Part shown: one piece after another, positions 1-64,000 of the stretch
How the letters are laid out: each line of letters begins with the position of its first letter
How positions within the stretch are numbered: the first letter of the stretch is position 1
IMG/VR virus record: IMGVR_UViG_3300021142_000007
Span: 32,001-96,000 of that record
Source of the DNA: a virus
DNA: 64,000 nt
Reading direction: 5' to 3' (one strand)
The notes under the pieces: model-generated
The model's database searches: none
The model's input: the letters and a program-made list of their open reading frames with translations, nothing else
What the model was told of the DNA's origin: nothing
Made by a program: the position numbers and the translations under genes

Positions 1-61
1 ATACGACTTCGTTGTTATTTATTAGTTCGGTTAATTCGGTTGCGTTAATGTCTTTACTCAT
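1..61 (-). CDS. 5' fragment of a gene running off the window (MSKDINATELTELINNNEVV...), possibly thioredoxin-like
   Basis: Manual translation from ATG at 61; upstream ATATTTAT motif; active site not visible. Confidence 0.3.
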   Translation of the reverse strand, partial: MSKDINATELTELINNNEVV

Positions 62-122
62 TTTAAAAATTTTTTTATTATTGTTATAGTTATAAATATA
101 CAAAAAGATTCTTAAAAAATCA

Positions 123-374
123 ATGACGGATTCAGAAATAATTTGGAAATACCTTTCAGGATTGATACAAGATGACCACTTGGTTGTTTACTTGTATTGC
201 TGTGGACAAAAATTTAGCCAAGAAAACGCTAAAAAAAAGGTATTTGATGATATATACCCTGTATTTAAAAAAGCAATGCCAGATAGCCTACTGAAAACCA
301 GCATAAAGGCCTTCTTGGACTACAAGAAAACACAATACATAAATGCTGAAATTACCGTCAAATCAATTTATTGA
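123..374 (+). CDS. hypothetical protein
   Basis: 83-aa ORF. Confidence 0.55.
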   Translation: MTDSEIIWKYLSGLIQDDHLVVYLYCCGQKFSQENAKKKVFDDIYPVFKKAMPDSLLKTSIKAFLDYKKTQYINAEITVKSIY

Positions 375-681
375 TGTCGTCATTTATCGGTAAGCAAGAC
401 TTCATTTGACGTACTGGTGATTCAAAGATTAAATACTTTTCTTGAATAAAGAATTTGTAGATATAGTCTACGCTCATTTGACGGTCAAATGCGAATAGCT
501 TACCGATAACCTTAGCAATGAATAAGACTTGAGACTCAACAACCTTATCGATATCATTGTTCTCCAGCTTTATTTTTATTATCCTACAGAAGTTTAAATA
601 TGTGCTATATCTCGTCTTTTCAAAGATACCATAAGACGATTCACATATATTCATATAAACATGGTTTTCAAATTTTCTCAT
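358..681 (-). CDS. hypothetical protein
   Basis: ORF; ATG at 681. Confidence 0.5.
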   Translation of the reverse strand: MRKFENHVYMNICESSYGIFEKTRYSTYLNFCRIIKIKLENNDIDKVVESQVLFIAKVIGKLFAFDRQMSVDYIYKFFIQEKYLIFESPVRQMKSCLPINDDINKLI

Positions 682-700
682 TTGCAAGATATTTATTGAT

Positions 701-955
701 ATGTATACACAGTATGAAAAAGACTTTATATTAAGGTTTCTTGTTAAGAATTATCCAGTTATTAGATACAAAAACGGTGTCCACTTCAAGAGAGCCATCA
801 ACACTGGGTTTCATGTTTATTTCCTTAGCGAAGAAGACTCATATGATAAATTGAGATATGAATTAGCTTCTTTATTGAACATTATATTTGGTTATGAAGA
901 ACCATTCTTAATGCCTATCGTAGATAAGTACTTACCATCAAAGCGCAAAAAGTAA
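701..955 (+). CDS. hypothetical protein
   Basis: 84-aa ORF with ATATTTAT just upstream. Confidence 0.7.
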   Translation: MYTQYEKDFILRFLVKNYPVIRYKNGVHFKRAINTGFHVYFLSEEDSYDKLRYELASLLNIIFGYEEPFLMPIVDKYLPSKRKK

Positions 956-1116
956 TTATTTTTTTTATATTACTTAGTATAATCATCAATGGTGTTAGTG
1001 TAAAAAACAATATGCTTGGATGTCCTTCACCACATAATCCAAATAAGTGTTTAATAATTTCTGTCATGTATCTTTAATTTGATACAAAGGTACGGAATTT
1101 TTTTGACAATGTCAAA

Positions 1117-1563
1117 TTAAAATGTCTGCGTTCCAACTTCGACTCTCCTGAAATCCTTGAATACATCAGCACTATCGTTACTTGTGTATCTATCAGAAAC
1201 ATCCTCTAGGTCACTAAGCATCAAGGCCAACGTATCTATCTTAGGACTTACCTTATCCCTAGCGTTGTACATCTGCATGTCAAAATTGTCCTCTGGAAGA
1301 GTTTCTATATACGCTGAACACTCATCATAGGCTTTATCAACCAATCCCTCAATACTACTTAATTCTTTTTTTAACTTAGGTATTAAATTATTGTCGTGTA
1401 TTATCTCATCTACGCTTAATACTAGTATCTTTCCGTATAATTTATTAACCTCAATAGCAAGCTTATTACATAATGCTATGAATTTGGTTAATGGATTTTG
1501 CGCTTCTTCTTCTTTCATGAAACCTAAACGCATGGCCTGGCTTTCTGTAATCTTAATTTTCAT
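1117..1563 (-). CDS. putative virion-associated protein (MKIKITESQ N-terminus)
   Basis: Same N-terminal motif as the adjacent gene; 5-nt gap. Confidence 0.6.
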   Translation of the reverse strand: MKIKITESQAMRLGFMKEEEAQNPLTKFIALCNKLAIEVNKLYGKILVLSVDEIIHDNNLIPKLKKELSSIEGLVDKAYDECSAYIETLPEDNFDMQMYNARDKVSPKIDTLALMLSDLEDVSDRYTSNDSADVFKDFRRVEVGTQTF

Positions 1564-1568
1564 GTCTT

Positions 1569-1937
1569 TTATTTTTGTTTAATTATCAATTCGCCTAATG
1601 CTTCCAACTTACCAACTAATTCTTGAAATGCTATTTGTTCTATATTCATAGAGTCTTTGGTTGATGAGTATAACTTTTCTAGTAATTTTTTATATTCAGC
1701 TTTGGCTTCATCTAGCTCCATCTTTCCGCTGGCGGCTTTTTTATAATAGGGTAATTTTACCTTGAAATGATGATATGTTAACATAGAAGGACCACCTTTC
1801 TTTTCAGCGTTATCAGCTATCTTTTCGGCACCATTCAAACGAGTTTCAGCAAATTCTTCGAATGCATCTAGCGTCTTTGCTTCCAATAAAGCATTCATCG
1901 TTCTTTTATACTGTTCTTCGGTTATTTTAATCTTCAT
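1569..1937 (-). CDS. putative virion-associated protein (MKIKITEEQ...LLE N-terminus)
   Basis: ATATTTAT upstream; N-terminal ITE/LLE motifs. Confidence 0.6.
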   Translation of the reverse strand: MKIKITEEQYKRTMNALLEAKTLDAFEEFAETRLNGAEKIADNAEKKGGPSMLTYHHFKVKLPYYKKAASGKMELDEAKAEYKKLLEKLYSSTKDSMNIEQIAFQELVGKLEALGELIIKQK

Positions 1938-1992
1938 GTCTTTTTTTAGTATAAATATCTTGATTTCTCAAAAATTTTTAGTATATTTGATT

Positions 1993-2460
1993 ATGGCAAA
2001 TCTTAATTTTAAAAAAGACCTAGAACTATCTAGCGTAGGTGAACTAAAGGTAAAAGAATTTTTGGAATCGAAAGGATGCATTTACCAAGCTTCCAACAAC
2101 GATAATAAGTTTGATTTGAAGATGACCAAAAATAATAAAGATACAACATACGAAATAAAAACCGACTTCAAGTGCGCTCCGCTTTTTGATACTGGAAACC
2201 TATTTATTGAGTATGAATGCCGTAACCGACCTTCTGGTATTAGCGTAACACAAGCTGATTGGTTTGTAACACATTTCCTTTATCTCGATGAATTATGGTT
2301 CATAAAGAGCGAAGACCTCAAAAAACTTATATTCGATAATAATTTTCCAGTATTTATCGATGCTGGTGATATAAACAGCGAAACCAAGGGTTACCTAATA
2401 AACAGAAAAAATTATCGAAACTACTTTCATGTCTACAAAACCCAAACAACTACTAATTGA
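1993..2460 (+). CDS. PD-(D/E)XK nuclease-like protein
   Basis: GE...FDL...YEIKTD motif; ATG at 1993 after TATATTTG. Confidence 0.65.
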   Translation: MANLNFKKDLELSSVGELKVKEFLESKGCIYQASNNDNKFDLKMTKNNKDTTYEIKTDFKCAPLFDTGNLFIEYECRNRPSGISVTQADWFVTHFLYLDELWFIKSEDLKKLIFDNNFPVFIDAGDINSETKGYLINRKNYRNYFHVYKTQTTTN

Positions 2461-3022
2461 ACTAATCCCCAAAACCTGTCACTTCAGCAATGTCCGAACA
2501 ACCGTTTCCGCTAAGGACTGGGACACCATAAGACTAATATCATACGAAGCCGCTGGCCATAAGTGCGAAATATGCGGAGACTCTGGCCTTAATCAAGGTT
2601 ATAAGCACAGAGTTGAATGCCACGAAATATGGGAATATGATGACGAAAAACACGTTCAAAAATTAGTGGGTCTCATATCCCTATGCCCTACGTGCCACCA
2701 AGTAAAACACTTCGGACGAGCAGTCATGATTGGAAAGAAAACCATCTGCGTCAAACAAATGGCTAAGGTAAATAAGTGGACACTAGCTAGGGTGGAACAA
2801 CATATCCTAGAATCATTTTCGGTGTATTCTGAGCGTTCTAAGCACGAATGGCTGCTGGATATATCAATGCTGGCTAAACCGCCCTATAACATCGTTCTAA
2901 AGCCTCAAAAAAAAAGAATATTCGAGGTTAAGAAATACAAGAAAAAGAAAGCAACCAAAAAGAAAACAGCCGCTAAAAAAGCAGCTGCTAAAAAGACCAA
3001 CAAGCGTCCTAAGAAACGCTAG
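2429..3022 (+). CDS. HNH endonuclease-family protein with Lys/Ala-rich basic tail
   Basis: CEICG...ECHE...LCPTCHQVKH; C-terminal KKKKATKKKTAAKKAAAKK. Confidence 0.75.
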   Translation: MSTKPKQLLIELIPKTCHFSNVRTTVSAKDWDTIRLISYEAAGHKCEICGDSGLNQGYKHRVECHEIWEYDDEKHVQKLVGLISLCPTCHQVKHFGRAVMIGKKTICVKQMAKVNKWTLARVEQHILESFSVYSERSKHEWLLDISMLAKPPYNIVLKPQKKRIFEVKKYKKKKATKKKTAAKKAAAKKTNKRPKKR

Positions 3023-3380
3023 TTAGCATATTTTCTTGGTACCAGATAACAAACTTAACAACAAGCTTCCAAGCTGCTTGTATATCCGATTGTTCTTGTG
3101 TGATGTATTCTGCATGACTAAATGAAAAGTGCTTATAGAACTTGCCACCACTTTCAACCGTACAAGACACATAGGTCTTAAAGATGGCAAACTGTGTTGC
3201 CTTGTTAAGAGAATTTATCTTTCTTATTACTGGCATCAAAGAATCCCAAGAAGTATCATAACTAAATGATACTGCTGAAAAGGTCTGAGAAGCATTGTTG
3301 GGGTTTAATAAAAATCCCTTATGATACTCCCAACCCATGAACTTAGCTATTTCTATGTTATTTTGTGTTATTTCGTTCAT
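3009..3380 (-). CDS. conserved phage hypothetical protein
   Basis: IAKFMGW...YDTSWDSLMPV motif. Confidence 0.65.
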   Translation of the reverse strand: MNEITQNNIEIAKFMGWEYHKGFLLNPNNASQTFSAVSFSYDTSWDSLMPVIRKINSLNKATQFAIFKTYVSCTVESGGKFYKHFSFSHAEYITQEQSDIQAAWKLVVKFVIWYQENMLTSVS

Positions 3381-3721
3381 TATTTGTATTTTTTGAACCA
3401 TAAGTTTCGGTTCTGGTTAATAATGATATACAAGTCTTCATCAGATAAAGCTACGCTCTTATCACCGCTTTCCTTGTACTTGTCTCTGTAGTCCCCCTGT
3501 AGTAGTATCTGAAACTTAGAGGATACATCAACGGTAAAGCTAATCACCATCGTAAATGGATTAAAAAACTCGGCACTTGGATTGCTTACAATCTTGGTTC
3601 TGTTTTCTTCGATTAATTCGTTAGCTTTATTGTAGATTGGTGTCGTTATCTTTAATAATAACTGACCCAACCAAAGCAAAGGCGTATTGCCTCTTACTCT
3701 ATTCATTGGTAACTTGCTCAT
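3380..3721 (-). CDS. hypothetical protein
   Basis: ORF coupled to neighbours. Confidence 0.6.
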   Translation of the reverse strand: MSKLPMNRVRGNTPLLWLGQLLLKITTPIYNKANELIEENRTKIVSNPSAEFFNPFTMVISFTVDVSSKFQILLQGDYRDKYKESGDKSVALSDEDLYIIINQNRNLWFKKYK

Positions 3722-4086
3722 TTCGTTTTTCTTTCGTTTATCAATCCAACCAAAAATCTCTCGAATTGATGCTTACACGCCAATTCCATATCCGATACCA
3801 TCATAGATGCCCTTATCTCATGCAATGAAATAAGATACTTATCGTCTTCTTTATAGGACGATATATCCAAGCCACTTGGCTTGGGTCTTTCCACCTTAGC
3901 CTCTGGCTTAGACGGCGAACCCTTTAATTGACCATATAATTCCCCGATTCCAATTTCCACGGAACCAGTCTTCATACCCTTGAGCTTCATGGATATCTTT
4001 TGCGTGGGGGTTAGCGTAATTTGAATCTCTCGCTCGTCAACCCTTATGGTTGTTTCCCTGCTTATGTCTTTGTCTAATGGGGTCAT
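3718..4086 (-). CDS. hypothetical protein
   Basis: ORF with TACCTTTG promoter upstream. Confidence 0.65.
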   Translation of the reverse strand: MTPLDKDISRETTIRVDEREIQITLTPTQKISMKLKGMKTGSVEIGIGELYGQLKGSPSKPEAKVERPKPSGLDISSYKEDDKYLISLHEIRASMMVSDMELACKHQFERFLVGLINERKTK

Positions 4087-4134
4087 TATCCTTTATTTTT
4101 GACAAAGGTACGAAATGTTTTTGTATTTTCCAAA

Positions 4135-4854
4135 TTAAACTTCAATTACCGACCAACTTCCATCGTGGTTTTCAACCAAAGCAGTCTTTGATTCTACCCA
4201 ATCACCAGAGTTCTTGTACTCCATTCCATCGATATCTCTTATCTCGGCCTTGTGTATATGACCGCAAATCACACCATCATATTCTAGGTTTTTTGCATGT
4301 TTAACCATATGACTCTCAAAGTCACCAACATACTTCGTTGCTTGCTTTACACTATCCTTTATTACCTTCGATAACGAGAAGTACTCAAGACCCCTCCAGC
4401 GTCTATACGTATTATAGTGCTTATTTATCCATAAGCACAAGTCATATCCTAAGCTTCCAAGCATTGCTAACCATTTCATATTTGTTATGAATACATCGAA
4501 TATATCGCCATGTATCACAAGATACCTCTTGCCATTGACCCCGATGTGTTCTATTTCAGATTTAATGCTAATATTACCTAAAGTAAACCCAATGAAATCC
4601 ATCAAGAACTCATCATGGTTCCCCTTGACCCAAATTACTTCGGTGTCCCTAGAAATCTTAAGTATCTTTCTTACAAGCTTCATATGCTCTTCCGTCCACT
4701 TGCTACCAGACTTCAAGGCCCATCCATCAATGATATCGCCATTTAGTATTAGCTTTTCACACTGGTTGTTAGCCAAGAATTCTGTTGCGTCACTGGCCCT
4801 TGAATAAGCGGAACCCAAGTGAATGTCCGATAGTATGATTGTTTTGTATTTCAT
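4135..4854 (-). CDS. UDP-2,3-diacylglucosamine diphosphatase-like (YbbF/LpxH-like) metallophosphoesterase
   Basis: SDIHLG, LNGDIIDGW, GNHD, HGDIFD, CGHIH, NSGDWVE motifs. Confidence 0.85.
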   Translation of the reverse strand: MKYKTIILSDIHLGSAYSRASDATEFLANNQCEKLILNGDIIDGWALKSGSKWTEEHMKLVRKILKISRDTEVIWVKGNHDEFLMDFIGFTLGNISIKSEIEHIGVNGKRYLVIHGDIFDVFITNMKWLAMLGSLGYDLCLWINKHYNTYRRWRGLEYFSLSKVIKDSVKQATKYVGDFESHMVKHAKNLEYDGVICGHIHKAEIRDIDGMEYKNSGDWVESKTALVENHDGSWSVIEV

Positions 4855-5543
4855 GACCAATAACCGATGTCTTTTTTAAATGCCTTTTTATTATTTCGTT
4901 GTAGTATGTTGAAAAAGAAGTATCTAGCCATTCCTAGCTTACCCATCTTCTTAAACCTCCTGTCATCCGTATATATGTACTTGTTTATTATTGCGAACTT
5001 TTTGTTGCTTATTTCCCTGCTCAAGAAGTAATCCTCGCAATGCATCAGCGATTCATCAAAACCCCCAAGCCTTTCGAAAGCCTCTTTTGTTATCATGAAA
5101 TAAGCCCCAACAACAAATGGCTTCTCCAACTTCGAAAACCTCATGACCATATTGGATAAGAAATACAAAAAGCGTATAAACGAATTCTTTTTTATGCTCA
5201 ATAAGGCACCAACCAATTCGTTACCCTCCTGTATCTTAATCAAAGACTCACGTATGAGTTCTGGGTCCTCGAACGTGGTGTCAGCATCCAAGAATAACAA
5301 GACATCACCCTTCGCAACCTCGGCTCCATTATTCCTTCCTACGCTAGGTAACCCACCAGATACCTTCTTTATTGGTAAAACATGGGAATAGGCTGAAATT
5401 ATCAACGGAGTCTTATCGGTGGAATCCGCGTCAGCCACTATGATTTCAACGTTTTTAGGTAGACGCTGCTTCTGTATTGCAGAAAACAACTTGCCTATAT
5501 AACGCTCTTCATTTTTACAAGGAATTATGATAGATAGTTTCAT
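4851..5543 (-). CDS. glycosyltransferase family 2
   Basis: SIIIPCKNEE, VADADSTD, GRNNG, FLDAD, GGFDE, ED motifs. Confidence 0.9.
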   Translation of the reverse strand: MKLSIIIPCKNEERYIGKLFSAIQKQRLPKNVEIIVADADSTDKTPLIISAYSHVLPIKKVSGGLPSVGRNNGAEVAKGDVLLFLDADTTFEDPELIRESLIKIQEGNELVGALLSIKKNSFIRFLYFLSNMVMRFSKLEKPFVVGAYFMITKEAFERLGGFDESLMHCEDYFLSREISNKKFAIINKYIYTDDRRFKKMGKLGMARYFFFNILQRNNKKAFKKDIGYWS

Positions 5544-5643
5544 ATTAATAAATATCTTTTATTACCAAGTAATCTAATCAATTTACATACATAACGATTT
5601 TTTAAACCAAGTCTAAGTATTTATACTAAAAGCTTCAGATACT

Positions 5644-6933
5644 ATGCAATTTATTATAAAACCCTCTGGGTTTATCTTGGAAAACGCTAAGCCACATCCA
5701 ACCAAATTGGATGAGTATGATTCATTATATGAAGTCGTTGAAGCAAGCCTAAGCCAAGAATTAACCATTCCAAAGGATGTCATGGATTCATTCAGAATCA
5801 AGGATACCCTAAACCCAGAAATATGGCCCAAAGGAAAGCTTGATGAAAAGGTAAAGAATCAACTAATGAAGATTGCTAGAGCCTTCATGAAAGATATAGG
5901 CATTCCGAAAGGAACCAAGATAAAAGATATCATCTTCACAGGTAGCCTAGCTAACTATAATTGGTCTAGGTTCTCTGATATAGACCTTCACATTGTGCTG
6001 GACCTAAATAAGTTTACAGGTAATCCACAAATGATTAGAGACTTCTTTACCGCACAAAAAACCCTCTGGAATAACCAACACGATATCAAGATAAAAGGCT
6101 ACCCAGTTGAATTATACGTACAAGATACCAACGAAAAGCTACACGCAACCGCCATTTATTCAATCGCAAGAGACAAATGGATTAAAAAACCCATAAGAGA
6201 AAAGCTCAGGGTCGATAAACAAACCATAAAAAACAAAGCCAAGCAATTCATTTCCAAGCTTAGAAACATACGCGATGCCTATAAGGACCATAAGTACCAA
6301 CAAGTCATCGATGACTCCACCAAGCTCAAGGATAAGATAAAACAAATGAGAAAGGCTGGCCTTGAAAGCGGTGGCGAATATAGCATAGAAAACCTCGTAT
6401 TTAAGGTGCTTAGAAGAACAGCCTTCATGGATTTGCTATCCGACCTTAAGGCCAAGGCCTATGATAAGCTCATGACCATATCAGAACAAGACCTAAATGA
6501 AGGCGAAGTTCTGAATAACACAGAGTTTAGGGTCAATAAGGGTCACGAAGATGACTACAACATAAGCGCAGAGTATAACGGTGACGAAATTGGTGTATTG
6601 GTTATATACGAAGTCGTTAACGGCTACTGGATGTTCGATGATGTGCTTAGCGAAGATGAATACGAAAAGATATTCCCAAATGACAAGTTCATAGACTTCA
6701 ATTACTTGAATATCCCAGATGCCAATATGAGAGGAGAAGGAATAGCTAAGAAACTTGTTAGTCTAGGTATAGAAGAAGCTAAGAAGCTAGGATATGCAAC
6801 CATATACCTAAACGCAAGCCCCATGGGTGGCAATGGACTTCCATTAAACGACCTAGTTGGATTCTATAAGCCCTTCGGCTTCAAGGAATTTAAGCACCAA
6901 GGAAATAATGTACTTATGGTAAAATACATATAA
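5644..6933 (+). CDS. Pol-beta-superfamily nucleotidyltransferase fused to a C-terminal GNAT acetyltransferase
   Basis: TGSLANYNW...SDIDLH...VELYVQD; C-terminal RGEGIA...GFYKPFGF. Confidence 0.75.
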   Translation: MQFIIKPSGFILENAKPHPTKLDEYDSLYEVVEASLSQELTIPKDVMDSFRIKDTLNPEIWPKGKLDEKVKNQLMKIARAFMKDIGIPKGTKIKDIIFTGSLANYNWSRFSDIDLHIVLDLNKFTGNPQMIRDFFTAQKTLWNNQHDIKIKGYPVELYVQDTNEKLHATAIYSIARDKWIKKPIREKLRVDKQTIKNKAKQFISKLRNIRDAYKDHKYQQVIDDSTKLKDKIKQMRKAGLESGGEYSIENLVFKVLRRTAFMDLLSDLKAKAYDKLMTISEQDLNEGEVLNNTEFRVNKGHEDDYNISAEYNGDEIGVLVIYEVVNGYWMFDDVLSEDEYEKIFPNDKFIDFNYLNIPDANMRGEGIAKKLVSLGIEEAKKLGYATIYLNASPMGGNGLPLNDLVGFYKPFGFKEFKHQGNNVLMVKYI

Positions 6934-7617
6934 ATGAAAGACATAATAAAAAAATTGCTCCGCGAAGCAATAATCAACCTACCAGATACAACCCATAAAC
7001 AAGAACTTAGGTATGCTTCGTACCCAAGCCTTAGCGACCCAAAGAAAAGAGCTGACTTGAACGATATACGTGCTAGGATTGCAAGAGCTTCAAGTATCGC
7101 AAGCTCCAGTGATAAAGAATACTTCAACTCCCCACAAGAAGGTGATGGCTTTTATCAAGTCGAATTCAGACACGATGGCAAGATAACAACCAAACACATA
7201 ATGCCAAGCGCAGATATGCTGCAACAAAGCGGCAAGTTCCAACCTAGTGATGTGGGAACATGCAAGGACTTCCAAAACATAGCTAGATACTGCTTCGTTA
7301 AGGCTGGAAAAGAAAACAAATCCATAGGAAAAAGCCCAGCAGAAGATGCCGCAAATAAAGCCTTGATTATATTTGCGGACCAAATACTAAGCTTCTACGG
7401 AGACTCATACATAGACCCAGAAAAATCAGCCCAGATATCCAAAGAAAAGATGTCCCAACAAATGGCTAAACACAAGGATACCAAAGATGCCTTCGATAAT
7501 AGAGAACGCAAGTCAACCATAAGCATGGACCCAACACAAGCAGCCGACATAGAAGCAAAACAAGCTGCCGCAAAAGCAAGACTAGAAAAGGCTATGGCAA
7601 GACTCAAGAAGTCCTAG
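6934..7617 (+). CDS. putative virion protein (IKKLLRE N-terminus)
   Basis: 227-aa ORF directly after the NTase gene. Confidence 0.65.
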   Translation: MKDIIKKLLREAIINLPDTTHKQELRYASYPSLSDPKKRADLNDIRARIARASSIASSSDKEYFNSPQEGDGFYQVEFRHDGKITTKHIMPSADMLQQSGKFQPSDVGTCKDFQNIARYCFVKAGKENKSIGKSPAEDAANKALIIFADQILSFYGDSYIDPEKSAQISKEKMSQQMAKHKDTKDAFDNRERKSTISMDPTQAADIEAKQAAAKARLEKAMARLKKS

Positions 7618-7829
7618 TAGCCCTTGACTTCCTTGAATATCAAGAATAACTCCTCTAGGCTGAATTCATCATGACCATCATGTGTCTCGAAATCCCCATC
7701 CGATGTAAGTATCTTATAGGTATTGCAGTCTGGTTGCTGTAATACACAACGAGTAATCCATTTATGCATGGGCAGTATCTTGAACATAGGCTCGTTCATC
7801 CACTTGGCAAATTCAATAGCTATTTCCAT
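7614..7829 (-). CDS. hypothetical protein
   Basis: ORF with TATCTTTG promoter upstream. Confidence 0.6.
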   Translation of the reverse strand: MEIAIEFAKWMNEPMFKILPMHKWITRCVLQQPDCNTYKILTSDGDFETHDGHDEFSLEELFLIFKEVKGY

Positions 7830-7875
7830 ATTTGATTTTTATGCAAAGATACGATAAATAATTCAAACAAACAAG

Positions 7876-8346
7876 CTAATAAGTCTTATTAGCATAGAAT
7901 CGCATATATGATAATAAGCAACCGCCTCGCAAGTTATGCCACTTATCATCGTTAATCCTTATGCCCATACGCCTACCAAGCCTATAACCCTCGTCCCATG
8001 CCTTGAATTCCTCTTCAAGACAAGATACTTGATACACAACCCTGCGCTTATACTTGTCATCCCCTTCGTTGAAATGCTTGTCCTCGGCTTCAGCACTTAT
8101 GGGAAGCAATTCCTTGAACCTCGTCCAATCCTTGCGCAATACATGATGACCCAACTCGTGCAATAATAGATAAACCATGGTCTCCACTGGATTCTTCTGG
8201 ATGTATATCTTATTTGGCCAATTAAGTGTACGGTTAACCCAAGTTATCTCCGATATGCTATCATGGTCAAGTATAACCTCGTAACCCTCCTTGTTAGCCC
8301 AAGTGGTTAACCTATCCAGTGCTTTGGTGTAGTTATAGCGTCCCAT
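7876..8346 (-). CDS. HExxH zinc metallopeptidase-like protein
   Basis: LLHELGHH and downstream EEEFKAW. Confidence 0.65.
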   Translation of the reverse strand: MGRYNYTKALDRLTTWANKEGYEVILDHDSISEITWVNRTLNWPNKIYIQKNPVETMVYLLLHELGHHVLRKDWTRFKELLPISAEAEDKHFNEGDDKYKRRVVYQVSCLEEEFKAWDEGYRLGRRMGIRINDDKWHNLRGGCLLSYMRFYANKTY

Positions 8347-8440
8347 AACCATAAATATATCGTAATCGATATACATCGATTAATTTCATATAGAAATTAA
8401 AGCCTTTGATAAGTATTCACGTATTTATAACAAAAACACC

Positions 8441-8656
8441 ATGAAAACCCAAAGACAAACCATAAAGGAAAACCTAGATGCACTTAAGGACCAACCTAAG
8501 CTGGTTAATAAAGAAGAAACCCTTGGAGGACTAATGCAAAAAAAAGACCGATTAATTGCTGAAAGAAACGCTATTAACGCTCAAATCAAAGAGGTGGAAA
8601 AACAAATCCGTATATGGGAAAAACAAATCTCCCCTAACCAAACAACCATGTTCTAA
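8441..8656 (+). CDS. small coiled-coil protein
   Basis: GTATTTAT upstream; heptad-like pattern. Confidence 0.65.
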   Translation: MKTQRQTIKENLDALKDQPKLVNKEETLGGLMQKKDRLIAERNAINAQIKEVEKQIRIWEKQISPNQTTMF

Positions 8657-8682
8657 ATCCTAGAGCAAAATTTCTAGAAATA

Positions 8683-8896
8683 TTTTTTTTTGAAATAGGG
8701 GTGGTCTTATTTTTAAGGTCAAAAATCCTAAAAAAATTTTTTTTTGAAATGGGGTAGGCCTCTTTTTAAGGTCAAAAAAAATTCCAGGAAAATTTCGCGT
8801 AAATCATCATGCCCCCTATATAGGCGTGGTACGGGGGGGTATGTAAGGGGGGTAACGGGGGGAGGGGTACGTAGGGGGGTCTAACGGGGGGAGGGG
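8683..8896. repeat. non-coding boundary: two imperfect ~43-bp direct repeats followed by seven G4-7 tracts
   Basis: T-run-GAAAT.GGG...TTTTTAAGGTCAAAAA twice; TAACGGGGGGAGGGG twice within 8833-8896. Confidence 0.85.
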
Positions 8897-8972
8897 TTAT
8901 TCATAGGACAAAGATAAAAAAAGCCCCTCACATTTGCAAGGGGCTTTTTGTTAAAGAATGTTAAAAAACATA

Positions 8973-9854
8973 TTAGTTAAGATTCTCATACACAAGCTGG
9001 TGGGCAGTTGTGTTTAGTTCGTTCGCCCTCGCATATAGGATTTTTTCCATATCTCCGCTTGCTATGTCGTGGGTCGTATACCTTGTAACGCCTTGCAATA
9101 AGCTAAACATATTCGCGCCTGTATTTTGCACTTCGATAGCCACCGCGCCATTTATAGCGTCTATAATGTTTCTTTTACGCGAAGTCAATTCGCTGTATTG
9201 GGCTACATTATAGCCTGTTAACTCGGTTATGAAGCTATCTATCTGTTTTTGCGTTACTGCCTTTAGAGACGCTGTATTGAGCAAATTTACATAGTTTTCA
9301 GTTTCGGCTACTACCTTTAAAATTTCGTTGGTAAAAGTTAGCAAACGGGCCTGGTTATTGGTCGTGTTTTTCATAGCTATATCCACATCTTTTTTCCAGT
9401 TTTTAGCACCGTTCGCGCACCATAGACGCAGGGCGTAGAAGCCTAGTGACATTTTGGTCTTACCGTCAAAGCCTGTGCGAAATTCGAGGGCTGTTTCGAG
9501 GGTATCACCTACCATAGGCGATTGTATTTCATATTTTTTTAATGGGAGGCGAAATACTACCTTTGACCCCTTTTGGTATTCGTTGTATGTTAATTTAGAC
9601 AGGTCAACATCTATACCTGAAGCTAATACGCTATTTTCGATAGCGTCCAGAAAAAGGGACAAATCGGTAGGCTCAAAAACGTCCCCCACCACGCCCAAAC
9701 AGTCCCCGCCTGTGTGCTTATATATACCGTAGCTTTTAGGGCTGTTAAAGCCTTCTAAGCCTGTATGTAGCTGTATTTTTTTAGCGTTAAATACTTGGCT
9801 TTTGAGGTTTGCAATGTGTGAACCTTGTGTTTCAAGAAAATTGAGAATTTCCAT
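8973..9854 (-). CDS. DUF932-like protein
   Basis: LGVVG...GFDGK...RLWCANG...SLLQGVTRYTTH pattern. Confidence 0.7.
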   Translation of the reverse strand: MEILNFLETQGSHIANLKSQVFNAKKIQLHTGLEGFNSPKSYGIYKHTGGDCLGVVGDVFEPTDLSLFLDAIENSVLASGIDVDLSKLTYNEYQKGSKVVFRLPLKKYEIQSPMVGDTLETALEFRTGFDGKTKMSLGFYALRLWCANGAKNWKKDVDIAMKNTTNNQARLLTFTNEILKVVAETENYVNLLNTASLKAVTQKQIDSFITELTGYNVAQYSELTSRKRNIIDAINGAVAIEVQNTGANMFSLLQGVTRYTTHDIASGDMEKILYARANELNTTAHQLVYENLN

Positions 9855-10000
9855 TGTTGTGTGTTTTTTTTTGATTAATTAATGATGCGAATGTAAGTAA
9901 ATTAATTTAATTATGCAAGTCCTATCTTAATTAATTTCGTTTTAATTTACTTTTTAACATATTAGTAATTTAACATATATGTTAATTTTTTTATTTATAT

Positions 10001-10056
10001 GTATAGACGTAGTGGAGTATACCTCCCGACCCTTAGTGTCGTCCCGTCTGAATGAC
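10001..10056 (-). ncRNA. candidate structured small RNA, copy A (GTCATTCAGACGG family)
   Basis: Starts 5 nt after TATCTTTG (10061-10068); conserved ends, central hairpin CGAC/GTCG. Confidence 0.6.
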
Positions 10057-10123
10057 AATACAAAGATAAAAAAAAGGCTTGGATTTCCAAACCTTTTTTT
10101 GTTAATAGATGTTAATTTTTATC

Positions 10124-10642
10124 TTAGCCAAACATTACGGTAACTCCACATTTGATATGTTTGATATTGTCCATTTTAACGGTACGTACAATTATTGCCT
10201 CGTCTGTGCCTTGATTGGTCGGTGCTGTTGTTTTGGGTCTGAATTGCTTTATAGTGGCAATTTCGCTCTCGCTTGCTTCTATACCATCTATGTAGTATTT
10301 CAGTGTCTCGGACGTATTACAAGCAAATAGCAAATATAATTCTGTCGGGTCGCTTTTTTTGGCTACTATCGAACCGTTAAAGCTATCATTTACCTTTTGG
10401 AACCAATTTTCTTTAGCTGTGAAGTTAGCTTCTTTGCCCTCTTTAGCTAGTCTGTTGTTTACCATGTTAGCATAGTTAGCATTTAGAAGCATATTATAGC
10501 TAACTAGCTTGGTCACTTTTGACTTTGCGAAAGGATTGCCAGTTTTAAGTTGTTTTTGTTCAACTTCGGCTATCATTTGAGCGAATTTCGCTGAACCGCC
10601 ATCATTAATAAGTGTCTCGATTACTTGTGTTTTGTTGTTCAT
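10124..10642 (-). CDS. hypothetical early protein
   Basis: 172-aa ORF with own promoter. Confidence 0.75.
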   Translation of the reverse strand: MNNKTQVIETLINDGGSAKFAQMIAEVEQKQLKTGNPFAKSKVTKLVSYNMLLNANYANMVNNRLAKEGKEANFTAKENWFQKVNDSFNGSIVAKKSDPTELYLLFACNTSETLKYYIDGIEASESEIATIKQFRPKTTAPTNQGTDEAIIVRTVKMDNIKHIKCGVTVMFG

Positions 10643-10719
10643 AACAGTGTGTTTTGATTGATTAATGATACAAATATAGGTTAATTAAATTAGAATAGCA
10701 AATTTTATTTGTTAAAAAA

Positions 10720-10995
10720 TCAAAGATTTTTGATAAATTGCTTTATCTTATCATATTCTTTTTTTCCATAATAAAAGACTACCGTTTTATCTTCGTGTAG
10801 CTTGCTTTTATAGCTGTGGCTATCTTCGATAGCTTGTGCTATATTTGCGCTCGTAGTACGTACATAAACGCCTGTTTGAGTACGTACCAATATAGTGCTA
10901 TGTGTGAGGGTATCTCTGCTTATTATTGTCGGTGCTGTGGCGTAGCTTGTTATTGATACAAGTATTAAAGTTAGTGTTAATAGTGTGTTTTTCAT
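10720..10995 (-). CDS. hypothetical protein with signal peptide
   Basis: MKNTLLTLTLILVSITSYA. Confidence 0.65.
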   Translation of the reverse strand: MKNTLLTLTLILVSITSYATAPTIISRDTLTHSTILVRTQTGVYVRTTSANIAQAIEDSHSYKSKLHEDKTVVFYYGKKEYDKIKQFIKNL

Positions 10996-11104
10996 TTCGT
11001 TTGATTGATAGGGCAAAGATAGTAATTTAAAATTACCAAACAAGTCCCTTAACATTTTTAACATATTAGCTATTTAATATATATGTTAATTTTTTTATGT
11101 ATAT

Positions 11105-11157
11105 GTATAGGCGTGTCGGAGTATACCTCCCGCTTCGCAGCGTCCCGTCTGATTGAC
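11105..11157 (-). ncRNA. candidate structured small RNA, copy B
   Basis: After TATATTTG (11162-11169); CGCT-GCGA-AGCG hairpin; about 160-bp flanks similar to copy A. Confidence 0.6.
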
Positions 11158-11222
11158 AATACAAATATAAAAAAAGGATTTGGAATTACCAAATCCTTTT
11201 TGTTAATAGATGTTAAAAGACC

Positions 11223-11453
11223 TTATTTATTTGCATTGCGGTAGTGATAGTGTTTTTGTTTAATATGTGGCGTTGCATAGGGAGTTTTTGAGAAACGACC
11301 ACTAAAAAGACTTTCGTGTCCATGTACCAATTTTGCGCCATGTCCTCCATTTGAGTAACATGGAGATTCTTTGGTATGTGCTGAAGCAGATAGGGCAATG
11401 AGAGACAGAACAACTACCAATACGAAGATTTTTACCAATACTAAATTTTTCAT
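11223..11453 (-). CDS. small secreted or membrane His-rich protein
   Basis: Hydrophobic N-terminus ending ASA. Confidence 0.6.
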   Translation of the reverse strand: MKNLVLVKIFVLVVVLSLIALSASAHTKESPCYSNGGHGAKLVHGHESLFSGRFSKTPYATPHIKQKHYHYRNANK

Positions 11454-11801
11454 TTGTGTGTTTTTTTTGAGTGATTAATAGGACAAAGATAGTAATTAAT
11501 TTGATACTTGCAAGGACTAATTTGTTAATTTTTTAGGTCTATAACCTACTGAGTATACCGTACCATGATTTATACACATACGAAGATGTTTCCATATCTT
11601 CGTTTGTTTTGGACGTTTACAAGTTTGTGCCCCTACAATATTTTCTTTGCTCTTATTTGTTTCGTAGTAATAAAATTCGTATACCATGATGTGTGTTTTG
11701 ATTGATAGGACAAATATAAATAAAGTAATTTAAACCACCAAATAATATTTGTTAAAAAAAAGGACTACTTTCGTAGTCCTTTCTTAACCTATAAACACAC
11801 A

Positions 11802-12026
11802 CTATTTTACTTTGGTGCCATCCCATGTGCCGTATGCTTTAGCGTATGGATTACCACCTGAATATTTTTCAAATACCTTTATAACCGTGCCTTGTGGCAA
11901 GTCTGAATTTAGTTCATATCTACCACCACCGCCAAACATGGAGTAGTTTGTGCCGTATACCTTTTGTTTAGCAGTTAATGCTTCATTGATTGCTTTTTTA
12001 CTTTTAGCTTGTACGTAGATTTCCAT
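11802..12026 (-). CDS. hypothetical early protein
   Basis: ORF with own promoter and terminator. Confidence 0.75.
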   Translation of the reverse strand: MEIYVQAKSKKAINEALTAKQKVYGTNYSMFGGGGRYELNSDLPQGTVIKVFEKYSGGNPYAKAYGTWDGTKVK

Positions 12027-12105
12027 TGTGTGTTATTTTTTGATTGATTAATGATACAAAGATAATGCTTTTTTTGAGACTTGCAAGTAATTTTTTGTTA
12101 AAAAT

Positions 12106-12315
12106 TTACATATGGTGACTATACTTGTTAATTAATGCTTTTGCTTCAGATATGAACGAAAGTCTGTCAATAGTTGTTTCGCATAAGCTACCATGTGTTT
12201 CTTCTTCGTATTGGACGCGCTTATCCGCTAGTTTATCTAATTTGTTAAGCCTATCCAAAATAAGGCTCATTTCCTTTGCCATCTTTAGTCTTAGTTGTGG
12301 TTCTTTGTTTGTCAT
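12106..12315 (-). CDS. hypothetical early protein
   Basis: ATG at 12315 after promoter. Confidence 0.6.
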   Translation of the reverse strand: MTNKEPQLRLKMAKEMSLILDRLNKLDKLADKRVQYEEETHGSLCETTIDRLSFISEAKALINKYSHHM

Positions 12316-12366
12316 GTGTGTTTTGATTGATAGGGCAAAGATACTAATTAAATTCATATTTCCAAA

Positions 12367-12567
12367 TTAATTTGTTGCTAATTTGAAGATTATTTTTTGC
12401 ACCTTTTTATGTCCTGAATGATAGCTGTCTCCGAATAGGCTTTTACCCATAAATGAGTCCCCTTTTATATTATTGCCTGAGACGGTCTTCATTTCGTCAT
12501 TATGTAGAATTGTGTCGCCAGCTTGGATATTTGAGATGTGTGTTTCTAGTATGCTATAATTGTACAT
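12367..12567 (-). CDS. hypothetical early protein
   Basis: ATG at 12567; HISNIQAGDTILH...SLFGDSY. Confidence 0.7.
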   Translation of the reverse strand: MYNYSILETHISNIQAGDTILHNDEMKTVSGNNIKGDSFMGKSLFGDSYHSGHKKVQKIIFKLATN

Positions 12568-12695
12568 GATTGATTGATTTGATAGGGCAAAGATACTAAT
12601 TAAATTCATATTTCCAAATTAAAATGAATTTATTTTTTTTTAAGATAAATTGTTAAATACTTTGGTAGTCTCAAATAAATAGCTATCTTTGTTGG

Positions 12696-12752
12696 GTCAT
12701 TCAGACAGGAGGTCGTCACCGACTTGAGGTAGACTCCGTCACGTCCCTATAT
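12696..12752 (+). ncRNA. candidate structured small RNA, copy C
   Basis: After TTTG(12661)-N19-TATCTTTG(12684); AGGTCG-TCAC-CGACTT hairpin. Confidence 0.55.
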
Positions 12753-12845
12753 AAGGTAATTTTTAAATTTGTTAAAAAGTGTTAATTGGTTTGGTTTTTA
12801 AATTAATTAATTTATCTTTGCCCTATCAATCAAAACACATAATAT

Positions 12846-12986
12846 ATGAGCAAAGCACAAAAGAAGACGATGAAAGCGGTTTATCAAGTCCATATCGGGA
12901 TGAATGTCCTAGATGAGCATGGTATGTATAACTATGACCGAGCGAAGCGTAGAGCGAAATCCTATCATTACTGGAGGTCTAAATAA
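12846..12986 (+). CDS. small basic protein (46 aa)
   Basis: Manual ORF MSKAQKKT...; own promoter and terminator hairpin. Confidence 0.55.
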   Translation: MSKAQKKTMKAVYQVHIGMNVLDEHGMYNYDRAKRRAKSYHYWRSK

Positions 12987-13047
12987 CTTCAAAAAAAGTG
13001 GGGCTACTATTTGGTAGTCCCATTTCTTTTTCATATATTTGCATTAT

Positions 13048-13179
13048 AATCGGGTGGCGAAATTGGTAGACGCACATAGAGTCATGGTGAAGCACTTTGT
13101 AAAAAGAAAGCCCATGTTTAAGTTTAAAGCTATCTATGATTGGTTGCAAACAATGCAGGTTCGAGTCCTGCTCCGATTA
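13048..13179 (+). tRNA. atypical tRNA-Leu-like gene with a 54-nt anticodon loop
   Basis: Acceptor AATCGGG/TCCGATT+A; D arm TGGCGAAATTGGTAGACGC; T arm GCAGG-TTCGAGT-CCTGC; stem CATAG/CTATG; promoter at 13034-13041. Confidence 0.75.
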
Positions 13180-13194
13180 CTTAAATCAATCAAT

Positions 13195-13332
13195 ATGTTA
13201 CTACTAGGTAAAAACCCAGAGATAACAGCTATCTTTGATTGTCAGCTTCAGTACTATATCGTTTATAAGAATGGTCAGGTATTGGTCAGTCACAAGTATC
13301 GCTACCGAGACATCGAGAGTTATCTTAATTAA
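13195..13332 (+). CDS. small hypothetical protein
   Basis: ATG at 13195; followed by terminator hairpin and T run. Confidence 0.6.
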   Translation: MLLLGKNPEITAIFDCQLQYYIVYKNGQVLVSHKYRYRDIESYLN

Positions 13333-13402
13333 AATGAAAAGGCCCGAATTTCTTCGGGCTTTTTTGTTTGATATCTAGCCGAGCCTTCGCTGTCCGAGGT
13401 CG

Positions 13403-13422
13403 GTGTACACAATTGTGTATAC
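13403..13422. promoter_or_regulatory. palindromic motif TGTACAC-N4-GTGTAYA, copy 1 of 5
   Basis: Related copies at 21920-21939, 33425-33444, 33818-33837, 57687-57706. Confidence 0.6.
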
Positions 13423-13813
13423 TAGGGCATTGGGAAGAAATGAAGGAGCAGACCGAATACTATTATGGTGCCAGTTGCACCGATTATAAGACCTACATTG
13501 AAGCCTTCGTTTAAGCCTTGTCTGTGGGCTTTTTCTATTTGTTGTTTGTAGATTGAATTTGTTTGCATGATTATTTTTTAAAGATAAACGGATAATAGAT
13601 GAATTTATACCAATAGACCTTAATCCAAGTCTTGATATTAACGTATCTCTCTATGAGCAATTGTCTTACACCTTTCCATCCTTTGGTGTTCTGTCTTTTA
13701 TAGTCTTGAATAAATGTGTTCATCTTAATTTATTTTTTTGTGAATAACTAAAAATATCAGTCTTCCATATAAGACCCCGATTGCTAGGCATATAAACCAA
13801 TATAGTAGTTCTA

Positions 13814-14056
13814 TCATGATTTATGAGTGTAGTAATTAGTGATTTCAACGAAGTTCTCCATAGAAGAGATGAATTCTGTTTTGATACGTAGAACGTCTTT
13901 TGGCGACTCTGATATACGATTATACTGCATAATAACAGGCAGTTGTGTTTGAGCGTCAATAATGACTATGAGGTCTTGACCAGCTTCTTTAGCGTTTTTA
14001 GCCTCGCGGTACATCATGTGTATGTTCAACTTAATGAACTCAAGTATTCTTTTCAT
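13814..14056 (-). CDS. hypothetical early protein
   Basis: ORF with own promoter. Confidence 0.65.
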   Translation of the reverse strand: MKRILEFIKLNIHMMYREAKNAKEAGQDLIVIIDAQTQLPVIMQYNRISESPKDVLRIKTEFISSMENFVEITNYYTHKS

Positions 14057-14109
14057 GTTTGATTGATTTATGGTACAAATATAATACTTTTTTTGGTATC
14101 TCCAAATTC

Positions 14110-14310
14110 TTAGTCAGGTATTTTTTCAAATATTTCACCCAGTGATTTATAACCAAACATGTGGTTCAACCATAGATTACCAAAGACCCCACCATTATCA
14201 CCAACGAATCTAACTTGTGTTTCTTTGATAGATACGTCATAGACCTTATTTCGGCTGAGGATGCCAGCTTGTATTGGCAGTTCGTTTTTTGCTATGTATT
14301 TTACTTTCAT
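14110..14310 (-). CDS. hypothetical early protein
   Basis: ORF; ATG immediately after promoter. Confidence 0.6.
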   Translation of the reverse strand: MKVKYIAKNELPIQAGILSRNKVYDVSIKETQVRFVGDNGGVFGNLWLNHMFGYKSLGEIFEKIPD

Positions 14311-14535
14311 GGTACAAATATAAGCATAAAAAACGAAACCCCCAAATTTCTTTGAGAGTTTCGTTCCTTTTTTATTACTATAATTTCAATGCTTATGACA
14401 AGATGTTTTATTTCATACCTTATAGAGTTTTGGGGTTAATTAATACTTATAAATTTTAACATTAATTCTCTTGATATTCCAGTTACTTATTTACTGGGAC
14501 TGCCTTTGTTTCGTGCCATTTTTCAGAGTTGTGAG

Positions 14536-14727
14536 TTAATTACTTTGTGCGAAGCTAAACGGATATGCTTTCTTGCCTTTGAGATTGCATACGCGGATGA
14601 AGGACTTGACCCTTTCGTCAGTGCCTTTGATGTACATGGTATTCGTACCACCTGAATAGCTTGCGTTTACACCGTATGCTTGCGCTGAAGCTTGCAGTGC
14701 TTTTTTTGGGCTTGTTGTTGTTAACAT
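14536..14727 (-). CDS. hypothetical early protein
   Basis: ORF with own promoter. Confidence 0.65.
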   Translation of the reverse strand: MLTTTSPKKALQASAQAYGVNASYSGGTNTMYIKGTDERVKSFIRVCNLKGKKAYPFSFAQSN

Positions 14728-14794
14728 GATTTATTGTTTTTTGATTAATGATACAAAGATAAGACTTATTTTCGTATTTCCAAATCTTTATTTC

Positions 14795-15079
14795 TTAAAA
14801 GTTTGAATAAGTGTGTATGAAGCTTTCAACCATGATTCTTTCTTTTACCGACTCATATACGATTTCACCGCTAAATGATTCAGGTATTAGATATGAATCA
14901 AACATATTAACCATATCATCACCTATTTTTGCGGCATCATCTTCTGAATCACACATGATGATTGCATCTACACGATGCACCAAAGCTTTTTCACCTTCGG
15001 GTTTAGAGAATAGCTTCAATTCTTTTTCATCGAAATGGTGGAAGGTAATGTTTCCGAGGATTAGCAGTACTTTTTTCAT
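14795..15079 (-). CDS. hypothetical early protein
   Basis: ORF with own promoter. Confidence 0.65.
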   Translation of the reverse strand: MKKVLLILGNITFHHFDEKELKLFSKPEGEKALVHRVDAIIMCDSEDDAAKIGDDMVNMFDSYLIPESFSGEIVYESVKERIMVESFIHTYSNF

Positions 15080-15122
15080 GATTGATTATTTTGTTAGGAC
15101 AAAGATAAGAATATTATCCGAA

Positions 15123-15434
15123 TTACCAATAAAGATTGATAGGAAATTTTACCTTGCTTTTGACCCATTTGAGTATTTCGTCAGCGTAGTAGCTTGTAGT
15201 TTCTTCGCACAGGTAGTCCAGCAATGCTCTTTCAGCCTTGCCACTATTATTGTCAGGGTTGATGGTTACTTCGATACGATGAACTTCTTTGGCTTTGCTT
15301 TGGTCGCTGTTTTTATTTGTGCCAGCTGATACGTCCCATAGCTTGCTGATTATGGTTACTTTGTTTTTGGTAGTTATTGCGGTGATAACTCCATTCTTTG
15401 CGTATTCGCCAATCTTGAATGTTTTGGTTGCCAT
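15123..15434 (-). CDS. hypothetical early protein
   Basis: ORF with own promoter. Confidence 0.7.
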   Translation of the reverse strand: MATKTFKIGEYAKNGVITAITTKNKVTIISKLWDVSAGTNKNSDQSKAKEVHRIEVTINPDNNSGKAERALLDYLCEETTSYYADEILKWVKSKVKFPINLYW

Positions 15435-15470
15435 GATATGTGTTTTTGATTAATGATACAAAGATAAGAC

Positions 15471-15971
15471 TTATTTTCGTATTTCCAAGTCTTTTAGCTT
15501 ATTTTTTAGCAAATTCCAAAATAATTCATGGTCTTTCGCATTGAAGGAGAATATTTCGATTATAAAACAATTTATATTCGTATACTTCTCAAGGTTAGAA
15601 ATAACATCTAACCGATACTTATTTCTTAATTCATTTGGAGTCTTTCGCTTGTATTGACTAGCAGTCAGATACTCAAGGTTACCACTTATGTAGTTTTCTT
15701 TTAATACATCGATTATCTCTCCGAGCGTTTCCATTATTGCTTTGAAAGACTCTTTGGTATAGGTAAAGTGTAGATAACTTACGTTATCCCTTAGTAGATT
15801 TTCGCTACGCTTTGATAAGATGGTCTGTAGATTTGGATTGGCATTTATGGCATCCAATACCTCTAGCAAACCTTCATCTAGGTCCCAATCCTTATCGGTG
15901 AATTTCTTTGCCTTGTCCAATTCAGCCATATAATAGGTTTTGCTAGTGGCTGTCAGATATATCTCTTTCAT
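15471..15971 (-). CDS. hypothetical protein
   Basis: 166-aa ORF. Confidence 0.65.
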   Translation of the reverse strand: MKEIYLTATSKTYYMAELDKAKKFTDKDWDLDEGLLEVLDAINANPNLQTILSKRSENLLRDNVSYLHFTYTKESFKAIMETLGEIIDVLKENYISGNLEYLTASQYKRKTPNELRNKYRLDVISNLEKYTNINCFIIEIFSFNAKDHELFWNLLKNKLKDLEIRK

Positions 15972-15972
15972 A

Positions 15973-16299
15973 TTATAGTTGTTCAGGTAGATAAGAAAAT
16001 ATGTATCCGTTCTCTTCGATAGCTAGGTCTACTATATCCTTTGCTTTTTGTTTTGCTTTATCTATAAAGCGTTTAAGGATAGGTTCTTGTTCCTCATAAT
16101 TAAAACCTATTGCTGTTAGGGTTCTTTTAAACTCAATTTGTGTTCTCATGTAGTATGTGACCAAATCTAATATTGCTTGTTCCTTTTCTTCTATTCGACA
16201 ACAAAGAACATCGTCAAATTCTATGTCATTACCAATGGTTATGAACTTGTGGCTTGTTGAACGGATGCTTACTTTTGTGTTTGCTATTCCCAGTATCAT
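15973..16299 (-). CDS. hypothetical early protein
   Basis: ATG at 16299 after promoter. Confidence 0.65.
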   Translation of the reverse strand: MILGIANTKVSIRSTSHKFITIGNDIEFDDVLCCRIEEKEQAILDLVTYYMRTQIEFKRTLTAIGFNYEEQEPILKRFIDKAKQKAKDIVDLAIEENGYIFSYLPEQL

Positions 16300-16423
16300 T
16301 GTATTTGTTTTTGATTGATAGGACAAAGATAAGACTTATTTTCGTATTTCCAAATCCTAGCACAACTTTTTTTAAATAAAAAAGGAGGTACAAGTACCTC
16401 CCTTCTTAACAATCAATAAAACA

Positions 16424-17101
16424 CTAGCTTTCAGCTACAAGTAGCTCTATATATTCTTTTTCTGTCAGATGTCGTGGTGCTGTCAGAGGTTCATACTTTC
16501 CTTTCGGCTTTATGAGTATGCAGTCTCCCTGTCTTAGTACCTCTTTAATATGACCCTTCGGCACGTTGGTCTGTATCGTCCATGCAATAGCTTGTATTGC
16601 AGTTATCGGACAATCACTTAGACTATAAAACCACCTATCTTCATTTGTGGTATATACGCTTGCAGGGTCAACCCAAATAAAGTAGGTTCTATCTGTCGAA
16701 GTATCTTTGCACTTCACATAGTAGCAGTCTCTCATTGTCTGCCATGAATCCAAGCCTTCGTTGAAGTACGACCCATCTACTTCGTAGAGTTCGTATATAT
16801 CGTTGAACTTATGTTCGACCCTTTCGCCCTTTTCGTTCACCCAGTTAGTTGTCTTTTCGATGTTTTGGCGACTGATTAGTCTCGGCTTTACTTCATTTAC
16901 GAGACGTTCCAAGCCCAAGCATACTACGCCTACCCTTCTTTGTTCAAGGTTTGGTAGCCTTGCTATTTCTTTGAAGGTCAAAGGCTTGATACTATCCCAA
17001 GTATCTTTTAGTTCAGGAAAAGGACACTCGCTGTTTTTTAGCTTCAATAAACGACTTCCTATTTCGTGTGGAAACTTTTGGCTGTTTACAATGATATTCA
17101 T
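16424..17101 (-). CDS. DUF6745-related protein with C-terminal RQGD motif; paralog of 39440..40165
   Basis: NLEQRR, YELY, VKCKDTSTDRTYFIWV, AIQAIAWT, RQGDC...LVAES. Confidence 0.65.
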   Translation of the reverse strand: MNIIVNSQKFPHEIGSRLLKLKNSECPFPELKDTWDSIKPLTFKEIARLPNLEQRRVGVVCLGLERLVNEVKPRLISRQNIEKTTNWVNEKGERVEHKFNDIYELYEVDGSYFNEGLDSWQTMRDCYYVKCKDTSTDRTYFIWVDPASVYTTNEDRWFYSLSDCPITAIQAIAWTIQTNVPKGHIKEVLRQGDCILIKPKGKYEPLTAPRHLTEKEYIELLVAES

Positions 17102-17171
17102 TTATATGTTTTTTATGTTAGGCAAAGATAAGGAAGTATTCGGAATTTCCAAATACTTCCATGATTTTTTT

Positions 17172-17795
17172 TTAGTCGCTTTCTTTATAAACGTAGCCTT
17201 GTTTGCTAACGCTTATGGTCAACATATTGTCAGATAACTTAATATCTCCTTCGCCTGTGGTGAAGGTGAACCACCCACCTGATTCATCTTCAATCGCTTT
17301 TAGGCAGAAACCTTCGGCTGTGTCTCTTATTTTATCCACTATGCTTTTGGCTCTTGCTTCGTCTTCATCGGTTATAATGAAGTCATGCTTATATAGCACC
17401 GCTTCGTTATCATCATCACCGTTTATGTTTCGGATATGATTAGCCACAAATTCAGCTTCTTCTTTCGATAGTTCTACGGTAGTGTCTTCGGTGAAGGTTT
17501 CGCTAAATTCAGATGTAGCATCCTTGCTAAAGGACAGGTCATCTTCGTCCAATTCGATTGTAACCACACCGTTTTCGCCTATGTAGTGTCCATCTGAATT
17601 TACATAGAAGTCTACCTTGTCATAGATTACTTCATTTATGTATTCATCTATTTCAGGTACTTGTATTTCTTCTCCATCCTTATTGAGGATTGTAATGTCT
17701 GTATCGCCCATGCTATCACCACCGCAGTCAAAAGTGAAGTCTACGTGGTCTACGTTTTTTTCTTTCCAAAGACTGATTATTTCTTCTTTACGCAT
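17172..17795 (-). CDS. DUF6878-like acidic protein
   Basis: FTFDCGGDSMG motif; very acidic. Confidence 0.55.
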   Translation of the reverse strand: MRKEEIISLWKEKNVDHVDFTFDCGGDSMGDTDITILNKDGEEIQVPEIDEYINEVIYDKVDFYVNSDGHYIGENGVVTIELDEDDLSFSKDATSEFSETFTEDTTVELSKEEAEFVANHIRNINGDDDNEAVLYKHDFIITDEDEARAKSIVDKIRDTAEGFCLKAIEDESGGWFTFTTGEGDIKLSDNMLTISVSKQGYVYKESD

Positions 17796-17953
17796 TTTCT
17801 TGTTTTAATTTATGATGCAAATTTATGTAAATAAAATTAAACCACCAAATTTATTTGCTTATTTTTTAAATTATTTTCTAACTCAGGTACGAATCTTATT
17901 CTAAAATCTTGACTTTTACACAAAAATAATATATTTATTGTAAAAACAAAATT

Positions 17954-18739
17954 ATGGATACAAAAATTTGCAATAAGTGTAATCTGGATAAGCCAGTCAA
18001 TGAGTATTATAAAGACAAAACAAAAAAAGATGGTTTAGCTTCTTTTTGTATTGAATGTAAAAAACGTAGCGGTAAATTGTCATATGAAAAAAATGCTGAG
18101 AAAAGAATAGCAAAAGCTAAACAATATCGTGAGCAAAATAGAGATAAAGTAAACAAAAAAAATAAGCTCTATTATCTTAAAAATAAACAAACTTTTTCTG
18201 AAAAATCCAAAATTTATCGTGAGGCAAATTCAGATAATATAAAGAAGATGAGTAAACAATACTATGAAGAAAATAAGCATAAGGTACTGGAGCGTTATTT
18301 TAAAAATAGAGAAAACGAATTAAAAAGAATGAAAGATTGGAAAAAAGACAATCGAAAAAGACTAGCAGAGTATCAAAGAAACTATTATCAATCTCGAAAG
18401 AAAAAAGACCCATTGTTTAAATTAACTCTAAACATTAGAGGGTTAATAAGATTATCAATTAAAAATAAAGGGTTAAAGAAAAACTCTAAAACCTCTGATA
18501 TACTTGGCTGTTCGTTTGAAGAATTTAAAATCTATTTAGAATCTAAGTTTGAGTCTTGGATGAATTGGGATAACTATGGGCTTTATAACGGGGAGCCAAA
18601 CTATGGTTGGGATATTGACCATATAATACCTTTAGCTACTGCCTTAAAGGAAGAAGACTTGCTAAGTTTAAACCACTACACTAATCTTCAACCATTATGT
18701 AGTTATTTGAACAGAGACGTTAAAAAAGATAATTATTGA
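17954..18739 (+). CDS. HNH homing-endonuclease-like protein
   Basis: CxxC...CxxC N-terminus, basic repeats, WDIDHIIPL...NHYTNLQPL; opposite strand to neighbours. Confidence 0.8.
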   Translation: MDTKICNKCNLDKPVNEYYKDKTKKDGLASFCIECKKRSGKLSYEKNAEKRIAKAKQYREQNRDKVNKKNKLYYLKNKQTFSEKSKIYREANSDNIKKMSKQYYEENKHKVLERYFKNRENELKRMKDWKKDNRKRLAEYQRNYYQSRKKKDPLFKLTLNIRGLIRLSIKNKGLKKNSKTSDILGCSFEEFKIYLESKFESWMNWDNYGLYNGEPNYGWDIDHIIPLATALKEEDLLSLNHYTNLQPLCSYLNRDVKKDNY

Positions 18740-19134
18740 ACATTCTCTTTTAATTTCTCTTTAAATTCTTTTGCTGTTTCATATGCTTCAGGGTTATCTA
18801 AAGGTTTTACTCCGTTACACATCCAAGGTTGCACTTGCATATGTTTTAGATAATCCTGCGGTGTTGGTATGAAGGTTCTGAAGTCTTCAAGAATATGTAG
18901 CATTGCTATATCTACCGTATCAACGCTACGACCATCTGAATTTACTATGTTGTAGCCAAATACCTTTGGTATGATATTATATGCAAACCAAGTATTATGT
19001 GTCAGGAAACGTGAAGTATTGTTGTTCATTGCACCCTTAGGACTATCAAGTAGTTCATGAAGTTGTAGGTAGTCTTCGGGCTTACCACCCCAACGCTTAA
19101 CGCTTGACTTTGAATGTAAGTATGGATTTGCCAT
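18733..19134 (-). CDS. DUF6915-like protein
   Basis: MANPYLHSKSSVKRWGGKPEDY...H...HILEDF. Confidence 0.7.
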   Translation of the reverse strand: MANPYLHSKSSVKRWGGKPEDYLQLHELLDSPKGAMNNNTSRFLTHNTWFAYNIIPKVFGYNIVNSDGRSVDTVDIAMLHILEDFRTFIPTPQDYLKHMQVQPWMCNGVKPLDNPEAYETAKEFKEKLKENVQ

Positions 19135-19201
19135 GTTTGATTGATTGATAGGACAAAGATACAAAAAGTATTTGAATTTGCAAGAACTAATTTGTTAAAA
19201 A

Positions 19202-19462
19202 TTAATCCCAAACTTGGCTAATGCTACCCTCAAAAGGATTGTATTCTACTTGCTTTCCTAGTACATAGTTTCCTTTTTTTACGAAAAGAGCCATGTGTTC
19301 AGCTTGCGAACCATCAGGCTTTTCGTGCTTTAGTATGCTATCTTCGTTCACCTTTATAGGTGCGAAGTCAGCAGGTTTCTCGTCTACGGTCAGGCTTCCA
19401 TAAAGGGTATGTTGGTGCGAACCTTCGCCTTTAAGTAGGATTTGTCTTTTTGTTTTTGGCAT
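19202..19462 (-). CDS. small His-rich beta protein; paralog of 41487..41723
   Basis: GEGSHQH...HEK...EH...QVEYNPF...WD. Confidence 0.7.
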   Translation of the reverse strand: MPKTKRQILLKGEGSHQHTLYGSLTVDEKPADFAPIKVNEDSILKHEKPDGSQAEHMALFVKKGNYVLGKQVEYNPFEGSISQVWD

Positions 19463-19514
19463 GAGTATTTTATTTATGATGCAAATATACTAATTAATTT
19501 TGAAAAAACAAATC

Positions 19515-19697
19515 TTATTCGATTTCTTTTATTTCCATTATATCAACATCAGCACCGTATTGTTTTGATAGCACTGGCGCAATCGTTGAATTAAATTCAT
19601 TTCTTGCCATTTCTTCATCACTGGCTTTAACCGTTACATTTCCTGTGGTGAACCCTTCATCACAATGATAATTGAACCTTATATTAAACTTTTTCAT
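19515..19697 (-). CDS. hypothetical early protein
   Basis: ATG at 19697 after promoter. Confidence 0.6.
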   Translation of the reverse strand: MKKFNIRFNYHCDEGFTTGNVTVKASDEEMARNEFNSTIAPVLSKQYGADVDIMEIKEIE

Positions 19698-19814
19698 GTT
19701 GGTTTCTTTTAATGCAAATCTATGAATAAATATCCGAAAAAACAAGCATTTACCTAAATAAAAATAATTTGTTAAATGCTTGGTGAATTCAAGTCTTTTG
19801 CTTATGTTTGTTTT

Positions 19815-19869
19815 GTCATTCAGACGGGACGCTGCAAAGCGGGAGGTATACTCCACTACGTCCCTATAT
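19815..19869 (+). ncRNA. candidate structured small RNA, copy D
   Basis: After TATGTTTG (19803-19810); CGCT-GCAA-AGCG hairpin; GGAGGTATACTCC. Confidence 0.6.
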
Positions 19870-19938
19870 TAAATACTACATAAAATAAAAAAGGGGGCAA
19901 GGATGCCCCCGCGAACCCTAGGCGGTTCGGTTAATCAA

Positions 19939-20133
19939 TCAAAATTTATCAGTAATGGCTTTCGCCTTGAGGTCTGTTAGTTTTTTCTCAGCAATTGCTA
20001 TGACCATACTAGAAGCGACTTTAACGTCTATTTCATTTTCGTATGCTATTTGTGCCAGAAGGTCGGCGCATTTACCTATGTTAGATAACTTAGTTATGTT
20101 ATCCATTTCTTCTTGTGTTAATTTGTTTACCAT
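19939..20133 (-). CDS. hypothetical early protein
   Basis: ORF with own promoter. Confidence 0.6.
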   Translation of the reverse strand: MVNKLTQEEMDNITKLSNIGKCADLLAQIAYENEIDVKVASSMVIAIAEKKLTDLKAKAITDKF

Positions 20134-20207
20134 GATATGTGTGTTTTGATTAATGATACAAAGATAATAAAAGGTTTGGAAATTCCAAACCTTTTATCAT
20201 ATTTTTT

Positions 20208-20645
20208 TTATTTTGATAGGTTTGCTATCATTTTCTCCAATGCTTCAATACGTTTGTTTTGAGCGTCAAACATCTCTCTGATTGGCTTGGGTACAAGTAT
20301 ATTAAATTCTTTTACCCTTAGTGCTTCTTTTACTTTATTTCGACCCTCAAAGGTAGGTATATCTAGCTTTAGTTCGCTACCAAAGGTTTTTTTATACTCC
20401 CTTGATATACTGGCTTTGATACCTGTTGTCTTAGCTTCAAGGTATTGTCTGATTAGCCTATCCTTATCCATAGTAAGGTGTGCCTTATGCTGTGGACTTA
20501 GTTTTTCTCTCTTAGGCATGAGATTTGCGCTAGTTAAGATACTCCATACCTTGTGGTATGTAAGACCCAAAGAAGCTGAAATTTCTTTGGCTTTTTTGCC
20601 TTTGTTAGCGTATTCGATTACTTTGTCTTTGATTTCTGCTGACAT
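20208..20645 (-). CDS. helix-turn-helix DNA-binding protein
   Basis: GKKAKEISASLGLTYHKVWSIL. Confidence 0.6.
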   Translation of the reverse strand: MSAEIKDKVIEYANKGKKAKEISASLGLTYHKVWSILTSANLMPKREKLSPQHKAHLTMDKDRLIRQYLEAKTTGIKASISREYKKTFGSELKLDIPTFEGRNKVKEALRVKEFNILVPKPIREMFDAQNKRIEALEKMIANLSK

Positions 20646-20705
20646 GATTTGATTGATTTGATTAATGATACAAAGATAGTGCTTTTTTTGAGACTACCAA
20701 ACTTT

Positions 20706-21341
20706 TTATGAATTATTTTTACGTACTCTAAAGATATACTGCACCATAGGTAGAGACTTTAGCTTATTCTTATATACGACCATGTGTACGCTAGGGTCAA
20801 CGCTGACATCTTCGTTATTCAACGCTGTGCCTATGTAATAGCCCATTTCTTGCATATATTCTTCGTGTTCGTCTTCATTGTCAAATAGCTGTCTTATACC
20901 TTCATTTTCTGTTCTGCTATGTAGGGTATAGGTTACTGCAAATATAGTATCTTTTGTTAATGGATTGTTGCTTATCCATTCAAGTAATTCACCTATATTT
21001 TCGGGACGCAAACAAGTCATAAAGTCAAACCAAATAAAGTCTTCACCTGAATACTTGTGAGTGAAGATATTTTTATTTATAACACTAATTCCGCTAGGCG
21101 CATTTTTACTAGCTATTTCAGCTGTCTTTGGGTTAAATTCATACGAAATACCCGATAGCTTATATGTTATATTAAGTAGTTTTTCCATTTCTAGGTCTAT
21201 ACCACCCAGTGTAAATGTACGTAGTGTTTTGACCTTAGATTTAGGAAACATCTTTCGTATCTCTGAAAATATCATGTAACGGCAGTCTTCTTTGGCTACT
21301 GCTTTGCTATGTACGTATGTGTTATTGTCTATTGCTACCAT
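20706..21341 (-). CDS. class I SAM-methyltransferase-like fold protein
   Basis: FTLGG...SYE...INKNIF...DFIWFDF spacing; ATG at 21341. Confidence 0.45.
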   Translation of the reverse strand: MVAIDNNTYVHSKAVAKEDCRYMIFSEIRKMFPKSKVKTLRTFTLGGIDLEMEKLLNITYKLSGISYEFNPKTAEIASKNAPSGISVINKNIFTHKYSGEDFIWFDFMTCLRPENIGELLEWISNNPLTKDTIFAVTYTLHSRTENEGIRQLFDNEDEHEEYMQEMGYYIGTALNNEDVSVDPSVHMVVYKNKLKSLPMVQYIFRVRKNNS

Positions 21342-21485
21342 GATTGATTTGATTATGAAGGCAAAGATATATAACTTTTTGGACTTTCCAAATTTCAGCA
21401 ATACTTTTTTTCAAGTATTTTTTTCATCAAAAAGCTTGTAGCATTCGAAACTAATTCGTATCATTGCATCGATAATCAATCAACC

Positions 21486-21734
21486 ATGAATATATCTATA
21501 TAAACAAAAATAAAGTATCTCGAACGAACGGTTAAACTTGAAGGTCACAGTGTTGTAGCTATCAACCCAAAATCCATTCGTGTTGCATATGATTTAATTC
21601 TTGGTGGTGTAGTTGGTTTATTAAATACTAGATATGGCTCTGAATCCGATAACTACGTAGCCGCACATAGATGGGCTACCAAACAAAGACTAAAACGTAT
21701 TCAACACGGAAAAAAGGGTAAATTGATAAACTAA
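21486..21734 (+). pseudogene. 83-codon frame interrupted by in-frame TAA at codon 6
   Basis: ATG 21486 after a promoter-like site, TAA 21501-21503, then open to TAA 21734, which overlaps the next ATG. Confidence 0.55.
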
Positions 21735-21850
21735 TGAGACACTGGCATCCCAATCAAACCCGTTTAATACTGGCTACACTGGTATGGGCTATGATATGTC
21801 TTGCTATCCTATTCAAAGGCATCGATATAATCCTTAGAAAAAAGAAATAA
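21734..21850 (+). CDS. 38-aa single-pass membrane peptide
   Basis: MRHWHPNQTRLILATLVWAMICLAILFKGIDIILRKKK; terminator follows. Confidence 0.55.
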   Translation: MRHWHPNQTRLILATLVWAMICLAILFKGIDIILRKKK

Positions 21851-22003
21851 ATTAATCTGCCCCAACTTCTGGGGCTTTTTTGTCATGGCTAGTCGGTTGA
21901 CGCTGGCCAGCACCTAGCCATGTACACAAATGTGTGCATATAAAAGGGGTCACCAGTTACCCAGTGACCCCAGTCTATGCCCAGTCATTAACCAAAAAAA
22001 TAG

Positions 22004-22075
22004 TACCGCGTAGGGAATTCGAATCCCTGACTTCTCCGTGAAAGGGAGACGACTTAACCACTTGTCGAACGCGGC
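22004..22075 (-). tRNA. tRNA-Glu (anticodon TTC)
   Basis: Full cloverleaf: GCCGCGT/ACGCGGT, TCTCC-CTTTCAC-GGAGA, AGGGA-TTCGAAT-TCCCT; CCA not encoded. Confidence 0.93.
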
Positions 22076-22092
22076 GTGTAAAAATTGATGAA

Positions 22093-22314
22093 TTATTCTT
22101 CGTCTTGGAAATAAACCACCACCACTGGGCAATTTATCATTTCGGCTAAAAGTCCATCCTGATTGTAGATGTGAAACGTAATATCTTCATCACCTTCTGT
22201 TTTGATGATGTCGGTTACTATTTCCCCCTTCGGGAAAGGATAGCGTGTTCCTACTTCAAAAAAATAAGTCGGTTGCATACCGCACTCTGCAATACTCTTG
22301 ATTTTATGTGCCAT
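22093..22314 (-). CDS. hypothetical protein
   Basis: ATG at 22314. Confidence 0.65.
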   Translation of the reverse strand: MAHKIKSIAECGMQPTYFFEVGTRYPFPKGEIVTDIIKTEGDEDITFHIYNQDGLLAEMINCPVVVVYFQDEE

Positions 22315-22328
22315 TGTTTTTATTTTAA

Positions 22329-22562
22329 TTAATTCCAACCCTCTTTGATTATCTCTAGCTTTCCGTTATTGGCTTCTGACCAGTGCTCAAACCATTCTCC
22401 CCACTGCCCTCTGCGAGAGCGTGTAACGCTTATCACATTATCATTGCTTACCTTTAACATAGCCCTTAATGCTTTCTTTAGCTTGGTGTATGTATCATAG
22501 GTATTGATATGTTCTTTACCCTTATCATCGGTGAAGCTTGCTTGTGGTTTAAAACTTGCCAT
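22329..22562 (-). CDS. hypothetical protein
   Basis: RSRRGQWGEWFEHW. Confidence 0.65.
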   Translation of the reverse strand: MASFKPQASFTDDKGKEHINTYDTYTKLKKALRAMLKVSNDNVISVTRSRRGQWGEWFEHWSEANNGKLEIIKEGWN

Positions 22563-22612
22563 TGCGTTTATTTGTTGATGCAAACATAAGAAGTATTTTT
22601 GAATAAACCAAA

Positions 22613-22882
22613 TTAAATTCGATATTTTTTTTCGATGTCATCTGGTCCTATTTCATGACCATAGGATAGCTTATGTAGCGTACTTGTATTTGGATGCTGA
22701 CGATGTAAAAACTCGCTTACCGCTTTATTCCCCTGCAAATACGTTCCCATATACTCCCAAGCATATCCTTCGTTTAAAGCCACGCTAGGCTCTTCTAAGC
22801 CTTGATTGATGGGATGACTGGCTACCCAGTCCCACATTTCGTCCCACTTAGGGGATGTCATCTTAATTAGTATAAAATCCAT
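22613..22882 (-). CDS. hypothetical protein
   Basis: WEYMGT...EFLHRQHP. Confidence 0.7.
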   Translation of the reverse strand: MDFILIKMTSPKWDEMWDWVASHPINQGLEEPSVALNEGYAWEYMGTYLQGNKAVSEFLHRQHPNTSTLHKLSYGHEIGPDDIEKKYRI

Positions 22883-22894
22883 ACCCCAATGATA

Positions 22895-23128
22895 CTACGA
22901 TATAGGTGTTAAGTCAAGCTTTAATTCATTTCTGCCTTTGTTGCTCTTCAATGGAAATCCGTGACGATTCCATTGACAGGAGCAAAAACCATCATGCAAG
23001 CTGGGCTTTCCGAACACTGGGTCTTTTACTTGACCGACAATGATATTATCCAAAGCAATCCAACGCAAGTTACGAACTTCGTGTCCGTCTATGGTCTGCG
23101 TTACTTTATTTAAAGCTTCTTGTTCCAT
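22895..23128 (-). CDS. hypothetical protein
   Basis: ATG at 23128 after promoter. Confidence 0.6.
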   Translation of the reverse strand: MEQEALNKVTQTIDGHEVRNLRWIALDNIIVGQVKDPVFGKPSLHDGFCSCQWNRHGFPLKSNKGRNELKLDLTPIS

Positions 23129-23189
23129 GATGCAAATATAAAAAGACCCCTCGATATATGCAAGGGGTCTTTTGTTAAAGAGTGTTAAA

Positions 23190-23726
23190 TTAGTCCATTT
23201 CAAAACTAGGCACAAGTTCCGTATACCCGTCAGGTATTTTTTTGTCTACGCTGATTAGGTCTCTAGCCCATATACCAATATGAGGATTTTCTTCTCTGCG
23301 GTAGTCACCACCACCTTGTCCGTTACCTTCGCAGGTCAATAGTGGTAGCGGATGCACTTGATAGTCCGACCACTCACCTTTGCCAAATGGACAAATTAAT
23401 TTATCTACAAATTGCTTTTTGGTATGGTTAATGATATACCTTGTTTCAGCAAGCGTATAAGGGTTTTCATGTCCCCCTTTGTTTTTGTCATTGCAACGGT
23501 CATAAACATTGCTTTTACGACCCTTGCACTTTTCGGCATAGTCGCCAGCCCATACAAGCCTTTGAGGTGCTTGCTTTAGATGCGCTTCCACCATAGCAAC
23601 GAAGTTATTACCCATGTATGAGTGTTCCATTAGCTTTAAACCATTTCGGTAGTCATGGCTATAAAACCAAGCAAGAACTGTCTTTTTGTTTCTAGCTAAG
23701 AACGCTGGATGATAGTATTGTCCCAT
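23190..23726 (-). CDS. conserved phage protein (MGQYY...GLKLMEHSY type)
   Basis: WAGDYA, HPLPLLTCEGNGQGGGDY motifs. Confidence 0.75.
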   Translation of the reverse strand: MGQYYHPAFLARNKKTVLAWFYSHDYRNGLKLMEHSYMGNNFVAMVEAHLKQAPQRLVWAGDYAEKCKGRKSNVYDRCNDKNKGGHENPYTLAETRYIINHTKKQFVDKLICPFGKGEWSDYQVHPLPLLTCEGNGQGGGDYRREENPHIGIWARDLISVDKKIPDGYTELVPSFEMD

Positions 23727-23782
23727 TGTTTTTTGTTTTTGATTAATGATACAAAGATAATACTTTATTTGGAAATTCCAAA

Positions 23783-24103
23783 TTAATTGGAAATTCTTTT
23801 TTCAGTTTTTAGCTTTTCAGCTTCATAGAACTCACAGATGATAAGAATATCCTGTAATTCATCTTTGGTCATAAGTTCATAGTCCTGTTTATAGCTATGA
23901 ATACTATCATCATTGCTACTGGTAGTATCATACACTTCAACGTCAGCACCGTTCAAATTAAAGTGTTCAGCTAAGGCAATAAGGTCGCCCATTTGTCCAA
24001 CACCTACTGATTGCCCATCATTCTGTTCAACTTCGCCAGCACTAAAAGAACCAAACTTATTGATGATGCGTTTGATGTTCTTGATGATTGTTTTCTTTTG
24101 CAT
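23783..24103 (-). CDS. hypothetical early protein
   Basis: ORF with own promoter. Confidence 0.65.
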   Translation of the reverse strand: MQKKTIIKNIKRIINKFGSFSAGEVEQNDGQSVGVGQMGDLIALAEHFNLNGADVEVYDTTSSNDDSIHSYKQDYELMTKDELQDILIICEFYEAEKLKTEKRISN

Positions 24104-24178
24104 AAGTTTTGTTTTTGATTAATGATACAAAGATAAAAAAGGATTTGGAAATTCCAAATCCTTTTTTGTTAAAATATC

Positions 24179-24694
24179 CTAGTCGTGCATATCCATTAGT
24201 ACCACCCACTTTTTGCCTTCGTATTGCTCGACTACATTGGTTACACCAAATTCTGTATAGTCATATTCGTTGTAGCTTTCGGTCAATACGTCAAATGTAG
24301 CGTCTATTGGCTTATCGCTAATGGCTCTACCCTCTTCAAATTTACGCTTTTCCATAAGGTCTTCGATGTACTTAGCATACGACCATAATTCATTTGAAGT
24401 CATGGTTTCGATAGTCTTACCCTCCTTTAGTGCTTGTAGGGCTACATCAGCTTTCCATGAAGTACCAATGGCTTTTTGTACCATTTCATTGATTTTTTCA
24501 ATGGTATCGCTTTTTTCATCAGGTTCGTAACGACCTTCGCCATTCAGATAGACTTCGTTGTCCTCGCTGACAGCCCCACACATGGAACGCCAGTTGTTCT
24601 CTGTTCCGAAGTCAAATAATAGGTCTTCCGCTTCATTACAAGCGTCTAAGCCACTTTCGGCTCTTACTACGATTAAATGCAGATTATGCGCCAT
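24179..24694 (-). CDS. hypothetical acidic protein
   Basis: 171-aa ORF with own promoter. Confidence 0.7.
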   Translation of the reverse strand: MAHNLHLIVVRAESGLDACNEAEDLLFDFGTENNWRSMCGAVSEDNEVYLNGEGRYEPDEKSDTIEKINEMVQKAIGTSWKADVALQALKEGKTIETMTSNELWSYAKYIEDLMEKRKFEEGRAISDKPIDATFDVLTESYNEYDYTEFGVTNVVEQYEGKKWVVLMDMHD

Positions 24695-24780
24695 TGTTTT
24701 TTTGTTTTGATTAATAATAGGACAAATATAAAAAAACCCCTAGACATACGCAAGGGGTTTTTTGTTAAAGAGTGTTAATT

Positions 24781-25521
24781 TTATTTGTTGTAGATTTCCA
24801 GCAGTTGAGCATATAGCTTACCTTCGCTGGTGCTAAAAATGAATTTATCTTTGATAGCACTTTTTATTTTCTTCACCATTGCCTTTTGATTGTAGGCTTC
24901 CACCGTAAGCATAAGCTTTATCAGTGCTTCGTTCATCGGGCGAGTATTCGGCAAGCTATACGATAGTTCTCTGATATAGCCCAGCAGTTCTTCACCGCGT
25001 AATTTATTTACGATTTCAAAAGTACCTTCTTTTACCATCTTGGTTACTTTTGACCTCGTTTTTTGAGAATAGGCTTGCATGATTACAGTTACCTGTATAT
25101 CGGAAAATGCACCCTTGTAGTCAGAACGAAGTTGACCATAGTGTTTTTTACCACTTTCAGCCCAGCTATGGATATAGTCATCCAGCTTCCATGATTTGCT
25201 GGTATTATTGAGGTCTATCATCAGCTGTGTGATGTCTTGTTCGGTTTCACACTCTATTACTTTGCAATGAATGCTCCATTTTAGTTCTTTGATTGCTTCG
25301 GTCAAATGCTGTCCATCTACGATATAGAAGTTGTTATTGTACTTCACCACGATTACGTAGCGCAATACACCATGCTTCAATATAGAAGACTTCATTTTTG
25401 CCACGTGCAATTTGCAAATAGCACGGTTTTTTGCAAAGGTCTTTAGCAGGTGATACATATCAGGACTGATTACCAATACGCTCTCTAGCGTGTTTACCAC
25501 TTGTTTTGTTAGTGTTGACAT
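24781..25521 (-). CDS. ParB/Srx N-terminal domain protein
   Basis: NR...SILKHG...YIVDGQHL...LNNTSKSW. Confidence 0.7.
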   Translation of the reverse strand: MSTLTKQVVNTLESVLVISPDMYHLLKTFAKNRAICKLHVAKMKSSILKHGVLRYVIVVKYNNNFYIVDGQHLTEAIKELKWSIHCKVIECETEQDITQLMIDLNNTSKSWKLDDYIHSWAESGKKHYGQLRSDYKGAFSDIQVTVIMQAYSQKTRSKVTKMVKEGTFEIVNKLRGEELLGYIRELSYSLPNTRPMNEALIKLMLTVEAYNQKAMVKKIKSAIKDKFIFSTSEGKLYAQLLEIYNK

Positions 25522-25590
25522 TGTTTTTTGTTTTGATTAATAATAGGACAAAGATAAGACTATTTTTTAGATTTCCAAGTATAAATGAAA

Positions 25591-25902
25591 TTATTTTTTA
25601 CCAATGATTGCTTTGATGATAAAGCCCATTTCATACTTGGTACCATACATTGTCATGAATACCAAAGCATTGATATGTGTCTGTGACCCTTCCGAAGCTT
25701 TCTGAACCACAAATCTAACGGCATCAGCATCGGTCTCGAATACTTGGTCGTCATCAACCTTCTCGATACGAAACTCGCTACCATTGGCTGTTCCATGTGA
25801 TTCAAATATGCTCCAACCCTCGCCCCTTATTGCTTCATGAATGTCATTAAGCATAGTTACGTGTTCAATACTAACGTTCTTTTCTTGTTGTAGTTGTGTC
25901 AT
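25591..25902 (-). CDS. hypothetical early protein
   Basis: ORF with own promoter. Confidence 0.65.
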   Translation of the reverse strand: MTQLQQEKNVSIEHVTMLNDIHEAIRGEGWSIFESHGTANGSEFRIEKVDDDQVFETDADAVRFVVQKASEGSQTHINALVFMTMYGTKYEMGFIIKAIIGKK

Positions 25903-25952
25903 TGTTTATTGATTATGATGACAAAGATAATGATATTTTTCGGATTTCCAAA

Positions 25953-26360
25953 TTATAGTTGTTTTATCAGTACTTTTTTTCCTTCGTATTCCTTTACGAC
26001 CTCTAAAAGGTTTTTATTCTCTGCGTTGAATCTTAGATGCTCTCCATCAGGAACAACCGTAACACAGATATGGATAGACATATCGCCAAAGGTTTCACCT
26101 TCTTTTATTTGATAGTCTATCAAGACTTCTTTGATGATACCCAAGAAACATATAGGCAGTTTTTTAATTTCTTCGGCTATCACCAATGTCATATTCATCC
26201 TACTTAATTTCTGAATAGGTACTTCAAACGTAGACGTTACATAAAACCCATTAGCACTACCAATACGTAGTGAGCCTAGATTGGTTATACCTAATTCTTC
26301 TTTGATTACACCAGTGATTGCTGAAATCATATTAAAATACATAGTGTTTATTCTTTCCAT
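25953..26360 (-). CDS. hypothetical early protein
   Basis: ORF with own promoter. Confidence 0.6.
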   Translation of the reverse strand: MERINTMYFNMISAITGVIKEELGITNLGSLRIGSANGFYVTSTFEVPIQKLSRMNMTLVIAEEIKKLPICFLGIIKEVLIDYQIKEGETFGDMSIHICVTVVPDGEHLRFNAENKNLLEVVKEYEGKKVLIKQL

Positions 26361-26390
26361 TGCTTATTGTTTATGAGGACAAAGATAATA

Positions 26391-26855
26391 CTATTTTTTA
26401 GATTTCCTAGTTTTTTCTTGATTTTTTTTGTAATTGATATGCTCCTTAAGCTTATCGCTCATCCATGTATGAGTCGCCATATCATCAACATCCTCCATGA
26501 ATGATGAATACGCGAAGTAATTATCGCTCACCAATTCGCGTTTTCGGTTAAACATCTTCACACACGCATTCTCGTCACACTCTTCGAAGTTAACGTAATA
26601 GATGTGGTTCTTGGTCTCCAGTACCCTTTCAAATGTACCTAGTAGTGTTTTGATATATCGCTGAGAACTTAGTTTCATTATATAGTCTTTTTTTGCTTTT
26701 TCGAACTTAATTAAATACTCTTCGTATTGCCCTATATTACTTTGTTTAAGCTTAGATAAAGCATAAGACGCATTCGTATCTTCAGGTGCTGTCCCTAGAT
26801 GTATCGAACGTATAGAATTTTCTATGTTACGTATTAGTAACTCCTCATTCTTCAT
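26391..26855 (-). CDS. hypothetical protein
   Basis: ATG at 26855. Confidence 0.6.
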   Translation of the reverse strand: MKNEELLIRNIENSIRSIHLGTAPEDTNASYALSKLKQSNIGQYEEYLIKFEKAKKDYIMKLSSQRYIKTLLGTFERVLETKNHIYYVNFEECDENACVKMFNRKRELVSDNYFAYSSFMEDVDDMATHTWMSDKLKEHINYKKNQEKTRKSKK

Positions 26856-27174
26856 CCTCACATATTTCGTCATAAGATACCTCCATATCGATTTTCCCAT
26901 CCAATACCAATTGCCAGAAATTCTGGGAATTACTGAACGTTCCTTTCGTCCCAGCTTTTAAGACATCTCTACTGGGTATACGATTGCCATAATAGTCCTT
27001 GCGGAATACCTTCGGTAGCATACACGCACCGCTCTCAAGCAAACGCATTGCTTCGCGACCTACGCTACCCTCAAAGAGCCATGCTTGACCTGAATCGATG
27101 TTTTTTTGCATCCCGTCAAGACCATATTGTTTCTGTAGCTTTTTTATGCTTGCAAATGATAATGCTTTTGTCAT
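26845..27174 (-). CDS. conserved phage hypothetical protein
   Basis: GQAWLFEGSVGREAM...DYYGNRIPSR. Confidence 0.7.
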   Translation of the reverse strand: MTKALSFASIKKLQKQYGLDGMQKNIDSGQAWLFEGSVGREAMRLLESGACMLPKVFRKDYYGNRIPSRDVLKAGTKGTFSNSQNFWQLVLDGKIDMEVSYDEICEDEE

Positions 27175-27461
27175 ATAGATATTTTTATACGTGAATCAAT
27201 ACTACCTCTCCAATTAACACTTACTCCGTGCTGTTCCAGTACCTCGACTATTTCTTTTCCATTACCGTTCCACGCTAAGTAACATGAACCATTTTCCTTT
27301 AGGTCGTTAGCATCTTGATTATGATAAAATACAGCCTTTTCAGCTTTTGCATCAGGAATACTAGCCCATGCGCATGATTGACAGCACCAAAAGTTTTGTC
27401 TAGCGAAGTAACCCTTTTTTCTTAGGGCTTTAAAAGCATTTGTTAGATTTGATTTTGACAT
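27171..27461 (-). CDS. DUF6891-like protein
   Basis: ARQNFWCCQSC...VFYHNQD...YLAW. Confidence 0.65.
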   Translation of the reverse strand: MSKSNLTNAFKALRKKGYFARQNFWCCQSCAWASIPDAKAEKAVFYHNQDANDLKENGSCYLAWNGNGKEIVEVLEQHGVSVNWRGSIDSRIKISI

Positions 27462-27530
27462 GATATTTTTATTTTATGGAACAAATATAAGAAAAGGATT
27501 TGGAATATCCAAACCCTTTTCCATTTTTAT

Positions 27531-28016
27531 TTACGCTGTTTGTACTTTGTATTCCTTCACGATTTCATAGATGTTTCGGCATATACGGTCATTGTACGCG
27601 AAACGGTCTTTCATGTAGTCTTCGAGCGATATTTCAGGCAACGCATATTCTTCGAGCATTTCCGATAGCTTACAAGAATTTGTATACGATGGAAACATAC
27701 CAAAGCCTTTCAAGCCTCCATCTTCCTTGCGCTTTTCAGAATACACATCTAGCTTTACCTTGCCATCCTCGATGATTTGTCCAACACACTCGGTGTCCAC
27801 AAGCATACTCGTACCCTTTATGAGCGCAAGACTACCACGTATAGCAAAGTATTCATCAGGCTCTGCTTGCTTTACCAGTGTGCTTTCTTTGCATTTCTCC
27901 AACTGGTCTTTGATAGCCTTGTCAATGTCAGCGTTTAGCTTCTTGACATCTATTGGTATAACCATGATACCATTTACGTTTTTGCTTAGGTTTTGTCTTT
28001 CTTCTTTCGTTACCAT
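27531..28016 (-). CDS. hypothetical early protein
   Basis: ORF with own promoter. Confidence 0.65.
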   Translation of the reverse strand: MVTKEERQNLSKNVNGIMVIPIDVKKLNADIDKAIKDQLEKCKESTLVKQAEPDEYFAIRGSLALIKGTSMLVDTECVGQIIEDGKVKLDVYSEKRKEDGGLKGFGMFPSYTNSCKLSEMLEEYALPEISLEDYMKDRFAYNDRICRNIYEIVKEYKVQTA

Positions 28017-28093
28017 TTTGATTTGTTTTGATTAATTAATGATGCAAAGATAATAAGAAAAATGATACTACCAAATCCCAGCACAACTTTTTT

Positions 28094-28564
28094 TTAGGCT
28101 TCTTCTTTTTCTTTCATCGCGTCCAAAAAGTCTTCGGCATTGCCCTCAAACAATACACGCTTTTTATGCACATATTTGTTTTTCTCGTTATAGTAGCCAA
28201 ATTCATAGCAACGTAAGATTACTTCACGTGTATCGCTATTCACTTCGATTTCATACGTGTAGGCTTCACCACAGTCTTTGGCGTTCGCCTTATTTATGTA
28301 GAAACCACCAACGCCTTTTTTGAAATGAGCAATCAGTTGAGCCGCAAGACAACCTGCGCCGTTGAAAACGCGTTGTTTGCTTTCTATGTCGTCTGGTGAA
28401 AAACCATCAACTACCTTACTGCCATTCAAGAACTCCACAAGGTCAGCACCATGTCCAAGTGGATAGCCATCATATTGGCGATACATGGTGAGAAGTGTTT
28501 GTTTTTTCTTTTTACCTTCTTCGTTCCAACTTTCGATAATGTGTGTTAAACTACGTGTACCCAT
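28094..28564 (-). CDS. conserved phage protein (MGTRS...YRQYDGYP type)
   Basis: DGYPxGHG and NGAGCLAAQL motifs. Confidence 0.75.
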   Translation of the reverse strand: MGTRSLTHIIESWNEEGKKKKQTLLTMYRQYDGYPLGHGADLVEFLNGSKVVDGFSPDDIESKQRVFNGAGCLAAQLIAHFKKGVGGFYINKANAKDCGEAYTYEIEVNSDTREVILRCYEFGYYNEKNKYVHKKRVLFEGNAEDFLDAMKEKEEA

Positions 28565-28620
28565 GATTTATTTGTTTTGATTAGTGATGCAAAGATAATG
28601 CTTTTTTTCGTATTTCCAAA

Positions 28621-31085
28621 TTATTTTTCAGAAATGTTATCGATTCTATGCTTTGTTGATAAATCGGAACGCTCATGCCAATACAAGTCTTCAAACATCT
28701 TACGCGCGTGTTCTTCGTTATTGGCTTCGATATACATATCCGACTTATACGTTATAAGATACTTCTTCTTAGGCGGTTGAGTGTCGTCTATACACTTCTC
28801 CACCACAAGTACCCATGACCCACTAGGGTCTTCCTCTTGTGCGCTCGGATAGGCTTCAAGCACCTTTTGTATATGGTCTTCGCTTAGTACAGCACCTAAA
28901 AGACTGGCAACGTGTATAACGTCTTCTTTTTGTATGTTCATTGTTTATTGATTTATGACCACAAAGATAATACTATTTTTCGTATTTCCAAATTATTGTA
29001 ACATAATAATATAGTTATCATCAAAAAAAGCCAGTAATAAATTATAACGACATAACTTATCACACATTTCACATATATCATTATATTCTTCTGTTTCAAC
29101 CCATTCGGTTGAAAATTTTTGTTGCCAAATATTCCATATATCCGATTCTATCTTATTCACCAACGCTCTAGCCTCAGATACGGTTCTTGGAGTATTAACC
29201 GCTGAATAAAAACGCTTTTTAAAAGGATTGTTTTTTGTCATTGCTTATTGATTTATGACCACAAAGATATGGCTTATTTCCGAATTTCCAAATAAATATA
29301 TAAAAAAAAGAGAGACCCTAGGGTCTCCCATCAATCAAAACAAGTTACTTTATTCTTCGATGAACATCATCGGTTCATCCAAATGCTCGTTACATAGCTT
29401 ATCAGCATCCATGCCAATTTCATCATCAGCAACATAGTAATAGATACCTTCATCCACAGATGTTGTCTCGGCATCAGCCTTGTTGGTATGAACACCATTG
29501 ATAATCAAAGCATCATATAGCGAAGCCGTTGAAATGGTAATGGTTTCTTCTTCGTTACCACGCAATACCGTTAGAGTTCTTGTAGGGTATTCTATCCCCT
29601 TGTAGGTTATCTTATCCATTGTTTATTGATTTATGACTGCAAAGATAATTCTTATTTCCGTATTTCCAAATTTAATTTGAAAGATACTTCACACAATGCC
29701 AGTAGTCGGTTTCGGTATTTTGAGCGTTCATATCTATGTCATATATACTTACACTATCGTGGTCTTCACAGTAATGAACATCGAAGAACACATCACCTAG
29801 ATTTATAGTATACCAATAGTCGTCTTCGGGTATTTCAAGAACCTTAGTATGAACCACACCATTTGGTTTGAATTTCATCCTTATATCCAACAAACGCTTC
29901 TTCTTATCAAACCTAACATCGAAGAAATGTATCTTTTGCTTAAACTCAAAAGCCTTATCTACGATACGTCTAGGACTATCATCAGCACATATACGCTGGG
30001 TCTGCTTTTTACCACTCATGGTATACCCACGATGCGTTATTTCGTATATGCCCAATCCACGATTATGAAGGAAGTAACCTAAATCCTTGTCTCCACATAT
30101 CAACCACGTAACCGAAGATATACGGGTCAGTCCAGCTTTTTCAGCCAATTCTGTTAGTCTTGATTTTTTCATTGCTTATTGATTATGAATACAAAGATAA
30201 TGGTATTTTCCGTATTTCCAAATAATTCTATGAATTATTTTGCATTTCTTTTAACCTACCTTGAATTAACTCCTGTGCAAATTCATCCGTCTCCGCATCA
30301 ATATCTCGATACTCGACACTACCATCAGGATATATCTTAGCGATTACACGACCATCTTCGTTATCGTCAGATGTCGTCCAAGCATCAATATGAATTACTC
30401 CATCTTCAATGAAGTCGGCATGTATTTCTGTCCATTTACTCATATGATTATGAATTTAATTTATTTAAAAAACTTATAGCGTCAGTTTCACTATGGAAAG
30501 CATAACGGGTCATTTCTTTACCCCTATATGGCTTTAGACTTAGTCTATCTATCGTTTGACCCTTCTCGTTGGTTATATACCAATAAGTAGCGCAAGCTGG
30601 CAAACCACTAGGTAGTCTCTTGCTTTTGTAAGGTATGTATTGATTTGAATTTAGTGTATACATCTTATCTTAATTTAGTTGTGAAACAGCTTTCTTCTCC
30701 AATTCATCCAGTATGACATAAACCGCTACGCCACGCCTCTTAGCTTCCAATTCTAATTCCTCTATGGTTACATGAATAACCCCTTCATCCTTTACGCTCA
30801 TATGGCTATTTGTTTATGCAAAGTTAATAATTATTCCTAGACTTCCAAGTCTTTTAACAAATCAGTATCAAAATCTACTAATGGTAATTCAAAAACCTCA
30901 TTGGTTAAAGGCTCATGAACCCTTACCTTTTCAGCATACGTGTCACAATGGTCAGGAGCAATTCCAGCATTGTTAGCAGAACTTCTAATAGCATAGGCTA
31001 TATTTCTAGCTACTTCCATTACATCATTATCATCATCGATACTCGATTCAAAAGTAACCGTAACGCTAAATGTTAATTGTTTCAT
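28621..31085 (-). CDS. run of small hypothetical genes (28621-28941, 28993-29241, 29350-29619, 29672-30172, 30228-30443, 30448-30663, 30837-31085)
   Basis: ORF track; most have their own promoter. Confidence 0.6.
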
Positions 31086-31114
31086 GACCTTGTTTGTTTA
31101 TGCAAAGTTAATAA

Positions 31115-31888
31115 TTATTCCGATACTACCAAACTTTTATTGGTCTTTTTTTCAACCAAAGGCTTTGTTCGTATGGCAAAGCCACTTTCGAACGCTAGGC
31201 TATTGTTCGCACCGCGTCCTGTCATTTTCTTATACTTCAACCCACAAATAACTCCCTTTTTATCCAAAAATCTTAGGTCGTCATTGTCCGCGTTAATTAC
31301 TTCGTACCCCTCATACATACTAGGCAATTCATCAAATACCATAGCTACATTGTAACCCTTAGAAAGTATCTCCAATGCCTTGTCATGATTGGTTTCCGAC
31401 CTGCTAAAGGTCAAGTGATAGTTGCTAGGCAAAGGCTTATTAAACCTTGTATGATTCTTGGTGTAGTCATAAAATTGTACGCTAGGAAATACCTCAAAGA
31501 TATTCTTGCCATCAAATACCTTATGGCTCTCATAGGATATATCAGATGTGCCGTTCAAACGAAACGTTACAATTGTATCGTTATCGTTAGCATACTTCTT
31601 AATTGCTTTCTCGATTTCACCACGCAATTTATTCAGAAATTCAATACGATTGCTCAACCAGTATTCAGTCTTAGCAATACGTCCGTTTTTAACACTTAAA
31701 TACATACCGCCAAAACCACTGCCAGTTAAACAACTTTCAGCACAACCCTTAGACGCATACGCACATACATTCTTGCCAGTGCTGTTAAAGGTATAGGGAG
31801 ACATATATAGGATATATGTTTTATATCCAAGCTTCTCGCCTTTCATTGTTTTGGTATTGTTTGTCGTTAGTAGTGGTCTGTTATACAT
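31115..31888 (-). CDS. phage GP88-like (radical-SAM-related Fe-S) protein
   Basis: CAYASKGCAESCL, RLNGTSD, QFYDYTK, YHLTFSRSE, DDLRFLD. Confidence 0.75.
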   Translation of the reverse strand: MYNRPLLTTNNTKTMKGEKLGYKTYILYMSPYTFNSTGKNVCAYASKGCAESCLTGSGFGGMYLSVKNGRIAKTEYWLSNRIEFLNKLRGEIEKAIKKYANDNDTIVTFRLNGTSDISYESHKVFDGKNIFEVFPSVQFYDYTKNHTRFNKPLPSNYHLTFSRSETNHDKALEILSKGYNVAMVFDELPSMYEGYEVINADNDDLRFLDKKGVICGLKYKKMTGRGANNSLAFESGFAIRTKPLVEKKTNKSLVVSE

Positions 31889-32230
31889 GATTACGTGTTT
31901 TGATTATGAATGCAAAGATAAACCTTTTTTCCGTATTTCCAAATGTTTTAACAAAAAAAATGCCCTAGCGAATATTCACTAGAGCATTACCATTAAAACC
32001 AAGTCTCTTTAGTCTTCTACACCGACAAGAGTAGTGTCACTACCACTTATGGCTACATCAGGGGTATTAGGGTCATAGACCAATGATGCTACCATAGCTT
32101 CAATTAATTGGTCAGGATTAGGATGACCATCAGAAATACTTACCTCCAGCTCTGCTGTAATTTTTACTTTTTTTACCATTTGTTTTTATTTAGGATACAA
32201 ACATACAACCTTTTTTCCGTATTTCCAAAT

Positions 32231-32560
32231 TTATTTCTCATTTATTTTTTTAAGTAATGCGCTAGACACATTTGACTTATGAAGTAATTCATTTGCCCTA
32301 GCTTTGCTTTCGATACTGTGATACATACCAAGCACCGCATGAGTATCATCCTCGTTCTCGCATCCCCAACGCCATACAGCCATATCATTTGTTATCATAC
32401 AAGCTTGAACCTGTACGATATTTCTTCTTTCAGGGGTCTCTGTTATATAGAACGATAACGAAAATATTTCACCCGTAGAAGCAAATACTTGATTTCCTTC
32501 GGCGCGAACCCAATTAAACCCATCACGAATATTTCTTAGATTAATTAACAGCTTTTCCAT
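32231..32560 (-). CDS. hypothetical early protein
   Basis: ORF with own promoter. Confidence 0.65.
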   Translation of the reverse strand: MEKLLINLRNIRDGFNWVRAEGNQVFASTGEIFSLSFYITETPERRNIVQVQACMITNDMAVWRWGCENEDDTHAVLGMYHSIESKARANELLHKSNVSSALLKKINEK

Positions 32561-32689
32561 TTGTTTATTCTTTATTGATTAATGATACAAAGATAAACCT
32601 TTTTTCCGTATTTCCAAACCCCCAGAAAATAAATTTATTTTTAACACATAAAAGTTTGGTACTTCCAATTTAATTCCTATCTTTGTTAT

Positions 32690-32742
32690 GTCATTCAGAC
32701 GGTCAAACAGAGAGACACTGTGGGGAAGTATACTCCGTCACG
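32690..32742 (+). ncRNA. candidate structured small RNA, copy E (divergent)
   Basis: After TATCTTTG (32678-32685); GTCATTCAGACGG...ACAG/CTGT...GTATACTCCGTCACG. Confidence 0.5.
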
Positions 32743-33094
32743 CTTTAACATCAAGTGTTAAAATTTGTTAAAAGCTTGCTGGACTAATTTATTTTATATA
32801 CCTTCGCACCACTCAAATAATTTAATAGTGTCTAATAAATAGGACATAAAAAAGTTATTGAATTGTTTGGTAGTATCAAAAAAGTTACTTACCTTTGTAC
32901 TCTGAAACGCAAGTATTGCAAATTACGAAAACTAAATATTATGAAATCTTAACACATAACATACTGGTCATTCTGACACCTGCTAAATAAGCGGATGTGT
33001 CCACCCTATTCTATCATACCATAAGTATGATGGGATGGGGAACTCGTGTTTATGTTCTATTGACTTTTGTGCTATATAGCACATATTTATAGTC

Positions 33095-33514
33095 ATGAAA
33101 TATAACTTAAAAAAGAAATATCAAATTGCCTTAAGGCGTTTGTATACAACAACACTACCATGCAAATATATTAGAAGCATTGTAGGTATAGACCGAGAAG
33201 GGTTCATAGAACACATTAACAAATATCGTCTTTCTGGTATGACCGATGAAAATTTTGGTAGTGTCTGGGGAATAGACCATATTGTACCTGTAGATGTGTT
33301 TGACCTAAACAATGAAGCAGACTTACATCTCTGTTACAACTACAATAACCTAATGCCTATGTTCACTGAAGATAATAGAATCAAAGGCGCATCACTACAC
33401 TTCAGCTTAGTTAAGCTAGACACCATGTACACAAATGTGTATACTCAGTTGTTAAAAGATAGGGCCAGAACAGAAATATCTAAGATATATGACAAGTATT
33501 TAATACATTTATAA
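33095..33514 (+). CDS. HNH-like nuclease related to 17954..18739
   Basis: WGIDHIVP...YNYNNLMPM...NRIKG. Confidence 0.7.
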   Translation: MKYNLKKKYQIALRRLYTTTLPCKYIRSIVGIDREGFIEHINKYRLSGMTDENFGSVWGIDHIVPVDVFDLNNEADLHLCYNYNNLMPMFTEDNRIKGASLHFSLVKLDTMYTNVYTQLLKDRARTEISKIYDKYLIHL

Positions 33515-33530
33515 AATGTGCATAAGGGCA

Positions 33531-33760
33531 ACGTCCACGTGGAACACTTAAAAATTTCTAGCCGAAAATCACTAGAGACTTCGAAGATAGCATAGAGTTA
33601 AATGACTTTTTAATGACTTTTTAATAGGGTTCAGTGACCTCTATATCAAGTCTAAAATAGTATGAAAAGTGTATGAAAAGTGTCATACTTATTTTTTCAT
33701 ACTGCTTATCAGGTAGTTTTCCTGTTTTTTACCACTTTTTTCCATTTTTTACCACTTTTT
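33531..33760. repeat. non-coding cluster of short repeats with a parS-like site
   Basis: (AATGACTTTTT)x2, (GTATGAAAAGT)x2, TTTTTACCACTTTTT x2; ACGTCCACGTGGAACA at 33531-33546. Confidence 0.6.
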
Positions 33761-33840
33761 CCCAGAAAAAGCCAAACGTGCTCGTCTGGGTACAAAAAGG
33801 GGCTTATAACGCTGGCTATGTACACAAATGTGTACATTGT

Positions 33841-34098
33841 TTATATTTGGTGGGTCATAGTACTAGGGTATCCACCTGTTCCGTCACCAAGTCCGCATGA
33901 TGAGTATCTTTTTATTCTTGGTATGAATGCTCGTCCATGTCCAATTCCGCTTCCAGTGCCACATCCATCTCCAAAGCAGTAGCAAGTCTTTCTTGGTCCT
34001 CCTTGTCCAGAGCTACGTCCGAAACCTATACCTTCGTTAATATATCGTCCCATTCTTACGATACAATCCTTATTATGTCCATATGAAAATACTTGCAT
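33841..34098 (-). CDS. Gly-rich paralog 1
   Basis: Leader MQVFSYGHNKD + (G-x)n. Confidence 0.75.
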   Translation of the reverse strand: MQVFSYGHNKDCIVRMGRYINEGIGFGRSSGQGGPRKTCYCFGDGCGTGSGIGHGRAFIPRIKRYSSCGLGDGTGGYPSTMTHQI

Positions 34099-34105
34099 AG
34101 GCTTA

Positions 34106-34360
34106 TTATCTATGTTTTATTATGCCTTTAAAAGCACCATCTCCATGACCTCTTCCACGTCCATCGCCATTGCCATATCCATCAGCACGGCCAGAGCCAG
34201 AGCCACGACCATAACCATTGCCAGAGCCATCGCCTTTACCATTACCAATTCCCCATCCGCTTCCATTTCCATTACAAATCACATATTGATTAATCATATA
34301 ATAGCTATTATCTGAATTAAGCCCAGTATCCCTGTTCTTTCCGTATGACTTAATTTCCAT
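34106..34360 (-). CDS. Gly-rich paralog 2
   Basis: Leader MEIKSYGKNRD + (G-x)n. Confidence 0.8.
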   Translation of the reverse strand: MEIKSYGKNRDTGLNSDNSYYMINQYVICNGNGSGWGIGNGKGDGSGNGYGRGSGSGRADGYGNGDGRGRGHGDGAFKGIIKHR

Positions 34361-34365
34361 ATATC

Positions 34366-34632
34366 TTATCCTTTACCATTACCAAATCCATAACCACAAT
34401 AAAAACTAAACCATCCGTTTCCATTACCCCAGCCATCTCCATTTCCACATCCATTTCCTTTCCCACCTCCTTTATCGCCTCCCCATCCACCACCATTATT
34501 AAATGCAATGCCGTTTCCCATACCCTTGCCATATCCATTGCCATATCCATCAGCACGGCCTGAACCATTTGATTGGTAGTCATCGATGCTATTTAATTCG
34601 TCTGGGTTCTTTCCGTATGATAGTATTTCCAT
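34366..34632 (-). CDS. Gly-rich paralog 3
   Basis: Leader MEILSYGKNPD; ATG 34632. Confidence 0.8.
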   Translation of the reverse strand: MEILSYGKNPDELNSIDDYQSNGSGRADGYGNGYGKGMGNGIAFNNGGGWGGDKGGGKGNGCGNGDGWGNGNGWFSFYCGYGFGNGKG

Positions 34633-34637
34633 ATATC

Positions 34638-34892
34638 TTATCCTTTTCCATATTCCCAACCATAACCTGCACCATTACCATATCCATTACCCCAGCCACT
34701 GCCATCACCAAAGCCATTGCCAGAAGCATGGTTATCTTTTTGGCCTCGGCCAAATCCACTACCAGTGCCACTGCCATCGCCACTGCCCCAGCAATTGCTA
34801 TAGGTTTTACCAGAGCCAGAGCCAGAGCCAGTTCCCCATGTTCCATTACCCCACTTGGTATCTTCGTTCTTACCGTATGACCTTATTTCCAT
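34638..34892 (-). CDS. Gly-rich paralog 4
   Basis: Leader MEIRSYGKNED. Confidence 0.8.
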   Translation of the reverse strand: MEIRSYGKNEDTKWGNGTWGTGSGSGSGKTYSNCWGSGDGSGTGSGFGRGQKDNHASGNGFGDGSGWGNGYGNGAGYGWEYGKG

Positions 34893-34903
34893 ATCTTATT
34901 TAC

Positions 34904-35107
34904 CTATTCGTCAATATATCCATTTCCATCACCAGTACCGCCACCCCATCCATAACCGCTACCATCGCCCCATCCAGAGCCACGACCTTCACCCCAGCCA
35001 CGTCCATTACCCATGCCAAAACAGATTCCAGAGCCACTGCCCTCGCCATTGGTATTGCCATTACCATATATTATATCTTGATTTTTTCCGTATGATAGTA
35101 TTTCCAT
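34904..35107 (-). CDS. Gly-rich paralog 5
   Basis: Leader MEILSYGKNQD. Confidence 0.8.
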   Translation of the reverse strand: MEILSYGKNQDIIYGNGNTNGEGSGSGICFGMGNGRGWGEGRGSGWGDGSGYGWGGGTGDGNGYIDE

Positions 35108-35112
35108 ATTCT

Positions 35113-35400
35113 TTATTCTTTGCTTGTTCTATCACCTTTACCAGAACCACTTCCCCAGCCAATACCAGAACCATAGCCATAGCCCGTGCCAGTGCCATCA
35201 CCAAATCCATTTCCATCACCCCATACATTACCAAGGCCAATAGCATTACCATCGCCAGAGCCATCACCAAAGCCATTGCCACTACCCATTCCCCAGCACC
35301 AGCCATGGCTAGAACCAGAGCGATAGCCAGAACCATAACCAGAGCCAGAGCCTTTGCCCTCTCTTATATCTTCGTTATGTCCGTATGATGTTATTTCCAT
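35113..35400 (-). CDS. Gly-rich paralog 6
   Basis: Leader MEITSYGHNED. Confidence 0.8.
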   Translation of the reverse strand: MEITSYGHNEDIREGKGSGSGYGSGYRSGSSHGWCWGMGSGNGFGDGSGDGNAIGLGNVWGDGNGFGDGTGTGYGYGSGIGWGSGSGKGDRTSKE

Positions 35401-35405
35401 ATTCT

Positions 35406-35657
35406 TTATCCATTTCCATTACCCTCGCCACCTCCATCTCCTCTGCCAAATGAAACGCAAGTTCGGCTTCTATCCTTACCAGCACCGCTACCCCATCCAC
35501 TTGCATCATCATATCCATGACCGCTACCACTGGCATTAGCGTTACCGCCACCATAGCCCTCGCCGCCACTAAAACCTATACCATCACCACTTCCGTAGCA
35601 ATAGGTTATTCCATCGTATACAGCGTCTTTATACTTTCCGTATGAGAATACTTGCAT
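35406..35657 (-). CDS. Gly-rich paralog 7
   Basis: Leader MQVFSYGKYKD. Confidence 0.8.
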   Translation of the reverse strand: MQVFSYGKYKDAVYDGITYCYGSGDGIGFSGGEGYGGGNANASGSGHGYDDASGWGSGAGKDRSRTCVSFGRGDGGGEGNGNG

Positions 35658-35660
35658 ATG

Positions 35661-35906
35661 CTAGAAGTTATCGATTAATTTCTTTATTTCTTGGATATCA
35701 TGGTTAAGCGGTTCCAGTTGTTTAAGGACCACTATTCTGCCATCTGACCATTCTTGAACAACTTGTCTTTGTTCGTTCATATAAACGATTGGTCGGCCAT
35801 TGGAGAAGGCTTCTTGTCTGATTTTTTCGGACATGTCTTTTCCAAGTTCTGAAAAGAATTCACGTATCTTTTCAGGGCTTTCATCTTCTATTTGGTCTAG
35901 GGTCAT
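35661..35906 (-). CDS. hypothetical protein
   Basis: ORF coupled to neighbours. Confidence 0.6.
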   Translation of the reverse strand: MTLDQIEDESPEKIREFFSELGKDMSEKIRQEAFSNGRPIVYMNEQRQVVQEWSDGRIVVLKQLEPLNHDIQEIKKLIDNF

Positions 35907-36286
35907 ATCTTGCTTATGTTTTTTGCAGCTTCTTTGAGTTCTTCTAGGGTGAAAAGACCAAGCATGTTAATCCTAGTGTTTAGGTCAGCTTCTGAGGTTT
36001 CCATAGCAATTTCATCATGAATATATTGCAAGATTTGCCATTGACGTGTTGTTAGTATTCCACGACTCTCTGGTTTAAGTATGATGTCAGTGTCAACATC
36101 AATAAGGTGGGTAATAGCCTTGTTGCTTAACTTATACTTATCTGGTTCTAATAGGTTCTTACCAGCCACGCACATCTTGCCATCATCTGTAAGGTATTGA
36201 CACTTAGTGCCATCGAAGCCACAGGTTGATGGGTTAGCGTAGTATGGTGCTATTTGTTCCAGTGCGAAGTCTTTCGGTGATTTCAT
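35903..36286 (-). CDS. hypothetical protein
   Basis: CQYLTDDGKMCVAG...LQYIHD. Confidence 0.65.
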   Translation of the reverse strand: MKSPKDFALEQIAPYYANPSTCGFDGTKCQYLTDDGKMCVAGKNLLEPDKYKLSNKAITHLIDVDTDIILKPESRGILTTRQWQILQYIHDEIAMETSEADLNTRINMLGLFTLEELKEAAKNISKI

Positions 36287-36319
36287 ATTATTTGATTTAG
36301 GATACAAAGATATGAAATA

Positions 36320-36559
36320 CTATTGAGAATTCCAAGCAATTCTAATTATTTCTTCTTTTTCGGTATATGCTTGTCCATTTCCGTTACCTTCTACTAAGCC
36401 AAATCCTCTACCATAACCAGAGGAATAACCATTACCAGACCCATTTACTCTTCCATAACCCCATCCATATCCAATACCACTACCCATACCATCACCTAGA
36501 CCACGACAACTAAATGAATTAGCGATATCATCGTTCTCACCGTATGAATTAATTTCCAT
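36320..36559 (-). CDS. Gly-rich paralog 8
   Basis: Leader MEINSYGENDD; ATG 36559. Confidence 0.8.
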   Translation of the reverse strand: MEINSYGENDDIANSFSCRGLGDGMGSGIGYGWGYGRVNGSGNGYSSGYGRGFGLVEGNGNGQAYTEKEEIIRIAWNSQ

Positions 36560-36560
36560 G

Positions 36561-36797
36561 CTAGTATTTATATTTACTTGCGGTACCACAACCATCACCA
36601 TCTCCAGACCCATCTCCACCACCGCACCCATACCCAGTGCCTTTACCAAGACCCCATCCATCACCAGTGCCTTGTGAAGGAGAATAACCATATAGGTTTC
36701 CTTTTCCAGAACCCTTACCAGCCGAGTATGCTATCGCCATAAACCTACCAAGGATATATAAAGAATCTGGATATCTTCCGCATGAATTAATTTCCAT
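36561..36797 (-). CDS. Gly-rich paralog 9
   Basis: Leader MEINSCGRYPD. Confidence 0.8.
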   Translation of the reverse strand: MEINSCGRYPDSLYILGRFMAIAYSAGKGSGKGNLYGYSPSQGTGDGWGLGKGTGYGCGGGDGSGDGDGCGTASKYKY

Positions 36798-36798
36798 A

Positions 36799-37443
36799 CT
36801 AATAGTTATTTAAAAATTCTTGAGCACTAGGTGTGTTATTTGGACCCTTAAGAATGCATTGTCCTTCATATATCAGCAATAGCTTAAGAACTTCTTCTCT
36901 TGTGAATGTGTCTTTACCTTTCTTAATAGTGATAGTGTTATCTTTAAGGTTTACTTTAAGGACTTCTTTTTCTTCTTCAATTTCCCTCATATTATCTTTA
37001 TGATAATTAGCACCTCTTTCTCCCCATTTATTTATTCCGATATAACAAATTGTATATTCAACCATCACCTCTGTAATAGGAGTATTTTTGTTATACATCT
37101 CTACATACTTAAGAATAAAGTCTTCAGAGGGAGAAGGAAGTCCAAGAGATGTGTCGGTAGAGGCTATGATTTTTTTTGTAGCACTACTATAGCTATTTGC
37201 CCAATCTAAAACATCTTTAGTATACATTCTCTTTAGAGTTTTACCGTCTCCTAATACTACATAGTCTCCTTCTTTTATTTCATCATCTGAAAGGATATAT
37301 AGATGTTGATTTACATAGGTGTAATTACCAATTGTTTGCTTCTTAAATTGATTTTTATAAATCAAATCTTTATTTTTATAAAGGTAGATGCGGCTTTCAT
37401 TTTCAGTAGAAAGCATGATTACTTTATGTGTTTTAAATTTCAT
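36799..37443 (-). CDS. conserved phage hypothetical protein
   Basis: QHLYILSDDEIKEGD...KKIIASTD motifs. Confidence 0.7.
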   Translation of the reverse strand: MKFKTHKVIMLSTENESRIYLYKNKDLIYKNQFKKQTIGNYTYVNQHLYILSDDEIKEGDYVVLGDGKTLKRMYTKDVLDWANSYSSATKKIIASTDTSLGLPSPSEDFILKYVEMYNKNTPITEVMVEYTICYIGINKWGERGANYHKDNMREIEEEKEVLKVNLKDNTITIKKGKDTFTREEVLKLLLIYEGQCILKGPNNTPSAQEFLNNY

Positions 37444-37503
37444 ATCTTGATATTTAGGTCACGAAGGTAATAAAAAGTATTGATATAACCAAACTTATTG
37501 GTA

Positions 37504-37728
37504 TTATTTTCCTTTACAACTTCCTTTACCTATTCCCCAACAAATACCTCTGCCTTTTCCAAGACCTGCTCCATCTCCTGTTCCAGCACCTCTGCCATAT
37601 CCATTGCCATTTGCTGCGGCATTTCCAATCCCATAACCATATCCATAACCACCCATATTGGCATATCCAGAACCAGAACCACGGCCCCAAACTATATCTT
37701 TATTCTTTCCATATGAATTAATTTCCAT
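37504..37728 (-). CDS. Gly-rich paralog 10
   Basis: Leader MEINSYGKNKD; ATG 37728. Confidence 0.8.
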   Translation of the reverse strand: MEINSYGKNKDIVWGRGSGSGYANMGGYGYGYGIGNAAANGNGYGRGAGTGDGAGLGKGRGICWGIGKGSCKGK

Positions 37729-37732
37729 ATTT

Positions 37733-37978
37733 CTATCCATTTTCGTTTTCATAACCACTACCATCACCAACACCAGAGCTGTTACCATTTCCATCTCCAA
37801 ATCCGTCACCAGATAGTATTAGCGTTGAAATACCATCACCACTTCCCCATCCATATCCAGCAGAACGACCATCCCCATATCCAATACCTCTTCCATCGCC
37901 AATGCCATGACCATCTGAGCGTTTAAGTACCCAACTTGAATCGGTATCTTCGTTCTTTCCGTATGAGAATACTTCCAT
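37733..37978 (-). CDS. Gly-rich paralog 11
   Basis: Leader MEVFSYGKNED. Confidence 0.8.
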   Translation of the reverse strand: MEVFSYGKNEDTDSSWVLKRSDGHGIGDGRGIGYGDGRSAGYGWGSGDGISTLILSGDGFGDGNGNSSGVGDGSGYENENG

Positions 37979-37983
37979 ATATC

Positions 37984-38223
37984 TTAACCCTCTCCTTTTC
38001 CATCACCGCTACCATCAGAAACTCCATAGCATAATCCCCAGCCACTACCAGTTCCTCTACCACTTCCGTTTCCGTGTGACCAATTTGTTAATTTACCATT
38101 AAAGCTTCCAGCACCAGAAACACCATTGGCATCATATGCACAACCATTGCCATCGCCATCACCACTTGCCTTTCCGCAACCCCATTTGGTATCTTTATTC
38201 TTTCCGTATGATAGTATTTCCAT
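37984..38223 (-). CDS. Gly-rich paralog 12
   Basis: Leader MEILSYGKNKD. Confidence 0.8.
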   Translation of the reverse strand: MEILSYGKNKDTKWGCGKASGDGDGNGCAYDANGVSGAGSFNGKLTNWSHGNGSGRGTGSGWGLCYGVSDGSGDGKGEG

Positions 38224-38226
38224 ATA

Positions 38227-38457
38227 TTATTTACCTGTTCCGTCACCAAATCCATTACCGTTTCCATATCCGCTAGACATGCAAAAACTCTCATATACGA
38301 TATATCCATAACCCATGCTTGTTCCATCACCACGACCATTGCCACAAGCGTCACTATAATCAAGACGTATTCCATGCATAGTTCGATATACCCCTCTGAA
38401 GTATTGTGGGTCGCTTCTATGTATATCTGGATTCCTACCGTATGAATTTATTTGCAT
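38227..38457 (-). CDS. Gly-rich paralog 13
   Basis: Leader MQINSYGRNPD; ATG 38457. Confidence 0.75.
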   Translation of the reverse strand: MQINSYGRNPDIHRSDPQYFRGVYRTMHGIRLDYSDACGNGRGDGTSMGYGYIVYESFCMSSGYGNGNGFGDGTGK

Positions 38458-38458
38458 A

Positions 38459-38716
38459 TTAGTACTCCCACATAGATACATAACCAAATCCAGTACCATT
38501 TCTAGTTCCACCGCCACTTCCAAATCCATCTCCGTTTCCACTTCCACCGCTACTTCCACAACCATTACCAGTACCCCATCCATCACCGCCACCGCAGCTA
38601 TTACCGTAACCATTACCAGAGCCATAAGAATAACCATCAGAGCCACCATAGCCACCATAGCCAGTGCCAAAACCAAACTTGGTATCTTGATTCATACCAT
38701 ACGAAAATATAGTCAT
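38459..38716 (-). CDS. Gly-rich paralog 14
   Basis: Leader MTIFSYGMNQD. Confidence 0.8.
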   Translation of the reverse strand: MTIFSYGMNQDTKFGFGTGYGGYGGSDGYSYGSGNGYGNSCGGGDGWGTGNGCGSSGGSGNGDGFGSGGGTRNGTGFGYVSMWEY

Positions 38717-38904
38717 ATATTAGTCTTTGCTGGTTTTAAAATCGATATAGAATATTATAAGACATGTTGCACATGCTATTTCTAGTCCTATATCGTTATT
38801 AGTTGCTGTTATACCAGTACCAACTGCTAGTATAATCATAGGTATAATAAGTAGTTTTTTCATTTAAGCTTTTTTGAGTTAATACAAAGGTAACAATAAT
38901 TTTT

Positions 38905-39165
38905 TTAAGAAACAAATATATTAAGATTATCTTCTCCTTCACCACAGCCATTTCCTTTACCACTGCCATTACCCCAACCATTTCCAGAACCATTGCCATA
39001 GCCATAGCCCGTGCCACTACCCCAGCCATCACCCCATCCATAGCCATTTCCTTTACCACTGCCATTGCCATAACCATTTCCTTGTCCTGTAGTGCTTCCT
39101 CTACCATCTGCGGTTCCAAACCCAAAGAATAAGTCTAGGTTCTTTCCATATGATTTTACTTCCAT
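38905..39165 (-). CDS. Gly-rich paralog 15
   Basis: Leader MEVKSYGKNLD. Confidence 0.8.
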   Translation of the reverse strand: MEVKSYGKNLDLFFGFGTADGRGSTTGQGNGYGNGSGKGNGYGWGDGWGSGTGYGYGNGSGNGWGNGSGKGNGCGEGEDNLNIFVS

Positions 39166-39182
39166 ATATCTATCGTTTTTAG

Positions 39183-39439
39183 CTATTCAAAATAATTACC
39201 TGCTCCATCACCACTGCCTTCGCCCCATCCATTGCCAGTGCCAGAACCTCTACCATCGCCCTTGTTCCAGCGATTACCATGACCACCACCATCAGCTGGT
39301 CCATAACTCATACCATATCCAAATAAAAAGCCTCGAATTGGTTCATTTTGACCGCAGCCAAAACAAACCAATCCAAAGCTATGATTTTTTTATCAAGGGT
39401 ATCTCTACCTGTAGTTATTCCGTTAGATAGAACATTCAT
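39183..39439 (-). pseudogene. Gly-rich paralog 16, frameshifted (probably at an A7 run)
   Basis: ATG 39439 gives leader-like MNVLSNG; the Gly-rich frame needs one extra base; A7 at 39385-39391. Confidence 0.6.
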
Positions 39440-40165
39440 TTAGGACTGAGCAATAAGCTTTGCGAAGTATTGTTCAGCTGTAAGAGGCACGATTTCACCT
39501 GAAGGTATGATTTCAGAGTCCATTTCAAACAAGAGAACATCGCCTTGTCTCTTGATGTACTTGATATGTGGTATCATGTTCTCGTATACACGAATGGTTG
39601 AAGCAATAGCTTCCAGCGCACCATTATGAGCATACTTTTCTTCAATCCACAACCAGTGTTCTTTGTTGGTTGTTGTACACCAGCACTTCACGCAGTAGTT
39701 ATCCTCGATACCCAGCGTAGAGCAGTCTATCTTATGGAGTTCATAGATGACATCGTAGTTTCTTAGCTTATACGAGCCATCTTCGTTGTATACACGATGT
39801 GTTACGTTTTTACCTTCAACGTTAATCCTAGTATTACCCAAGTTCTGAATCATTTCAGATACGTTTATGGAACCAAACACGATTGCTCTGAAGGTAGAAT
39901 TTGAAATTTCAAATGCTTCCTTGTATGAGAAAGGCTTTGCTTGATTGAAGTAATACAATAGAAGGTCTGCTTGATTCAAGCGGTCATTTGCTTCTAGTTG
40001 TATAAGAGACTCTTTGAGAGGTCTTATGAAGGAATCCATGAAGCGTTCTTTATTACGCATAAGGCCCTTGAGGTATCTCGCGAAGTCAGGCAAGCTAACA
40101 TCATCGATGTATGAGTCTTTTTCGATATCGTATTCGATATTTGGAAGAAGAGGAATTTTTTGCAT
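39440..40165 (-). CDS. DUF6745-related protein with C-terminal RQGD motif; paralog of 16424..17101
   Basis: YELH...VKCWCTTTNKEHWLWI...ALEAIAST...RQGDV...LIAQS. Confidence 0.7.
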   Translation of the reverse strand: MQKIPLLPNIEYDIEKDSYIDDVSLPDFARYLKGLMRNKERFMDSFIRPLKESLIQLEANDRLNQADLLLYYFNQAKPFSYKEAFEISNSTFRAIVFGSINVSEMIQNLGNTRINVEGKNVTHRVYNEDGSYKLRNYDVIYELHKIDCSTLGIEDNYCVKCWCTTTNKEHWLWIEEKYAHNGALEAIASTIRVYENMIPHIKYIKRQGDVLLFEMDSEIIPSGEIVPLTAEQYFAKLIAQS

Positions 40166-40233
40166 ATGATAATTTTTTAATGAATTAGTAAAATGGTCAT
40201 GACGAATGTGTCATGACCATTGGGGTTACTGGA

Positions 40234-40554
40234 TTAGAGAGTCCACACAGGAATCATGTCCAGATTTTTTTTGCCGTTTTCAGAAACGGTGATTACTTCG
40301 ATTGCCATCAGCTTGATGCTTGACACTTCAAGCGTGAATTTGCATTCGGTTGGTTTCGCAGAACCATTTTCAGACAAGTCTGAAAGCGTATTGGCACCAG
40401 CCCAAGACCAGAGTCTCCTTGTTTGTACGAGTTCAACAGCGTAGTGACCGTCATGAGCAGGTTCACATGACTTAAGGAAACCAAAGTGAACACCTGCTGA
40501 GTAGGTTCTGATACATACGTAAGGGTAGCCATCTGCGTTAACGTTTTTCTTCAT
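40234..40554 (-). CDS. DUF6948-like protein
   Basis: YVCIRTYSAGVHFG...RRLWSWAGANTLSDLSENG. Confidence 0.75.
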   Translation of the reverse strand: MKKNVNADGYPYVCIRTYSAGVHFGFLKSCEPAHDGHYAVELVQTRRLWSWAGANTLSDLSENGSAKPTECKFTLEVSSIKLMAIEVITVSENGKKNLDMIPVWTL

Positions 40555-40662
40555 TTTTTGTTTTTTTGTTAGTTAGTTAATTAATGATACAAAGGTATAA
40601 AATTTATTTTAAAGATGCAAGTATTTCTGAATTTTTTTTCGAAATAATTTCAGAATGAACTT

Positions 40663-40905
40663 CTAGTCTGAAATGGAGTACCCTTTAAGTCTACCACAAC
40701 TGATATTAGAAAAGATACCACCTTGGCCAGAACCAGAGCCATGTCCAAAACCACAGCCCACACCATCACCTTTACCATTACCAATTCCGCTACAGCTTGA
40801 ACTACCAACTCCGCTACCAAATCCGCTTCCACGACCACTTCCATCACCTTTTTTATAAGGCGAAATAATACTATCTGGATTTCTACCGTATGACTTTATT
40901 TCCAT
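40663..40905 (-). CDS. Gly-rich paralog 17
   Basis: Leader MEIKSYGRNPD. Confidence 0.8.
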   Translation of the reverse strand: MEIKSYGRNPDSIISPYKKGDGSGRGSGFGSGVGSSSCSGIGNGKGDGVGCGFGHGSGSGQGGIFSNISCGRLKGYSISD

Positions 40906-40910
40906 ATAAC

Positions 40911-41153
40911 TTATCCTTTACCATTTCCATAACCATCTCCACGACCAAAAGACCTTACCCTAGACTCAGCGAGAATACAATAACCCATATCAGTACCAGT
41001 GCCATCACCATAACCCTTACCATATCCAGTGCCATCACCCTTACCATATCCAGTGCCATAACCCTTTCCATTTCCTTTGGTACCGCCCCATCCATCAGCA
41101 TGGCCCCAGCCACAGAATATATCTTGGTTTCTACCGTATGACTTTATTTCCAT
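40911..41153 (-). CDS. Gly-rich paralog 18
   Basis: Leader MEIKSYGRNQD. Confidence 0.8.
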   Translation of the reverse strand: MEIKSYGRNQDIFCGWGHADGWGGTKGNGKGYGTGYGKGDGTGYGKGYGDGTGTDMGYCILAESRVRSFGRGDGYGNGKG

Positions 41154-41158
41154 ATAAC

Positions 41159-41416
41159 TTATCCTTTACCATTTCCCTTTCCACCGCCATCACCACGACC
41201 TTCTGCTCGGCATCTTCCATTAGCACCACCAAATCCATCTCCCCATCCAAGTCCCTGTCCAGTTCCCCAATTATAACCATCATCATAGCCATCACCGCTG
41301 CCATCACCCATACCACCTCCATCTCCATCTCCGTTACCATTACCACATCCATCAGCATCGCCATGAGACCAACCCCATTCTTGTTTAACTATTCTTCCGT
41401 GTGATAATACTTCCAT
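41159..41416 (-). CDS. Gly-rich paralog 19
   Basis: Leader MEVLSHGR. Confidence 0.75.
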   Translation of the reverse strand: MEVLSHGRIVKQEWGWSHGDADGCGNGNGDGDGGGMGDGSGDGYDDGYNWGTGQGLGWGDGFGGANGRCRAEGRGDGGGKGNGKG

Positions 41417-41486
41417 GTCTCGTATTTAAGAAATAAAAAAAGGCTATATATTACTATAGCCTTTTGTTTTATTCATCTTAGATGAA

Positions 41487-41723
41487 TTAGTCAAAAGCGT
41501 TTACCATTTGACCAGTCAAAGGGTTCACCTCTTGCTGTGTCAACTTGATTACGTGTGCGCTTTCGGTTACTACTACACCGTGTTCACCGTGGAGTACTAC
41601 GCCTTGGCCTTCGCATTCAAGGACAAGTCCGTTAAGGTTGTCAAGCTTACGCTTAAGGGTAACTTCACCATTGATGGTGTGTGTGTTGGTCGATGGTTCT
41701 AGGACCAGTGTGTTTTTGCTCAT
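41487..41723 (-). CDS. small His-containing beta protein; paralog of 19202..19462
   Basis: NTH...HGEH...QQEVNPL...FD; ATG 41723. Confidence 0.7.
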   Translation of the reverse strand: MSKNTLVLEPSTNTHTINGEVTLKRKLDNLNGLVLECEGQGVVLHGEHGVVVTESAHVIKLTQQEVNPLTGQMVNAFD

Positions 41724-41726
41724 AGC

Positions 41727-42198
41727 TTTTTGTTTTTGGTTTTTATTAATAATACAAAGGTACGTATAATATTTGAGAAATTCAAGCTTTATTCGAAATT
41801 TATTTTTTATATATTGTATATCAATCGAATAAGCATTGCCCCACATGCCATACCTATTATAAATATGCATATCAAGGATAAAAGGAAGCTTGTGTTTTCG
41901 TTCATGGGTTAAACGATTTATGAAAATCTACTTAAGAAGTTAAGAAACGTTAAGGCTATTAACAGAATGTTTATTATTGGTAGCAAAGAAATACCAAATG
42001 CTAGCATCCCTAGATAAAGGTTCTTCCAGTTTCTAGGATTGCGTATGGCATTACCCAATAGCAATTTATCAATGTAATAGCTTCTATAGAGCCAGTATAG
42101 TCCACATAGGACACCAATCGTGTATATCATAGTATTTTTGTTTTTGGTTTTTATTAATAATACAAAGGTACGTATAATATTTGAGAAATTCAAGCTTT
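41727..42198. repeat. exact 64-bp direct repeat of a promoter unit (41727-41790 and 42135-42198)
   Basis: Identical sequence containing the reverse complement of TACCTTTG. Confidence 0.9.
41918..42130 (-). CDS. small membrane protein
   Basis: Two hydrophobic segments. Confidence 0.6.
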   Translation of the reverse strand: MIYTIGVLCGLYWLYRSYYIDKLLLGNAIRNPRNWKNLYLGMLAFGISLLPIINILLIALTFLNFLSRFS

Positions 42199-42818
42199 TA
42201 GGAAATTTTTTTGTATATTTTTTCGATATCTTTGAGATGTACTATTCCTTCTTCTATAGGTAAGTAACTTATACCATATAAAGACATCAACTTATATAGC
42301 TGCTTTATATGTTCTTTTGGATATGACTTACAACCGAACTTGACGTTAGATTCAGATACTTCCATGCGATGACCAAGTATCTGAACGCCATTATGTTTAT
42401 CTATTTCTTGCTGTGTTGCTTTTCTGAAGTAATTCGGATACTGGTCAATATATAAAACATGACCTTCATCTGAAATGGCAACCTTAAAATTACTCTTAGT
42501 GTTTCCATTAGGGGCACCAATAAGGTCAACTCTAATAACGTCACCAACATGAGCCGCAGCTTTATACATGGGATGGTTTGTGTTATTACCGCCATCTCCA
42601 AGGACGTATATGTAGTCACCAACCTTATATTCGTCTTCATATACCGCATCAAACCATATATCAAGAACCTTAGCGTCTTGCGCCTTGTCTATGCTTACGA
42701 TATCGTTTGATACTAAGAAACATCCGTTATCATATATGTAAGAATCTATACCAAAGAACTTCCCAGCATCCGCTGCGCTTACGGTTCCATTAAGCTTATA
42801 TCCGATTATTTTTTTCAT
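42198..42818 (-). CDS. hypothetical protein
   Basis: 206-aa ORF with own promoter. Confidence 0.7.
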   Translation of the reverse strand: MKKIIGYKLNGTVSAADAGKFFGIDSYIYDNGCFLVSNDIVSIDKAQDAKVLDIWFDAVYEDEYKVGDYIYVLGDGGNNTNHPMYKAAAHVGDVIRVDLIGAPNGNTKSNFKVAISDEGHVLYIDQYPNYFRKATQQEIDKHNGVQILGHRMEVSESNVKFGCKSYPKEHIKQLYKLMSLYGISYLPIEEGIVHLKDIEKIYKKIS

Positions 42819-42877
42819 TGTTTTTTGTTTTATGCTACAAAGGTACTAATAATTTTTGTAATTTCCAAATAAGTAGT

Positions 42878-43186
42878 TTACATATCCAAATTACGTCTGG
42901 AGATATCGATGCTGTCGCTTACGCTATACTTATACTTCGTTACGTTAATGATAAAACCCTTGATTGAATCACCAGCCTTATACTGATTATATGTTTTTTG
43001 ACATACTTCATACTCATGAGCCTCTGAACCATCATAGACTTGTAAGTAATACGTATCGTATTTACCACCAAACATTTCTTTTTTAAGAACAACAACGGTT
43101 GTATCGGTTAGTGTTCTGTATGTTTTGTAATCGTTGCAGCTTGACAACAAAAGCAGAGAGAATAAGATAAGGGTTATTTTTTTCAT
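42878..43186 (-). CDS. putative lipoprotein
   Basis: MKKITLILFSLLLLSSC lipobox. Confidence 0.7.
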   Translation of the reverse strand: MKKITLILFSLLLLSSCNDYKTYRTLTDTTVVVLKKEMFGGKYDTYYLQVYDGSEAHEYEVCQKTYNQYKAGDSIKGFIINVTKYKYSVSDSIDISRRNLDM

Positions 43187-43188
43187 AT

Positions 43189-44118
43189 TTATTTTTTTCT
43201 TGTTGGTATTAAACAAAGGTTGTCAGTAGAATCTTTCTTTATTTCCCAATCAAATTTATCATTTAGATAGAACGCTTTGTTTACATATTCAGACCCACTT
43301 CTAATAGCAATCATTGAATCAACTTTATACCCATCTTTTTTAAACAATTCTAACTCATCAACCCTACCCTTGCTCAAATCAATTTCTTTGGTTTTCAAGA
43401 ACGGAAATTCTTTTTCCATTCTTTGTTTCCAAAGACCACAGCAATTATTTTCGTAGTATTGTTTTATGAAGTCTTCGGTTGTTTCACCCGTGAAGCCATC
43501 AACATTTTCTCTTACGAGTTTTTGTTGTTCTGCATTCATGGCTTTAAACCCTTCCTGAAGGAATGATAGATTGATACTTATCTTTTTCATTTGTTTTGGT
43601 GTTTCTTGTTTTAAAACGTGTTTGATAAATTGTTCTGTTGTTATTTTTTCATACCCAGAAAAGTCTTCATCATCTAAAAATTCTCTTTCTTCATCACCAT
43701 AATAGTAGCTACCATCTGGGTGATATGATAGTATTAACTCATTTTCATGTACCGTAATACCAGCAAGAAAGGTAGCCACGCTATTTTTCCATTCATTGAG
43801 CATTTGTTTGTTCTCTGGTGTAACAACACAATACCATTTTTCTGGAAGTTCAACGCCATTTACAATTTCATCCCACTCTTCAAGGGTTAGTTCTACGGTA
43901 CCTTCAGGAAACTCCCCAAGTTCAACACGCCAACCCGTATTTCCACAATCACAAGTTCTTAATAATCCCACTCCGTAGTAAGCATCAAGACACCCAGACC
44001 AAGGAGAATCAGCATATCCATTTTTCTTGCAGTAGTCATTAAGCCAAGATATGTATTTATCCCATAAAGGGTTATTTGAATCTCTTTTAATTGCAAAGAG
44101 ATTAGGTAGTTGTTTCAT
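43189..44118 (-). CDS. hypothetical protein
   Basis: 309-aa ORF with own promoter. Confidence 0.7.
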   Translation of the reverse strand: MKQLPNLFAIKRDSNNPLWDKYISWLNDYCKKNGYADSPWSGCLDAYYGVGLLRTCDCGNTGWRVELGEFPEGTVELTLEEWDEIVNGVELPEKWYCVVTPENKQMLNEWKNSVATFLAGITVHENELILSYHPDGSYYYGDEEREFLDDEDFSGYEKITTEQFIKHVLKQETPKQMKKISINLSFLQEGFKAMNAEQQKLVRENVDGFTGETTEDFIKQYYENNCCGLWKQRMEKEFPFLKTKEIDLSKGRVDELELFKKDGYKVDSMIAIRSGSEYVNKAFYLNDKFDWEIKKDSTDNLCLIPTRKK

Positions 44119-44169
44119 TGTTTTTTTGTTTATGATACAAAGGTAATAATACTTTTTGTAATTACCAAA

Positions 44170-45003
44170 TTATTCTTCAATAATACTTAAAATACCACCA
44201 AAATGGTCGGTGTCTTTAGCTTGTCTTTTACCATCCTTAACTAAGTAATCTTTTGCTAGGTCAATTGCACAGCAAGCCGTATTATAACTTTTTTTCTTGT
44301 ATTCTTCGTTGAATGAATTAAGCCATTTTTCATCACATGATGTTAGGATGTCGTAGGCTTCATCAACAGATTCTGGTATGAGAAGCTTAACCAGCTTTTT
44401 TCTGAGGTATGTTTTTTCTCTTTGTGTCATTAGTTCATATGCATTAGGGTTTCAGCAACACCTACCTTAAAGGTTTTAACACCTTCTTTTCTATCTAAGC
44501 TGGGGATGTATGCAGATACGATATAACCTTCTAGGTAGGGTTCACACTTAAGAATAATGGTTTCATCTACGTTCCACTTTTCTTTTTCGTGAATGATTTG
44601 TTTTATCGCATTTTCAAAATTTCTTGTCATTAGTCCAGTATATCTGTTATGTCATCAAAAACATCTTCTAATGCTTCGCTGAAGTCTATGCGAAATAATA
44701 CTAGTATCGTTACTAGGATTATAGCTATGAGTATACAAGTATAAATCATAGGTTATTTATTATTTTTGATAGCATTAGTTCTCTAATCTTTATCTTAGAA
44801 GATATACCTTCAGCAGTCTCGGTATAACCATATTCTTTGGCTTCTGCCAATTCGATATATAGGTCATCCAATTCATCCTTCAGGCTTTCAGCCAAATCAT
44901 AATCGTTTATGGGTTCGGTATTTGATTCATCCTTAGAAAGGATACTAATAGCTATTAAGAACCCCAAAAAACCGCATCCAAGCATGTATAGTATTTCCAT
45001 CAT
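44170..45003 (-). CDS. small hypothetical genes (44170-44430, 44430-44630, 44746-45003)
   Basis: ORF track. Confidence 0.6.
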
Positions 45004-45072
45004 ATAGTTTCTGATATTTTTTTTTTGAATTATAATGCAAAGGTATGTAATCTTTTTCAGACTTACAAGCTT

Positions 45073-45339
45073 TTATAAATAAAAATTTTTCCAATTACCA
45101 CTACCATCGCCACTACCATCGCCACCACCATTACCACTTCCTTCTCCATGTCCCCAGCCATGTCCAGAGCCATAACCTTCGCCAGAGCCATGACCCCATC
45201 CATTTCCGTTTCCAATGCTATTTCCATCTCCCAACCCACTTCCATCTCCACCTCCCCATCCACCAGCATCGCCAGAGCCATCAGCCCAAAAATGAACATG
45301 GGTTGTATCTAAGTTCTTTCCGTATGAATTAATTTCCAT
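45073..45339 (-). CDS. Gly-rich paralog 20
   Basis: Leader MEINSYGKNLD. Confidence 0.8.
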   Translation of the reverse strand: MEINSYGKNLDTTHVHFWADGSGDAGGWGGGDGSGLGDGNSIGNGNGWGHGSGEGYGSGHGWGHGEGSGNGGGDGSGDGSGNWKNFYL

Positions 45340-45935
45340 TAGTATTTGGCCCAGTATCTAAGTACATAATTTCTTGTTTCTTCTGGCAAGTCAGAATAGT
45401 TCGCTCCTCTGCTATACCAAGCTTGAAAGTTTCCCCAACCCCAGTTATAGATGATTAGCTTATAGTTAAGGCTATTTGCAATACCAGCTTGCTTGAGGTA
45501 CAATGGAATTTGTTCTCCTAGCAACCATTCACCTATCTTGACATTGTATTTTCTTATGAATAAGTCTTCATAGGAATAGCGTTCTTTTGGATGATTGATG
45601 TTCCATTCATCCAAGCCAGCTTGTGTAACTTGCATAGAACCAACAGCGTTCATAACCGATGTCTTGTAGTCCTTATCGCCAGACTCAATCATACGAACTT
45701 GGTCATAGTCTAGGTCCGTAAGGAATTTGCTTGCGCTATCGCGTGTTACAACAAATGGCTTTAAGACCTTCGGAATGGATGTATACTTCAGACTAAATCC
45801 TGTACTGAAGCCAATCATGACGAACATGATGAAAGCGAAGGTTATTGGCTTCATCATTATTTTCCAATAAGGGACGTGTACTTCTCTAAGAAGTTCGTCT
45901 CTGTAGTATAGCGTTTTTGTTTTTAGTAATTTCAT
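45339..45935 (-). CDS. membrane-anchored lytic transglycosylase (SLT/lysozyme-like)
   Basis: TM segment; IES, AVGSMQVT, YNWG, ETRNYV motifs. Confidence 0.75.
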   Translation of the reverse strand: MKLLKTKTLYYRDELLREVHVPYWKIMMKPITFAFIMFVMIGFSTGFSLKYTSIPKVLKPFVVTRDSASKFLTDLDYDQVRMIESGDKDYKTSVMNAVGSMQVTQAGLDEWNINHPKERYSYEDLFIRKYNVKIGEWLLGEQIPLYLKQAGIANSLNYKLIIYNWGWGNFQAWYSRGANYSDLPEETRNYVLRYWAKY

Positions 45936-45980
45936 GATACAAAGGTAAAATTAATAAATGAAAACTGCAAGTATATCTAC

Positions 45981-46358
45981 TTATTTTTTTTCTGGATTAT
46001 CTTTAAGTTCTTCTTCGACCCGTTCTTTGTTCTTGAAACAGTGACCAATGCCCATCTTTCCCCAATTATCAATAAAATGCTTATGTATTTCGGATTGAAC
46101 AAAAGCCTTATCTCTTGGCTTCTGCCAGTTAGGGTCCGTAACGAAGACTTCCGCTCTTGATAATTGGAAGTTTGATTCGGTCAATAGCTTTTGAAGCATA
46201 TGGTATCTTATGCTCAACAACTTAGTGAATTTGTCCCAAGCCGAATCCGTTTCAGCAAGTACGAATAACAAACCATTTTCAAAAGAAGATAAGCTTGCTT
46301 CTTTATTTCGAACCGCATCAACCATTCTAGCTATTTCATCAAAGTCTTTTTGTTTCAT
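45981..46358 (-). CDS. hypothetical protein
   Basis: ORF. Confidence 0.6.
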   Translation of the reverse strand: MKQKDFDEIARMVDAVRNKEASLSSFENGLLFVLAETDSAWDKFTKLLSIRYHMLQKLLTESNFQLSRAEVFVTDPNWQKPRDKAFVQSEIHKHFIDNWGKMGIGHCFKNKERVEEELKDNPEKK

Positions 46359-46594
46359 GTGTGTTTTAGTTTTTTATTTGTGTATCCAAAGTCTTTTATA
46401 AAGTGACCCTTACCACGACCAAACCCATCTCCCTTGCCATCACCAGTTCCATTTGAACACTTATGATTAATACTCAAACGATAGCCTCTTCCATCACCAT
46501 TACCAGCACCATTTCCTTTTCCAGAAACAGTTCCTCGTCCAACGCCACGCCCATCTAGGGTTCTCGCATCAATTCCGTTTGTGAGTACTATCAT
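46355..46594 (-). CDS. Gly-rich paralog 21 (divergent leader)
   Basis: MIVLTNGID + (G-x)n. Confidence 0.65.
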   Translation of the reverse strand: MIVLTNGIDARTLDGRGVGRGTVSGKGNGAGNGDGRGYRLSINHKCSNGTGDGKGDGFGRGKGHFIKDFGYTNKKLKHT

Positions 46595-46850
46595 TTGATA
46601 TGGGTTCTAGTATGGTTTTGTAAACTATTTTTTCATCGTCTTTATCAACCCATTGGGTCTTTACAAGTCTTCCGTTTACGTAATACTTGAGCAGGTTGTA
46701 TTCAATAGTTTTTCCATTTTCATCAATGCCATATTTAACTTCAAAATCCAAAGAAGTATATGACTTATTATATGGAATAGGTTTGATTTGTGTTTTGCAA
46801 CCTGATGCAAATAACACACAGACAAATATAAAAACAAAGATAGATTTCAT
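46569..46850 (-). CDS. putative lipoprotein
   Basis: MKSIFVFIFVCVLFASGC lipobox. Confidence 0.65.
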   Translation of the reverse strand: MKSIFVFIFVCVLFASGCKTQIKPIPYNKSYTSLDFEVKYGIDENGKTIEYNLLKYYVNGRLVKTQWVDKDDEKIVYKTILEPISNDSTHKRN

Positions 46851-47063
46851 GTGATTACTTTTTTTTAGCAAGATTTTGTATCTTGATGTTAGCAAGTTCG
46901 ATTTCTCTTTCAAGGTTTCTTATCTCGGACTTATAGTCTTCGATAGTCTTAGCTGGGGCTTGATACGATGAAGTACCAGCACGTCCATATTGTCTTATGA
47001 TGTTGTTTACGTATGTCTTTTCCATGATGCAAAGGTAAGAAGTATTTTTGATACTTGCAAGTA

Positions 47064-47258
47064 TTAAGGCATAAATTTAAGGCAAAATAAAATAATATAA
47101 ACAAAGATTGAACATATGAATACAGCGGTTCCCCATTCGTCTATCATATAGCCTGTTGCAAACATACTAAACTTAGCATTTATTGCCTTACTAGCTTTAT
47201 AATTCCTTATTGTTGAAACCAAGCCCCAGATGAATACTAGAATTGAAAGTGTATACAT
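47064..47258 (-). CDS. small membrane protein
   Basis: Two hydrophobic segments. Confidence 0.55.
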   Translation of the reverse strand: MYTLSILVFIWGLVSTIRNYKASKAINAKFSMFATGYMIDEWGTAVFICSIFVYIILFCLKFMP

Positions 47259-47570
47259 ATTTAGTCTATTGAAATGATGAATATTTTAATTACCTTATAC
47301 GAAAGATATATCGGCCAGAATACGATTCTCATGACCAAGATGATTTGTGGCGTTGAGTCTGGTATCTCTGATTGGAAGATAACCAACCATAAGATATACC
47401 AGAGTATACCTAGTATATATGCTATTAACATGATTACTTATTTAATCGTTTAAGCCGCTTTGAGTTATATGGAACCAAAGAGTCTACTATGTGAGGACCA
47501 GATAAACCATAATAAAAGAATTTTATCATATGATACAAAGGTATGAAAATAATTTGACTTAACCAAGCTT

Positions 47571-49040
47571 TTAGTAGAGATTATTTTCGATACGTGAAAC
47601 TACTTCATTTTTGATAGCATCGGAAACAACATGATGCTTGTCTATCCAGTTTTTATAATGCGTTTTAAGACTGCTATATAATGGCTTCATGCGCTTAGAA
47701 AGCTTTACTTCAGATGGCTTATCAGCAGCGTTTATCTTACGAAGTTCTTTCAGCAGGTCGCTAAGTTCATCCATGGAATACTCAAGTAGTATTTCACTTG
47801 GTTGTTTTATATGAGGTTTTTGTTTTTGAATACGAATGACCGAACCTTGTCCATGCATTATCTGAATCACATATGACCCCAAGTATATTGCAGTGCCAGT
47901 AAAGTCATTGTAGTATCTAGTGTCTTTGCATGGCTTACCATATACCATAGCATATTCAAAGATGAACCAAAACATAGGTTCACGTGGTTCGTAGCCTAGA
48001 GACATTTCCTTTCTTACATAGGCATCCGAATCATACTTATTGATGTACTTCTCGATTACAGCATCAATCCTATCACCGAACTTCTTATGAAAGCTATTTA
48101 TGTTTTTGGTCAAGCGTTCGTTTAAGAACTTGCGTTCCTTTGCTAGTCTATCAAGTTCTACTTGTGCCTCTGGACTATTGAACCACTCCTCTAGGTCTGT
48201 TATTAAGCTCATTGTTTAGTCTTTTATTGGTGTTAGGTTATACTTTATTTCAAACTTCCAGCAAACCTCACGTAGTCTTTGACTTGTTATTCTATGAAAA
48301 GAAAGCTTTCTTAGCTTTATGATTTCTTCAAGCACAAGTTCTTTATCGGCATCATTCCGCATCATTTCTTCGATTTCGTCTGCCTTGGCACCGAAGGTAT
48401 CGGCAGCTTTGAATATAACGTAATAGGCTATGGTTACAACTAGTGTAAGACCTATGGATGCGATTGCTAGTAGTATTTCTTCTTTCATAGTGTAAAGGTA
48501 TAAAATCTTTTTCTTAAAAACAAGCTTTATTGCTTATATTTTTTCCATCGCTTGATTACTTCTTTATCTGTTCCTAATTGATTGAAGCTATCGGTGTGTG
48601 TCCATGACATCTTTTGATAGTCATAGATTTTCTTTTCACCACACCTCTTGCATATGCACTTATCAGGTAGGCTTGGGAAGTTATATAGCCATTTGTGGCC
48701 GAACACGAGACAAATTAACTTAGTCATTGATTTCCCATTTAACCCTGTTAGGAGACAGGAACTTAGGAATATTGGCATTGATTACCGAACTAATCTCTTG
48801 GTTGCCAGCATTGAGATTGGTTACTTCAACGATTTCAAGTTCCGCGAGGTCTTCGTATATGGCAATTACACGCACTTTCGCGAAGATATCATAGAATAAC
48901 TGATGCGTACCTTCGTTTGAGGTGTTAATGGTCAGCACATCTTTATAGATGCCCACATCTCCAACCTTTGGTCTGCGTTTGCGTCTGAAAAGGCTCTTGA
49001 ATGATACGATTAATTCGATGTCGTTGTTATATTGTTGCAT
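47571..49040 (-). CDS. hypothetical genes (47571-48212, 48216-48488, 48527-48727, 48720-49040)
   Basis: ORF track; 48527 protein has CLVFGHKW...CKRCG motif. Confidence 0.65.
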
Positions 49041-49305
49041 ACTTTTGTTTTATGATGCTAAGGTAAGAAACTTATTTCAGACTACCAAGAATTCATGTGG
49101 AATTATTTGCTGGTATTTAATTTTTGTTTTCGAGTATATCATCAACAACCATACTAGAGGCTATCAATACAAATATCATAAGACCATCAAGAAACGTATT
49201 CTCATCCTTACACAGGATAATAAGGCTCATTATTGCTGAAGCTAATTCAAGAAGTATAATTATGAATCTGTATATCTTTGTCATGGTAGGTATTTTTCGG
49301 TGTTC

Positions 49306-49500
49306 TGGGTGACACGATTTGTGCCACCCATACTACCCGTTTGTGATTGTTGTCTTTTTCACCTAAGCCCTAATCAAGTGCTGGAAGCATTCGGCTGTTA
49401 AACACGCATGTCAATAAGGCTAGAGGGGTGTTTAACAGCTTATAGGTGAACATCGTATTATCCGACAAGATAATCTAACCACCAGCATAACCTCTAGTCT
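49306..49500 (-). ncRNA. candidate multi-pseudoknot structured RNA
   Basis: Seven complementary segment pairs, several non-nested; directly 3' of the tRNA-like gene. Confidence 0.6.
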
Positions 49501-49505
49501 TCGTG

Positions 49506-49608
49506 TAGGGGGAACAGGACTTGAACCTGTACGATGTGCGCTCCTTATTTGTACACAACAAGGGCATCAAGAGTTCCCTCCCGCGTCTACCAATTTCGCC
49601 ACCCCCCT
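49506..49608 (-). tRNA. atypical tRNA-Leu-like gene lacking an anticodon loop
   Basis: Acceptor AGGGGGG/TCCCCCT+A; D arm TGGCGAAATTGGTAGACGC; T arm ACAGG-TTCAAGT-CCTGT; GGGAG-GGAA-CTCTT replaces the anticodon arm; about 38-nt extra arm. Confidence 0.75.
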
Positions 49609-49613
49609 ATATC

Positions 49614-49898
49614 TTACTCGCTGTCAATGACCGCGCTTATGTCTTTTACAAATTGCTTAATCAGCTTTTGTATTTGTTCGTTTTGCTTACCGTTTAGCTG
49701 ATGATTCACATCATCGTTCATTGTACGGTTGTTTACTCTTTGCATGACGTTCTTTACGTCAAGTGTTGATAGACTTGTTCTTTCATTCCCTGTCATATAG
49801 CCTCTGAAAGCTACCATCTTTTCAATGAATGCTTTGTTTGGTCTATTTCTTTCGCTGGTTTTAACAGGTGCTTTGGTTTTTTTTGTTTCTACAGACAT
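49614..49898 (-). CDS. hypothetical protein
   Basis: ORF with own promoter; stop 5 nt before the tRNA-like gene. Confidence 0.65.
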   Translation of the reverse strand: MSVETKKTKAPVKTSERNRPNKAFIEKMVAFRGYMTGNERTSLSTLDVKNVMQRVNNRTMNDDVNHQLNGKQNEQIQKLIKQFVKDISAVIDSE

Positions 49899-49958
49899 GA
49901 TATGTATTTTTGATTATGATACAAAGGTAATACTTTTTTTCAGACTTCCAAATATAAC

Positions 49959-50414
49959 TTAATAATTTTTCAAGTTCGCCAAAAGATTTTCCTTTATCTT
50001 TGGATGTAAGTGGGGGTTATTTGTTATATGTTTCTTTAAATCCCTTCTGTCGAATTTCCATGTTTTTGGATTTATCTTGGGCAGTGGTGTGTATAAGAAC
50101 TCATAACTATTTCCGTTCTCCCAAACAACCTTTATATCTATCCATCCATTGAAATCTTCAGGTTTTATGGGGTTGTAATACGTGTAGTAATGATAAGACT
50201 CCTCAACTTTTTTGGTTTTAATGTTGGAATGTTGAGCTTTTCTTCTAGCCCTATGGTATAGTTCAACTATCTTTTCATCGATATTTCTTATTAGTTTGCT
50301 ATATTGGGAATCCAGTATTTGAATTCCATATGAGGTATAGTTGGAACTTATGTTCCTGTCATAGATGTTGTATGATGTGCTAGCTTGGTCAACGTAATAA
50401 TCCTCATTTACCAA
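49959..50414 (-). CDS. hypothetical protein
   Basis: ORF with non-ATG start. Confidence 0.5.
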   Translation of the reverse strand: MVNEDYYVDQASTSYNIYDRNISSNYTSYGIQILDSQYSKLIRNIDEKIVELYHRARRKAQHSNIKTKKVEESYHYYTYYNPIKPEDFNGWIDIKVVWENGNSYEFLYTPLPKINPKTWKFDRRDLKKHITNNPHLHPKIKENLLANLKNY

Positions 50415-50655
50415 TTTAGTTGAATGTTTGTGAATATGTGTTGTGTTCCCTTTAAAATGTCTATCCAGTTGTAATCACAAATACCAAATGCTATTATATA
50501 CAATGTAGTAAACAACATTTCTATGATAAGTCCTGCAATAGCACCAATTCCATCAGTCCATTATTCATCAGAAATAACATTTAGTATTAACCAAAGTAGT
50601 AAAGCACACGGAAAATACATCAAGAAGTCCAGTATGTGTATGTTTGTCATGATTA

Positions 50656-50922
50656 TTAGTCTTTTATTAGTATTCGTAAAGCATTTTCCCATTGGTCAAA
50701 GAATCCTGTTGGCCATCGGTTGCACTTACCATTTTCATTAATAACAACCTTTATCTCTTCTTCTTGATTTTTAAATAAACAATAGTATCCACCTATCTTT
50801 TTTTCTTTTGCTTGGATTCTGATGTCATTGAATTGGTGTTCGTTAACAAACCCAAGGCTATTGCCATCTGGGTCAAATAACTCCCATTGATTACCTTTTA
50901 TGTCTTTTACTTGTAATATCAT
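50656..50922 (-). CDS. small protein with DUF3696-like C-terminus
   Basis: VVINENGKCNRWPTGFFDQ. Confidence 0.45.
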   Translation of the reverse strand: MILQVKDIKGNQWELFDPDGNSLGFVNEHQFNDIRIQAKEKKIGGYYCLFKNQEEEIKVVINENGKCNRWPTGFFDQWENALRILIKD

Positions 50923-50923
50923 T

Positions 50924-52847
50924 TTATTTTTGTTTTGTTATTTCAATTAATTTTTTCAGGCAAGCTAGTTCGGCTTCTTCATATGATAAAAACCCAACTT
51001 CAAGGGTTACTTGTGATTCAGTAGTAATATTATCTATTGAAAAAGTCCATGCATGAGCTTTATACGGTGAATTTACAGTTCCGTTAAAACTATGTTTCTC
51101 TCTAAACCATTTGAAAGCTTGAGAATATAGTGGAGCTGATATAAACTCTTGAGTTTCGTGACTTCTAAAGGTATGTGTAAAGAAAAACATTTCTTTAGTT
51201 TCTAACTCACCATTTAAGTAAGTAGTTAAACACTCTTCATTAAAGCCTAAGTCTCTTAAAGCTTTCGATTCTTCGTATGGTACAAATAGTTCTGTCATAT
51301 TCCTAGTTTTTTTAGTATTTCTTTTTCCAAATTTGGTATGTCTGTATAGAAATCTTTATCTACTTCTTTATCAACATAATCAAGTATTTCAGGTAGAGCT
51401 TCTTTTATACCTTGTTTGATAGCATTTTCCATATTACCATAAGTGTATTCTAAAGAACTACCGTTAGAATCAGTTTTCCAATCATTGCCTTCAATTATTT
51501 TATCTATATCTAAAGGCTTCAAGTCTACATTATTAATAGGCATAATTACTGATTTTTTTAAGTATTGTGATAAGATAAATCGCCCCAGACCTGTTGGTTC
51601 AAGAGGATAGTGCTGATAAAAGCCACCCTCCAAAAGACCCAAATCATAACACATCTCCCTTTCTATTTCTTGTTTATCAGTAAGGTTGAAGTACTCATCG
51701 TTAAGTTCATAACCCCTATGATAATCCAAAAGGACCTTTAAGTGTTCATCGTCAATCTCTATTTCAGATATGAATTTCATACTGGTTTTATGCGTGAGGA
51801 TTAAAGGTGTTACCAAGTCTATAAAAATACTTATACAGCGTCATTTCAAAGCTTTGACTAAAGATGCTGAGCATCTTTATTTCTTCTATCAACTCGTTGT
51901 ATTCTATATACGTATCGACATCCTTCCAGTTTTTAGTGGTTATATTTAACTCCTCTAACCTAGATTGAGTTAATGAATACTTGTAGAGTATTTCGGCCTT
52001 TAGGGTTTCTGAAACAACAACTAAATTCTTGAGGAAATTCAGCAATTCTTTTCGAATTTGAACTCTGAGTTCTTTCTTTATTTCATCTTGTGTTTTTACT
52101 GACATTATATGTATTTTATATCTGGTTATTAGATATGCTTTTGAATCTGTCATTAATTTCCTTTAATAAGGGGAATAAAAGCTGATTAACCTGTAATACA
52201 AGTATATTTTCCTCACCAAAGCATTCCACAACTGCTTTTCTAATCAGTGAATTTTCATCATATGAATCATTACTAAGTTCATCTATCAAATCTGATAGCT
52301 CTTTATTGCTTAGGCTTTCCATATAATTTATGACCTTATTATGTATATTCTCTGCTTGTGTTTTTACTGACATAAATTTAGTTTTTGTTTGTGTTGATGC
52401 AAAGGTAAGTAATTATTTTGAAATAACCAAATCACATGTGTTAAATAACTACCCTAGTATTTGTTTTAGTGACTTATAAACGCCATCCAATTGTGTCTTG
52501 TTCTCATATGGAGACATGAAGGGGCCTATCGGCTCTTTCACCGTAAACAAAACCTTCGTGAAGTAATTGGTTGAAAAGAACCTTGAATTACATTGTTCTA
52601 GGATTTCTTCACATGTCGGTTCAGATGTCAGCAGACCGCAAAGCCAATGGTCTTTTTGCTTTCTCAACAACACATACGGATGTTGAAATATCGGGTGCAT
52701 AAGCACATCTCCAGCCTTATATTCATTTGGAAGAACCTTATTGGATGTGTTAGGCAGAGCTGTTACCCAAGCAATTATCCTATCCCTGTCAGCTTGTGGA
52801 AGATGACCCAGCAGCTTTATCTTCTCTATTAGTTGTACTTTGTCCAT
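50924..52847 (-). CDS. hypothetical genes (50924-51298, 51295-51780, 51788-52105, 52116-52373, 52449-52847)
   Basis: ORF track; first has SAPLYSQAFKWFREK...YEEAELACL motif. Confidence 0.65.
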
Positions 52848-52897
52848 GTTGTAATTATTTACCGCAAAGGTAGGAATTATTTTTGAAACCACCAAAT

Positions 52898-53368
52898 TTA
52901 TTTGAACCAAAATGGTGTTTCTCGATTTTTCCATGTTGCAAAGCTACGCTTATCAACCATGTAGTATTGTCTGTAAGACTCAACTGCATTGCCTATCTTA
53001 CATTCATCTGGCATCGCCAATGCAAAACAGGTAATGCTTTGATTGATACGTATGCTAGGCTTATGTTCAATAGCCCATTCTATTACATCCTGTGACTTAT
53101 GACGCTTGCCATATCTGTATGTATATTCTTGACACAACTCAATACCCAGCTGACACAACCAATCGTAGTTCTCTACGCACTCCCTAGCCCATATACAGCA
53201 AGGATGATTCTTATGCGATAGCTTATAAGGTATGTCTAGCTGGCTTTGTGTTATATGATGAACACCACATAAAATTTGTGCTGCCTCCAACAATTGTTTT
53301 ATACAATGTTTGTCTGAATGATATTCAGCACATTTTTTCGGAGACAAATCTAAAACAAATATATTCAT
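52898..53368 (-). CDS. pyrimidine dimer DNA glycosylase / endonuclease V-like protein
   Basis: MNIFVLD...DKHCIKQLLEAAQIL...HKNHPC...EYTYRYGKRH. Confidence 0.8.
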   Translation of the reverse strand: MNIFVLDLSPKKCAEYHSDKHCIKQLLEAAQILCGVHHITQSQLDIPYKLSHKNHPCCIWARECVENYDWLCQLGIELCQEYTYRYGKRHKSQDVIEWAIEHKPSIRINQSITCFALAMPDECKIGNAVESYRQYYMVDKRSFATWKNRETPFWFK

Positions 53369-53981
53369 ACTAAAAAAATGGTTTTATCTTCGATTATACG
53401 ATGCTTTAACTTATTTGGAAGGTGTGTATCGATTTCGGTACGAAACGTCAACATGATGCGTAATACGTCCAAATCACCGTATTCTATCTTCTTTAGGTTA
53501 CGGTCAAATTCGACACGGTTTCCATTATCGGTTAGTGATAGTATCTTTTCTCCTTTGGCATGTTCGTGCCAAATAGCTGAATTAGAACGCTTAGCGGTTA
53601 TTCTTTCACCGTCATCAACTTGCTCCACTTCAATAGTGTATTCGTGTTCAGATGAATCGTTGAATACCAGATATGTTTTTTTGTCTTCCATGATTATGTC
53701 CAAAGGGTATATCTTATGTTAATTAATTTGATAAGTTGCTGGTTATCTTCAGTATACTGTTTATCGCTATAGTCTTGGATATCCTTGCGCTTCATCCACC
53801 AGTCATAGAGTTCCTTTGCCATCAAACCTTCTTTGGTATTGGCATAAGCTGGGCTATGTTCGAAAAGGCCTTCTTTTTCTACACAGTCTTTAAGATGCTG
53901 GAACGAGCTATGTAGTATTAGTACATCAGCATCAACCCAACTTCTTTTATTTGGAAGCGATTCGATTTCTATCTTTCTCAT
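53365..53981 (-). CDS. two hypothetical genes (53365-53691, 53694-53981)
   Basis: ORF track. Confidence 0.65.
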
Positions 53982-54050
53982 ATCTTATAATTGAAAAACA
54001 AAGGTATAAAATAAAAATGAGACATCCAAATTGGTGTCTCATTTATTTTG

Positions 54051-55076
54051 TTAAAAAGCGTATGACTTATGGCTATTTGACATCGGCAGTAGCTTAACCG
54101 TATATGTCTTAACGATTTCGTTTTCATCATAGTCAACGTATTGAGAGACGAAGCTTATTTCATCTTTCGTGAACTTAGTAAGCTGGTCAACACGAAAACC
54201 ACCAATGTGCTGCCAAGAGTTCTTTATCTTTCTTTCGCTAGTAAAGAACTTAGTATACTTCTCGACACCATTTTCACTTACAATCATCTCATACTTGTAG
54301 TGTTCGAACTTGTAGTTATAGTTCTCCTTGAACTCTGAGAATGGCTTATTGAAAATATTTATATCAGTTATTATCGATATAAGCAAGTCTATGTTCAAGT
54401 TTATAAGCGAAACATTATCTTCAAGGTCTTCCTTGAATTCTTTGTTTACTAACAAGTCTTCAAGTATGGTCTCGAACAGTTCTTCAGGCAACTCTTCGTA
54501 TTCTCTTAAGAACTTTATCCTAGATGGACGGTTAATAAGGAATTCATTCACACGTTCATTGGTTGTCAATAAGAAAAGAATACGATGACTATTTGTCATA
54601 ACCCCATCCATAAAAGATAAGAAAGACTCTTGCGAATGGAAGTTCTTTTCTTCAGATGAAGACGTATTGGCAAATAGCTTCTCAAATTCATCCACATATA
54701 AGCAATAGTCTTGCTTTATATCGTTTAGGAATTCAATGAAATCAACACCGCTGGGTATCGACTTGTTTATTATGATGGTGGGAAGATTAATCTCCCTACA
54801 AAGTAGCTTGGCCTTAAGGCTCTTACCTTGTCCTTTGGTACCAGTCAATAGAACACCCAAGTTCTTTTTGGTATTTTCGAATGATATCTTGACCAGACTG
54901 CTTAGCCCACCATCAAATTCATAGATTTTATCTGGGAACTTGAAGTCTTCGATGTCTTCGAGATAACAGTTGCCGTTTCCGTCAAAGTTAAATAGATAGT
55001 TCTTAGGTTCTAGCTTGTCAACTATCGTCAGTTGATTGAAAAAGTGATACTTACCGTTGTTTTTTAAAATGTTCAT
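54051..55076 (-). CDS. AAA+ ATPase
   Basis: Walker A GTKGQGKS, Walker B YVDEFEK, LTTN, NRPSRI. Confidence 0.9.
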   Translation of the reverse strand: MNILKNNGKYHFFNQLTIVDKLEPKNYLFNFDGNGNCYLEDIEDFKFPDKIYEFDGGLSSLVKISFENTKKNLGVLLTGTKGQGKSLKAKLLCREINLPTIIINKSIPSGVDFIEFLNDIKQDYCLYVDEFEKLFANTSSSEEKNFHSQESFLSFMDGVMTNSHRILFLLTTNERVNEFLINRPSRIKFLREYEELPEELFETILEDLLVNKEFKEDLEDNVSLINLNIDLLISIITDINIFNKPFSEFKENYNYKFEHYKYEMIVSENGVEKYTKFFTSERKIKNSWQHIGGFRVDQLTKFTKDEISFVSQYVDYDENEIVKTYTVKLLPMSNSHKSYAF

Positions 55077-55081
55077 CGCGT

Positions 55082-55387
55082 TTAGTTAAGGCAGAATATA
55101 GCACTGCCAGACTTTAGTGTTCTTTTTTCGAACACCTTAGTTTCATGCGCTTCGATTGCGCATAGAAGGGTTTTTATGTTTTTTTCGAGATACTCAAGTT
55201 GTTCTTCAATCTCAAGTATCTTATTCAAACGAAGTTCAAGGTGATTTGAATCACCTCTGAGTTCTTCAAGACAAGTCTCGAATTCCTCTTTGGCTTCAGA
55301 CAATTCACCCATTAACGATATGGTATCCGCAAGACTGAAGTGTTTGTAAACGAGGTCCAGTTCGAGCAGTGTTTTGTTTGTATCCAT
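55082..55387 (-). CDS. coiled-coil hypothetical protein
   Basis: ORF with own promoter. Confidence 0.6.
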   Translation of the reverse strand: MDTNKTLLELDLVYKHFSLADTISLMGELSEAKEEFETCLEELRGDSNHLELRLNKILEIEEQLEYLEKNIKTLLCAIEAHETKVFEKRTLKSGSAIFCLN

Positions 55388-55538
55388 GACTTTATTATTT
55401 TGTTAGTGCAAAGGTATGAAATACTTTTGACACTTGCAAGTTTTTTAAAAGAAAAAAAATAGGTGGTCTCCACCACCCATCCGACCTATAAAAATCAGGT
55501 CTGCTTAACAAAAATCCGTCAATGCGGAGATAATATAA

Positions 55539-56165
55539 CTATTGTGTTTGTGTTGTTTCTTCCTTTGTATCTAGGTGCTTGGCAACCCAACCTTTGTTGT
55601 TTGAACCAAACGATACCATGCATGTTATGGTTATTGTGAATAATGCAATAACCGCTATGAAATAAACCAAGCTACGCTTAACAGCAGACCTTGATATTTC
55701 GTATTGCTGGTTTTCGCTAAGCTTATTGATGTCTTCTGAAAAAGGGTCGCCACGTTCTATTGTCCACATGTAGAAGTTTGGTCCCCATATCAATAATAGG
55801 AAGCTGGTGATGAACGAAGCTATATTGATTCCAATCAACCAATTTATGGCTTCTTCGCTCAAGAATAGGTTCAAGGCAGCTAAGCCAATCCAACCATGAG
55901 CGGCATCATATACGAAGTAGCCGCAAAGAAGCATAATGACTATATGGAATGGATTTCTGAACTTATTTTGATGCAATAGAGCAACAACGCAGTATATCGG
56001 ACCAATGAAGGCTGCGATGAATATCCCTGCTACTAGAAGGAAGAAAGATTCAACAAATTCTATTTGCGCTAGTGTTCCGTAGTCCCATTCTTCAACTCTG
56101 AAGGTTGTACCATCGCTATTGGTTCCTTTGAAAATGTTTTTCGGGAAGATATCTAATCCAGCCAT
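55539..56165 (-). CDS. multi-pass membrane protein
   Basis: About four hydrophobic segments. Confidence 0.7.
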   Translation of the reverse strand: MAGLDIFPKNIFKGTNSDGTTFRVEEWDYGTLAQIEFVESFFLLVAGIFIAAFIGPIYCVVALLHQNKFRNPFHIVIMLLCGYFVYDAAHGWIGLAALNLFLSEEAINWLIGINIASFITSFLLLIWGPNFYMWTIERGDPFSEDINKLSENQQYEISRSAVKRSLVYFIAVIALFTITITCMVSFGSNNKGWVAKHLDTKEETTQTQ

Positions 56166-56241
56166 TTTATATTTTTTTATTAGTTAATAAGACAAAGGTA
56201 CGAGAAATAATTTAAAAAACCAAATTATTTTTGATTTATTT

Positions 56242-57124
56242 TTAGACTTCCTCGAAACCCATATCTAATAAGCCTTTCTGGATAGGTGTGTATTTCTTAT
56301 CGGTATTCCCATCAACATAAGCTTCCGCATCGTTTATAAGCTTTAATATGGCTTCGTTAAGGGTTACATCCGTAACATCATTTACTACTTGGTAGTAATT
56401 GTTATGGCCAGAATTGTTTATACTTACCTTATGATATCTAGCACCATCAAGTGCTCTCTCTACCTTTACATTTAACTCGACAAGTATTATGAATTCGAAA
56501 TTTTTGTAATTATGTGTTTTTCTAAGTTGCATTTTATTTTTTCTTTAGTAGATTTCTAAGTTTATTTTTTACAATTTGAATGGTCGCCCTTATCTCTCTG
56601 TATTCTTCATCGGTGTATATATGGTCATCGGTCAATAGGTCATTGACCATCCTTGTATTGAGTCTCGTGTAAACATTCTTTAAATCGTTTACCATCAATG
56701 CTGTTAATTGAGTATTGTTCGGCTTGCCACCATTTAACATGATGTCCTGTTCAATCTTATCCTTACCATACCTTCTTGGAAGACTGGATTCGATTTTGTT
56801 ACGTTTCTTGGGTTCTTTGACCTCTTCAACTTCTGGTTCTTCGTTATTGAGCATGACAGGATGTAGGTCTTTGCCTTCCAGCTTTGCGAAGTATAGATAC
56901 TTGTTTACTATGCTTATCTTTGTAAGAATGATATTATCGAACAAGTCTTTGATAAATGTCTTGGTTTCTTCACTTAATTTGTTTTCCTTTGACAGGGTTT
57001 TAACCAAGTTAAATGACATGGATATATCATCGGAGAATATCTCGTATAGGTCTGGGTCCTTTTCAATAACGGCTAACGCAAGTGTTTCGATGTATTCAAC
57101 ATCAGCAATCTTTTCTATTGTCAT
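56242..57124 (-). CDS. two hypothetical genes (56242-56532, 56534-57124)
   Basis: ORF track. Confidence 0.6.
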
Positions 57125-57266
57125 AAAGCAATTTATTTGCAAATATACTAAATAAGATTTAAAAATGCAAGTGGTTTTTTTTAGAAAAAACTTTGAGAAT
57201 TCAGATATTTTGCATACCTTTGTAGATGAATGAAAATAAAAGCGTATAGAAATATGGACGTAGACC

Positions 57267-57632
57267 TTACTTAAAGGCTATCGGGTTATCAACAACCTTA
57301 CCCATGGCATCAGCTTGCTGTACGGTCAAGTGTCTTACCTTGCCATCAGCATCTGGCTTGCCAGATACAGCTTTGCCTATTGCAGACCTGTCGGTTGCGC
57401 TATCTGCGTCACCAACACCAGCAGCACCCATAACCTGAGATAGCTTCAAAAGCTTTCCTGGGCCTTGCGTGGCGTTCTTAATCTTCTTTGTAAGAGTCTG
57501 AACCTTACCTTTTTTATCCTTATTAAGGTCTTCATAGTGTCCAGAATCAGTTTCTTTCTCCTTAGATTCTTTAGCCGCTTCAGCAACTCCCAACGCTTCC
57601 CTCAATAGTGTTTTTATATGATTCTTATCCAT
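57267..57632 (-). CDS. putative virion protein (IKTLLRE N-terminus)
   Basis: ATATTTAT upstream; ATG 57632. Confidence 0.6.
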   Translation of the reverse strand: MDKNHIKTLLREALGVAEAAKESKEKETDSGHYEDLNKDKKGKVQTLTKKIKNATQGPGKLLKLSQVMGAAGVGDADSATDRSAIGKAVSGKPDADGKVRHLTVQQADAMGKVVDNPIAFK

Positions 57633-57679
57633 GTTAATTCTTTTATAATAAATATCGAAGGCTAGATAAAAACACAAAA

Positions 57680-57712
57680 AACCTCGGTGTACACAAATGT
57701 GTACACGAGGTT
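57680..57712. terminator. hairpin after the sigma gene containing the TGTACAC-AAAT-GTGTACA palindrome
   Basis: AACCTCG-GTGTACAC-AAAT-GTGTACAC-GAGGTT with flanking A/T runs. Confidence 0.65.
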
Positions 57713-57722
57713 GTATTTTTTT

Positions 57723-58577
57723 TCATGAAAGGATTTCAGTGTCTTCAAGTCTTAGTCTTAGCCTTTCTAGCGATTTTTGACGTATCTGTCTAACCATTTC
57801 ACGACTAATATTGAATTGCTGCCCAACATCAGCTAGCGTTCTTTCTTGCGAACCGTCAAGACCAAACAATGCTATCATTATTTCTTTGTCTCTTGGCTTT
57901 AGAGTGTTTAAGAGCTTATGAATTTCGCTCTTCAAGTCTTCGGTCATAAGACTCATATCGGTTGGTCCGAAGGAGTCATCAACCAGAACTTCACCAAGTG
58001 TTGTTCCGTCACCCTCGTCTCCACTTATATCTCGGTCAAGAGAATCCATACGATAAGAGTTTAGTAACTCTGTGAAGTCGTATTCATCGGTTCCGTTACC
58101 GAATAGTTCGTGAGCATAAGCTTCTCTACCAAGCGTTTGTTCCAGTTCTTGAATGCGCTTATCCATCTTGGATAGGTCATTTACCTTATTGGCTGGAATA
58201 CGAACCATACGGCCATTTTTTGTTAGGTGTTCCATGATTACCTTACGAATCCACCAAACAGCGTAAGAAATGAATTTAAAGCCCATTTCTGGCTTGAACT
58301 TATCCGCTGCTATGATAAGACCTATGTTGCCTTCATTTACGAGGTCTTCGAGCGGATTTTGACTATTTGAATACTGCTTTGCAACACTGATTACAAAACG
58401 CAGGTTTCTGCGTATAAGTTCTTGTTTTGCATCTTCATCACCATTGCTGGATTTCTCGGTAAGCTTAGCTTCCTCTTCGCAGGTCAGCACCGCAATAGAA
58501 GCAACCTCTTTAAGGTAAGAATTAAAAGATTCGTTTTGTCTGTTGGTTACCTTAGCGGTAATAACTAATTGCTTCAT
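57723..58577 (-). CDS. rpoD: RNA polymerase sigma70, Bacteroidota primary-sigma type
   Basis: NLRFVISVAKQY, DLVNEGNIGL, FISYAVWWIR, VRIP, region 4 SREMVRQI; lacks region 1.1. Confidence 0.9.
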   Translation of the reverse strand: MKQLVITAKVTNRQNESFNSYLKEVASIAVLTCEEEAKLTEKSSNGDEDAKQELIRRNLRFVISVAKQYSNSQNPLEDLVNEGNIGLIIAADKFKPEMGFKFISYAVWWIRKVIMEHLTKNGRMVRIPANKVNDLSKMDKRIQELEQTLGREAYAHELFGNGTDEYDFTELLNSYRMDSLDRDISGDEGDGTTLGEVLVDDSFGPTDMSLMTEDLKSEIHKLLNTLKPRDKEIMIALFGLDGSQERTLADVGQQFNISREMVRQIRQKSLERLRLRLEDTEILS

Positions 58578-58643
58578 GCTTTCGTTGTTGTTTATGTATT
58601 AAAAAATAAAGGTAATAAGTATATTTGAAATTCAAAGGATTCT

Positions 58644-59078
58644 TTATGAATTTTTCATTTCTCTTTCTAGGTCCTTAGCTTTAAGGCTCTGTCTTTTGTC
58701 ATAGGTCTTTTTTCCTTTGGCCAATCCAATCTCCAGCTTTATATAGCCAGTCTTGGTCAAGATAATTTCAAGAGGTACGATTGTCAAGCCTTTTTGTTTA
58801 ACCTTATCGGCTAGGCTAGTGATTTCTTTCTTCTTTAAAAGAAGCTTTCGGTCCCTTAGTGGTTCATGGTTGTTGTTGCGACCACCTTGTTCATGTTCAG
58901 AAACATGCATGTTTTTGATATATATTTCTCCATTTTCGATAAGACAATAGGCTTCGCTTATGTTAACCTTTCCAGTCCTTATTGACTTAACTTCTGAACC
59001 CTTGAGTTCAATACCAGCTATAAGCTTTTCTAGGATGGAATACTCAAAAAAAGCTTTCTTATTTTTTACTATTAACAT
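58644..59078 (-). CDS. smpB: SsrA-binding protein SmpB
   Basis: NKKAFFEY, AGIELKGSEVKSIR, RDRKLLL, AKGKKTYDKR. Confidence 0.95.
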   Translation of the reverse strand: MLIVKNKKAFFEYSILEKLIAGIELKGSEVKSIRTGKVNISEAYCLIENGEIYIKNMHVSEHEQGGRNNNHEPLRDRKLLLKKKEITSLADKVKQKGLTIVPLEIILTKTGYIKLEIGLAKGKKTYDKRQSLKAKDLEREMKNS

Positions 59079-59532
59079 TTTTACTAATTATTTTGGTTGA
59101 GATGAAAATTAAATCCAGAGTTTTTACTTTGACTATTACGTCTTTTCTATTTTTTCTTTGGTATAATTCATATGGGTCTTTACTTGACCCGACACTTTTG
59201 CCCTTACATCTTTGTTCTATGAATTCTTGTAGACTTAATTTATCTACCATTATCCAGTAGTCTTCAGTTTCAAATGCAAAATAGTCAGCTTTACCGTAAA
59301 GCCAGGATAACTTACCTAGAACATTTTTCAATTCAACCCAATGAAAATTTTCATTATATGTGAGGTCACCCCTAGATTCTTTTTTTAAAGACTTAACATC
59401 AATTTTTGTTTCAATCTTTAAATCCCAGTGTTCATATATATCTTCCTCTTTTTTAGGTAACGAAACATCTTCAAATAAATTTGCGAAGTCTTTTTCTTTT
59501 AGTTTACCTATTATAAATTCTTTATTGTTCAT
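59059..59532 (-). CDS. PD-(D/E)XK nuclease-like protein
   Basis: HWD...IDVK...WVELKN...WLYGKADY. Confidence 0.6.
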   Translation of the reverse strand: MNNKEFIIGKLKEKDFANLFEDVSLPKKEEDIYEHWDLKIETKIDVKSLKKESRGDLTYNENFHWVELKNVLGKLSWLYGKADYFAFETEDYWIMVDKLSLQEFIEQRCKGKSVGSSKDPYELYQRKNRKDVIVKVKTLDLIFISTKIISKNVNSKK

Positions 59533-59801
59533 TTTAGTATTTTAACAATCTTCATATCAATTGAGTCACCAACACAATAAGCCTTATGTCCACTATGAAA
59601 AACATGACCATACTTAGTGAAGTATATCAAGCGTGTTTCTGGTATAAAGTCATAAGGCTTATCGACACCAATGCTATCAACCCTAACCCTAATCGTTGTA
59701 TACTTAAGAGGTGGTGAAGCAATGAAAGAAATCGAAAATATGACCAAAGCAAAGAATGCTATTAGCAATCCAAGTATTATGTTTTTTGAGTCTTTGACCA
59801 T
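59529..59801 (-). CDS. membrane-anchored hypothetical protein
   Basis: N-terminal TM segment. Confidence 0.6.
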   Translation of the reverse strand: MVKDSKNIILGLLIAFFALVIFSISFIASPPLKYTTIRVRVDSIGVDKPYDFIPETRLIYFTKYGHVFHSGHKAYCVGDSIDMKIVKILK

Positions 59802-59849
59802 GTGTTGTTGTTTAATGCGAAGGTAAGTAATAATTTCGTAACTTCAAAA

Positions 59850-60470
59850 TTATTTCGTAGCAAATTTTGTCATAAAGATAGAAATGAGTATCATTTGGAC
59901 CTGCTTATCCAGCAAGTCATTGGTATTGGTGAATTTCATATCTTCGTTTACAATCACAAAATCAGACATAAGGATTTTATGGTCATCAGAAATCTGAGCA
60001 TTCATTTTTTGGAGTACTTCTTCTAGGTTCATGTTATCCCTTGCCATAACTCTTTTAACCCTTGTAATCTTATCAGCAATTACCGATACCACGTAGTCAA
60101 AGTTTTTATCAGCATGTGTTTCAAACAAGATGGCTGATTCAAGGATTACCATGTCATGACCCTCGGATTCTTTTTCAGCAACAAATTTTTCAAACCTTTC
60201 AGCCACATAAGGAGTTATAAGAGCGTTTACTTCAGATAGGATTCTTTTATCACCGAAGACCCTAGCTCTCATTTTGGTTCTATTGATTTCACCATCAACC
60301 AGTATGTCATGGCCTACGATATCCAAAAACGCTTGTCTTATCTCTGGATTCTTTTCAGCTTCTCTAGCTGTTAGGTCGCTGTTGAAGACTGGAATATCCT
60401 TGTCTTCAAATATCTTTGATATCGTTGTTTTTCCAGCCCCTATGGACCCTGTAATGCCTATCCTAATCAT
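59850..60470 (-). CDS. coaE: dephospho-CoA kinase
   Basis: IGITGSIGAGKTT, ESAILFE, RVKRVMARD, SDFVIVN. Confidence 0.92.
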   Translation of the reverse strand: MIRIGITGSIGAGKTTISKIFEDKDIPVFNSDLTAREAEKNPEIRQAFLDIVGHDILVDGEINRTKMRARVFGDKRILSEVNALITPYVAERFEKFVAEKESEGHDMVILESAILFETHADKNFDYVVSVIADKITRVKRVMARDNMNLEEVLQKMNAQISDDHKILMSDFVIVNEDMKFTNTNDLLDKQVQMILISIFMTKFATK

Positions 60471-60482
60471 AAGTAGTAGTTT

Positions 60483-61211
60483 TTAAAACGTACCAACGCT
60501 TGGTACGCCGTCTTTAATTATCAAGTATTCATCAACATCACCCAGACAATCAATCATTATGATGCTTGGGAAACTTTCGTTCAAGTATATTTTTTTTACT
60601 GGTGTATGTCCAACAACACAAACTATTTCCTTAACCATGTCATCAAATAGTGAACGTGGTCTTACCCATATAGGTCCCTGTGTTATATCATCACCAGTCA
60701 TACTCATATTTTCACCTATCGAAAACCCAAATACTCTTGGTTTATACTTCAAGAAGTCATTAATTTCGTTCACCATAACATCATTAACTTGTGGGTCTAT
60801 GTTATTAGGTGCCAGGGTAGCTTTAACCCAAGTCTTAGTAAGGCCAGCATGACTAAAGAAATACTTATCATGCATGTAGCACATTTGAATCAAGTCTTTA
60901 TTTATTGCGTGTTCAATTAGTTCACCTATTTCTAAGGCGTACCCTGCTTGATAACCAGAGTAGTCTTCACCGATATTTTTTATATAGTGAAAATCATGGT
61001 TACCAAATAATAGTATTACCCTATCTGGGTTAGCCTTCTTAAACTCAAGTATATCCTTGAAGTTTTCTATCTGACGATTCCCACTATAACCTCTATTACG
61101 AGTATCGAAGTAGTCACCGATAAATACATATAGGTCTGCATCATGTTCTTTGGCCACTATGGTCTTCCATTGAAGACGACCATGAGTGTCACCAATCGAA
61201 ATTATCTTCAT
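60483..61211 (-). CDS. calcineurin-like metallophosphoesterase
   Basis: GDTHG, GDYFD, GNHD, SHAG, WVRP, VGHT. Confidence 0.88.
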   Translation of the reverse strand: MKIISIGDTHGRLQWKTIVAKEHDADLYVFIGDYFDTRNRGYSGNRQIENFKDILEFKKANPDRVILLFGNHDFHYIKNIGEDYSGYQAGYALEIGELIEHAINKDLIQMCYMHDKYFFSHAGLTKTWVKATLAPNNIDPQVNDVMVNEINDFLKYKPRVFGFSIGENMSMTGDDITQGPIWVRPRSLFDDMVKEIVCVVGHTPVKKIYLNESFPSIIMIDCLGDVDEYLIIKDGVPSVGTF

Positions 61212-61388
61212 GATTATTTCTTGTTTACTCTTTTGATTAGCTTATCAATCGATGTGTCAGAAAGAACACCTTCAACCTTAGCTTTTGCTCCGCTAAAGAA
61301 TTCGATTGACTTATCGGTTGGGATAGCATACCAAGTATTGGTATATGTGTTGTTCCAGTAAAAATAGCTGTAGTTCTCGTGCATGGTT

Positions 61389-61574
61389 TTAGTTTTTATT
61401 TGTGAAGTTATTTTTTATCGTATCGTAAACATACCAACAAAGCATTGCGAATACTTCAAGACAAAAGAAGTCACCTAGCGTTACCTTACTTATCTGCCAT
61501 CTTAATACGATGTAAATCAATAATGCTGCCGCTAGGAGTATTTCAATTAGTGTTAGTAGTTTTGTCTGTTTCAT
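61389..61574 (-). CDS. small membrane protein
   Basis: Two hydrophobic segments. Confidence 0.55.
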   Translation of the reverse strand: MKQTKLLTLIEILLAAALLIYIVLRWQISKVTLGDFFCLEVFAMLCWYVYDTIKNNFTNKN

Positions 61575-62232
61575 TATATATCGTTACCTGTATTGGTATA
61601 TGTACAGGTTCATATCGGTAATTCACCGTACTAGCATTTATCAGTATGGCTCCAGAATCCATGTCAAATCTACCATATCCTTCATGGATATGACCGCTGA
61701 CATGTAGCTTTAGGTTTTTTAATTGTTCAACCCTAGTTCTAAGTCTTGGACAACCAGCCAAGTCACCGTGTGCTGTTGTATCCAAGTATCCCCTAATGGG
61801 TCCATGTGTTATAAGAATGTTCGTGTCATCTGGAATCATATCCCAATGAGGGGTGATTTCATCATCCTTACGATTGAACGCCCAATTATAAAACCAAGGC
61901 TGAACTGGACTACCCCAAATCTTGAAACCTTCGATTTCAACACCACTATCGTTAAGATACGTTATGCTAGGGTACTTAGCTAGCATATCGCTTATGTCTT
62001 TTTTAGACATATCTTCAAAATAGAAGTCATGATTACCTGCAATAAGTATCTTGTACTTGAAGTTTAGCCCATCATACCATTTCAAGAACCCCTCGACCTC
62101 ACTAGCATATCCACGACCAGACATATCTCCAGCATGGATTATCATATCGATTTCATTATTTTCATTTTTGATATGACGTTCATCGATTAACCAGTGTTTA
62201 TTATGGGTGTCGCTTATGCAGAGTATCTTCAT
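61543..62232 (-). CDS. metallophosphoesterase (MPPED/239FB-like)
   Basis: SDTH, HAGD, AGNHD, ITHGP, GHIHEGYG. Confidence 0.88.
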   Translation of the reverse strand: MKILCISDTHNKHWLIDERHIKNENNEIDMIIHAGDMSGRGYASEVEGFLKWYDGLNFKYKILIAGNHDFYFEDMSKKDISDMLAKYPSITYLNDSGVEIEGFKIWGSPVQPWFYNWAFNRKDDEITPHWDMIPDDTNILITHGPIRGYLDTTAHGDLAGCPRLRTRVEQLKNLKLHVSGHIHEGYGRFDMDSGAILINASTVNYRYEPVHIPIQVTIYNETDKTTNTN

Positions 62233-62636
62233 TTCTTCAATAATTCTTTTCCATTCTTAAGTAATTCTTCTAGTTCCCATGGAGTATACATTTCATGATA
62301 TTCTTCAAGGATTTTAGCCTTGTAGTCATCATGTAGCGTATCACCAAAAAATTTCTTGGTAACTTCAAGCTCGTATTCTAGGTCATGTATTTCTCTTTTT
62401 AGTTCGTTGTTCTCGTAGGTTATTTCATCGAAATCATCTTCGTCTATAAGATTACCGCCTAGTTTTTCGTAAACTTCACCAGCATAATGATTAAATAACC
62501 TTACGATTTCTTTTTCGGAATCAGCAGATTCTAGTTGTTTCATGAATAACGAACAAATATCAAAGTGTTCGTTTAGAAACGCTATTAGCAGCGTTTTAAA
62601 TTGGTTGAACGTATATTCTTTTGTATCAATATTCAT
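62229..62636 (-). CDS. hypothetical acidic protein
   Basis: ORF coupled to neighbours. Confidence 0.6.
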   Translation of the reverse strand: MNIDTKEYTFNQFKTLLIAFLNEHFDICSLFMKQLESADSEKEIVRLFNHYAGEVYEKLGGNLIDEDDFDEITYENNELKREIHDLEYELEVTKKFFGDTLHDDYKAKILEEYHEMYTPWELEELLKNGKELLKK

Positions 62637-63781
62637 TATGAAAAGTTTTGATTGTCATCGTTATATGTGTCTTCAACAGACTTGTTTTCATCTCTTAGCA
62701 TTTCACCAACCATACCACCAGCAAGGCTTCCACCTGCCATCTGACCCATGATAGCAGAATCGGTTGCATAACCAATCATAGCTGACGTTAAAAAGTCATC
62801 GTTTTGAACTATTTCACGCTGACCGAAATAATTTCTAACGTATGAGTCATCTTTTGTTACATAGAAACCATTTGCATCCCTTTCGGTGATGTTCTTTGCA
62901 ACAGGTGTGAAATCCTTTATGCGTTTAAGGTATTGACGGTCTTTCAAGTCACCATGCCATATATGGTATAGGTCACCCTTCACATAACCTACCTTGTTTT
63001 GTACTACGCTATTAAATCTAAGCGACCATTCGTTTACCGATTCAAGGTCTTCGGTGAATGACTTAGCAATACAAGAGTGACCTATTTGACCATACGCTGC
63101 ATGTGCTATGATATGGTCAGCACCTCCAACAAGAGCCTTGTCGTAAAGAGGAACGGCATCCAGAACTTCACGTCTAGCACCCCAAGCAAATCCAACATGA
63201 CCGTGCTGGTCATAATTTGAACTGTTAGCAAATGGTGGTTTTGTCGCACAGTTAGCTCCGAAGCTTCTCCATAATTTAGGATGTCTAAGCTCTGGTAGAC
63301 TTGCAAGAAGATATAACTGCTTAGTAACTTCGAAGTTAGGCTTGGTATCGTCTTGGTCCAAGTGGAAGCAGTATTCAAAAGGCTGAATGATATTATATGT
63401 TTGCAGTGCTTTAACACCATCAACCAACCAATTTTTATTGGTAAAGACAACATCGGCATCCAACCAAAAGATATACTTGTATTTTTTATCAAGAGACTTG
63501 ATGACGTTATTCAAGAGGGTTTCTTTGTGCCAAAGCAAGCTAGTTGTTTTTACGGTTTTGATGTTTTCGTTAGATGGCAATTGAGGCTTAGCGTCATCTA
63601 TCAGACACTCAATAATCCTATGATTGAGATGCTTTATCTCGTCATAGAAGATGTTGAATGCTTTGACCCTATACGGATTGTTCTGAGGATTAAAATAACA
63701 CGAAATTATGATAGCCTCAGAGTGTGTTTTGTGCTTATCAGCGTATAAAAAGTTGTTCTTGAATGCGTCTATGATATTCAT
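62636..63781 (-). CDS. GT-A fold glycosyltransferase-like protein
   Basis: WHKETLLN, WLDADV, GFAW, GGAD, HIWH motifs. Confidence 0.65.
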   Translation of the reverse strand: MNIIDAFKNNFLYADKHKTHSEAIIISCYFNPQNNPYRVKAFNIFYDEIKHLNHRIIECLIDDAKPQLPSNENIKTVKTTSLLWHKETLLNNVIKSLDKKYKYIFWLDADVVFTNKNWLVDGVKALQTYNIIQPFEYCFHLDQDDTKPNFEVTKQLYLLASLPELRHPKLWRSFGANCATKPPFANSSNYDQHGHVGFAWGARREVLDAVPLYDKALVGGADHIIAHAAYGQIGHSCIAKSFTEDLESVNEWSLRFNSVVQNKVGYVKGDLYHIWHGDLKDRQYLKRIKDFTPVAKNITERDANGFYVTKDDSYVRNYFGQREIVQNDDFLTSAMIGYATDSAIMGQMAGGSLAGGMVGEMLRDENKSVEDTYNDDNQNFS

Positions 63782-64000
63782 TTGTTTTTTTGTTTAACGC
63801 AAAGGTATGAAATTATTTTGACAACTACAAGCTTTACCAAATATTTTTTATAGCTTTTTCCGTTTCTTCTATTATCCTATCCTCATACCACATATCGAAG
63901 TATTTAATCATAAGCCACTTAGGCAGGTTTTTCTGACCAAAATAATAGGCACCAAGATGGTTGGTATCCATCGTTCCGTATATCGGGTGTTTTACTTCCC

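Follow-up and report, generated by a model that had tools for sequence, protein, structure and literature searches.

The sequence evidence indicates that five short repeats within the 64,000-nucleotide stretch of viral DNA analysed here (the window) are real copies of a small structured RNA gene family that has so far not been described. The sequence-only reading had proposed promoter-driven, multicopy, structured RNA-like elements, and this proposal is now backed by covariation in 68 homologues, a strand asymmetry in 57 of 63 copies and the association with a promoter. Two features of an independent small RNA gene, a promoter of its own at a fixed distance and a conserved, covarying secondary structure, were found. 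With a probability of about 0.5, each copy may represent a self-contained, independently transcribed RNA that acts in trans by presenting a motif to a conserved partner; we infer transcription, the 5′ and 3′ ends, the trans action and the partner of the RNA from sequence features.

The pattern TCAGACRG-N8-30-GTAKACTCC occurs exactly five times in the window, compared to no match in 100 dinucleotide shuffles, and the whole contig of 135,399 bases adds no match beyond these five. The covariance model R2 also recovered only the five window copies, with E-values between 1e-16 and 7e-13, and gave no additional match up to E = 10. The positions and strands originally proposed for the copies, here designated A to E, were borne out. 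The copies are spaced by 1.1–12.8 kb and use both strands, and each is preceded by the TAnnTTTG element noticed before, which ends 4 nt ahead of the first G in all five cases. Copy A (10000–10091, minus strand; 58.9 bits against the covariance model) has a −33 TTTG at 10091–10088 and a −7 box TAtcTTTG at 10068–10061. Its RNA is predicted to start at G 10056 and to fold into P1 (10056–10046, GUC/GAC), the junction J1 (GGGA, 10045–10042) and P2 (10041–10027, CGAC/GUCG), followed by a purine run (10026–10022), the invariant UAUACUCC (10021–10014) and a tail to about 10000 without a U-tract. The second copy on the minus strand, B (11104–11192; 60.3 bits), has its −7 box TAtaTTTG at 11169–11162 and its predicted start G at 11157, followed by P1 (11157–11147), J1 (11146–11143), P2 (11142–11131, CGCU-GCGA-AGCG), the purine run (11130–11126), UAUACUCC (11125–11118) and a tail to about 11104.

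The remaining three copies lie on the plus strand. Copy C (12660–12751; 48 bits) carries TAtcTTTG at 12684–12691 and would start at G 12696, with P1 at 12696–12706, J1 at 12707–12709, P2 at 12710–12725 (AGGUCG/CGACUU), the purine run at 12726–12729, UAGACUCC at 12730–12737 and a tail to about 12751. For copy D (19779–19868; 51.9 bits), the −33 region is located at about 19779 and the −7 box TAtgTTTG at 19803–19810; the putative start G 19815 opens P1 (19815–19825), which is followed by J1 (19826–19829), P2 (19830–19841, CGCU-GCAA-AGCG), the purine run (19842–19846), UAUACUCC (19847–19854) and a tail to about 19868. Copy E (32655–32750; 50.3 bits) has the box TAtcTTTG at 32678–32685, a predicted start at G 32690, P1 at 32690–32700, J1 at 32701–32706, P2 at 32707–32721 (ACAG/CUGU), the purine run at 32722–32728, UAUACUCC at 32729–32736 and a tail to about 32750. 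All P2 stems pair as initially listed, CGCU/AGCG occurring twice, and both expected GNRA loops (GCGA and GCAA) are present. The imperfect direct repeats around copies A and B could also be confirmed, the repeat measuring about 165 nt with nearly identical flanks; the P2 hairpin and the 3 nt following CUCC are the only parts in which these two cassettes differ.

Support for the fold came from a covariance-model alignment of 68 distinct copies. Pairing was found in 87.2% of the cells, compared to 66.8% in shuffles, and 114 cells were changed on both sides, compared to 34.7 in shuffles; these copy counts are not independent, as many copies are paralogues or stem from related phages and the alignments were fitted to the model's own structure. 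Covariation reached 0.389, a value obtained in none of 500 shuffles (0.137), and dropped to 0.018–0.091 in slid registers. The variable hairpin of the earlier one-hairpin layout, P2, holds up as a covarying element, and the 5′ block GTCAWTCAGAC turned out to be a second covarying hairpin, P1. The third P1 pair is CG in 33, UA in 11 and AU in seven copies, and longer P1 stems such as GUUCA/UGAAC and GUUGUU/AACAAC exist. The single-sequence folding energies of the five window copies are unremarkable (z −2.7 to +0.9). Additional pairings were considered and rejected. A hairpin between GGAG and CUCC is not maintained, as relatives differ in the sequence of the purine run (GGAGG, GAAGG, GAAAG, AAGAG and others) and show no compensating changes, and a long-range helix between the junction after P1 and the tail, though flawless in several copies of G008 (GACGUG/CACGUC), is not family-wide as judged by eye. 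A third hairpin, P3, whose loop would hold the motif, shows 69.7% pairing in register and 34–49% in slid registers; however, tails shuffled among the copies pair equally well (322 vs 321.8), so that this potential reflects conserved sequence only and not a covarying stem.

For 57 of 63 copies, the promoter-side strand was predicted to fold more stably than the opposite strand (mean difference −2.84 kcal/mol; Wilcoxon p = 1e-9), and the sense folds of these 63 copies include 71 G-U pairs. The boxes match the Bacteroidota promoter consensus, TTTG near −33 and TAnnTTTG near −7, as excerpted from PMC7366714. The promoter link is not an artefact of how the copies were collected: among 74 core sites gathered without any promoter requirement, a TAnnTTTG-like box lies 30–110 nt upstream of 68, compared to 21.8% of 2,480 random control positions. 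Of the six core sites without this box, two have GAnnTTTG instead, and the other four are fortuitous matches within coding regions. Practically all true copies have the box at a fixed 4–5 nt from P1, and the distance from promoter to motif changes with the length of the hairpin. These features bear on the possibility that the copies function as DNA, be it as a hairpin site in single-stranded DNA, a protein operator or a small cassette for mobility or recombination, the promoter being incidental. Such a role would be in line with copies that are dispersed over both strands and, for A and B, lie in a duplication, and the covariation of the hairpins would also persist in single-stranded DNA. However, the fixed promoter position, the G-U pairs that make the promoter-side strand the better folder, and a spacing compatible with a fold rather than with a fixed operator all argue against it; in addition, no transposase-like partner was noticed in an unsystematic look. 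We therefore regard a DNA-level function as improbable.

The invariant part of the family is the U-A/G-K-ACUCC motif, which is unpaired in the model. Among 66 tails, it read UAGACUCC in 43, UAUACUCC in 20, UGUACUCC in two and UUGACUCC in one, and it is conserved although the neighbouring DUF932 proteins of the compared phages drop to 18–21% identity. Sites complementary to the motif are not in excess in the contig, the three extra 9-mers being located in coding sequence and close to chance level. A Shine-Dalgarno sequence with a mini-ORF was dismissed, as by eye a start codon follows the core in few copies only; similarly, mimicry of an anticodon loop or tRNA end and pairing with 16S rRNA gave no consistent fit by eye. 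A run of at least five U follows the core in 31 of 66 copies, and the stem before this run is without covariation support. In the window only one of the five copies has such a run, leaving the 3′ ends of the window copies undefined, and four of the five could read on into the next gene. A G+C-rich hairpin at 19893–19910, 39 nt beyond the core of copy D, has its U-tract on the minus strand only; it was scored as the terminator of a convergent minus-strand gene and is likely a stop for copy D as well. The copies might also yield primer or R-loop transcripts that initiate replication of the phage DNA at several origins in each genome; in line with this, a promoter precedes a structured, G-rich RNA, the DNA beyond is very A+T-rich, and several copies occur per genome. 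As up to 13 copies occur within 26 kb, many of them ending at a putative U-tract terminator, and as no link to replication genes emerged from the data, we consider a primer highly improbable.

The family is carried by many phages, some of them cultured, of Flavobacteriia from marine and freshwater habitats. The 68 distinct copies found by the covariance model are distributed over at least 20 uncultured phage contigs, the Tenacibaculum phage Larrie and an uncultured 635-kb phage, and the Cellulophaga phages phiST, phi13:1 and phi19:2 harbor one further copy each. In phiST the copy lies at 76433–76498 of NC_020842.1 (plus strand), and Larrie (ON950054.1) has copies at 17004–17069 (minus strand), 18762–18837 and 19395–19469 (both plus strand). 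The carrier genomes range from 77-kb siphoviruses to 362 and 635 kb, and most carry 2–13 copies, some only one; the densest case was that of the 13 copies within 26 kb. Megablast of window positions 9000–21000 against cultured phages yielded no match. A strict pattern requiring N3-ACG matched no viral contig, which is due to the pattern being too tight, as the ACG tail is particular to the source phage and one other lineage. Candidate host-encoded homologues were discarded, since among 185,579 species genomes the consensus 3′ block is confined to seven records, all of them contigs of 2.8–12.5 kb, six from Bacteroidota metagenome bins and one labelled Gammaproteobacteria. Our literature search found no small RNA described for Bacteroidota phages, although supplementary files may hold annotations; the excerpted parts of PMC10013915 and PMC12619734 do not mention small RNAs of such phages.

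Comparison with known RNA families did not provide a match on any copy. A scan of the whole window against Rfam 15 at gathering thresholds returned tRNA only, and permissive scans of 9900–13000, 32600–33150, L130 and L137 gave no match on any copy. The FopS family (RF04319), a group of paralogous small RNAs in Bacteroides, likewise represents a multicopy small RNA family in Bacteroidota, but its sole match in the region was sub-threshold (24.5 vs 56 bits) and lies at 11752–11798 on a terminator, not on a copy. Some phages encode RNA anti-CRISPRs, solitary repeat units that are small hairpin RNAs with their own promoter, sometimes multicopy, and have been proposed to act as decoys. The copies described here are also phage-borne, short, hairpin-bearing and multicopy with a predicted promoter of their own, so that they might mimic a host immune RNA, either a CRISPR repeat or a type III antitoxin repeat. 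In contrast to a mimic, which should keep the sequence of the repeat, the stems vary freely even within one phage, and only the unpaired 8-nt motif is sequence-constrained, no likeness to a CRISPR repeat having been found. In a test covering repeats that contain the core motif, the core recurred at CRISPR-like spacing in 25 of 401 Flavobacteriales genomes with one to two matches each, about the level of the reversed-pattern control, and the analogy to RNA anti-CRISPRs drawn earlier thus found no backing. The second suggested analogy, to pseudo-ToxI, fails on arrangement, as the copies are scattered singly, with 1 kb or more between them, and never form tandem repeats. Together with the rarity of the 3′ block in the species genomes, this makes immune-RNA mimicry very unlikely.

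The position of the copies relative to genes was determined for 67 copies using crude gene calls (ATG-only ORFs of at least 55 codons). By these calls, 42 of the 67 are antisense to both neighbours, the usual site being intergenic, with the copy and the promoter of the next gene placed back to back; 58 have a divergent upstream neighbour, 19 a same-orientation downstream neighbour, and nine, including A and B, are co-oriented with both neighbours. The assertion that no coding gene follows in the orientation of the copies proved false for four of the five window copies: copy A is followed by the DUF932 gene at 8973–9854 (minus strand), copy B by a minus-strand gene ending at 10720, copy C by a 46-codon ORF at 12846–12986 (plus strand) and copy E by a plus-strand gene at 33095–33514. 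Copies C and E are divergent from minus-strand genes at 12367–12609 and 32231–32560, respectively. Copy D, a lone plus-strand unit amid minus-strand genes, is the only one of the five that points to a convergent gene and a strong hairpin, that at 19893–19910. The four following genes, and a layout of promoter, hairpins, linear motif and often a U-tract resembling a leader with its terminator, are compatible with a 5′ leader that controls the downstream gene as a riboswitch, an attenuator or an antitermination site. Lambda nut and HK022 put sites similarly combine promoter-proximal hairpins with a conserved linear motif but are located inside the transcript of the genes they control. The 42 of 67 copies that are antisense to both neighbours cannot serve as such leaders. 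In addition, the downstream gene has its own promoter where checked, a promoter-like box lying between copy and gene at least for A, B and C; the neighbouring genes are mutually unrelated, the 91 neighbour proteins forming small syntenic groups and 33 singletons; and no Rfam riboswitch or leader family matches. A leader function hence has little to recommend it. In all seven phages found by the RNA pattern, a copy lies next to the DUF932 gene; this gene was rejected as a fixed partner gene, as seven of 21 further DUF932 loci are without a copy. A tblastn search with the DUF932 protein of the window identified no relative in Larrie.

The highly regular arrangement of the copies, back to back with the promoter of a neighbouring gene, points to a possible role in cis. 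Between RNA start and the ATG of the divergent gene, the spacing clusters at about 100–170 nt (133–140 nt in many G008 copies), and a convergent gene usually lies 40–130 nt beyond the end of the copy. A terminator-like hairpin of the upstream gene (10069–10100, minus strand) holds the −33 TTTGG of the copy A promoter in its loop, and a twin of this hairpin is located at copy B (11171–11201). The copies may accordingly be boundary cassettes, short units that fire backwards beside a gene promoter and against the upstream gene, where read-through would be stopped or processed by polymerase collision or RNA pairing and local supercoiling may drive the neighbouring promoter, the RNA product being secondary. 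Lambda oop RNA is a short promoter-to-terminator RNA convergent with its upstream gene; it is single-copy and overlaps its target gene, while the copies here end short of the convergent gene and mostly occur several times per genome. Promoter-early stem-loop (PeSL) cassettes of T4-type phages are repeated intergenic modules in which an early-type promoter is combined with a stem-loop and which separate small genes. The units in the window resemble them in the fusion of terminator hairpins with the −33 box; however, their promoter mostly points away from the neighbouring gene and is followed by the conserved covarying fold and the invariant motif. The prevailing antisense and divergent placement, the clustered distances and the repeated intergenic cassettes with a hairpin fused to the −33 box support a cis-acting boundary. 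Such a cassette would need neither two covarying hairpins nor an 8-nt motif invariant across very divergent phages, and the nine co-oriented copies do not fit, so that we regard it as possible but doubtful.

We favour the independently transcribed, trans-acting RNA, which could function as follows. The primary-sigma RNA polymerase of the host would read each copy from the Bacteroidota-type promoter, and the transcript would start at the base of P1, closed by G-C and U-A pairs, with the third pair covarying. A short purine junction, mostly GGG and GGGA in the window, would lead to P2, which is free in sequence and length, and then to a purine run of 4–6 nt and the invariant U-(A/G)-(U/G)-ACUCC, presented unpaired or in a loop. 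An RNA of approximately 70–90 nt would result in about half of the family, where a U-tract lies 10–20 nt further on. P1 and P2 would then be scaffolds and the exposed motif the working part, bound by a conserved partner that may be a protein, of host or phage origin, or else a conserved RNA. In a more specific and rather unlikely version, the RNA would be a counter-measure: bulk transcripts from many promoters would titrate or misdirect a factor that is conserved in Flavobacteriia and able to recognise the exposed ACUCC, such as an RNA-binding regulator or a defence nuclease. The hypervariable P2 and the three bases following CUCC would then be arms-race positions, as they alone distinguish the cassettes of A and B.

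To our knowledge, little is known about phage-encoded small RNAs beyond enterobacterial and Pseudomonas phages. The family stands out by its strong covariation support, the 13 copies in a single phage and its unusual, regular antisense placement. The covariance model enables annotators to fill stretches that are now blank in these phage genomes, and cultured pairs, Cellulophaga baltica with phiST, phi13:1 and phi19:2 as well as Tenacibaculum with Larrie, allow direct functional tests. As the 2–13 copies present in most carrying phages would supply dosage, the RNA would work in trans during infection, be it as a decoy, a sponge or a guide.

Five copies of the element, with RNA starts at 10056(-), 11157(-), 12696(+), 19815(+) and 32690(+) (copies A to E), had been described from the sequence alone as promoter-driven, structured small RNAs. 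The pattern taken from this description matched five times in the window versus none in 100 shuffles, and no sixth match was found anywhere in the viral contig holding the window (135,399 bases, completeness rating 36%), on which the final covariance model also recovered the same five copies and nothing else. Layout, stems and both GNRA loops were borne out on reading the sequence. The TAnnTTTG promoter box was present at all five copies, with exactly 4 nt separating its end from the first G; PMC7366714 gives TAnnTTTG near -7 and TTTG near -33 as the consensus of the Bacteroidota primary sigma factor and reports the -7 box in Flavobacterium as well. As proposed, copies A and B lie in a direct repeat (about 165 nt) with almost identical flanks, the differences being the second hairpin (P2) and the three bases after CUCC. 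The statement that no coding gene follows had to be dropped, as same-orientation genes, mostly with promoter-like boxes of their own, lie downstream of A, B, C and E. Copy D alone faces a convergent gene, a minus-strand ORF at 19939-20133 that carries a promoter and leader typical of the phage.

Several further features were observed around these copies. Terminator-like hairpins at 10069-10100, 11171-11201, 17132-17160 and 20164-20200, all on the minus strand, have the next promoter's -33 TTTGG in the loop and a U-tract that extends into the -7 box; such hairpins form a compact terminator-promoter module repeated through the phage, and the stems of the modules at A and B differ by compensating changes. 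An inverted repeat, TTAACA-N4-5-TGTTAA, occurs 3' of A (9970-9985) and E (32745-32761), 29 and 9 nt after the core motif, respectively (two exact matches versus 0.05 expected), and imperfectly, with one mismatch, 3' of B (11074-11089); an operator is one possible reading, a weak A+U stem another. A strongly structured stretch at 32950-33060(+), without Rfam match, separates copy E from the gene at 33095. This stretch follows a TAccTTTG box of its own near 32893, and the first of its stems starts with GUCAUUCUGAC, closely resembling the first hairpin (P1) of the family. The fold of 32905-33094, which includes a 16-bp hairpin, reached -50.3 kcal/mol (z = -4.36), and none of 200 shuffles folded as well. 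A tRNA-Glu gene (anticodon UUC) at 22003-22075(-) was the sole Rfam or ARAGORN match in the window.

Outside the window's contig, the strict pattern gave no matches. The gene beside copy A, encoding a DUF932 protein (8973-9854(-), about 294 aa, Pfam E = 4e-6), led to two related contigs, each with a syntenic copy in which bases of the 5' block, the hairpin and the purine run differ and a U-tract then follows. A looser pattern matched 18 loci; once redundant ones were merged, six true homologues and two matches probably due to chance were left. Covariance models built on 11 sequences (R1) and on 44 R1 hits (R2) placed the RNA in the window's contig (five copies) and in six other distinct uncultured phages: 13 copies in G008, three each in G003, G006 and G009, and two each in G002 and G004, the last being a complete 362-kb genome with terminal repeats. 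An alignment of DUF932 proteins yielded 30 loci, 21 of them new; 14 of the new loci contained 41 hits (E up to 0.1) and seven contained none. The cultured Tenacibaculum phage Larrie has three copies, a single copy, scoring a modest 19.3 bits, is present in each of the cultured Cellulophaga phages phiST, phi13:1 and phi19:2, and an uncultured 635-kb phage has one. In Larrie (ON950054.1), a copy at 19395-19469 lies in a 1.1-kb stretch without annotated gene (19227-20364), which may hold further unannotated features. In genomes of 185,579 species, the consensus 3' block occurred in only seven records, all of them contigs of 2.8-12.5 kb (six from Bacteroidota metagenome bins, one labelled Gammaproteobacteria), and a model search of these bins matched the same contigs and no others. 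Judged by this distribution, the RNA is therefore a phage family of Flavobacteriia and not a host RNA.

The conserved 5' block of the sequence-only reading turned out to be hairpin P1. That pairing is kept while sequence changes was also found among homologues: across 68 distinct sequences and the two modelled helices, the covariation score was 0.389 versus 0.137 after shuffling (reached in 0 of 500 shuffles) and 0.018-0.091 in slid registers, 87.2% of cells paired versus 66.8%, and double changes numbered 114 versus 34.7, numbers that are strong but not independent since the sequences were aligned to the model itself and paralogues account for many of the copies. In P1, pairs 1 and 2 (G-C, U-A) are nearly fixed, the third varies (CG 33, UA 11, AU 7; in a cruder count CG 30, AU 16, UA 11), and stems reach 5-10 bp in some copies; P2 showed two-sided changes at all six pairs. 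A GGAG/CUCC stem, which the window copies suggest, does not stay paired in relatives. In 57 of 63 copies, folding favoured the promoter-downstream strand over its complement (the reverse in five, one tie; mean difference -2.84 kcal/mol, p = 1e-9), with 71 G-U pairs contributing, which argues for an RNA of this strand.

Downstream of P2, a purine run leads to the motif, which in 66 tails read UAGACUCC in 43, UAUACUCC in 20, UGUACUCC in two and UUGACUCC in one. The base two positions before the motif covaries with its third base (G/U 17, A/G 38, other 11), so that 55 of 66 copies are G/U or A/G (Fisher p = 7e-8, uncorrected for relatedness); this coupling points to a contact outside the helices tested. 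A stem placing ACUCC in a loop paired in 69.7% of cells versus 34-49% in slid registers and is possible but unproven, because it gave no gain over shuffled tails (322 versus 321.8 pairs). In most relatives the motif is followed by RNC-CUACC-UUAUAU and a U-tract; the window tails read ACGYC and then CUAUA, a lineage variant common to some other lineages, e.g., G008. Runs of at least five U occurred in 31 of 66 copies family-wide and in one of five in the window. Sites complementary to the motif showed no excess within the contig.

None of the copies matched an Rfam family at or near threshold, and no description of the RNA family was found in the articles searched. The window copies are not tandem and thus form no ToxI-like array, which speaks against the antitoxin mimic suggested earlier. 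Mimicry of CRISPR repeats, likewise suggested, found no backing in 401 Flavobacteriales genomes, where the core motif occurred at CRISPR-like spacing no more than a reversed control.

Gene context was determined for 67 distinct copies with crude gene calls (a greedy choice of ORFs that start with ATG and span 55 codons or more) in a sample biased towards one genome region, as the loci were largely gathered via DUF932: 42 copies were antisense to both neighbours, ten lay at a strand switch, nine had the orientation of both neighbours, four overlapped a called ORF and two were without a neighbour. The upstream neighbour was divergent in 58 of 67 copies, mostly with 100-170 nt between its ATG and the start of the RNA. 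From these counts, the usual order is gene 1, its terminator, the element running towards gene 1, the promoter of the element and the promoter of an oppositely directed gene 2. Copies C, D (corrected by eye) and E match this back-to-back picture; A and B share the orientation of their neighbours. The DUF932 gene adjoins an RNA copy in all seven phages found by the RNA pattern, and at many DUF932-found loci this gene is flanked by one RNA copy immediately upstream and one immediately downstream, on the opposite strand. Other neighbour proteins are diverse. An RNA acting in trans leaves one main fact unexplained, the regular antisense and back-to-back placement, which supports, as the chief rival, a role of the element as a boundary in cis; the two readings are compatible.

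For the trans-acting RNA, the favoured reading, the data show what is, by sequence comparison, a putative minimal transcription unit present up to 13-fold, whose product would be the predicted RNA itself. P1 and P2 would form the scaffold exposing one invariant motif, a putative binding site for a conserved partner, through which the RNA would act in trans. In the cultured Cellulophaga and Tenacibaculum phages, the transcript, the partner and the phenotype can all be put to the test.

What the first reader, a model, noticed from the sequence alone, without database searches (positions are those of the whole stretch)
33841..46594. About 21 paralogous (Gly-X)n small proteins with a conserved MEIxSYGKNxD leader, clustered around a DUF6948-like gene
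Seen: 21 co-oriented genes of roughly 65-95 codons in tight tandem runs (33841-35657, 36320-36797, 37504-39439, 40663-41416) plus two singletons. Gaps are often only a few nt (TAA-gatat-ATG). They share an 11-aa leader M-[EQ]-[IV]-x-S-Y-G-[KR]-N-x-D, then a variable linker and a body with Gly at about every second residue (X = N/D/S/Y/W/C/K/R). Gly codons are mixed and the bodies are diverged, so this is protein-level selection, not a DNA microsatellite. Recalled: single GxGxG-rich genes often lie next to DUF6948 genes in phages. Inference: a constant leader plus variable body suggests a diversified repertoire handled by one partner (DUF6948-like or DUF6745-related protein). Possible roles are decoys of host defence sensors, precursor peptides, or polyglycine-II/low-complexity assemblies. 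Best candidate for an undescribed system here.
Basis: partly seen in the sequence, partly recalled or inferred. Interest (0 to 1): 0.9.

Follow-up and report, generated by a model that had tools for sequence, protein, structure and literature searches.

The report
Amplified phage Gly-X protein array
A large T4-like freshwater phage carries 21 copies of a small floppy protein gene with glycine at every second residue, an extreme multiplication of a widespread but unstudied phage gene that normally sits as one copy behind a small Sm-like protein gene.

Summary
Observation confirmed. The window holds 20 intact and 1 frameshifted minus-strand genes (64-95 aa). Each has an 11-aa head, M-[EQ]-[IV]-x-S-Y-G-[KRH]-N-x-D, and a (Gly-X)n body. 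All 21 copies in the 135-kb contig lie here.

They look like real genes. G-x-G count is 385 against 176±9 in shuffles. Strain orthologues give dN/dS 0.56 (body) and 0.30 (head). All 10 internal indels are 2 or 4 residues. AlphaFold gives pLDDT 31, so they are predicted disordered.

In 63 of 80 IMG/VR DUF6948 loci and 4 of 6 GenBank phage loci a Gly-X ORF starts right behind DUF6948, often nested 13 nt inside its end. DUF6948 models as an Sm/LSm-like barrel (pLDDT 94.6, Z 6.9).

This window is an amplified, diversified, head-extended variant of that pair. Four related lineages have DUF6948 next to the same 241-aa gene; three carry arrays with their own fixed heads.

Function is inferred only: detachable low-complexity partners of the Sm-like protein acting on, or mimicking, nucleic acids early in infection. 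The T4 capsid-targeting and RiPP readings are weaker. "DUF6745-related" is not supported by sequence.

This scan has noted the module before on other DNA. My full-text searches for the domain names found no paper.

The parts
33841..34098 (-). Gly-X gene 1 (85 aa, head MQVFSYGHNKD), last gene of the 7-gene run
34106..34360 (-). Gly-X gene 2 (84 aa)
34366..34632 (-). Gly-X gene 3 (88 aa from the conserved ATG)
   Evidence: identical protein in L006 and L008
34638..34892 (-). Gly-X gene 4 (84 aa)
   Evidence: a strain variant has a 2-aa indel
34904..35107 (-). Gly-X gene 5 (67 aa)
35113..35400 (-). Gly-X gene 6 (95 aa)
   Evidence: 6-nt insertion and 66-nt skip in run X4
35406..35657 (-). Gly-X gene 7 (83 aa), first of the 7-gene run, directly behind the 81-aa gene 35661-35906
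36320..36559 (-). Gly-X gene 8 (79 aa)
36561..36797 (-). Gly-X gene 9 (78 aa, head MEINSCGRYPD)
37504..37728 (-). Gly-X gene 10 (74 aa)
37733..37978 (-). Gly-X gene 11 (81 aa)
37984..38223 (-). Gly-X gene 12 (79 aa)
   Evidence: P0001
38227..38457 (-). Gly-X gene 13 (76 aa, long non-repeat linker)
   Evidence: P0005
38459..38716 (-). Gly-X gene 14 (85 aa, head MTIFSYGMNQD)
38905..39165 (-). Gly-X gene 15 (86 aa); AlphaFold2 mean pLDDT 31.1
39183..39439 (-). Gly-X copy 16, frameshifted at an A7 run; divergent head MNVLSNGI; starts directly behind the 241-aa gene
   Evidence: intact in L011 2-244; A7 form in X3 and X4 contigs
39440..40165 (-). 241-aa protein of a phage family with no Pfam model; next to DUF6948 in 6 of 79 related loci and fused to it in P0186
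40234..40554 (-). DUF6948 protein (106 aa), modelled as an Sm/LSm-like barrel; the only copy in the contig
40590..40597 (-). TACCTTTG promoter-like motif (Bacteroidota -7 type) upstream of the DUF6948 gene
40663..40905 (-). Gly-X gene 17 (80 aa)
   Evidence: one-unit 248-nt deletion in run X4
40911..41153 (-). Gly-X gene 18 (80 aa)
41159..41416 (-). Gly-X gene 19 (85 aa, head MEVLSHGRIVK)
   Evidence: 12-nt deletion in run X4
41438..41465 (.). terminator-like hairpin between the 78-aa gene and the 3-gene Gly-X run
41487..41723 (-). 78-aa protein (p78), usual neighbour of the 241-aa family (70 of 79 loci)
45073..45339 (-). Gly-X gene 20 (88 aa); its ATG overlaps the stop of the 198-aa SLT-like gene by 1 nt
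46355..46594 (-). Gly-X gene 21 (79 aa, divergent head MIVLTNGI, basic, pI 10.2)
38885..38892 (-). TACCTTTG promoter-like motif ahead of the 47-aa gene and the 5-gene run 38716-37504
33772..33789 (-). terminator-like hairpin just after the last gene of the 7-gene run

Best explanation
Shown: the region is a lineage-specific amplification (20 intact genes and 1 broken one) of the small (Gly-X)n protein gene that follows the DUF6948 gene in many phages. There it is usually a single copy whose ATG is nested in the last codons of DUF6948. The products are translated, weakly constrained and predicted to be disordered. The 11-residue head is the constant part. Bodies diversify by point changes, by gain or loss of Gly-X units, and by unequal crossing-over between paralogues in the conserved head and junction DNA. 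Inferred: the head is an elaborated form of the family's short M-[ED]-x-[IVL] head. Inferred mechanism: the Gly-X proteins act with the Sm/LSm-like DUF6948 protein as detachable low-complexity tails or ligands. This would parallel the Gly-rich C-terminal domain of Acinetobacter Hfq, or the Arg-Gly tails of eukaryotic Sm proteins, but in trans. Host-type promoters suggest early expression. The proteins would tune or mimic nucleic-acid binding, and the array would supply tails of different charge and aromatic content (pI 4.1 to 10.2). The host is probably a Bacteroidota bacterium.
For: Coding status. G-x-G is 385 against 176 +/- 9 in shuffles. In 15 strain-orthologue pairs the body has sd 44.7, nd 86.3, dN/dS 0.56, and the head has sd 9.5, nd 14.5, dN/dS 0.30. 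All 10 of 10 internal indels are 2 or 4 aa. Run X4 shows +6, -12 and 66-nt changes and a 248-nt one-gene deletion across a 49-nt shared stretch. Head positions 4 and 10 vary freely, and Y, G, K, N and I use two or three codons.

Linkage. A Gly-X ORF starts within -60 to +400 nt of the DUF6948 match end, same strand, in 63 of 80 IMG/VR loci (57 of 69 with at least 300 nt downstream). Only 9 of 80 have one elsewhere. The same holds in 4 of 6 GenBank phage loci. In 36 of 67 cases the ATG is nested 13 nt inside the DUF6948 end.

This window. It has one DUF6948 gene with Gly-X genes on both sides and a vestigial 6-codon head (V-D-S-L-I-Q-stop) at the canonical overlap position.

Related arrays. Of 79 loci with the 241-aa family, 6 have DUF6948 directly upstream. 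5 of those 6 carry 2 to 6 Gly-X genes with their own fixed heads (MEVISNG, MNIKISKG, MIDTKLNING). L139 has the same gene order as here.

Structure. DUF6948 models at pLDDT 94.6. The 18 best VIA rows (23 of the best 25) and the listed Foldseek rows are Sm/LSm proteins; the best is 6ppn_H, Z 6.9, rmsd 3.2, 74 aligned. The Gly-X protein has pLDDT 31.1.

Context. TAnnTTTG occurs 162 times against 84 expected. SD-like cores precede 4 of 148 other genes. Neighbours of ordinary pairs are SSB, RecT, ERF, Sipho_Gp157, NinG and RusA.

Analogy. The abstract of PMC11617691 describes an Sm core with 'GGFGGQ' repeats.
Against: No binding, RNA or virion data exist. The Sm-like match is middling: Z under 8 can be only a common arrangement, and Foldseek E is 0.06. 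DUF6948 shows no Sm sequence motif in my reading of the alignment. Here the Gly-X genes are not overlapped with DUF6948; most lie in other operons up to 6 kb away. X residues differ from the ordinary partner: S/D/N/Y/K/W/R here against S 35%, Y 25%, D 22%. Homology of low-complexity bodies therefore cannot be proven. L136 has DUF6948 and the 241-aa gene but no Gly-X gene. The Ser codon of the head is TCA in 49 of 52 members against 25% genome-wide, so part of the head conservation is at DNA level or comes from gene conversion. Only the 80 best of at least 564 DUF6948 loci were examined.
Confidence: 0.55

Rival explanations
1. T4-type capsid targeting. The 11-aa head would be a capsid-targeting sequence that loads the Gly-X proteins into the prohead core. 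They would then be injected with the DNA as a variable set of anti-defence internal proteins, like T4 IPI, IPII and IPIII.
For: The contig has a T4-type head module in T4 order. It holds portal Gp20 (7.5e-72), Peptidase_S77 prohead protease (85.4 bits), an acidic 393-aa scaffold-like protein and Gp23 capsid protein (2.6e-73). The head is short, constant and ends in Asp. Bodies are hypervariable and differ between strains. Passages of PMC3012670 describe T-even internal proteins as a highly diverse set sharing only a conserved CTS. A disordered chain could pass a tail channel (inference).
Against: The head has no [LI]-x-E site, the T4 gp21 motif as I recall it. The capsid protein's N-terminal part does contain L-T-E. 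No other protein in the 135-kb contig carries the head. Similar short heads occur on Gly-X partners in contigs that are mostly 34-58 kb, too small for T4-like phages. The genes lie among small genes behind host-type promoter motifs.
Confidence: 0.12
2. Nucleic-acid-mimic decoys. The extended Gly-X chains, with Asp and aromatic side chains about 7 A apart, would imitate ssDNA or RNA. They would jam host defence sensors or nucleic-acid-binding proteins. The array would be an arms-race repertoire, and DUF6948 would be only a chaperone or antidote.
For: Ordinary partners are acidic and rich in Tyr, with almost no Lys or Arg. They sit in ssDNA-recombination early regions. Gene content turns over fast between strains. 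dN/dS is relaxed at 0.56.
Against: 6 of the 20 window proteins are basic (pI 8.6-10.2) and most are near neutral, which fits mimicry poorly. No PADLOC or anti-defence family matched. There is no direct evidence.
Confidence: 0.15
3. RiPP-like precursor peptides. A constant leader would be recognised by one modifying enzyme and the Gly-rich cores would vary, as for prochlorosins or microcin B17.
For: The leader-plus-variable-core layout fits. G-S-G and G-C-G motifs are present. There are many paralogues.
Against: No YcaO, radical SAM, lanthionine synthetase, protease or exporter family was found. This holds for the window's neighbours and for 101 neighbour proteins from the 62 of the 80 DUF6948 loci in which my ORF caller recovered DUF6948. 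An 11-aa leader is very short. Cys is only 2% of X. Many neighbours are unannotated, so an unknown enzyme cannot be excluded.
Confidence: 0.05
4. Non-coding hexanucleotide-periodic DNA or recombination cassettes, with ORFs that are by-products of low complexity.
For: Other frames and the opposite strand are also open across the bodies. Repeat periods are multiples of 6. The head and junction DNA is the crossover site. The Ser codon is nearly fixed.
Against: Each unit has an ATG, a conserved head and a stop, with 1-11 nt spacers. Synonymous changes exceed the neutral share: numbers I calculate 44.7 observed against about 30 expected in bodies. Codons 4 and 10 of the head vary as whole codons. 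There is no Rfam match.
Confidence: 0.03

Closest known systems
The DUF6948 (Pfam PF22253) + (Gly-Ser/Tyr/Asp)n gene pair of phages, for example Ralstonia phage NK-7 (annotated 'fibroin heavy chain-like protein'), Iodobacter phage PhiPLPE and Chlorobiaceae phage CV-1-33
   Same: Small protein with Gly at every second residue and a short M-[ED]-x-[IVL]-type head, on the same strand and in the same neighbourhood as a DUF6948 gene, and predicted disordered.
   Different: There are 21 copies instead of 1. The copies are not overlapped with DUF6948 and are spread over several operons. The head is extended to 11 residues. X is much more varied, including Lys, Arg, Trp and Asn. A 241-aa gene is inserted behind DUF6948. 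The pair itself has no described function: searches for DUF6948, DUF7666 and 'fibroin heavy chain-like' with phage found no paper.
Sm/Hfq proteins with glycine-rich low-complexity tails: Acinetobacter baumannii Hfq with 'GGFGGQ' repeats (PMC11617691, abstract read); Arg-Gly tails of eukaryotic SmD1, SmD3 and LSm4 (my knowledge)
   Same: An Sm-like barrel is associated with a Gly-rich disordered repeat. In SmD1 the repeat is also a strict Gly-X dipeptide.
   Different: Here the repeat is a separate polypeptide. DUF6948 shares only the fold, at middling Z. RNA binding is untested, and no DUF6948-Gly-X fusion was seen among the 7 longer proteins found.
T4 internal proteins with the capsid-targeting sequence (PMC3012670, passages read)
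   Same: A T4-like phage, a short constant N-terminal peptide on a diverse and strain-variable set of small proteins, and a gp21-type protease present.
   Different: No [LI]-x-E cleavage motif. The bodies are low-complexity rather than folded. The head type is shared with phages that are not T4-like. No virion data.
FET-family and RGG low-complexity domains (FUS [G/S]Y[G/S] repeats; my knowledge)
   Same: Gly with Tyr, Ser, Asp or Asn in low-complexity sequence, and predicted disorder.
   Different: A strict two-residue period, very small stand-alone proteins, and phage origin. Condensate formation is untested.

Membership tests
DUF6948-coupled phage Gly-X proteins (no Pfam model; defined here and in earlier notes of this scan) | Gly at every second residue over most of a small protein | tested here: met
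   At least 9 of 12 alternate positions are Gly in a 24-aa window in 19 stop-to-stop frames (18 of the 20 intact genes plus the frameshifted copy; 33841-34098 and 38227-38457 fall below this cut-off). G-x-G is 385 against 176 +/- 9 in shuffles.
DUF6948-coupled phage Gly-X proteins | Gene starts directly behind, and usually overlaps, a DUF6948 gene on the same strand | tested here: inconclusive
   One DUF6948 gene is present. The nearest Gly-X genes end 109 nt upstream of it and start 795 nt downstream, behind an inserted 241-aa gene. Only a vestigial 6-codon head sits at the overlap position. L139 has the same order.
DUF6948-coupled phage Gly-X proteins | Short head M-[ED]-x-[IVL] and an acidic Ser/Tyr/Asp body | tested here: inconclusive
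   The head M-E-[IV] is similar but shifted by one residue and extended. The body composition differs, being broader and including Lys, Arg and Trp.
Sm/LSm fold (for the DUF6948 partner) | Five-stranded bent beta-barrel of Sm type | tested here: inconclusive
   The AF2 model has pLDDT 94.6. The 18 best VIA-align rows (23 of the best 25) are Sm/LSm chains, but the best Z is 6.9, in the range the tool calls middling. Foldseek gives probability about 1 with E 0.06. No Sm Pfam match for the window's protein.
T4 CTS-bearing internal proteins | T4-type prohead protease and scaffold encoded by the phage | tested here: met
   Peptidase_S77 at 85.4 bits. Gp20, Gp23 and a scaffold-like gene are in T4 order.
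T4 CTS-bearing internal proteins | Leader ends in the protease site [LI]-x-E (recalled motif) | tested here: not met
   The head consensus M-E-I-x-S-Y-G-K-N-x-D lacks it in 54 of 54 members.
T4 CTS-bearing internal proteins | Protein present in virions with the leader removed | not testable with these tools
   No proteomic data. No RNA run was listed either.
RiPP precursor peptides | A leader-recognising modifying enzyme encoded nearby | tested here: not met
   No such family in the window's neighbours or in 101 neighbour proteins of DUF6948 loci. Unannotated neighbours remain.
DUF6745 (for the 241-aa protein) | Match to PF20530 | tested here: not met
   0 of 19 family members match at E up to 1. 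There is only an Atlas structural lead, TM 0.41.

The most novel reading that the evidence does not exclude
The fixed head is an address tag that docks any of about 20 different disordered Gly-X tails onto an Sm-like ring. The phage could then assemble interchangeable low-complexity ribonucleoprotein particles or condensates, or nucleic-acid mimics, during early infection. The strain-variable array would be an arms-race repertoire of such tails. This would be a split, combinatorial version of the Sm-core-plus-Gly-rich-tail design, which I know of in no virus.
Probability: 0.2. Interest if true: 0.85.

Novelty: new variant of a known kind. Interest (0 to 1): 0.62.

Why it matters
The DUF6948 + Gly-X pair is common. 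It occurs in cultured phages of Ralstonia, Iodobacter and Chlorobiaceae. My full-text searches for the domain names returned no paper.

A 21-gene, strain-variable array with a fixed head is the strongest natural hint so far about how the family works. It suggests the Gly-X part is the evolving, dosage- or variety-sensitive component, and that a short N-terminal peptide is the constant handle.

It also gives clear experiments:
- head-swap pull-downs with DUF6948;
- RNA and ssDNA binding assays;
- virion proteomics.

These could give a widespread phage gene pair a function. They could also show whether phages use Sm-like proteins with detachable low-complexity tails.

Tried and rejected
Family searches on the Gly-X proteins:
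- Pfam gave only the sub-threshold, low-complexity TrAA12 match.
- NCBIfam gave nothing meaningful, PADLOC nothing, and PHROGs only E about 0.009.
- tblastn of one member against GenBank phages found no match; the low-complexity filter was on.

Searches for relatives:
- blastn of 39440-44118 against phages gave one 3% hit.
- The search for related loci with the family alignment failed because no stretch was conserved enough. I used degenerate head DNA patterns instead. They found 0 hits in IMG/VR twice, with own records left out, and 10 metagenome loci.
- L010 and L015 gave no Gly-rich ORF with the head, so I treat them as chance.
- The big-database profile search was swamped by other Gly-Tyr-rich proteins. 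Only 8000 candidates were scored.

Partner proteins:
- Complex prediction of DUF6948 with a Gly-X protein gave no verdict (score 0.01, controls not run). This is neither support nor evidence against binding.
- PDB sequence searches with the DUF6948 and 241-aa profiles found nothing below E 0.6.
- Pfam on 10 longer 241-aa relatives found no family.
- The 241-aa family is absent from the 80 ordinary DUF6948 loci. Its usual partner is the 78-aa protein (70 of 79 loci). I therefore treat it as a separate module that lies beside DUF6948 only in a sub-lineage.

Other checks:
- No RNA holder was listed among the sequencing runs. Only DNA contigs were laid.
SD-like cores precede 6 of 20 Gly-X genes but only 4 of 148 other genes.
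- The resemblance of D-G-S-G-W strings to the colicin TolB box was considered from memory. I dropped it as expected by composition.
- My greedy ORF caller often picked wrong frames over Gly-X DNA. Its neighbour layout was used only to choose neighbours.
- Supplementary files of papers were not consulted.

Full report
1. THE OBSERVATION

ORF listing and a six-frame scan show 20 intact minus-strand ORFs of 67-95 aa. Each begins with M-[EQ]-[IV]-x-S-Y-G-[KRH]-N-x-D or a close variant, followed by a body with Gly at about every second residue.

They lie at 33841-35657 (7 genes), 36320-36797 (2), 37504-38716 (5), 38905-39165, 40663-41416 (3), 45073-45339 and 46355-46594. A 21st copy (39183-39439) is split by a frameshift at an A7 run. 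It is intact in strain contig L011. The A7 form is also present in contigs of two other runs.

A profile of the 20 proteins found 21 matches in the whole 135,399-base contig, all inside the window. A separate scan found no Gly-X ORF elsewhere.

Gaps within runs are 1-11 nt. The G-x-G count in the bodies is 385, against 176 +/- 9 (maximum 207) in 1000 shuffles. Gly codons are mixed (GGT 211, GGA 188, GGC 113, GGG 14). TRF finds only short, degenerate repeats. Rfam finds nothing.

2. ARE THEY GENES?

A degenerate head pattern found eight metagenome contigs that are strain variants of the same phage, with flanks 88-99% identical. Together with the window they give 54 distinct family members.

In 15 orthologous pairs of at least 75% nucleotide identity:
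- the bodies have sd 44.7 and nd 86.3 (dN/dS 0.56);
- the heads have sd 9.5 and nd 14.5 (dN/dS 0.30);
- all 10 internal indels are 2 or 4 residues, so both the frame and the Gly-X register are kept.

By my arithmetic on those numbers, synonymous changes exceed the neutral expectation (about 30 expected in bodies).

Contigs of run X4 add a 6-nt insertion, a 12-nt deletion and a 66-nt skip. They also show a 248-nt deletion of exactly one gene unit across a 49-nt shared stretch, plus several paralogue-to-paralogue joints.

In the head, codons 4 and 10 vary as whole codons. Tyr, Gly, Lys, Asn and Ile each use two or three codons. Ser, however, is TCA in 49 of 52 members against 25% genome-wide. 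Head conservation is therefore mainly at peptide level, with a DNA-level or gene-conversion component.

AlphaFold2 on a 41-sequence alignment gives mean pLDDT 31.1 and no secondary structure. The Atlas model has pLDDT 0.36.

3. THE PHAGE

The contig is an IMG/VR record that CheckV rates 36% complete. It carries a T4-type head module in T4 order:
- portal Gp20;
- Peptidase_S77 protease;
- an acidic scaffold-like protein;
- Gp23 capsid protein;
- a T4-type large terminase.

SD-like cores precede only 4 of 148 genes. A Bacteroidota host is therefore likely.

TACCTTTG motifs stand ahead of the DUF6948 gene, the 78-aa gene and the 5-gene run. Terminator-like hairpins follow the 7-gene run and the 78-aa gene.

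4. THE LINK TO DUF6948

40234-40554 is DUF6948 (4.3e-18) and is the only copy in the contig.

In GenBank phages, 4 of 6 distinct DUF6948 loci have a Gly-X ORF directly downstream. In Ralstonia phage NK-7 it is annotated 'fibroin heavy chain-like protein'.

For IMG/VR I took the 80 best of at least 564 DUF6948 loci:
- 63 have a Gly-X ORF starting within -60 to +400 nt of the match end on the same strand;
- this is 57 of the 69 loci that have at least 300 nt downstream;
- 5 more have it at the same place with an earlier ORF-start call;
- only 9 have a Gly-X ORF elsewhere.

In 36 of 67 cases the ATG is nested 13 nt inside the DUF6948 end. The A-TG comes from the conserved Trp codon, which gives heads beginning M-[ED]. 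Typical heads are M-[ED]-x-[IVL], 4-8 residues long. Typical bodies are S 35%, Y 25%, D 22%.

The window's DUF6948 ends I-P-V-W-T-L-stop. The overlapping frame there reads a vestigial V-D-S-L-I-Q-stop.

I scanned 101 neighbour proteins from the 62 loci in which my ORF caller recovered DUF6948. The commonest families are SSB and Sipho_Gp157 (3 members each) and Sf6_terminase (2). RecT, ERF, YqaJ, NinG, RusA, methylases and HTH proteins have one member each. There is no recurrent third partner and no RiPP enzyme.

5. THE PARTNER'S FOLD

DUF6948 models at pLDDT 94.6. The 18 best VIA-align rows (23 of the best 25), and the listed Foldseek rows, are Sm/LSm proteins. The best is 6ppn_H: Z 6.9, rmsd 3.2, 74 aligned. 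Foldseek gives probability about 1 with E 0.06.

This is a consistent but middling match. I call the protein Sm-like in shape, not a member of the family.

6. THE OTHER NEIGHBOURS

The 241-aa protein (39440-40165) belongs to a phage family with 216 representatives at E up to 0.001. None of the proteins I scanned carries a Pfam domain apart from the DUF6948 part of the fusion P0186. DUF6745 is matched by 0 of 19 members, and there is only a weak structural lead.

It is fused to DUF6948 in one metagenome protein, P0186 (49% and 40% identity). It is absent from the 80 ordinary loci.

Of 79 IMG/VR loci with this family, 6 have DUF6948 directly upstream. Three of the six are near-identical. Five of the six carry Gly-X arrays with their own fixed heads:
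- MNIKISKG (6 genes);
- MIDTKLNING with an ..IL tail (at least 6 genes);
- MEVISNG (2 genes, in the same order DUF6948, 241-aa, Gly-X, Gly-X as here).

L136 has none.

A 78-aa protein (41487-41723) is the usual neighbour of the 241-aa family. It is present in 70 of 79 loci and in 0 of the 86 loci L021-L106. A second, diverged pair lies elsewhere in this contig. I therefore read the 241-aa and 78-aa genes as a separate module that lies beside DUF6948 in one sub-lineage. In that sub-lineage amplification of Gly-X genes is common.

7. MECHANISM

Shown:
- the family is real, disordered and weakly constrained;
- it has a constant head;
- it is amplified and reshuffled by slippage and unequal crossing-over;
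- it belongs with the DUF6948-coupled Gly-X genes.

Inferred: the Gly-X proteins work with the Sm-like protein as detachable low-complexity tails or ligands that affect or mimic nucleic-acid binding early in infection. The array would offer tails from acidic to basic (pI 4.1-10.2).

The nearest functional analogy is Acinetobacter Hfq, an Sm core with 'GGFGGQ' repeats needed for function (PMC11617691, abstract). From my own knowledge, the Arg-Gly tails of Sm proteins are another. Complex prediction gave no verdict.

8. RIVALS

T4-like capsid targeting is attractive because the phage is T4-like and T-even internal proteins share only a CTS (PMC3012670, passages). Against it:
- the head lacks the recalled [LI]-x-E site;
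- no other protein in the contig bears the head;
- similar heads occur in phages too small to be T4-like.

The other three:
- The RiPP reading lacks any enzyme.
- The pure DNA-repeat reading is contradicted by the selection and indel data.
- The decoy reading remains possible but fits the basic members poorly.

9. NOVELTY

Full-text searches for DUF6948, DUF7666 and 'fibroin heavy chain-like' with phage returned no paper. Broader searches found nothing on such arrays.

This scan has noted the DUF6948 + Gly-X module many times on other DNA: 243 notes in at least 194 genomes. One is an 18-gene array with MID..N heads, and its type I saw myself in L137.

This window is, to my knowledge, the largest and most diversified array. 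It sits in a T4-like phage, has an 11-residue head, and has lost the overlap with DUF6948.

Noticed in passing
window 40234-40262 (- strand): The frame overlapping the last codons of the DUF6948 gene reads GTG-start V-D-S-L-I-Q-stop. It looks like a truncated remnant of the ordinary nested Gly-X gene head (compare the V-D-S-L heads in IMG/VR loci).
   Followed up: partly
window 39440-40165 and 41487-41723; paralogues at window 16427-16999 and about 19205-19489: A 241-aa protein and a 78-aa protein (S-T-N-T-H ... E-H-G ... T-Q-Q-E-x-N-P ... F-D) form a widespread phage gene pair with no Pfam family. They are adjacent in 70 of 79 IMG/VR loci. This contig has a second, diverged copy of each.
   Followed up: partly
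window 8900-33200 versus 38800-64000 (- strand): Two flavours of the TAnnTTTG promoter-like motif are segregated along the window. TATCTTTG dominates the left part and TACCTTTG the right part, which may mark two temporal classes.
   Followed up: no
window 39388-39394 (- strand): The A7 homopolymer is the site of the frameshift in the 21st Gly-X copy. Strain contig L011 reads through it. Slippage or phase variation was not examined.
   Followed up: partly
proteins P0006-P0063, for example P0008, P0016, P0035: Many other small metagenome proteins carry (Gly-Tyr/Ser/Asp)n tails behind different N-terminal domains. These are DUF7666 (PF24703) and an unnamed domain with an S-G-A-C motif. The Gly-X module is therefore also used as a fused tail.
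   Followed up: partly
L028 4119-5778; L037 1983-3762; L096 4283-5035; L087: Other IMG/VR phages also have small tandem runs (3-6) of Gly-X genes beside DUF6948, so amplification has happened repeatedly.
   Followed up: partly
G000 contig 20575-23079 (outside the window): The phage encodes an 834-aa ClpB/ClpA-like double AAA+ protein (phrog_4871, 2.9e-253).
   Followed up: no
G000 contig 954-2846 (outside the window): The Gp23-type capsid protein is 630 aa. The Pfam match starts only at residue 345, so there is a long N-terminal or inserted region. An L-T-E site lies near residue 60.
   Followed up: no
window 41438-41465: A perfect 11-bp hairpin with T runs on both strands (a bidirectional terminator-like site) sits between the 78-aa gene and the three Gly-X genes. 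No TAnnTTTG motif lies between the hairpin and the first of them.
   Followed up: no

Follow-up and report, generated by a model that had tools for sequence, protein, structure and literature searches.

The region downstream of an anticodon-less tRNA-like element in a virus record from IMG/VR (IMGVR_UViG_3300021142_000007; positions 32,001 to 96,000, a stretch of 64,000 nt referred to here as the window) raises the question whether the complementary segments at 49306-49500, read on the minus strand downstream of that element, belong to a structured non-coding RNA and, if so, whether this RNA is known. We found that the minus strand encodes a non-coding RNA of about 209 nt in this phage (49297-49505), reaching from just after the tRNA-like 3' end to the 3' side of a helix termed Hd, which has an intricate, pseudoknotted fold conserved in a small group of very large freshwater phages and matches no family in Rfam 15.

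First, we examined the seven pairings proposed in a preliminary description of the locus, and all of them are present in the sequence. The pair 49491-49497/49420-49426 is part of a longer helix, P1 (49491-49501/49416-49426), 49482-49487/49379-49384 lies within helix Ha (49481-49487/49379-49385), 49457-49462/49469-49474 forms hairpin H2, 49443-49450/49358-49365 is helix Hb, 49428-49439/49394-49405 lies within helix H4 (49427-49440/49393-49406), and 49306-49330 is hairpin He. The segments 49464-49468/49350-49354, which connect the H2 loop with a GAC-containing junction, are complementary in the window as well, but the invariant GUC of the H2 loop can pair with a GAC either in that junction or in the H4 loop, and the comparative data do not decide between them. 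The gap to the tRNA-like element, described before as 5 nt, is 4-5 nt, with the discriminator at 49506 and P1 starting at 49501. The minus strand folds better than chance, with an MFE of -59.6 kcal/mol and z = -2.57 (1 of 200 shuffles folds as well), as compared to z = -1.80 for the plus strand (7 of 200).

To test if the fold is under selection we searched for relatives with a covariance model (CM). The window gave a hit spanning 49288-49506 at 154.8 bits (E about 6e-36), and hits ranging from E 9e-11 to 6e-65 were obtained in the window plus 14 further contigs, with a single copy in the 135-kb record and one copy per record in the 3 whole records searched. Six of the seven pairings recur in 13 other loci from related uncultured phages (individual loci are designated by L or G numbers), and P1, Ha, H2, Hb and H4 as well as an additional helix, Hc (49385-49388/49367-49370), are each kept by compensatory changes. 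On a structure-blind MAFFT alignment of 9 sequences 96.0% of 398 cells pair and 30 of 45 pairs show double changes, a result reached by none of 500 shuffles, whereas slid controls, which keep relatedness, pair at 36-48%. CM-made alignments gave 95.5% paired cells and 36 of 45 compensatory pairs with 11 sequences, and 92.9% and 37 of 49 pairs with 13 sequences. Although CM-made alignments lean towards the structure of the model, P1, Hb and Hc were not part of it and still pair at 91-100%. The most divergent members, L012 and L014, replace whole helices yet keep the pairing.

The topology comprises two interlocked H-type pseudoknots whose 5' strands lie side by side at the 5' end of the RNA. In the first, the 3' strand of P1 lies inside the loop of H4 (49393-49440), a helix of 12-14 bp; 6 of 9 P1 pairs counted show changes on both sides with 91-95% of cells pairing, and 11 of 14 H4 pairs are compensatory with 94.5% of cells pairing. 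In L003 and L013 the H4 loop carries an extra insert of about 150 nt. In the second pseudoknot the 3' strand of Ha lies inside the loop of the 4-bp helix Hc (49367-49388); 7 of 7 Ha pairs show compensatory change with 97.8% of cells pairing (98.4% in the MAFFT alignment), and 3 of 4 Hc pairs are compensatory. A strain variant at 49367 (C to U on this strand) would turn a G-C pair of Hc into G-U. Both pseudoknots are clamped by Hb, which encloses H4, Hc and the 3' strands of P1 and Ha, with 5 of 5 pairs counted being compensatory and 100% of cells pairing. Hairpin H2 (49457-49474), which sits between the pseudoknots, has 4 of 6 compensatory pairs after inclusion of L012 and L014, and a 6-nt loop with the invariant GUC. 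The 3' domain (49298-49339) consists of the short helix Hd, a purine-rich internal loop and the stable hairpin He. As MAFFT could not put the variable He hairpin in register, we relied on single-sequence folds here, which show the same architecture in 14 of 14 members, with He stems that differ in sequence. An optional small hairpin (Hf) in the long-form members looked plausible by eye, but was only 56-64% paired in the alignment and is not claimed, and a blind scan for further covarying stacks was too noisy to add helices.

The alignment contains 34 invariant columns, 25 of which lie outside the six core helices. These include the GUC of the H2 loop, a U-N-GAUUAG block in the loop of Hc (GAUUAG at 49370-49375) and a single-stranded UCACAA block (49340-49346) followed by the CGG of Hd. 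Complements of the invariant UCACAAUCG block are not enriched in the window (3 found against 4.4 expected, one being the block's own site read on the opposite strand). No reading frame stays open through the RNA in any of 13 members; the longest stop-free stretches are 34-59 codons, on varying strands and frames, and the longest frame in the RNA of this phage is 37 codons.

We asked next if the RNA belongs to a known family. At gathering thresholds the 4227 covariance models of Rfam 15 yielded only one ordinary tRNA in the window (22004-22075), and only tRNA hits outside the RNA in 8 related loci. With permissive filters nothing overlapped 49297-49505 at E up to 10, L003 gave nothing at E up to 0.01, and L022, L012 and L168 gave only one antisense hit at E 0.71; altogether the window and 12 related loci were searched without a match for the RNA. 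ARAGORN found nothing at the locus or in 13 related loci, the Rfam tRNA model covers 49506-49608 only, and the 5' and 3' ends of the RNA do not pair with each other, so that neither a tRNA nor a tmRNA is indicated. He does not qualify as an intrinsic terminator, as a U-run follows the enclosing Hd helix only in L003 and L015 and is lacking in the window. Among GenBank phages there were no relatives, either by DNA or by the protein encoded upstream. A two-block pattern gave 4 stretches, three being unrelated and one lying on the L003 contig. None of the 80 loci returned was real by CM (best E 0.064). A three-block pattern gave 43 stretches, 2 of which were real (L168 and L185), a second three-block pattern gave 53 stretches and nothing new, and a strict pattern gave none in bacterial and archaeal genomes. 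No description of the RNA was found in the literature searched, although a prior listing cannot be excluded. Thus, the inference of the preliminary description that this is a new structured RNA of no known family is supported.

To obtain hints at function we analysed the genomic context. Directly upstream lies a tRNA-Leu-like element (49506-49608, minus strand) with an acceptor stem, D and T arms, a GGAA-capped hairpin in place of the anticodon arm and no encoded CCA, which scores 34.4 bits with the Rfam tRNA model (gathering score 29) but is not called by ARAGORN. The preliminary description suggested that tRNA processing could release the RNA, but this link is not universal. A tRNA-shaped element ends 4-20 nt upstream of the RNA in 6 of 14 loci, and in 6 others the RNA starts within about 10 nt of the stop codon of a 94-aa gene, so that tRNA processing can be only one of the ways of release. 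The 94-aa gene (49614-49898, minus strand in the window) lies upstream on the same strand within 1.7 kb in 15 of 15 RNA-bearing contigs and, conversely, the RNA is present in 13 of 14 protein-bearing loci with at least 680 nt of downstream sequence, L017 being the exception. The protein has a Lys/Arg-rich N-terminus, modelled with low confidence, and three helices in an AF2 model (pLDDT 79.8). It has no Pfam or PHROG family, no PDB fold match and no Atlas neighbour; a profile search found only 26 representatives, all orphan, the profile gave nothing in bacterial and archaeal genomes, and distant relatives gave no viral locus. A Bacteroidota-type promoter motif (TTTG ... TAnnTTTG; 49922-49952, minus strand), with 55 matches in the window against 5.9 expected, precedes the gene and is the likely start of the transcript carrying the RNA. 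Such a motif precedes the 94-aa gene in 11 of 12 loci, and in 9 of them there is none between gene and RNA, as in the window. New promoters start 8 and 31 nt after the RNA in L003 and L014, respectively, which fits a discrete RNA end. A 55-aa hydrophobic ORF (49117-49284, minus strand) starts 12 nt after the 3' domain.

Based on these observations we suggest, with moderate confidence and without RNA-level data, so that ends, abundance and processing are inferred, that the RNA is made by the host polymerase as the tail of the transcript starting at the promoter of the 94-aa gene or, in L185, at a promoter of its own. It would then be cut free at its 5' side, by RNase P or RNase Z where a tRNA-shaped element precedes it, and elsewhere by another endonuclease or by the RNA itself, would be protected at its 3' end by the Hd/He stem, and would work as a stand-alone folded RNA whose invariant single-stranded nucleotides form a binding site. 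Most likely it would be the RNA half of a small RNP, with the co-transcribed basic 94-aa protein as the first candidate partner. However, the link between protein and RNA may reflect inherited gene order only, as all members come from one clade with 45-80% protein identity. Moreover, another gene lies between protein and RNA in G001 and G002, 1.4-1.7 kb with further promoter motifs intervene in L012 and L014, and six loci have no tRNA-shaped element upstream, so the release mechanism is not uniform.

Other explanations appear less likely. A short hydrophobic ORF that starts 12-35 nt after the RNA in 8 of 14 loci (the window, L018, L021, L022, L024, L025 and L168, and L185 after a further tRNA-like element) would also fit a cis-acting leader, i.e. 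a riboswitch or a translational or stability element, since after tRNA-type processing the RNA would form the 5' end of that message and its invariant unpaired blocks could form a ligand pocket. Yet this is doubtful, as a new promoter or a spacer follows the RNA in L003, L010, L013 and L014, tRNA-like genes follow it in L020 and L185, the next ORF in L015 is not hydrophobic, and in L012 no ORF follows within the 164 nt left on the contig. In addition, the downstream ORFs are not one family, the 3' hairpin lacks a U-tract in 12 of 14 members, leaving no recognisable terminator-type expression platform, and no riboswitch model matches. Similarly unlikely is a mere 3'-UTR element of the 94-aa mRNA, acting as a nuclease-resistant cap or unconventional terminator. 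Its position directly after the stop codon in 6 loci, its co-orientation in all, the terminal stem-loop and the U-runs in L003 and L015 would agree with this, but eight helices, at least two pseudoknots and 25 invariant unpaired positions are far more than such an element needs. Further, tRNA-shaped elements, another gene or 1.4-1.7 kb separate it from the gene in 8 of 14 loci, where processing would detach it from that mRNA, and in L185 it has its own promoter.

The RNA might also be a ribozyme, cleaving itself at or near its 5' edge or acting on other RNAs such as the insert-bearing tRNA-like transcripts of this clade. The multiply pseudoknotted fold with invariant unpaired nucleotides, the onset within about 10 nt of the preceding stop codon in 6 loci without another visible processing signal, and the presence of tRNA-like genes with inserts in the same genomes would be in line with this. 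On the other hand, no known ribozyme model matches, the RNA is probably far larger than small self-cleaving ribozymes, and self-cleavage would be redundant where a tRNA-shaped element is present, making this possibility tentative at best. A chance fold or alignment artefact can practically be excluded: the single-sequence z-score is modest and relatedness of the members inflates shuffle tests, but the structure-blind alignment, the slid controls, the helices absent from the CM and the divergent members L012 and L014 all argue against it. Finally, it is conceivable, though unlikely, that the RNA represents a new class of catalytic or self-assembling RNA, either a ribozyme that frees itself from the upstream message or processes the clade's tRNA-like genes with inserts in or in place of the anticodon arm, or an RNA-only assembly in the manner of ROOL and GOLLD built from a unit a third to a quarter of their size.

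RNAs that keep eight helices, several pseudoknots and blocks of invariant unpaired nucleotides are rare, and even if this one is only a lineage-specific structural RNA of minor effect it is a clean new family for Rfam. The same genomes hold many tRNA-like genes that standard tRNA finders miss, so RNA biology in this clade seems unusually rich. The RNA adds a third, unrelated example to the unexplained link between phage tRNA clusters and ornate non-coding RNAs. GOLLD and ROOL are phage-encoded, often near tRNA islands, as the preliminary description had noted, and have elaborate pseudoknotted structures but no known protein partner or function (10.1101/2024.12.08.627333). Likewise, the RNA studied here is multiply pseudoknotted and sits next to tRNA-like elements in a huge phage, with such elements directly upstream in 6 of 14 loci and downstream in L020 and L185. 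However, GOLLD often exceeds 800 nt and ROOL probably measures about 600 nt, whereas members of this family are 216-250 nt long by CM hit span, and the Rfam library, which according to the same paper holds GOLLD and ROOL profiles, gave no hit at E up to 10 on the window stretch or, apart from the antisense hit mentioned above, up to 1 on relatives. Release by tRNA-processing enzymes, as proposed here for the window, L003, L014 and L185, probably also applies to the small stable RNAs of the phage T4 tRNA gene cluster (species 1 and 2 RNAs), which appear to be co-transcribed with tRNAs. A tRNA-shaped module that recruits RNase P or RNase Z and so defines the end of a neighbouring RNA is likely found in MALAT1 with mascRNA too, but this eukaryotic module would define a 3' end, whereas here the element would define the 5' end and is absent in 8 of 14 loci. 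The strand order, with a first helix at the 5' edge, the 5' strand of a second helix, a hairpin, the 3' strand of the first helix and later the 3' strand of the second, seems similar to that of HDV-type nested double-pseudoknot ribozymes, but the RNA is probably three to four times larger, both 3' strands sit in loops of extra helices (H4, Hc), and a clamp helix and a 3' domain are added.

The window comprises bases 32001-96000 of a 135,399-base virus record that is rated 36% complete by CheckV, indicating that the phage is huge, and a related record of 232,931 bases is rated 64% complete. The Bacteroidota promoter motif TTTG(N15-23)TAnnTTTG occurs 55 times in the window against 5.9 expected, mostly on the minus strand, and many of the matches share a longer TTTGGAAAT...TATCTTTG form on the minus strand between 14 and 33 kb. 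The host is therefore most likely a member of the Bacteroidota. All genes around the candidate RNA are located on the minus strand. In order along that strand, a promoter motif (49952-49922) is followed by an ORF of 94 aa (49898-49614), a tRNA-Leu-like element (49608-49506) that scores 34.4 bits on the Rfam tRNA model but is missed by ARAGORN, the candidate RNA itself (about 49505-49297), and a hydrophobic ORF of 55 aa (49284-49117).

Every pairing listed in the preliminary description, which had proposed a multiply pseudoknotted RNA at this site, is present. The minus strand folds to -59.6 kcal/mol with z = -2.57, and 1 of 200 shuffles folds as well, whereas the plus strand gives z = -1.80. 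On its own this is modest, and the decisive evidence is comparative.

Having confirmed the pairings we searched next for relatives. GenBank phages hold nothing similar, and the search gave one IMG/VR contig (L003) and 17 metagenome loci. Reading the DNA downstream of the gene showed the same RNA, and a covariance model built from nine copies found it in 13 contigs with E from 9e-11 to 6e-65, namely in the window, L003 and the contigs L013, L010, L012, L014, L015, L018, L020, L021, L022, L024 and L025, with L013 mirroring L003. Contig L017 has the protein and 682 nt of downstream sequence but no RNA, whereas L009, L011, L016, L019 and L023 end too soon to tell. A three-block DNA pattern combined with the model added two further loci, L168 and L185, two other pattern scans added nothing, and bacterial and archaeal genomes gave nothing. 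The RNA is single-copy in the three whole records that could be searched. The family is small, with only 14 distinct sequences, and confined to one clade of uncultured phages. The window's stretch occurs in sequencing runs labelled freshwater metagenome, four of which aligned at 99% identity or more.

To test if the fold is conserved, we counted base pairs and compensatory changes for a pseudoknotted model of six helices, P1 (49491-49501 / 49416-49426), Ha (49481-49487 / 49379-49385), H2 (49469-49474 / 49457-49462), Hb (49443-49450 / 49358-49365), H4 (49427-49440 / 49393-49406) and Hc (49385-49388 / 49367-49370). In a MAFFT alignment of 9 sequences, made without any structure, 96.0% of 398 cells pair and 30 of 45 pairs have changes on both sides. 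No shuffle of 500 reaches either value, and partners slid by 1-3 columns pair at 36-48%. An alignment of 11 sequences gave 95.5% paired cells and 36 of 45 compensatory pairs, and an alignment of 13 sequences gave 92.9% and 37 of 49, the latter count including a tentative extra hairpin that did not hold up. Per helix, the 13-sequence alignment showed compensatory changes in 6 of 9 pairs for P1 (91% of cells paired), 7 of 7 for Ha (98%), 4 of 6 for H2 (95%), 5 of 5 for Hb (100%), 11 of 14 for H4 (94.5%) and 3 of 4 for Hc (96%). The covariation is strong but phylogenetically shallow for H2, and absent for the invariant blocks. P1, Hb and Hc were not part of the model used to align the 11 and 13 sequences, so their support does not come from fitting.

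In this topology the 3' strand of P1 lies in the loop of H4 and the 3' strand of Ha lies in the loop of Hc, while Hb encloses H4 and Hc but not the 5' strands of P1 and Ha, giving two interlocked H-type pseudoknots plus a crossing clamp. The 3' domain has a short helix Hd, a purine-rich internal loop and a hairpin He of 7-11 bp, and it is found in 14 of 14 members folded one by one, with many different He sequences. Thirty-four columns are invariant in 13 sequences and 25 of them lie outside the six helices, notable blocks being GUC in the H2 loop, U-N-GAUUAG in the Hc loop and UCACAA before Hd. The seventh pairing of the preliminary description, between the H2 loop and the junction, is unresolved, as the invariant GUC can pair with GAC in the junction before UCACAA or with GAC in the H4 loop, and each option has one or two compensatory cases and several failures.

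L003 (about 3455-3610) and L013 carry an extra insert of about 150 nt in the H4 loop that is absent from the close relative L010 and splits the covariance model hit into two pieces, and the long-form members have about 20-25 extra nucleotides between Hb and UCACAA. Such tolerated expansions at loops are typical of structured RNAs. No frame is open through the RNA in any member. Strain variants seen in DNA contigs fit the model, as C to U on the RNA strand at 49367 would turn a G-C pair of Hc into G-U and the change at 49454 lies in an unpaired linker, but depths are low, so that this support is weak.

The 94-aa gene lies upstream on the same strand in 15 of 15 RNA-bearing contigs, with a spacing of 4-10 nt in six loci (L015, L020, L021, L022, L024, L025), 67-270 nt in L018, L003, L013 and L010, 107 nt in the window, and 1.2-1.7 kb in L012, L014 and the contigs G001 and G002. 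The junction at 49609-49613 looks like a hotspot for insertions, as contigs from three freshwater runs (X3, X4, X5) carry other sequence between the stop of the 94-aa gene and the tRNA-like element, the extra piece being about 537 nt in the X5 contig, and the other loci also suggest this. Directly after the 94-aa gene, L012 (410-540) and L014 (2756-2890) share a conserved GC-rich stretch of about 120 nt with long-range complementarity, a different, unassigned structured element, and further down, just before the RNA or tRNA-like element, they share a conserved 45-nt hairpin. A promoter motif precedes the 94-aa gene in 11 of 12 loci, with none between gene and RNA in 9 of them. L185 has a promoter 88 nt before the RNA, ahead of a tRNA-shaped element, and new promoters begin 8 and 31 nt after the RNA in L003 and L014. 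Downstream of the RNA, small hydrophobic ORFs are found in 8 loci, whereas the other loci have promoters, tRNA-like genes, an unrelated ORF or too little contig.

An element with an acceptor stem and a T-arm-like hairpin ends 4-20 nt before P1 in 6 of 14 loci, counting L013 with L003, these being the window, L003, L014, L185, L018 and L168. In L018 (2742-2800) and the matching stretch of L168, a conserved element of about 55 nt with two hairpins closed by a short stem (z = -3.2) lies between the upstream gene and the RNA and looks like a miniature tRNA-shaped processing signal. A second tRNA-Leu-like gene at 13048-13179 on the plus strand of the window, with a promoter motif at 13010-13041, shares an identical 22-nt D-arm stretch with the element at 49506-49608. 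It carries an insert of about 52 nt where the anticodon loop should be and is called neither by ARAGORN nor by Rfam (E up to 10). Related phages carry tRNA-model hits of 88-120 nt, and L185 has a Leu-type D-arm followed by a long insert (L020 3001-3120 and 3445-3562; L185 about 14150-14350; L014 4359-4446). ARAGORN finds 0 tRNAs in all 13 loci. The clade seems rich in tRNA-like genes with inserts or missing arms.

The 94-aa protein (49614-49898, minus strand) has a Lys/Arg-rich N-terminus that is modeled with low confidence, followed by three predicted helices (AF2, pLDDT 79.8). It has no Pfam or PHROG family and no PDB fold match, and it belongs to a tiny orphan family with only 26 representative clusters of 35-199 residues in 1.84 billion proteins, which has an invariant G...N...R core pattern and no detectable relation to any Pfam or PDB entry.

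We are highly confident that this is a selected, structured, non-coding RNA family that is absent from Rfam 15. No description of it was found in two full-text searches of the literature, although prior listing as an unnamed candidate cannot be excluded, since a catalogue of 10,006 candidate viral RNAs built from IMG/VR lists its motifs only in supplements (PMC10690425). How the RNA works is inferred without transcript data. In the simplest reading, which we consider about as likely as not, the RNA is transcribed as the tail of the message of the 94-aa gene and cut free at its 5' side, by RNase P or RNase Z where a tRNA-shaped element is present, as in this window. The Hd/He stem would stabilize it at the 3' end, and it would then act as a free folded RNA through its invariant unpaired nucleotides, probably as a protein-binding scaffold. 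The co-transcribed 94-aa protein is the first candidate partner, but this part of the reading is only tentative. Alternatively, the RNA might be a ribozyme or a mere 3'-UTR cap or terminator, both of which we regard as unlikely, or, slightly less likely still, a cis-acting leader or riboswitch for the downstream small membrane proteins, whereas an artefact is very improbable.

By any test we could run the RNA is not a tRNA, a tmRNA or a terminator, and it matches no known riboswitch or ribozyme model. The order of its strands is reminiscent of the nested double pseudoknot of HDV-type ribozymes, but nothing else is. The nearest kind is the set of ornate phage RNAs that sit near tRNA islands, ROOL and GOLLD. 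Their Rfam models do not match and size, sequence and fold differ, whereas the context and the unknown function are the same.
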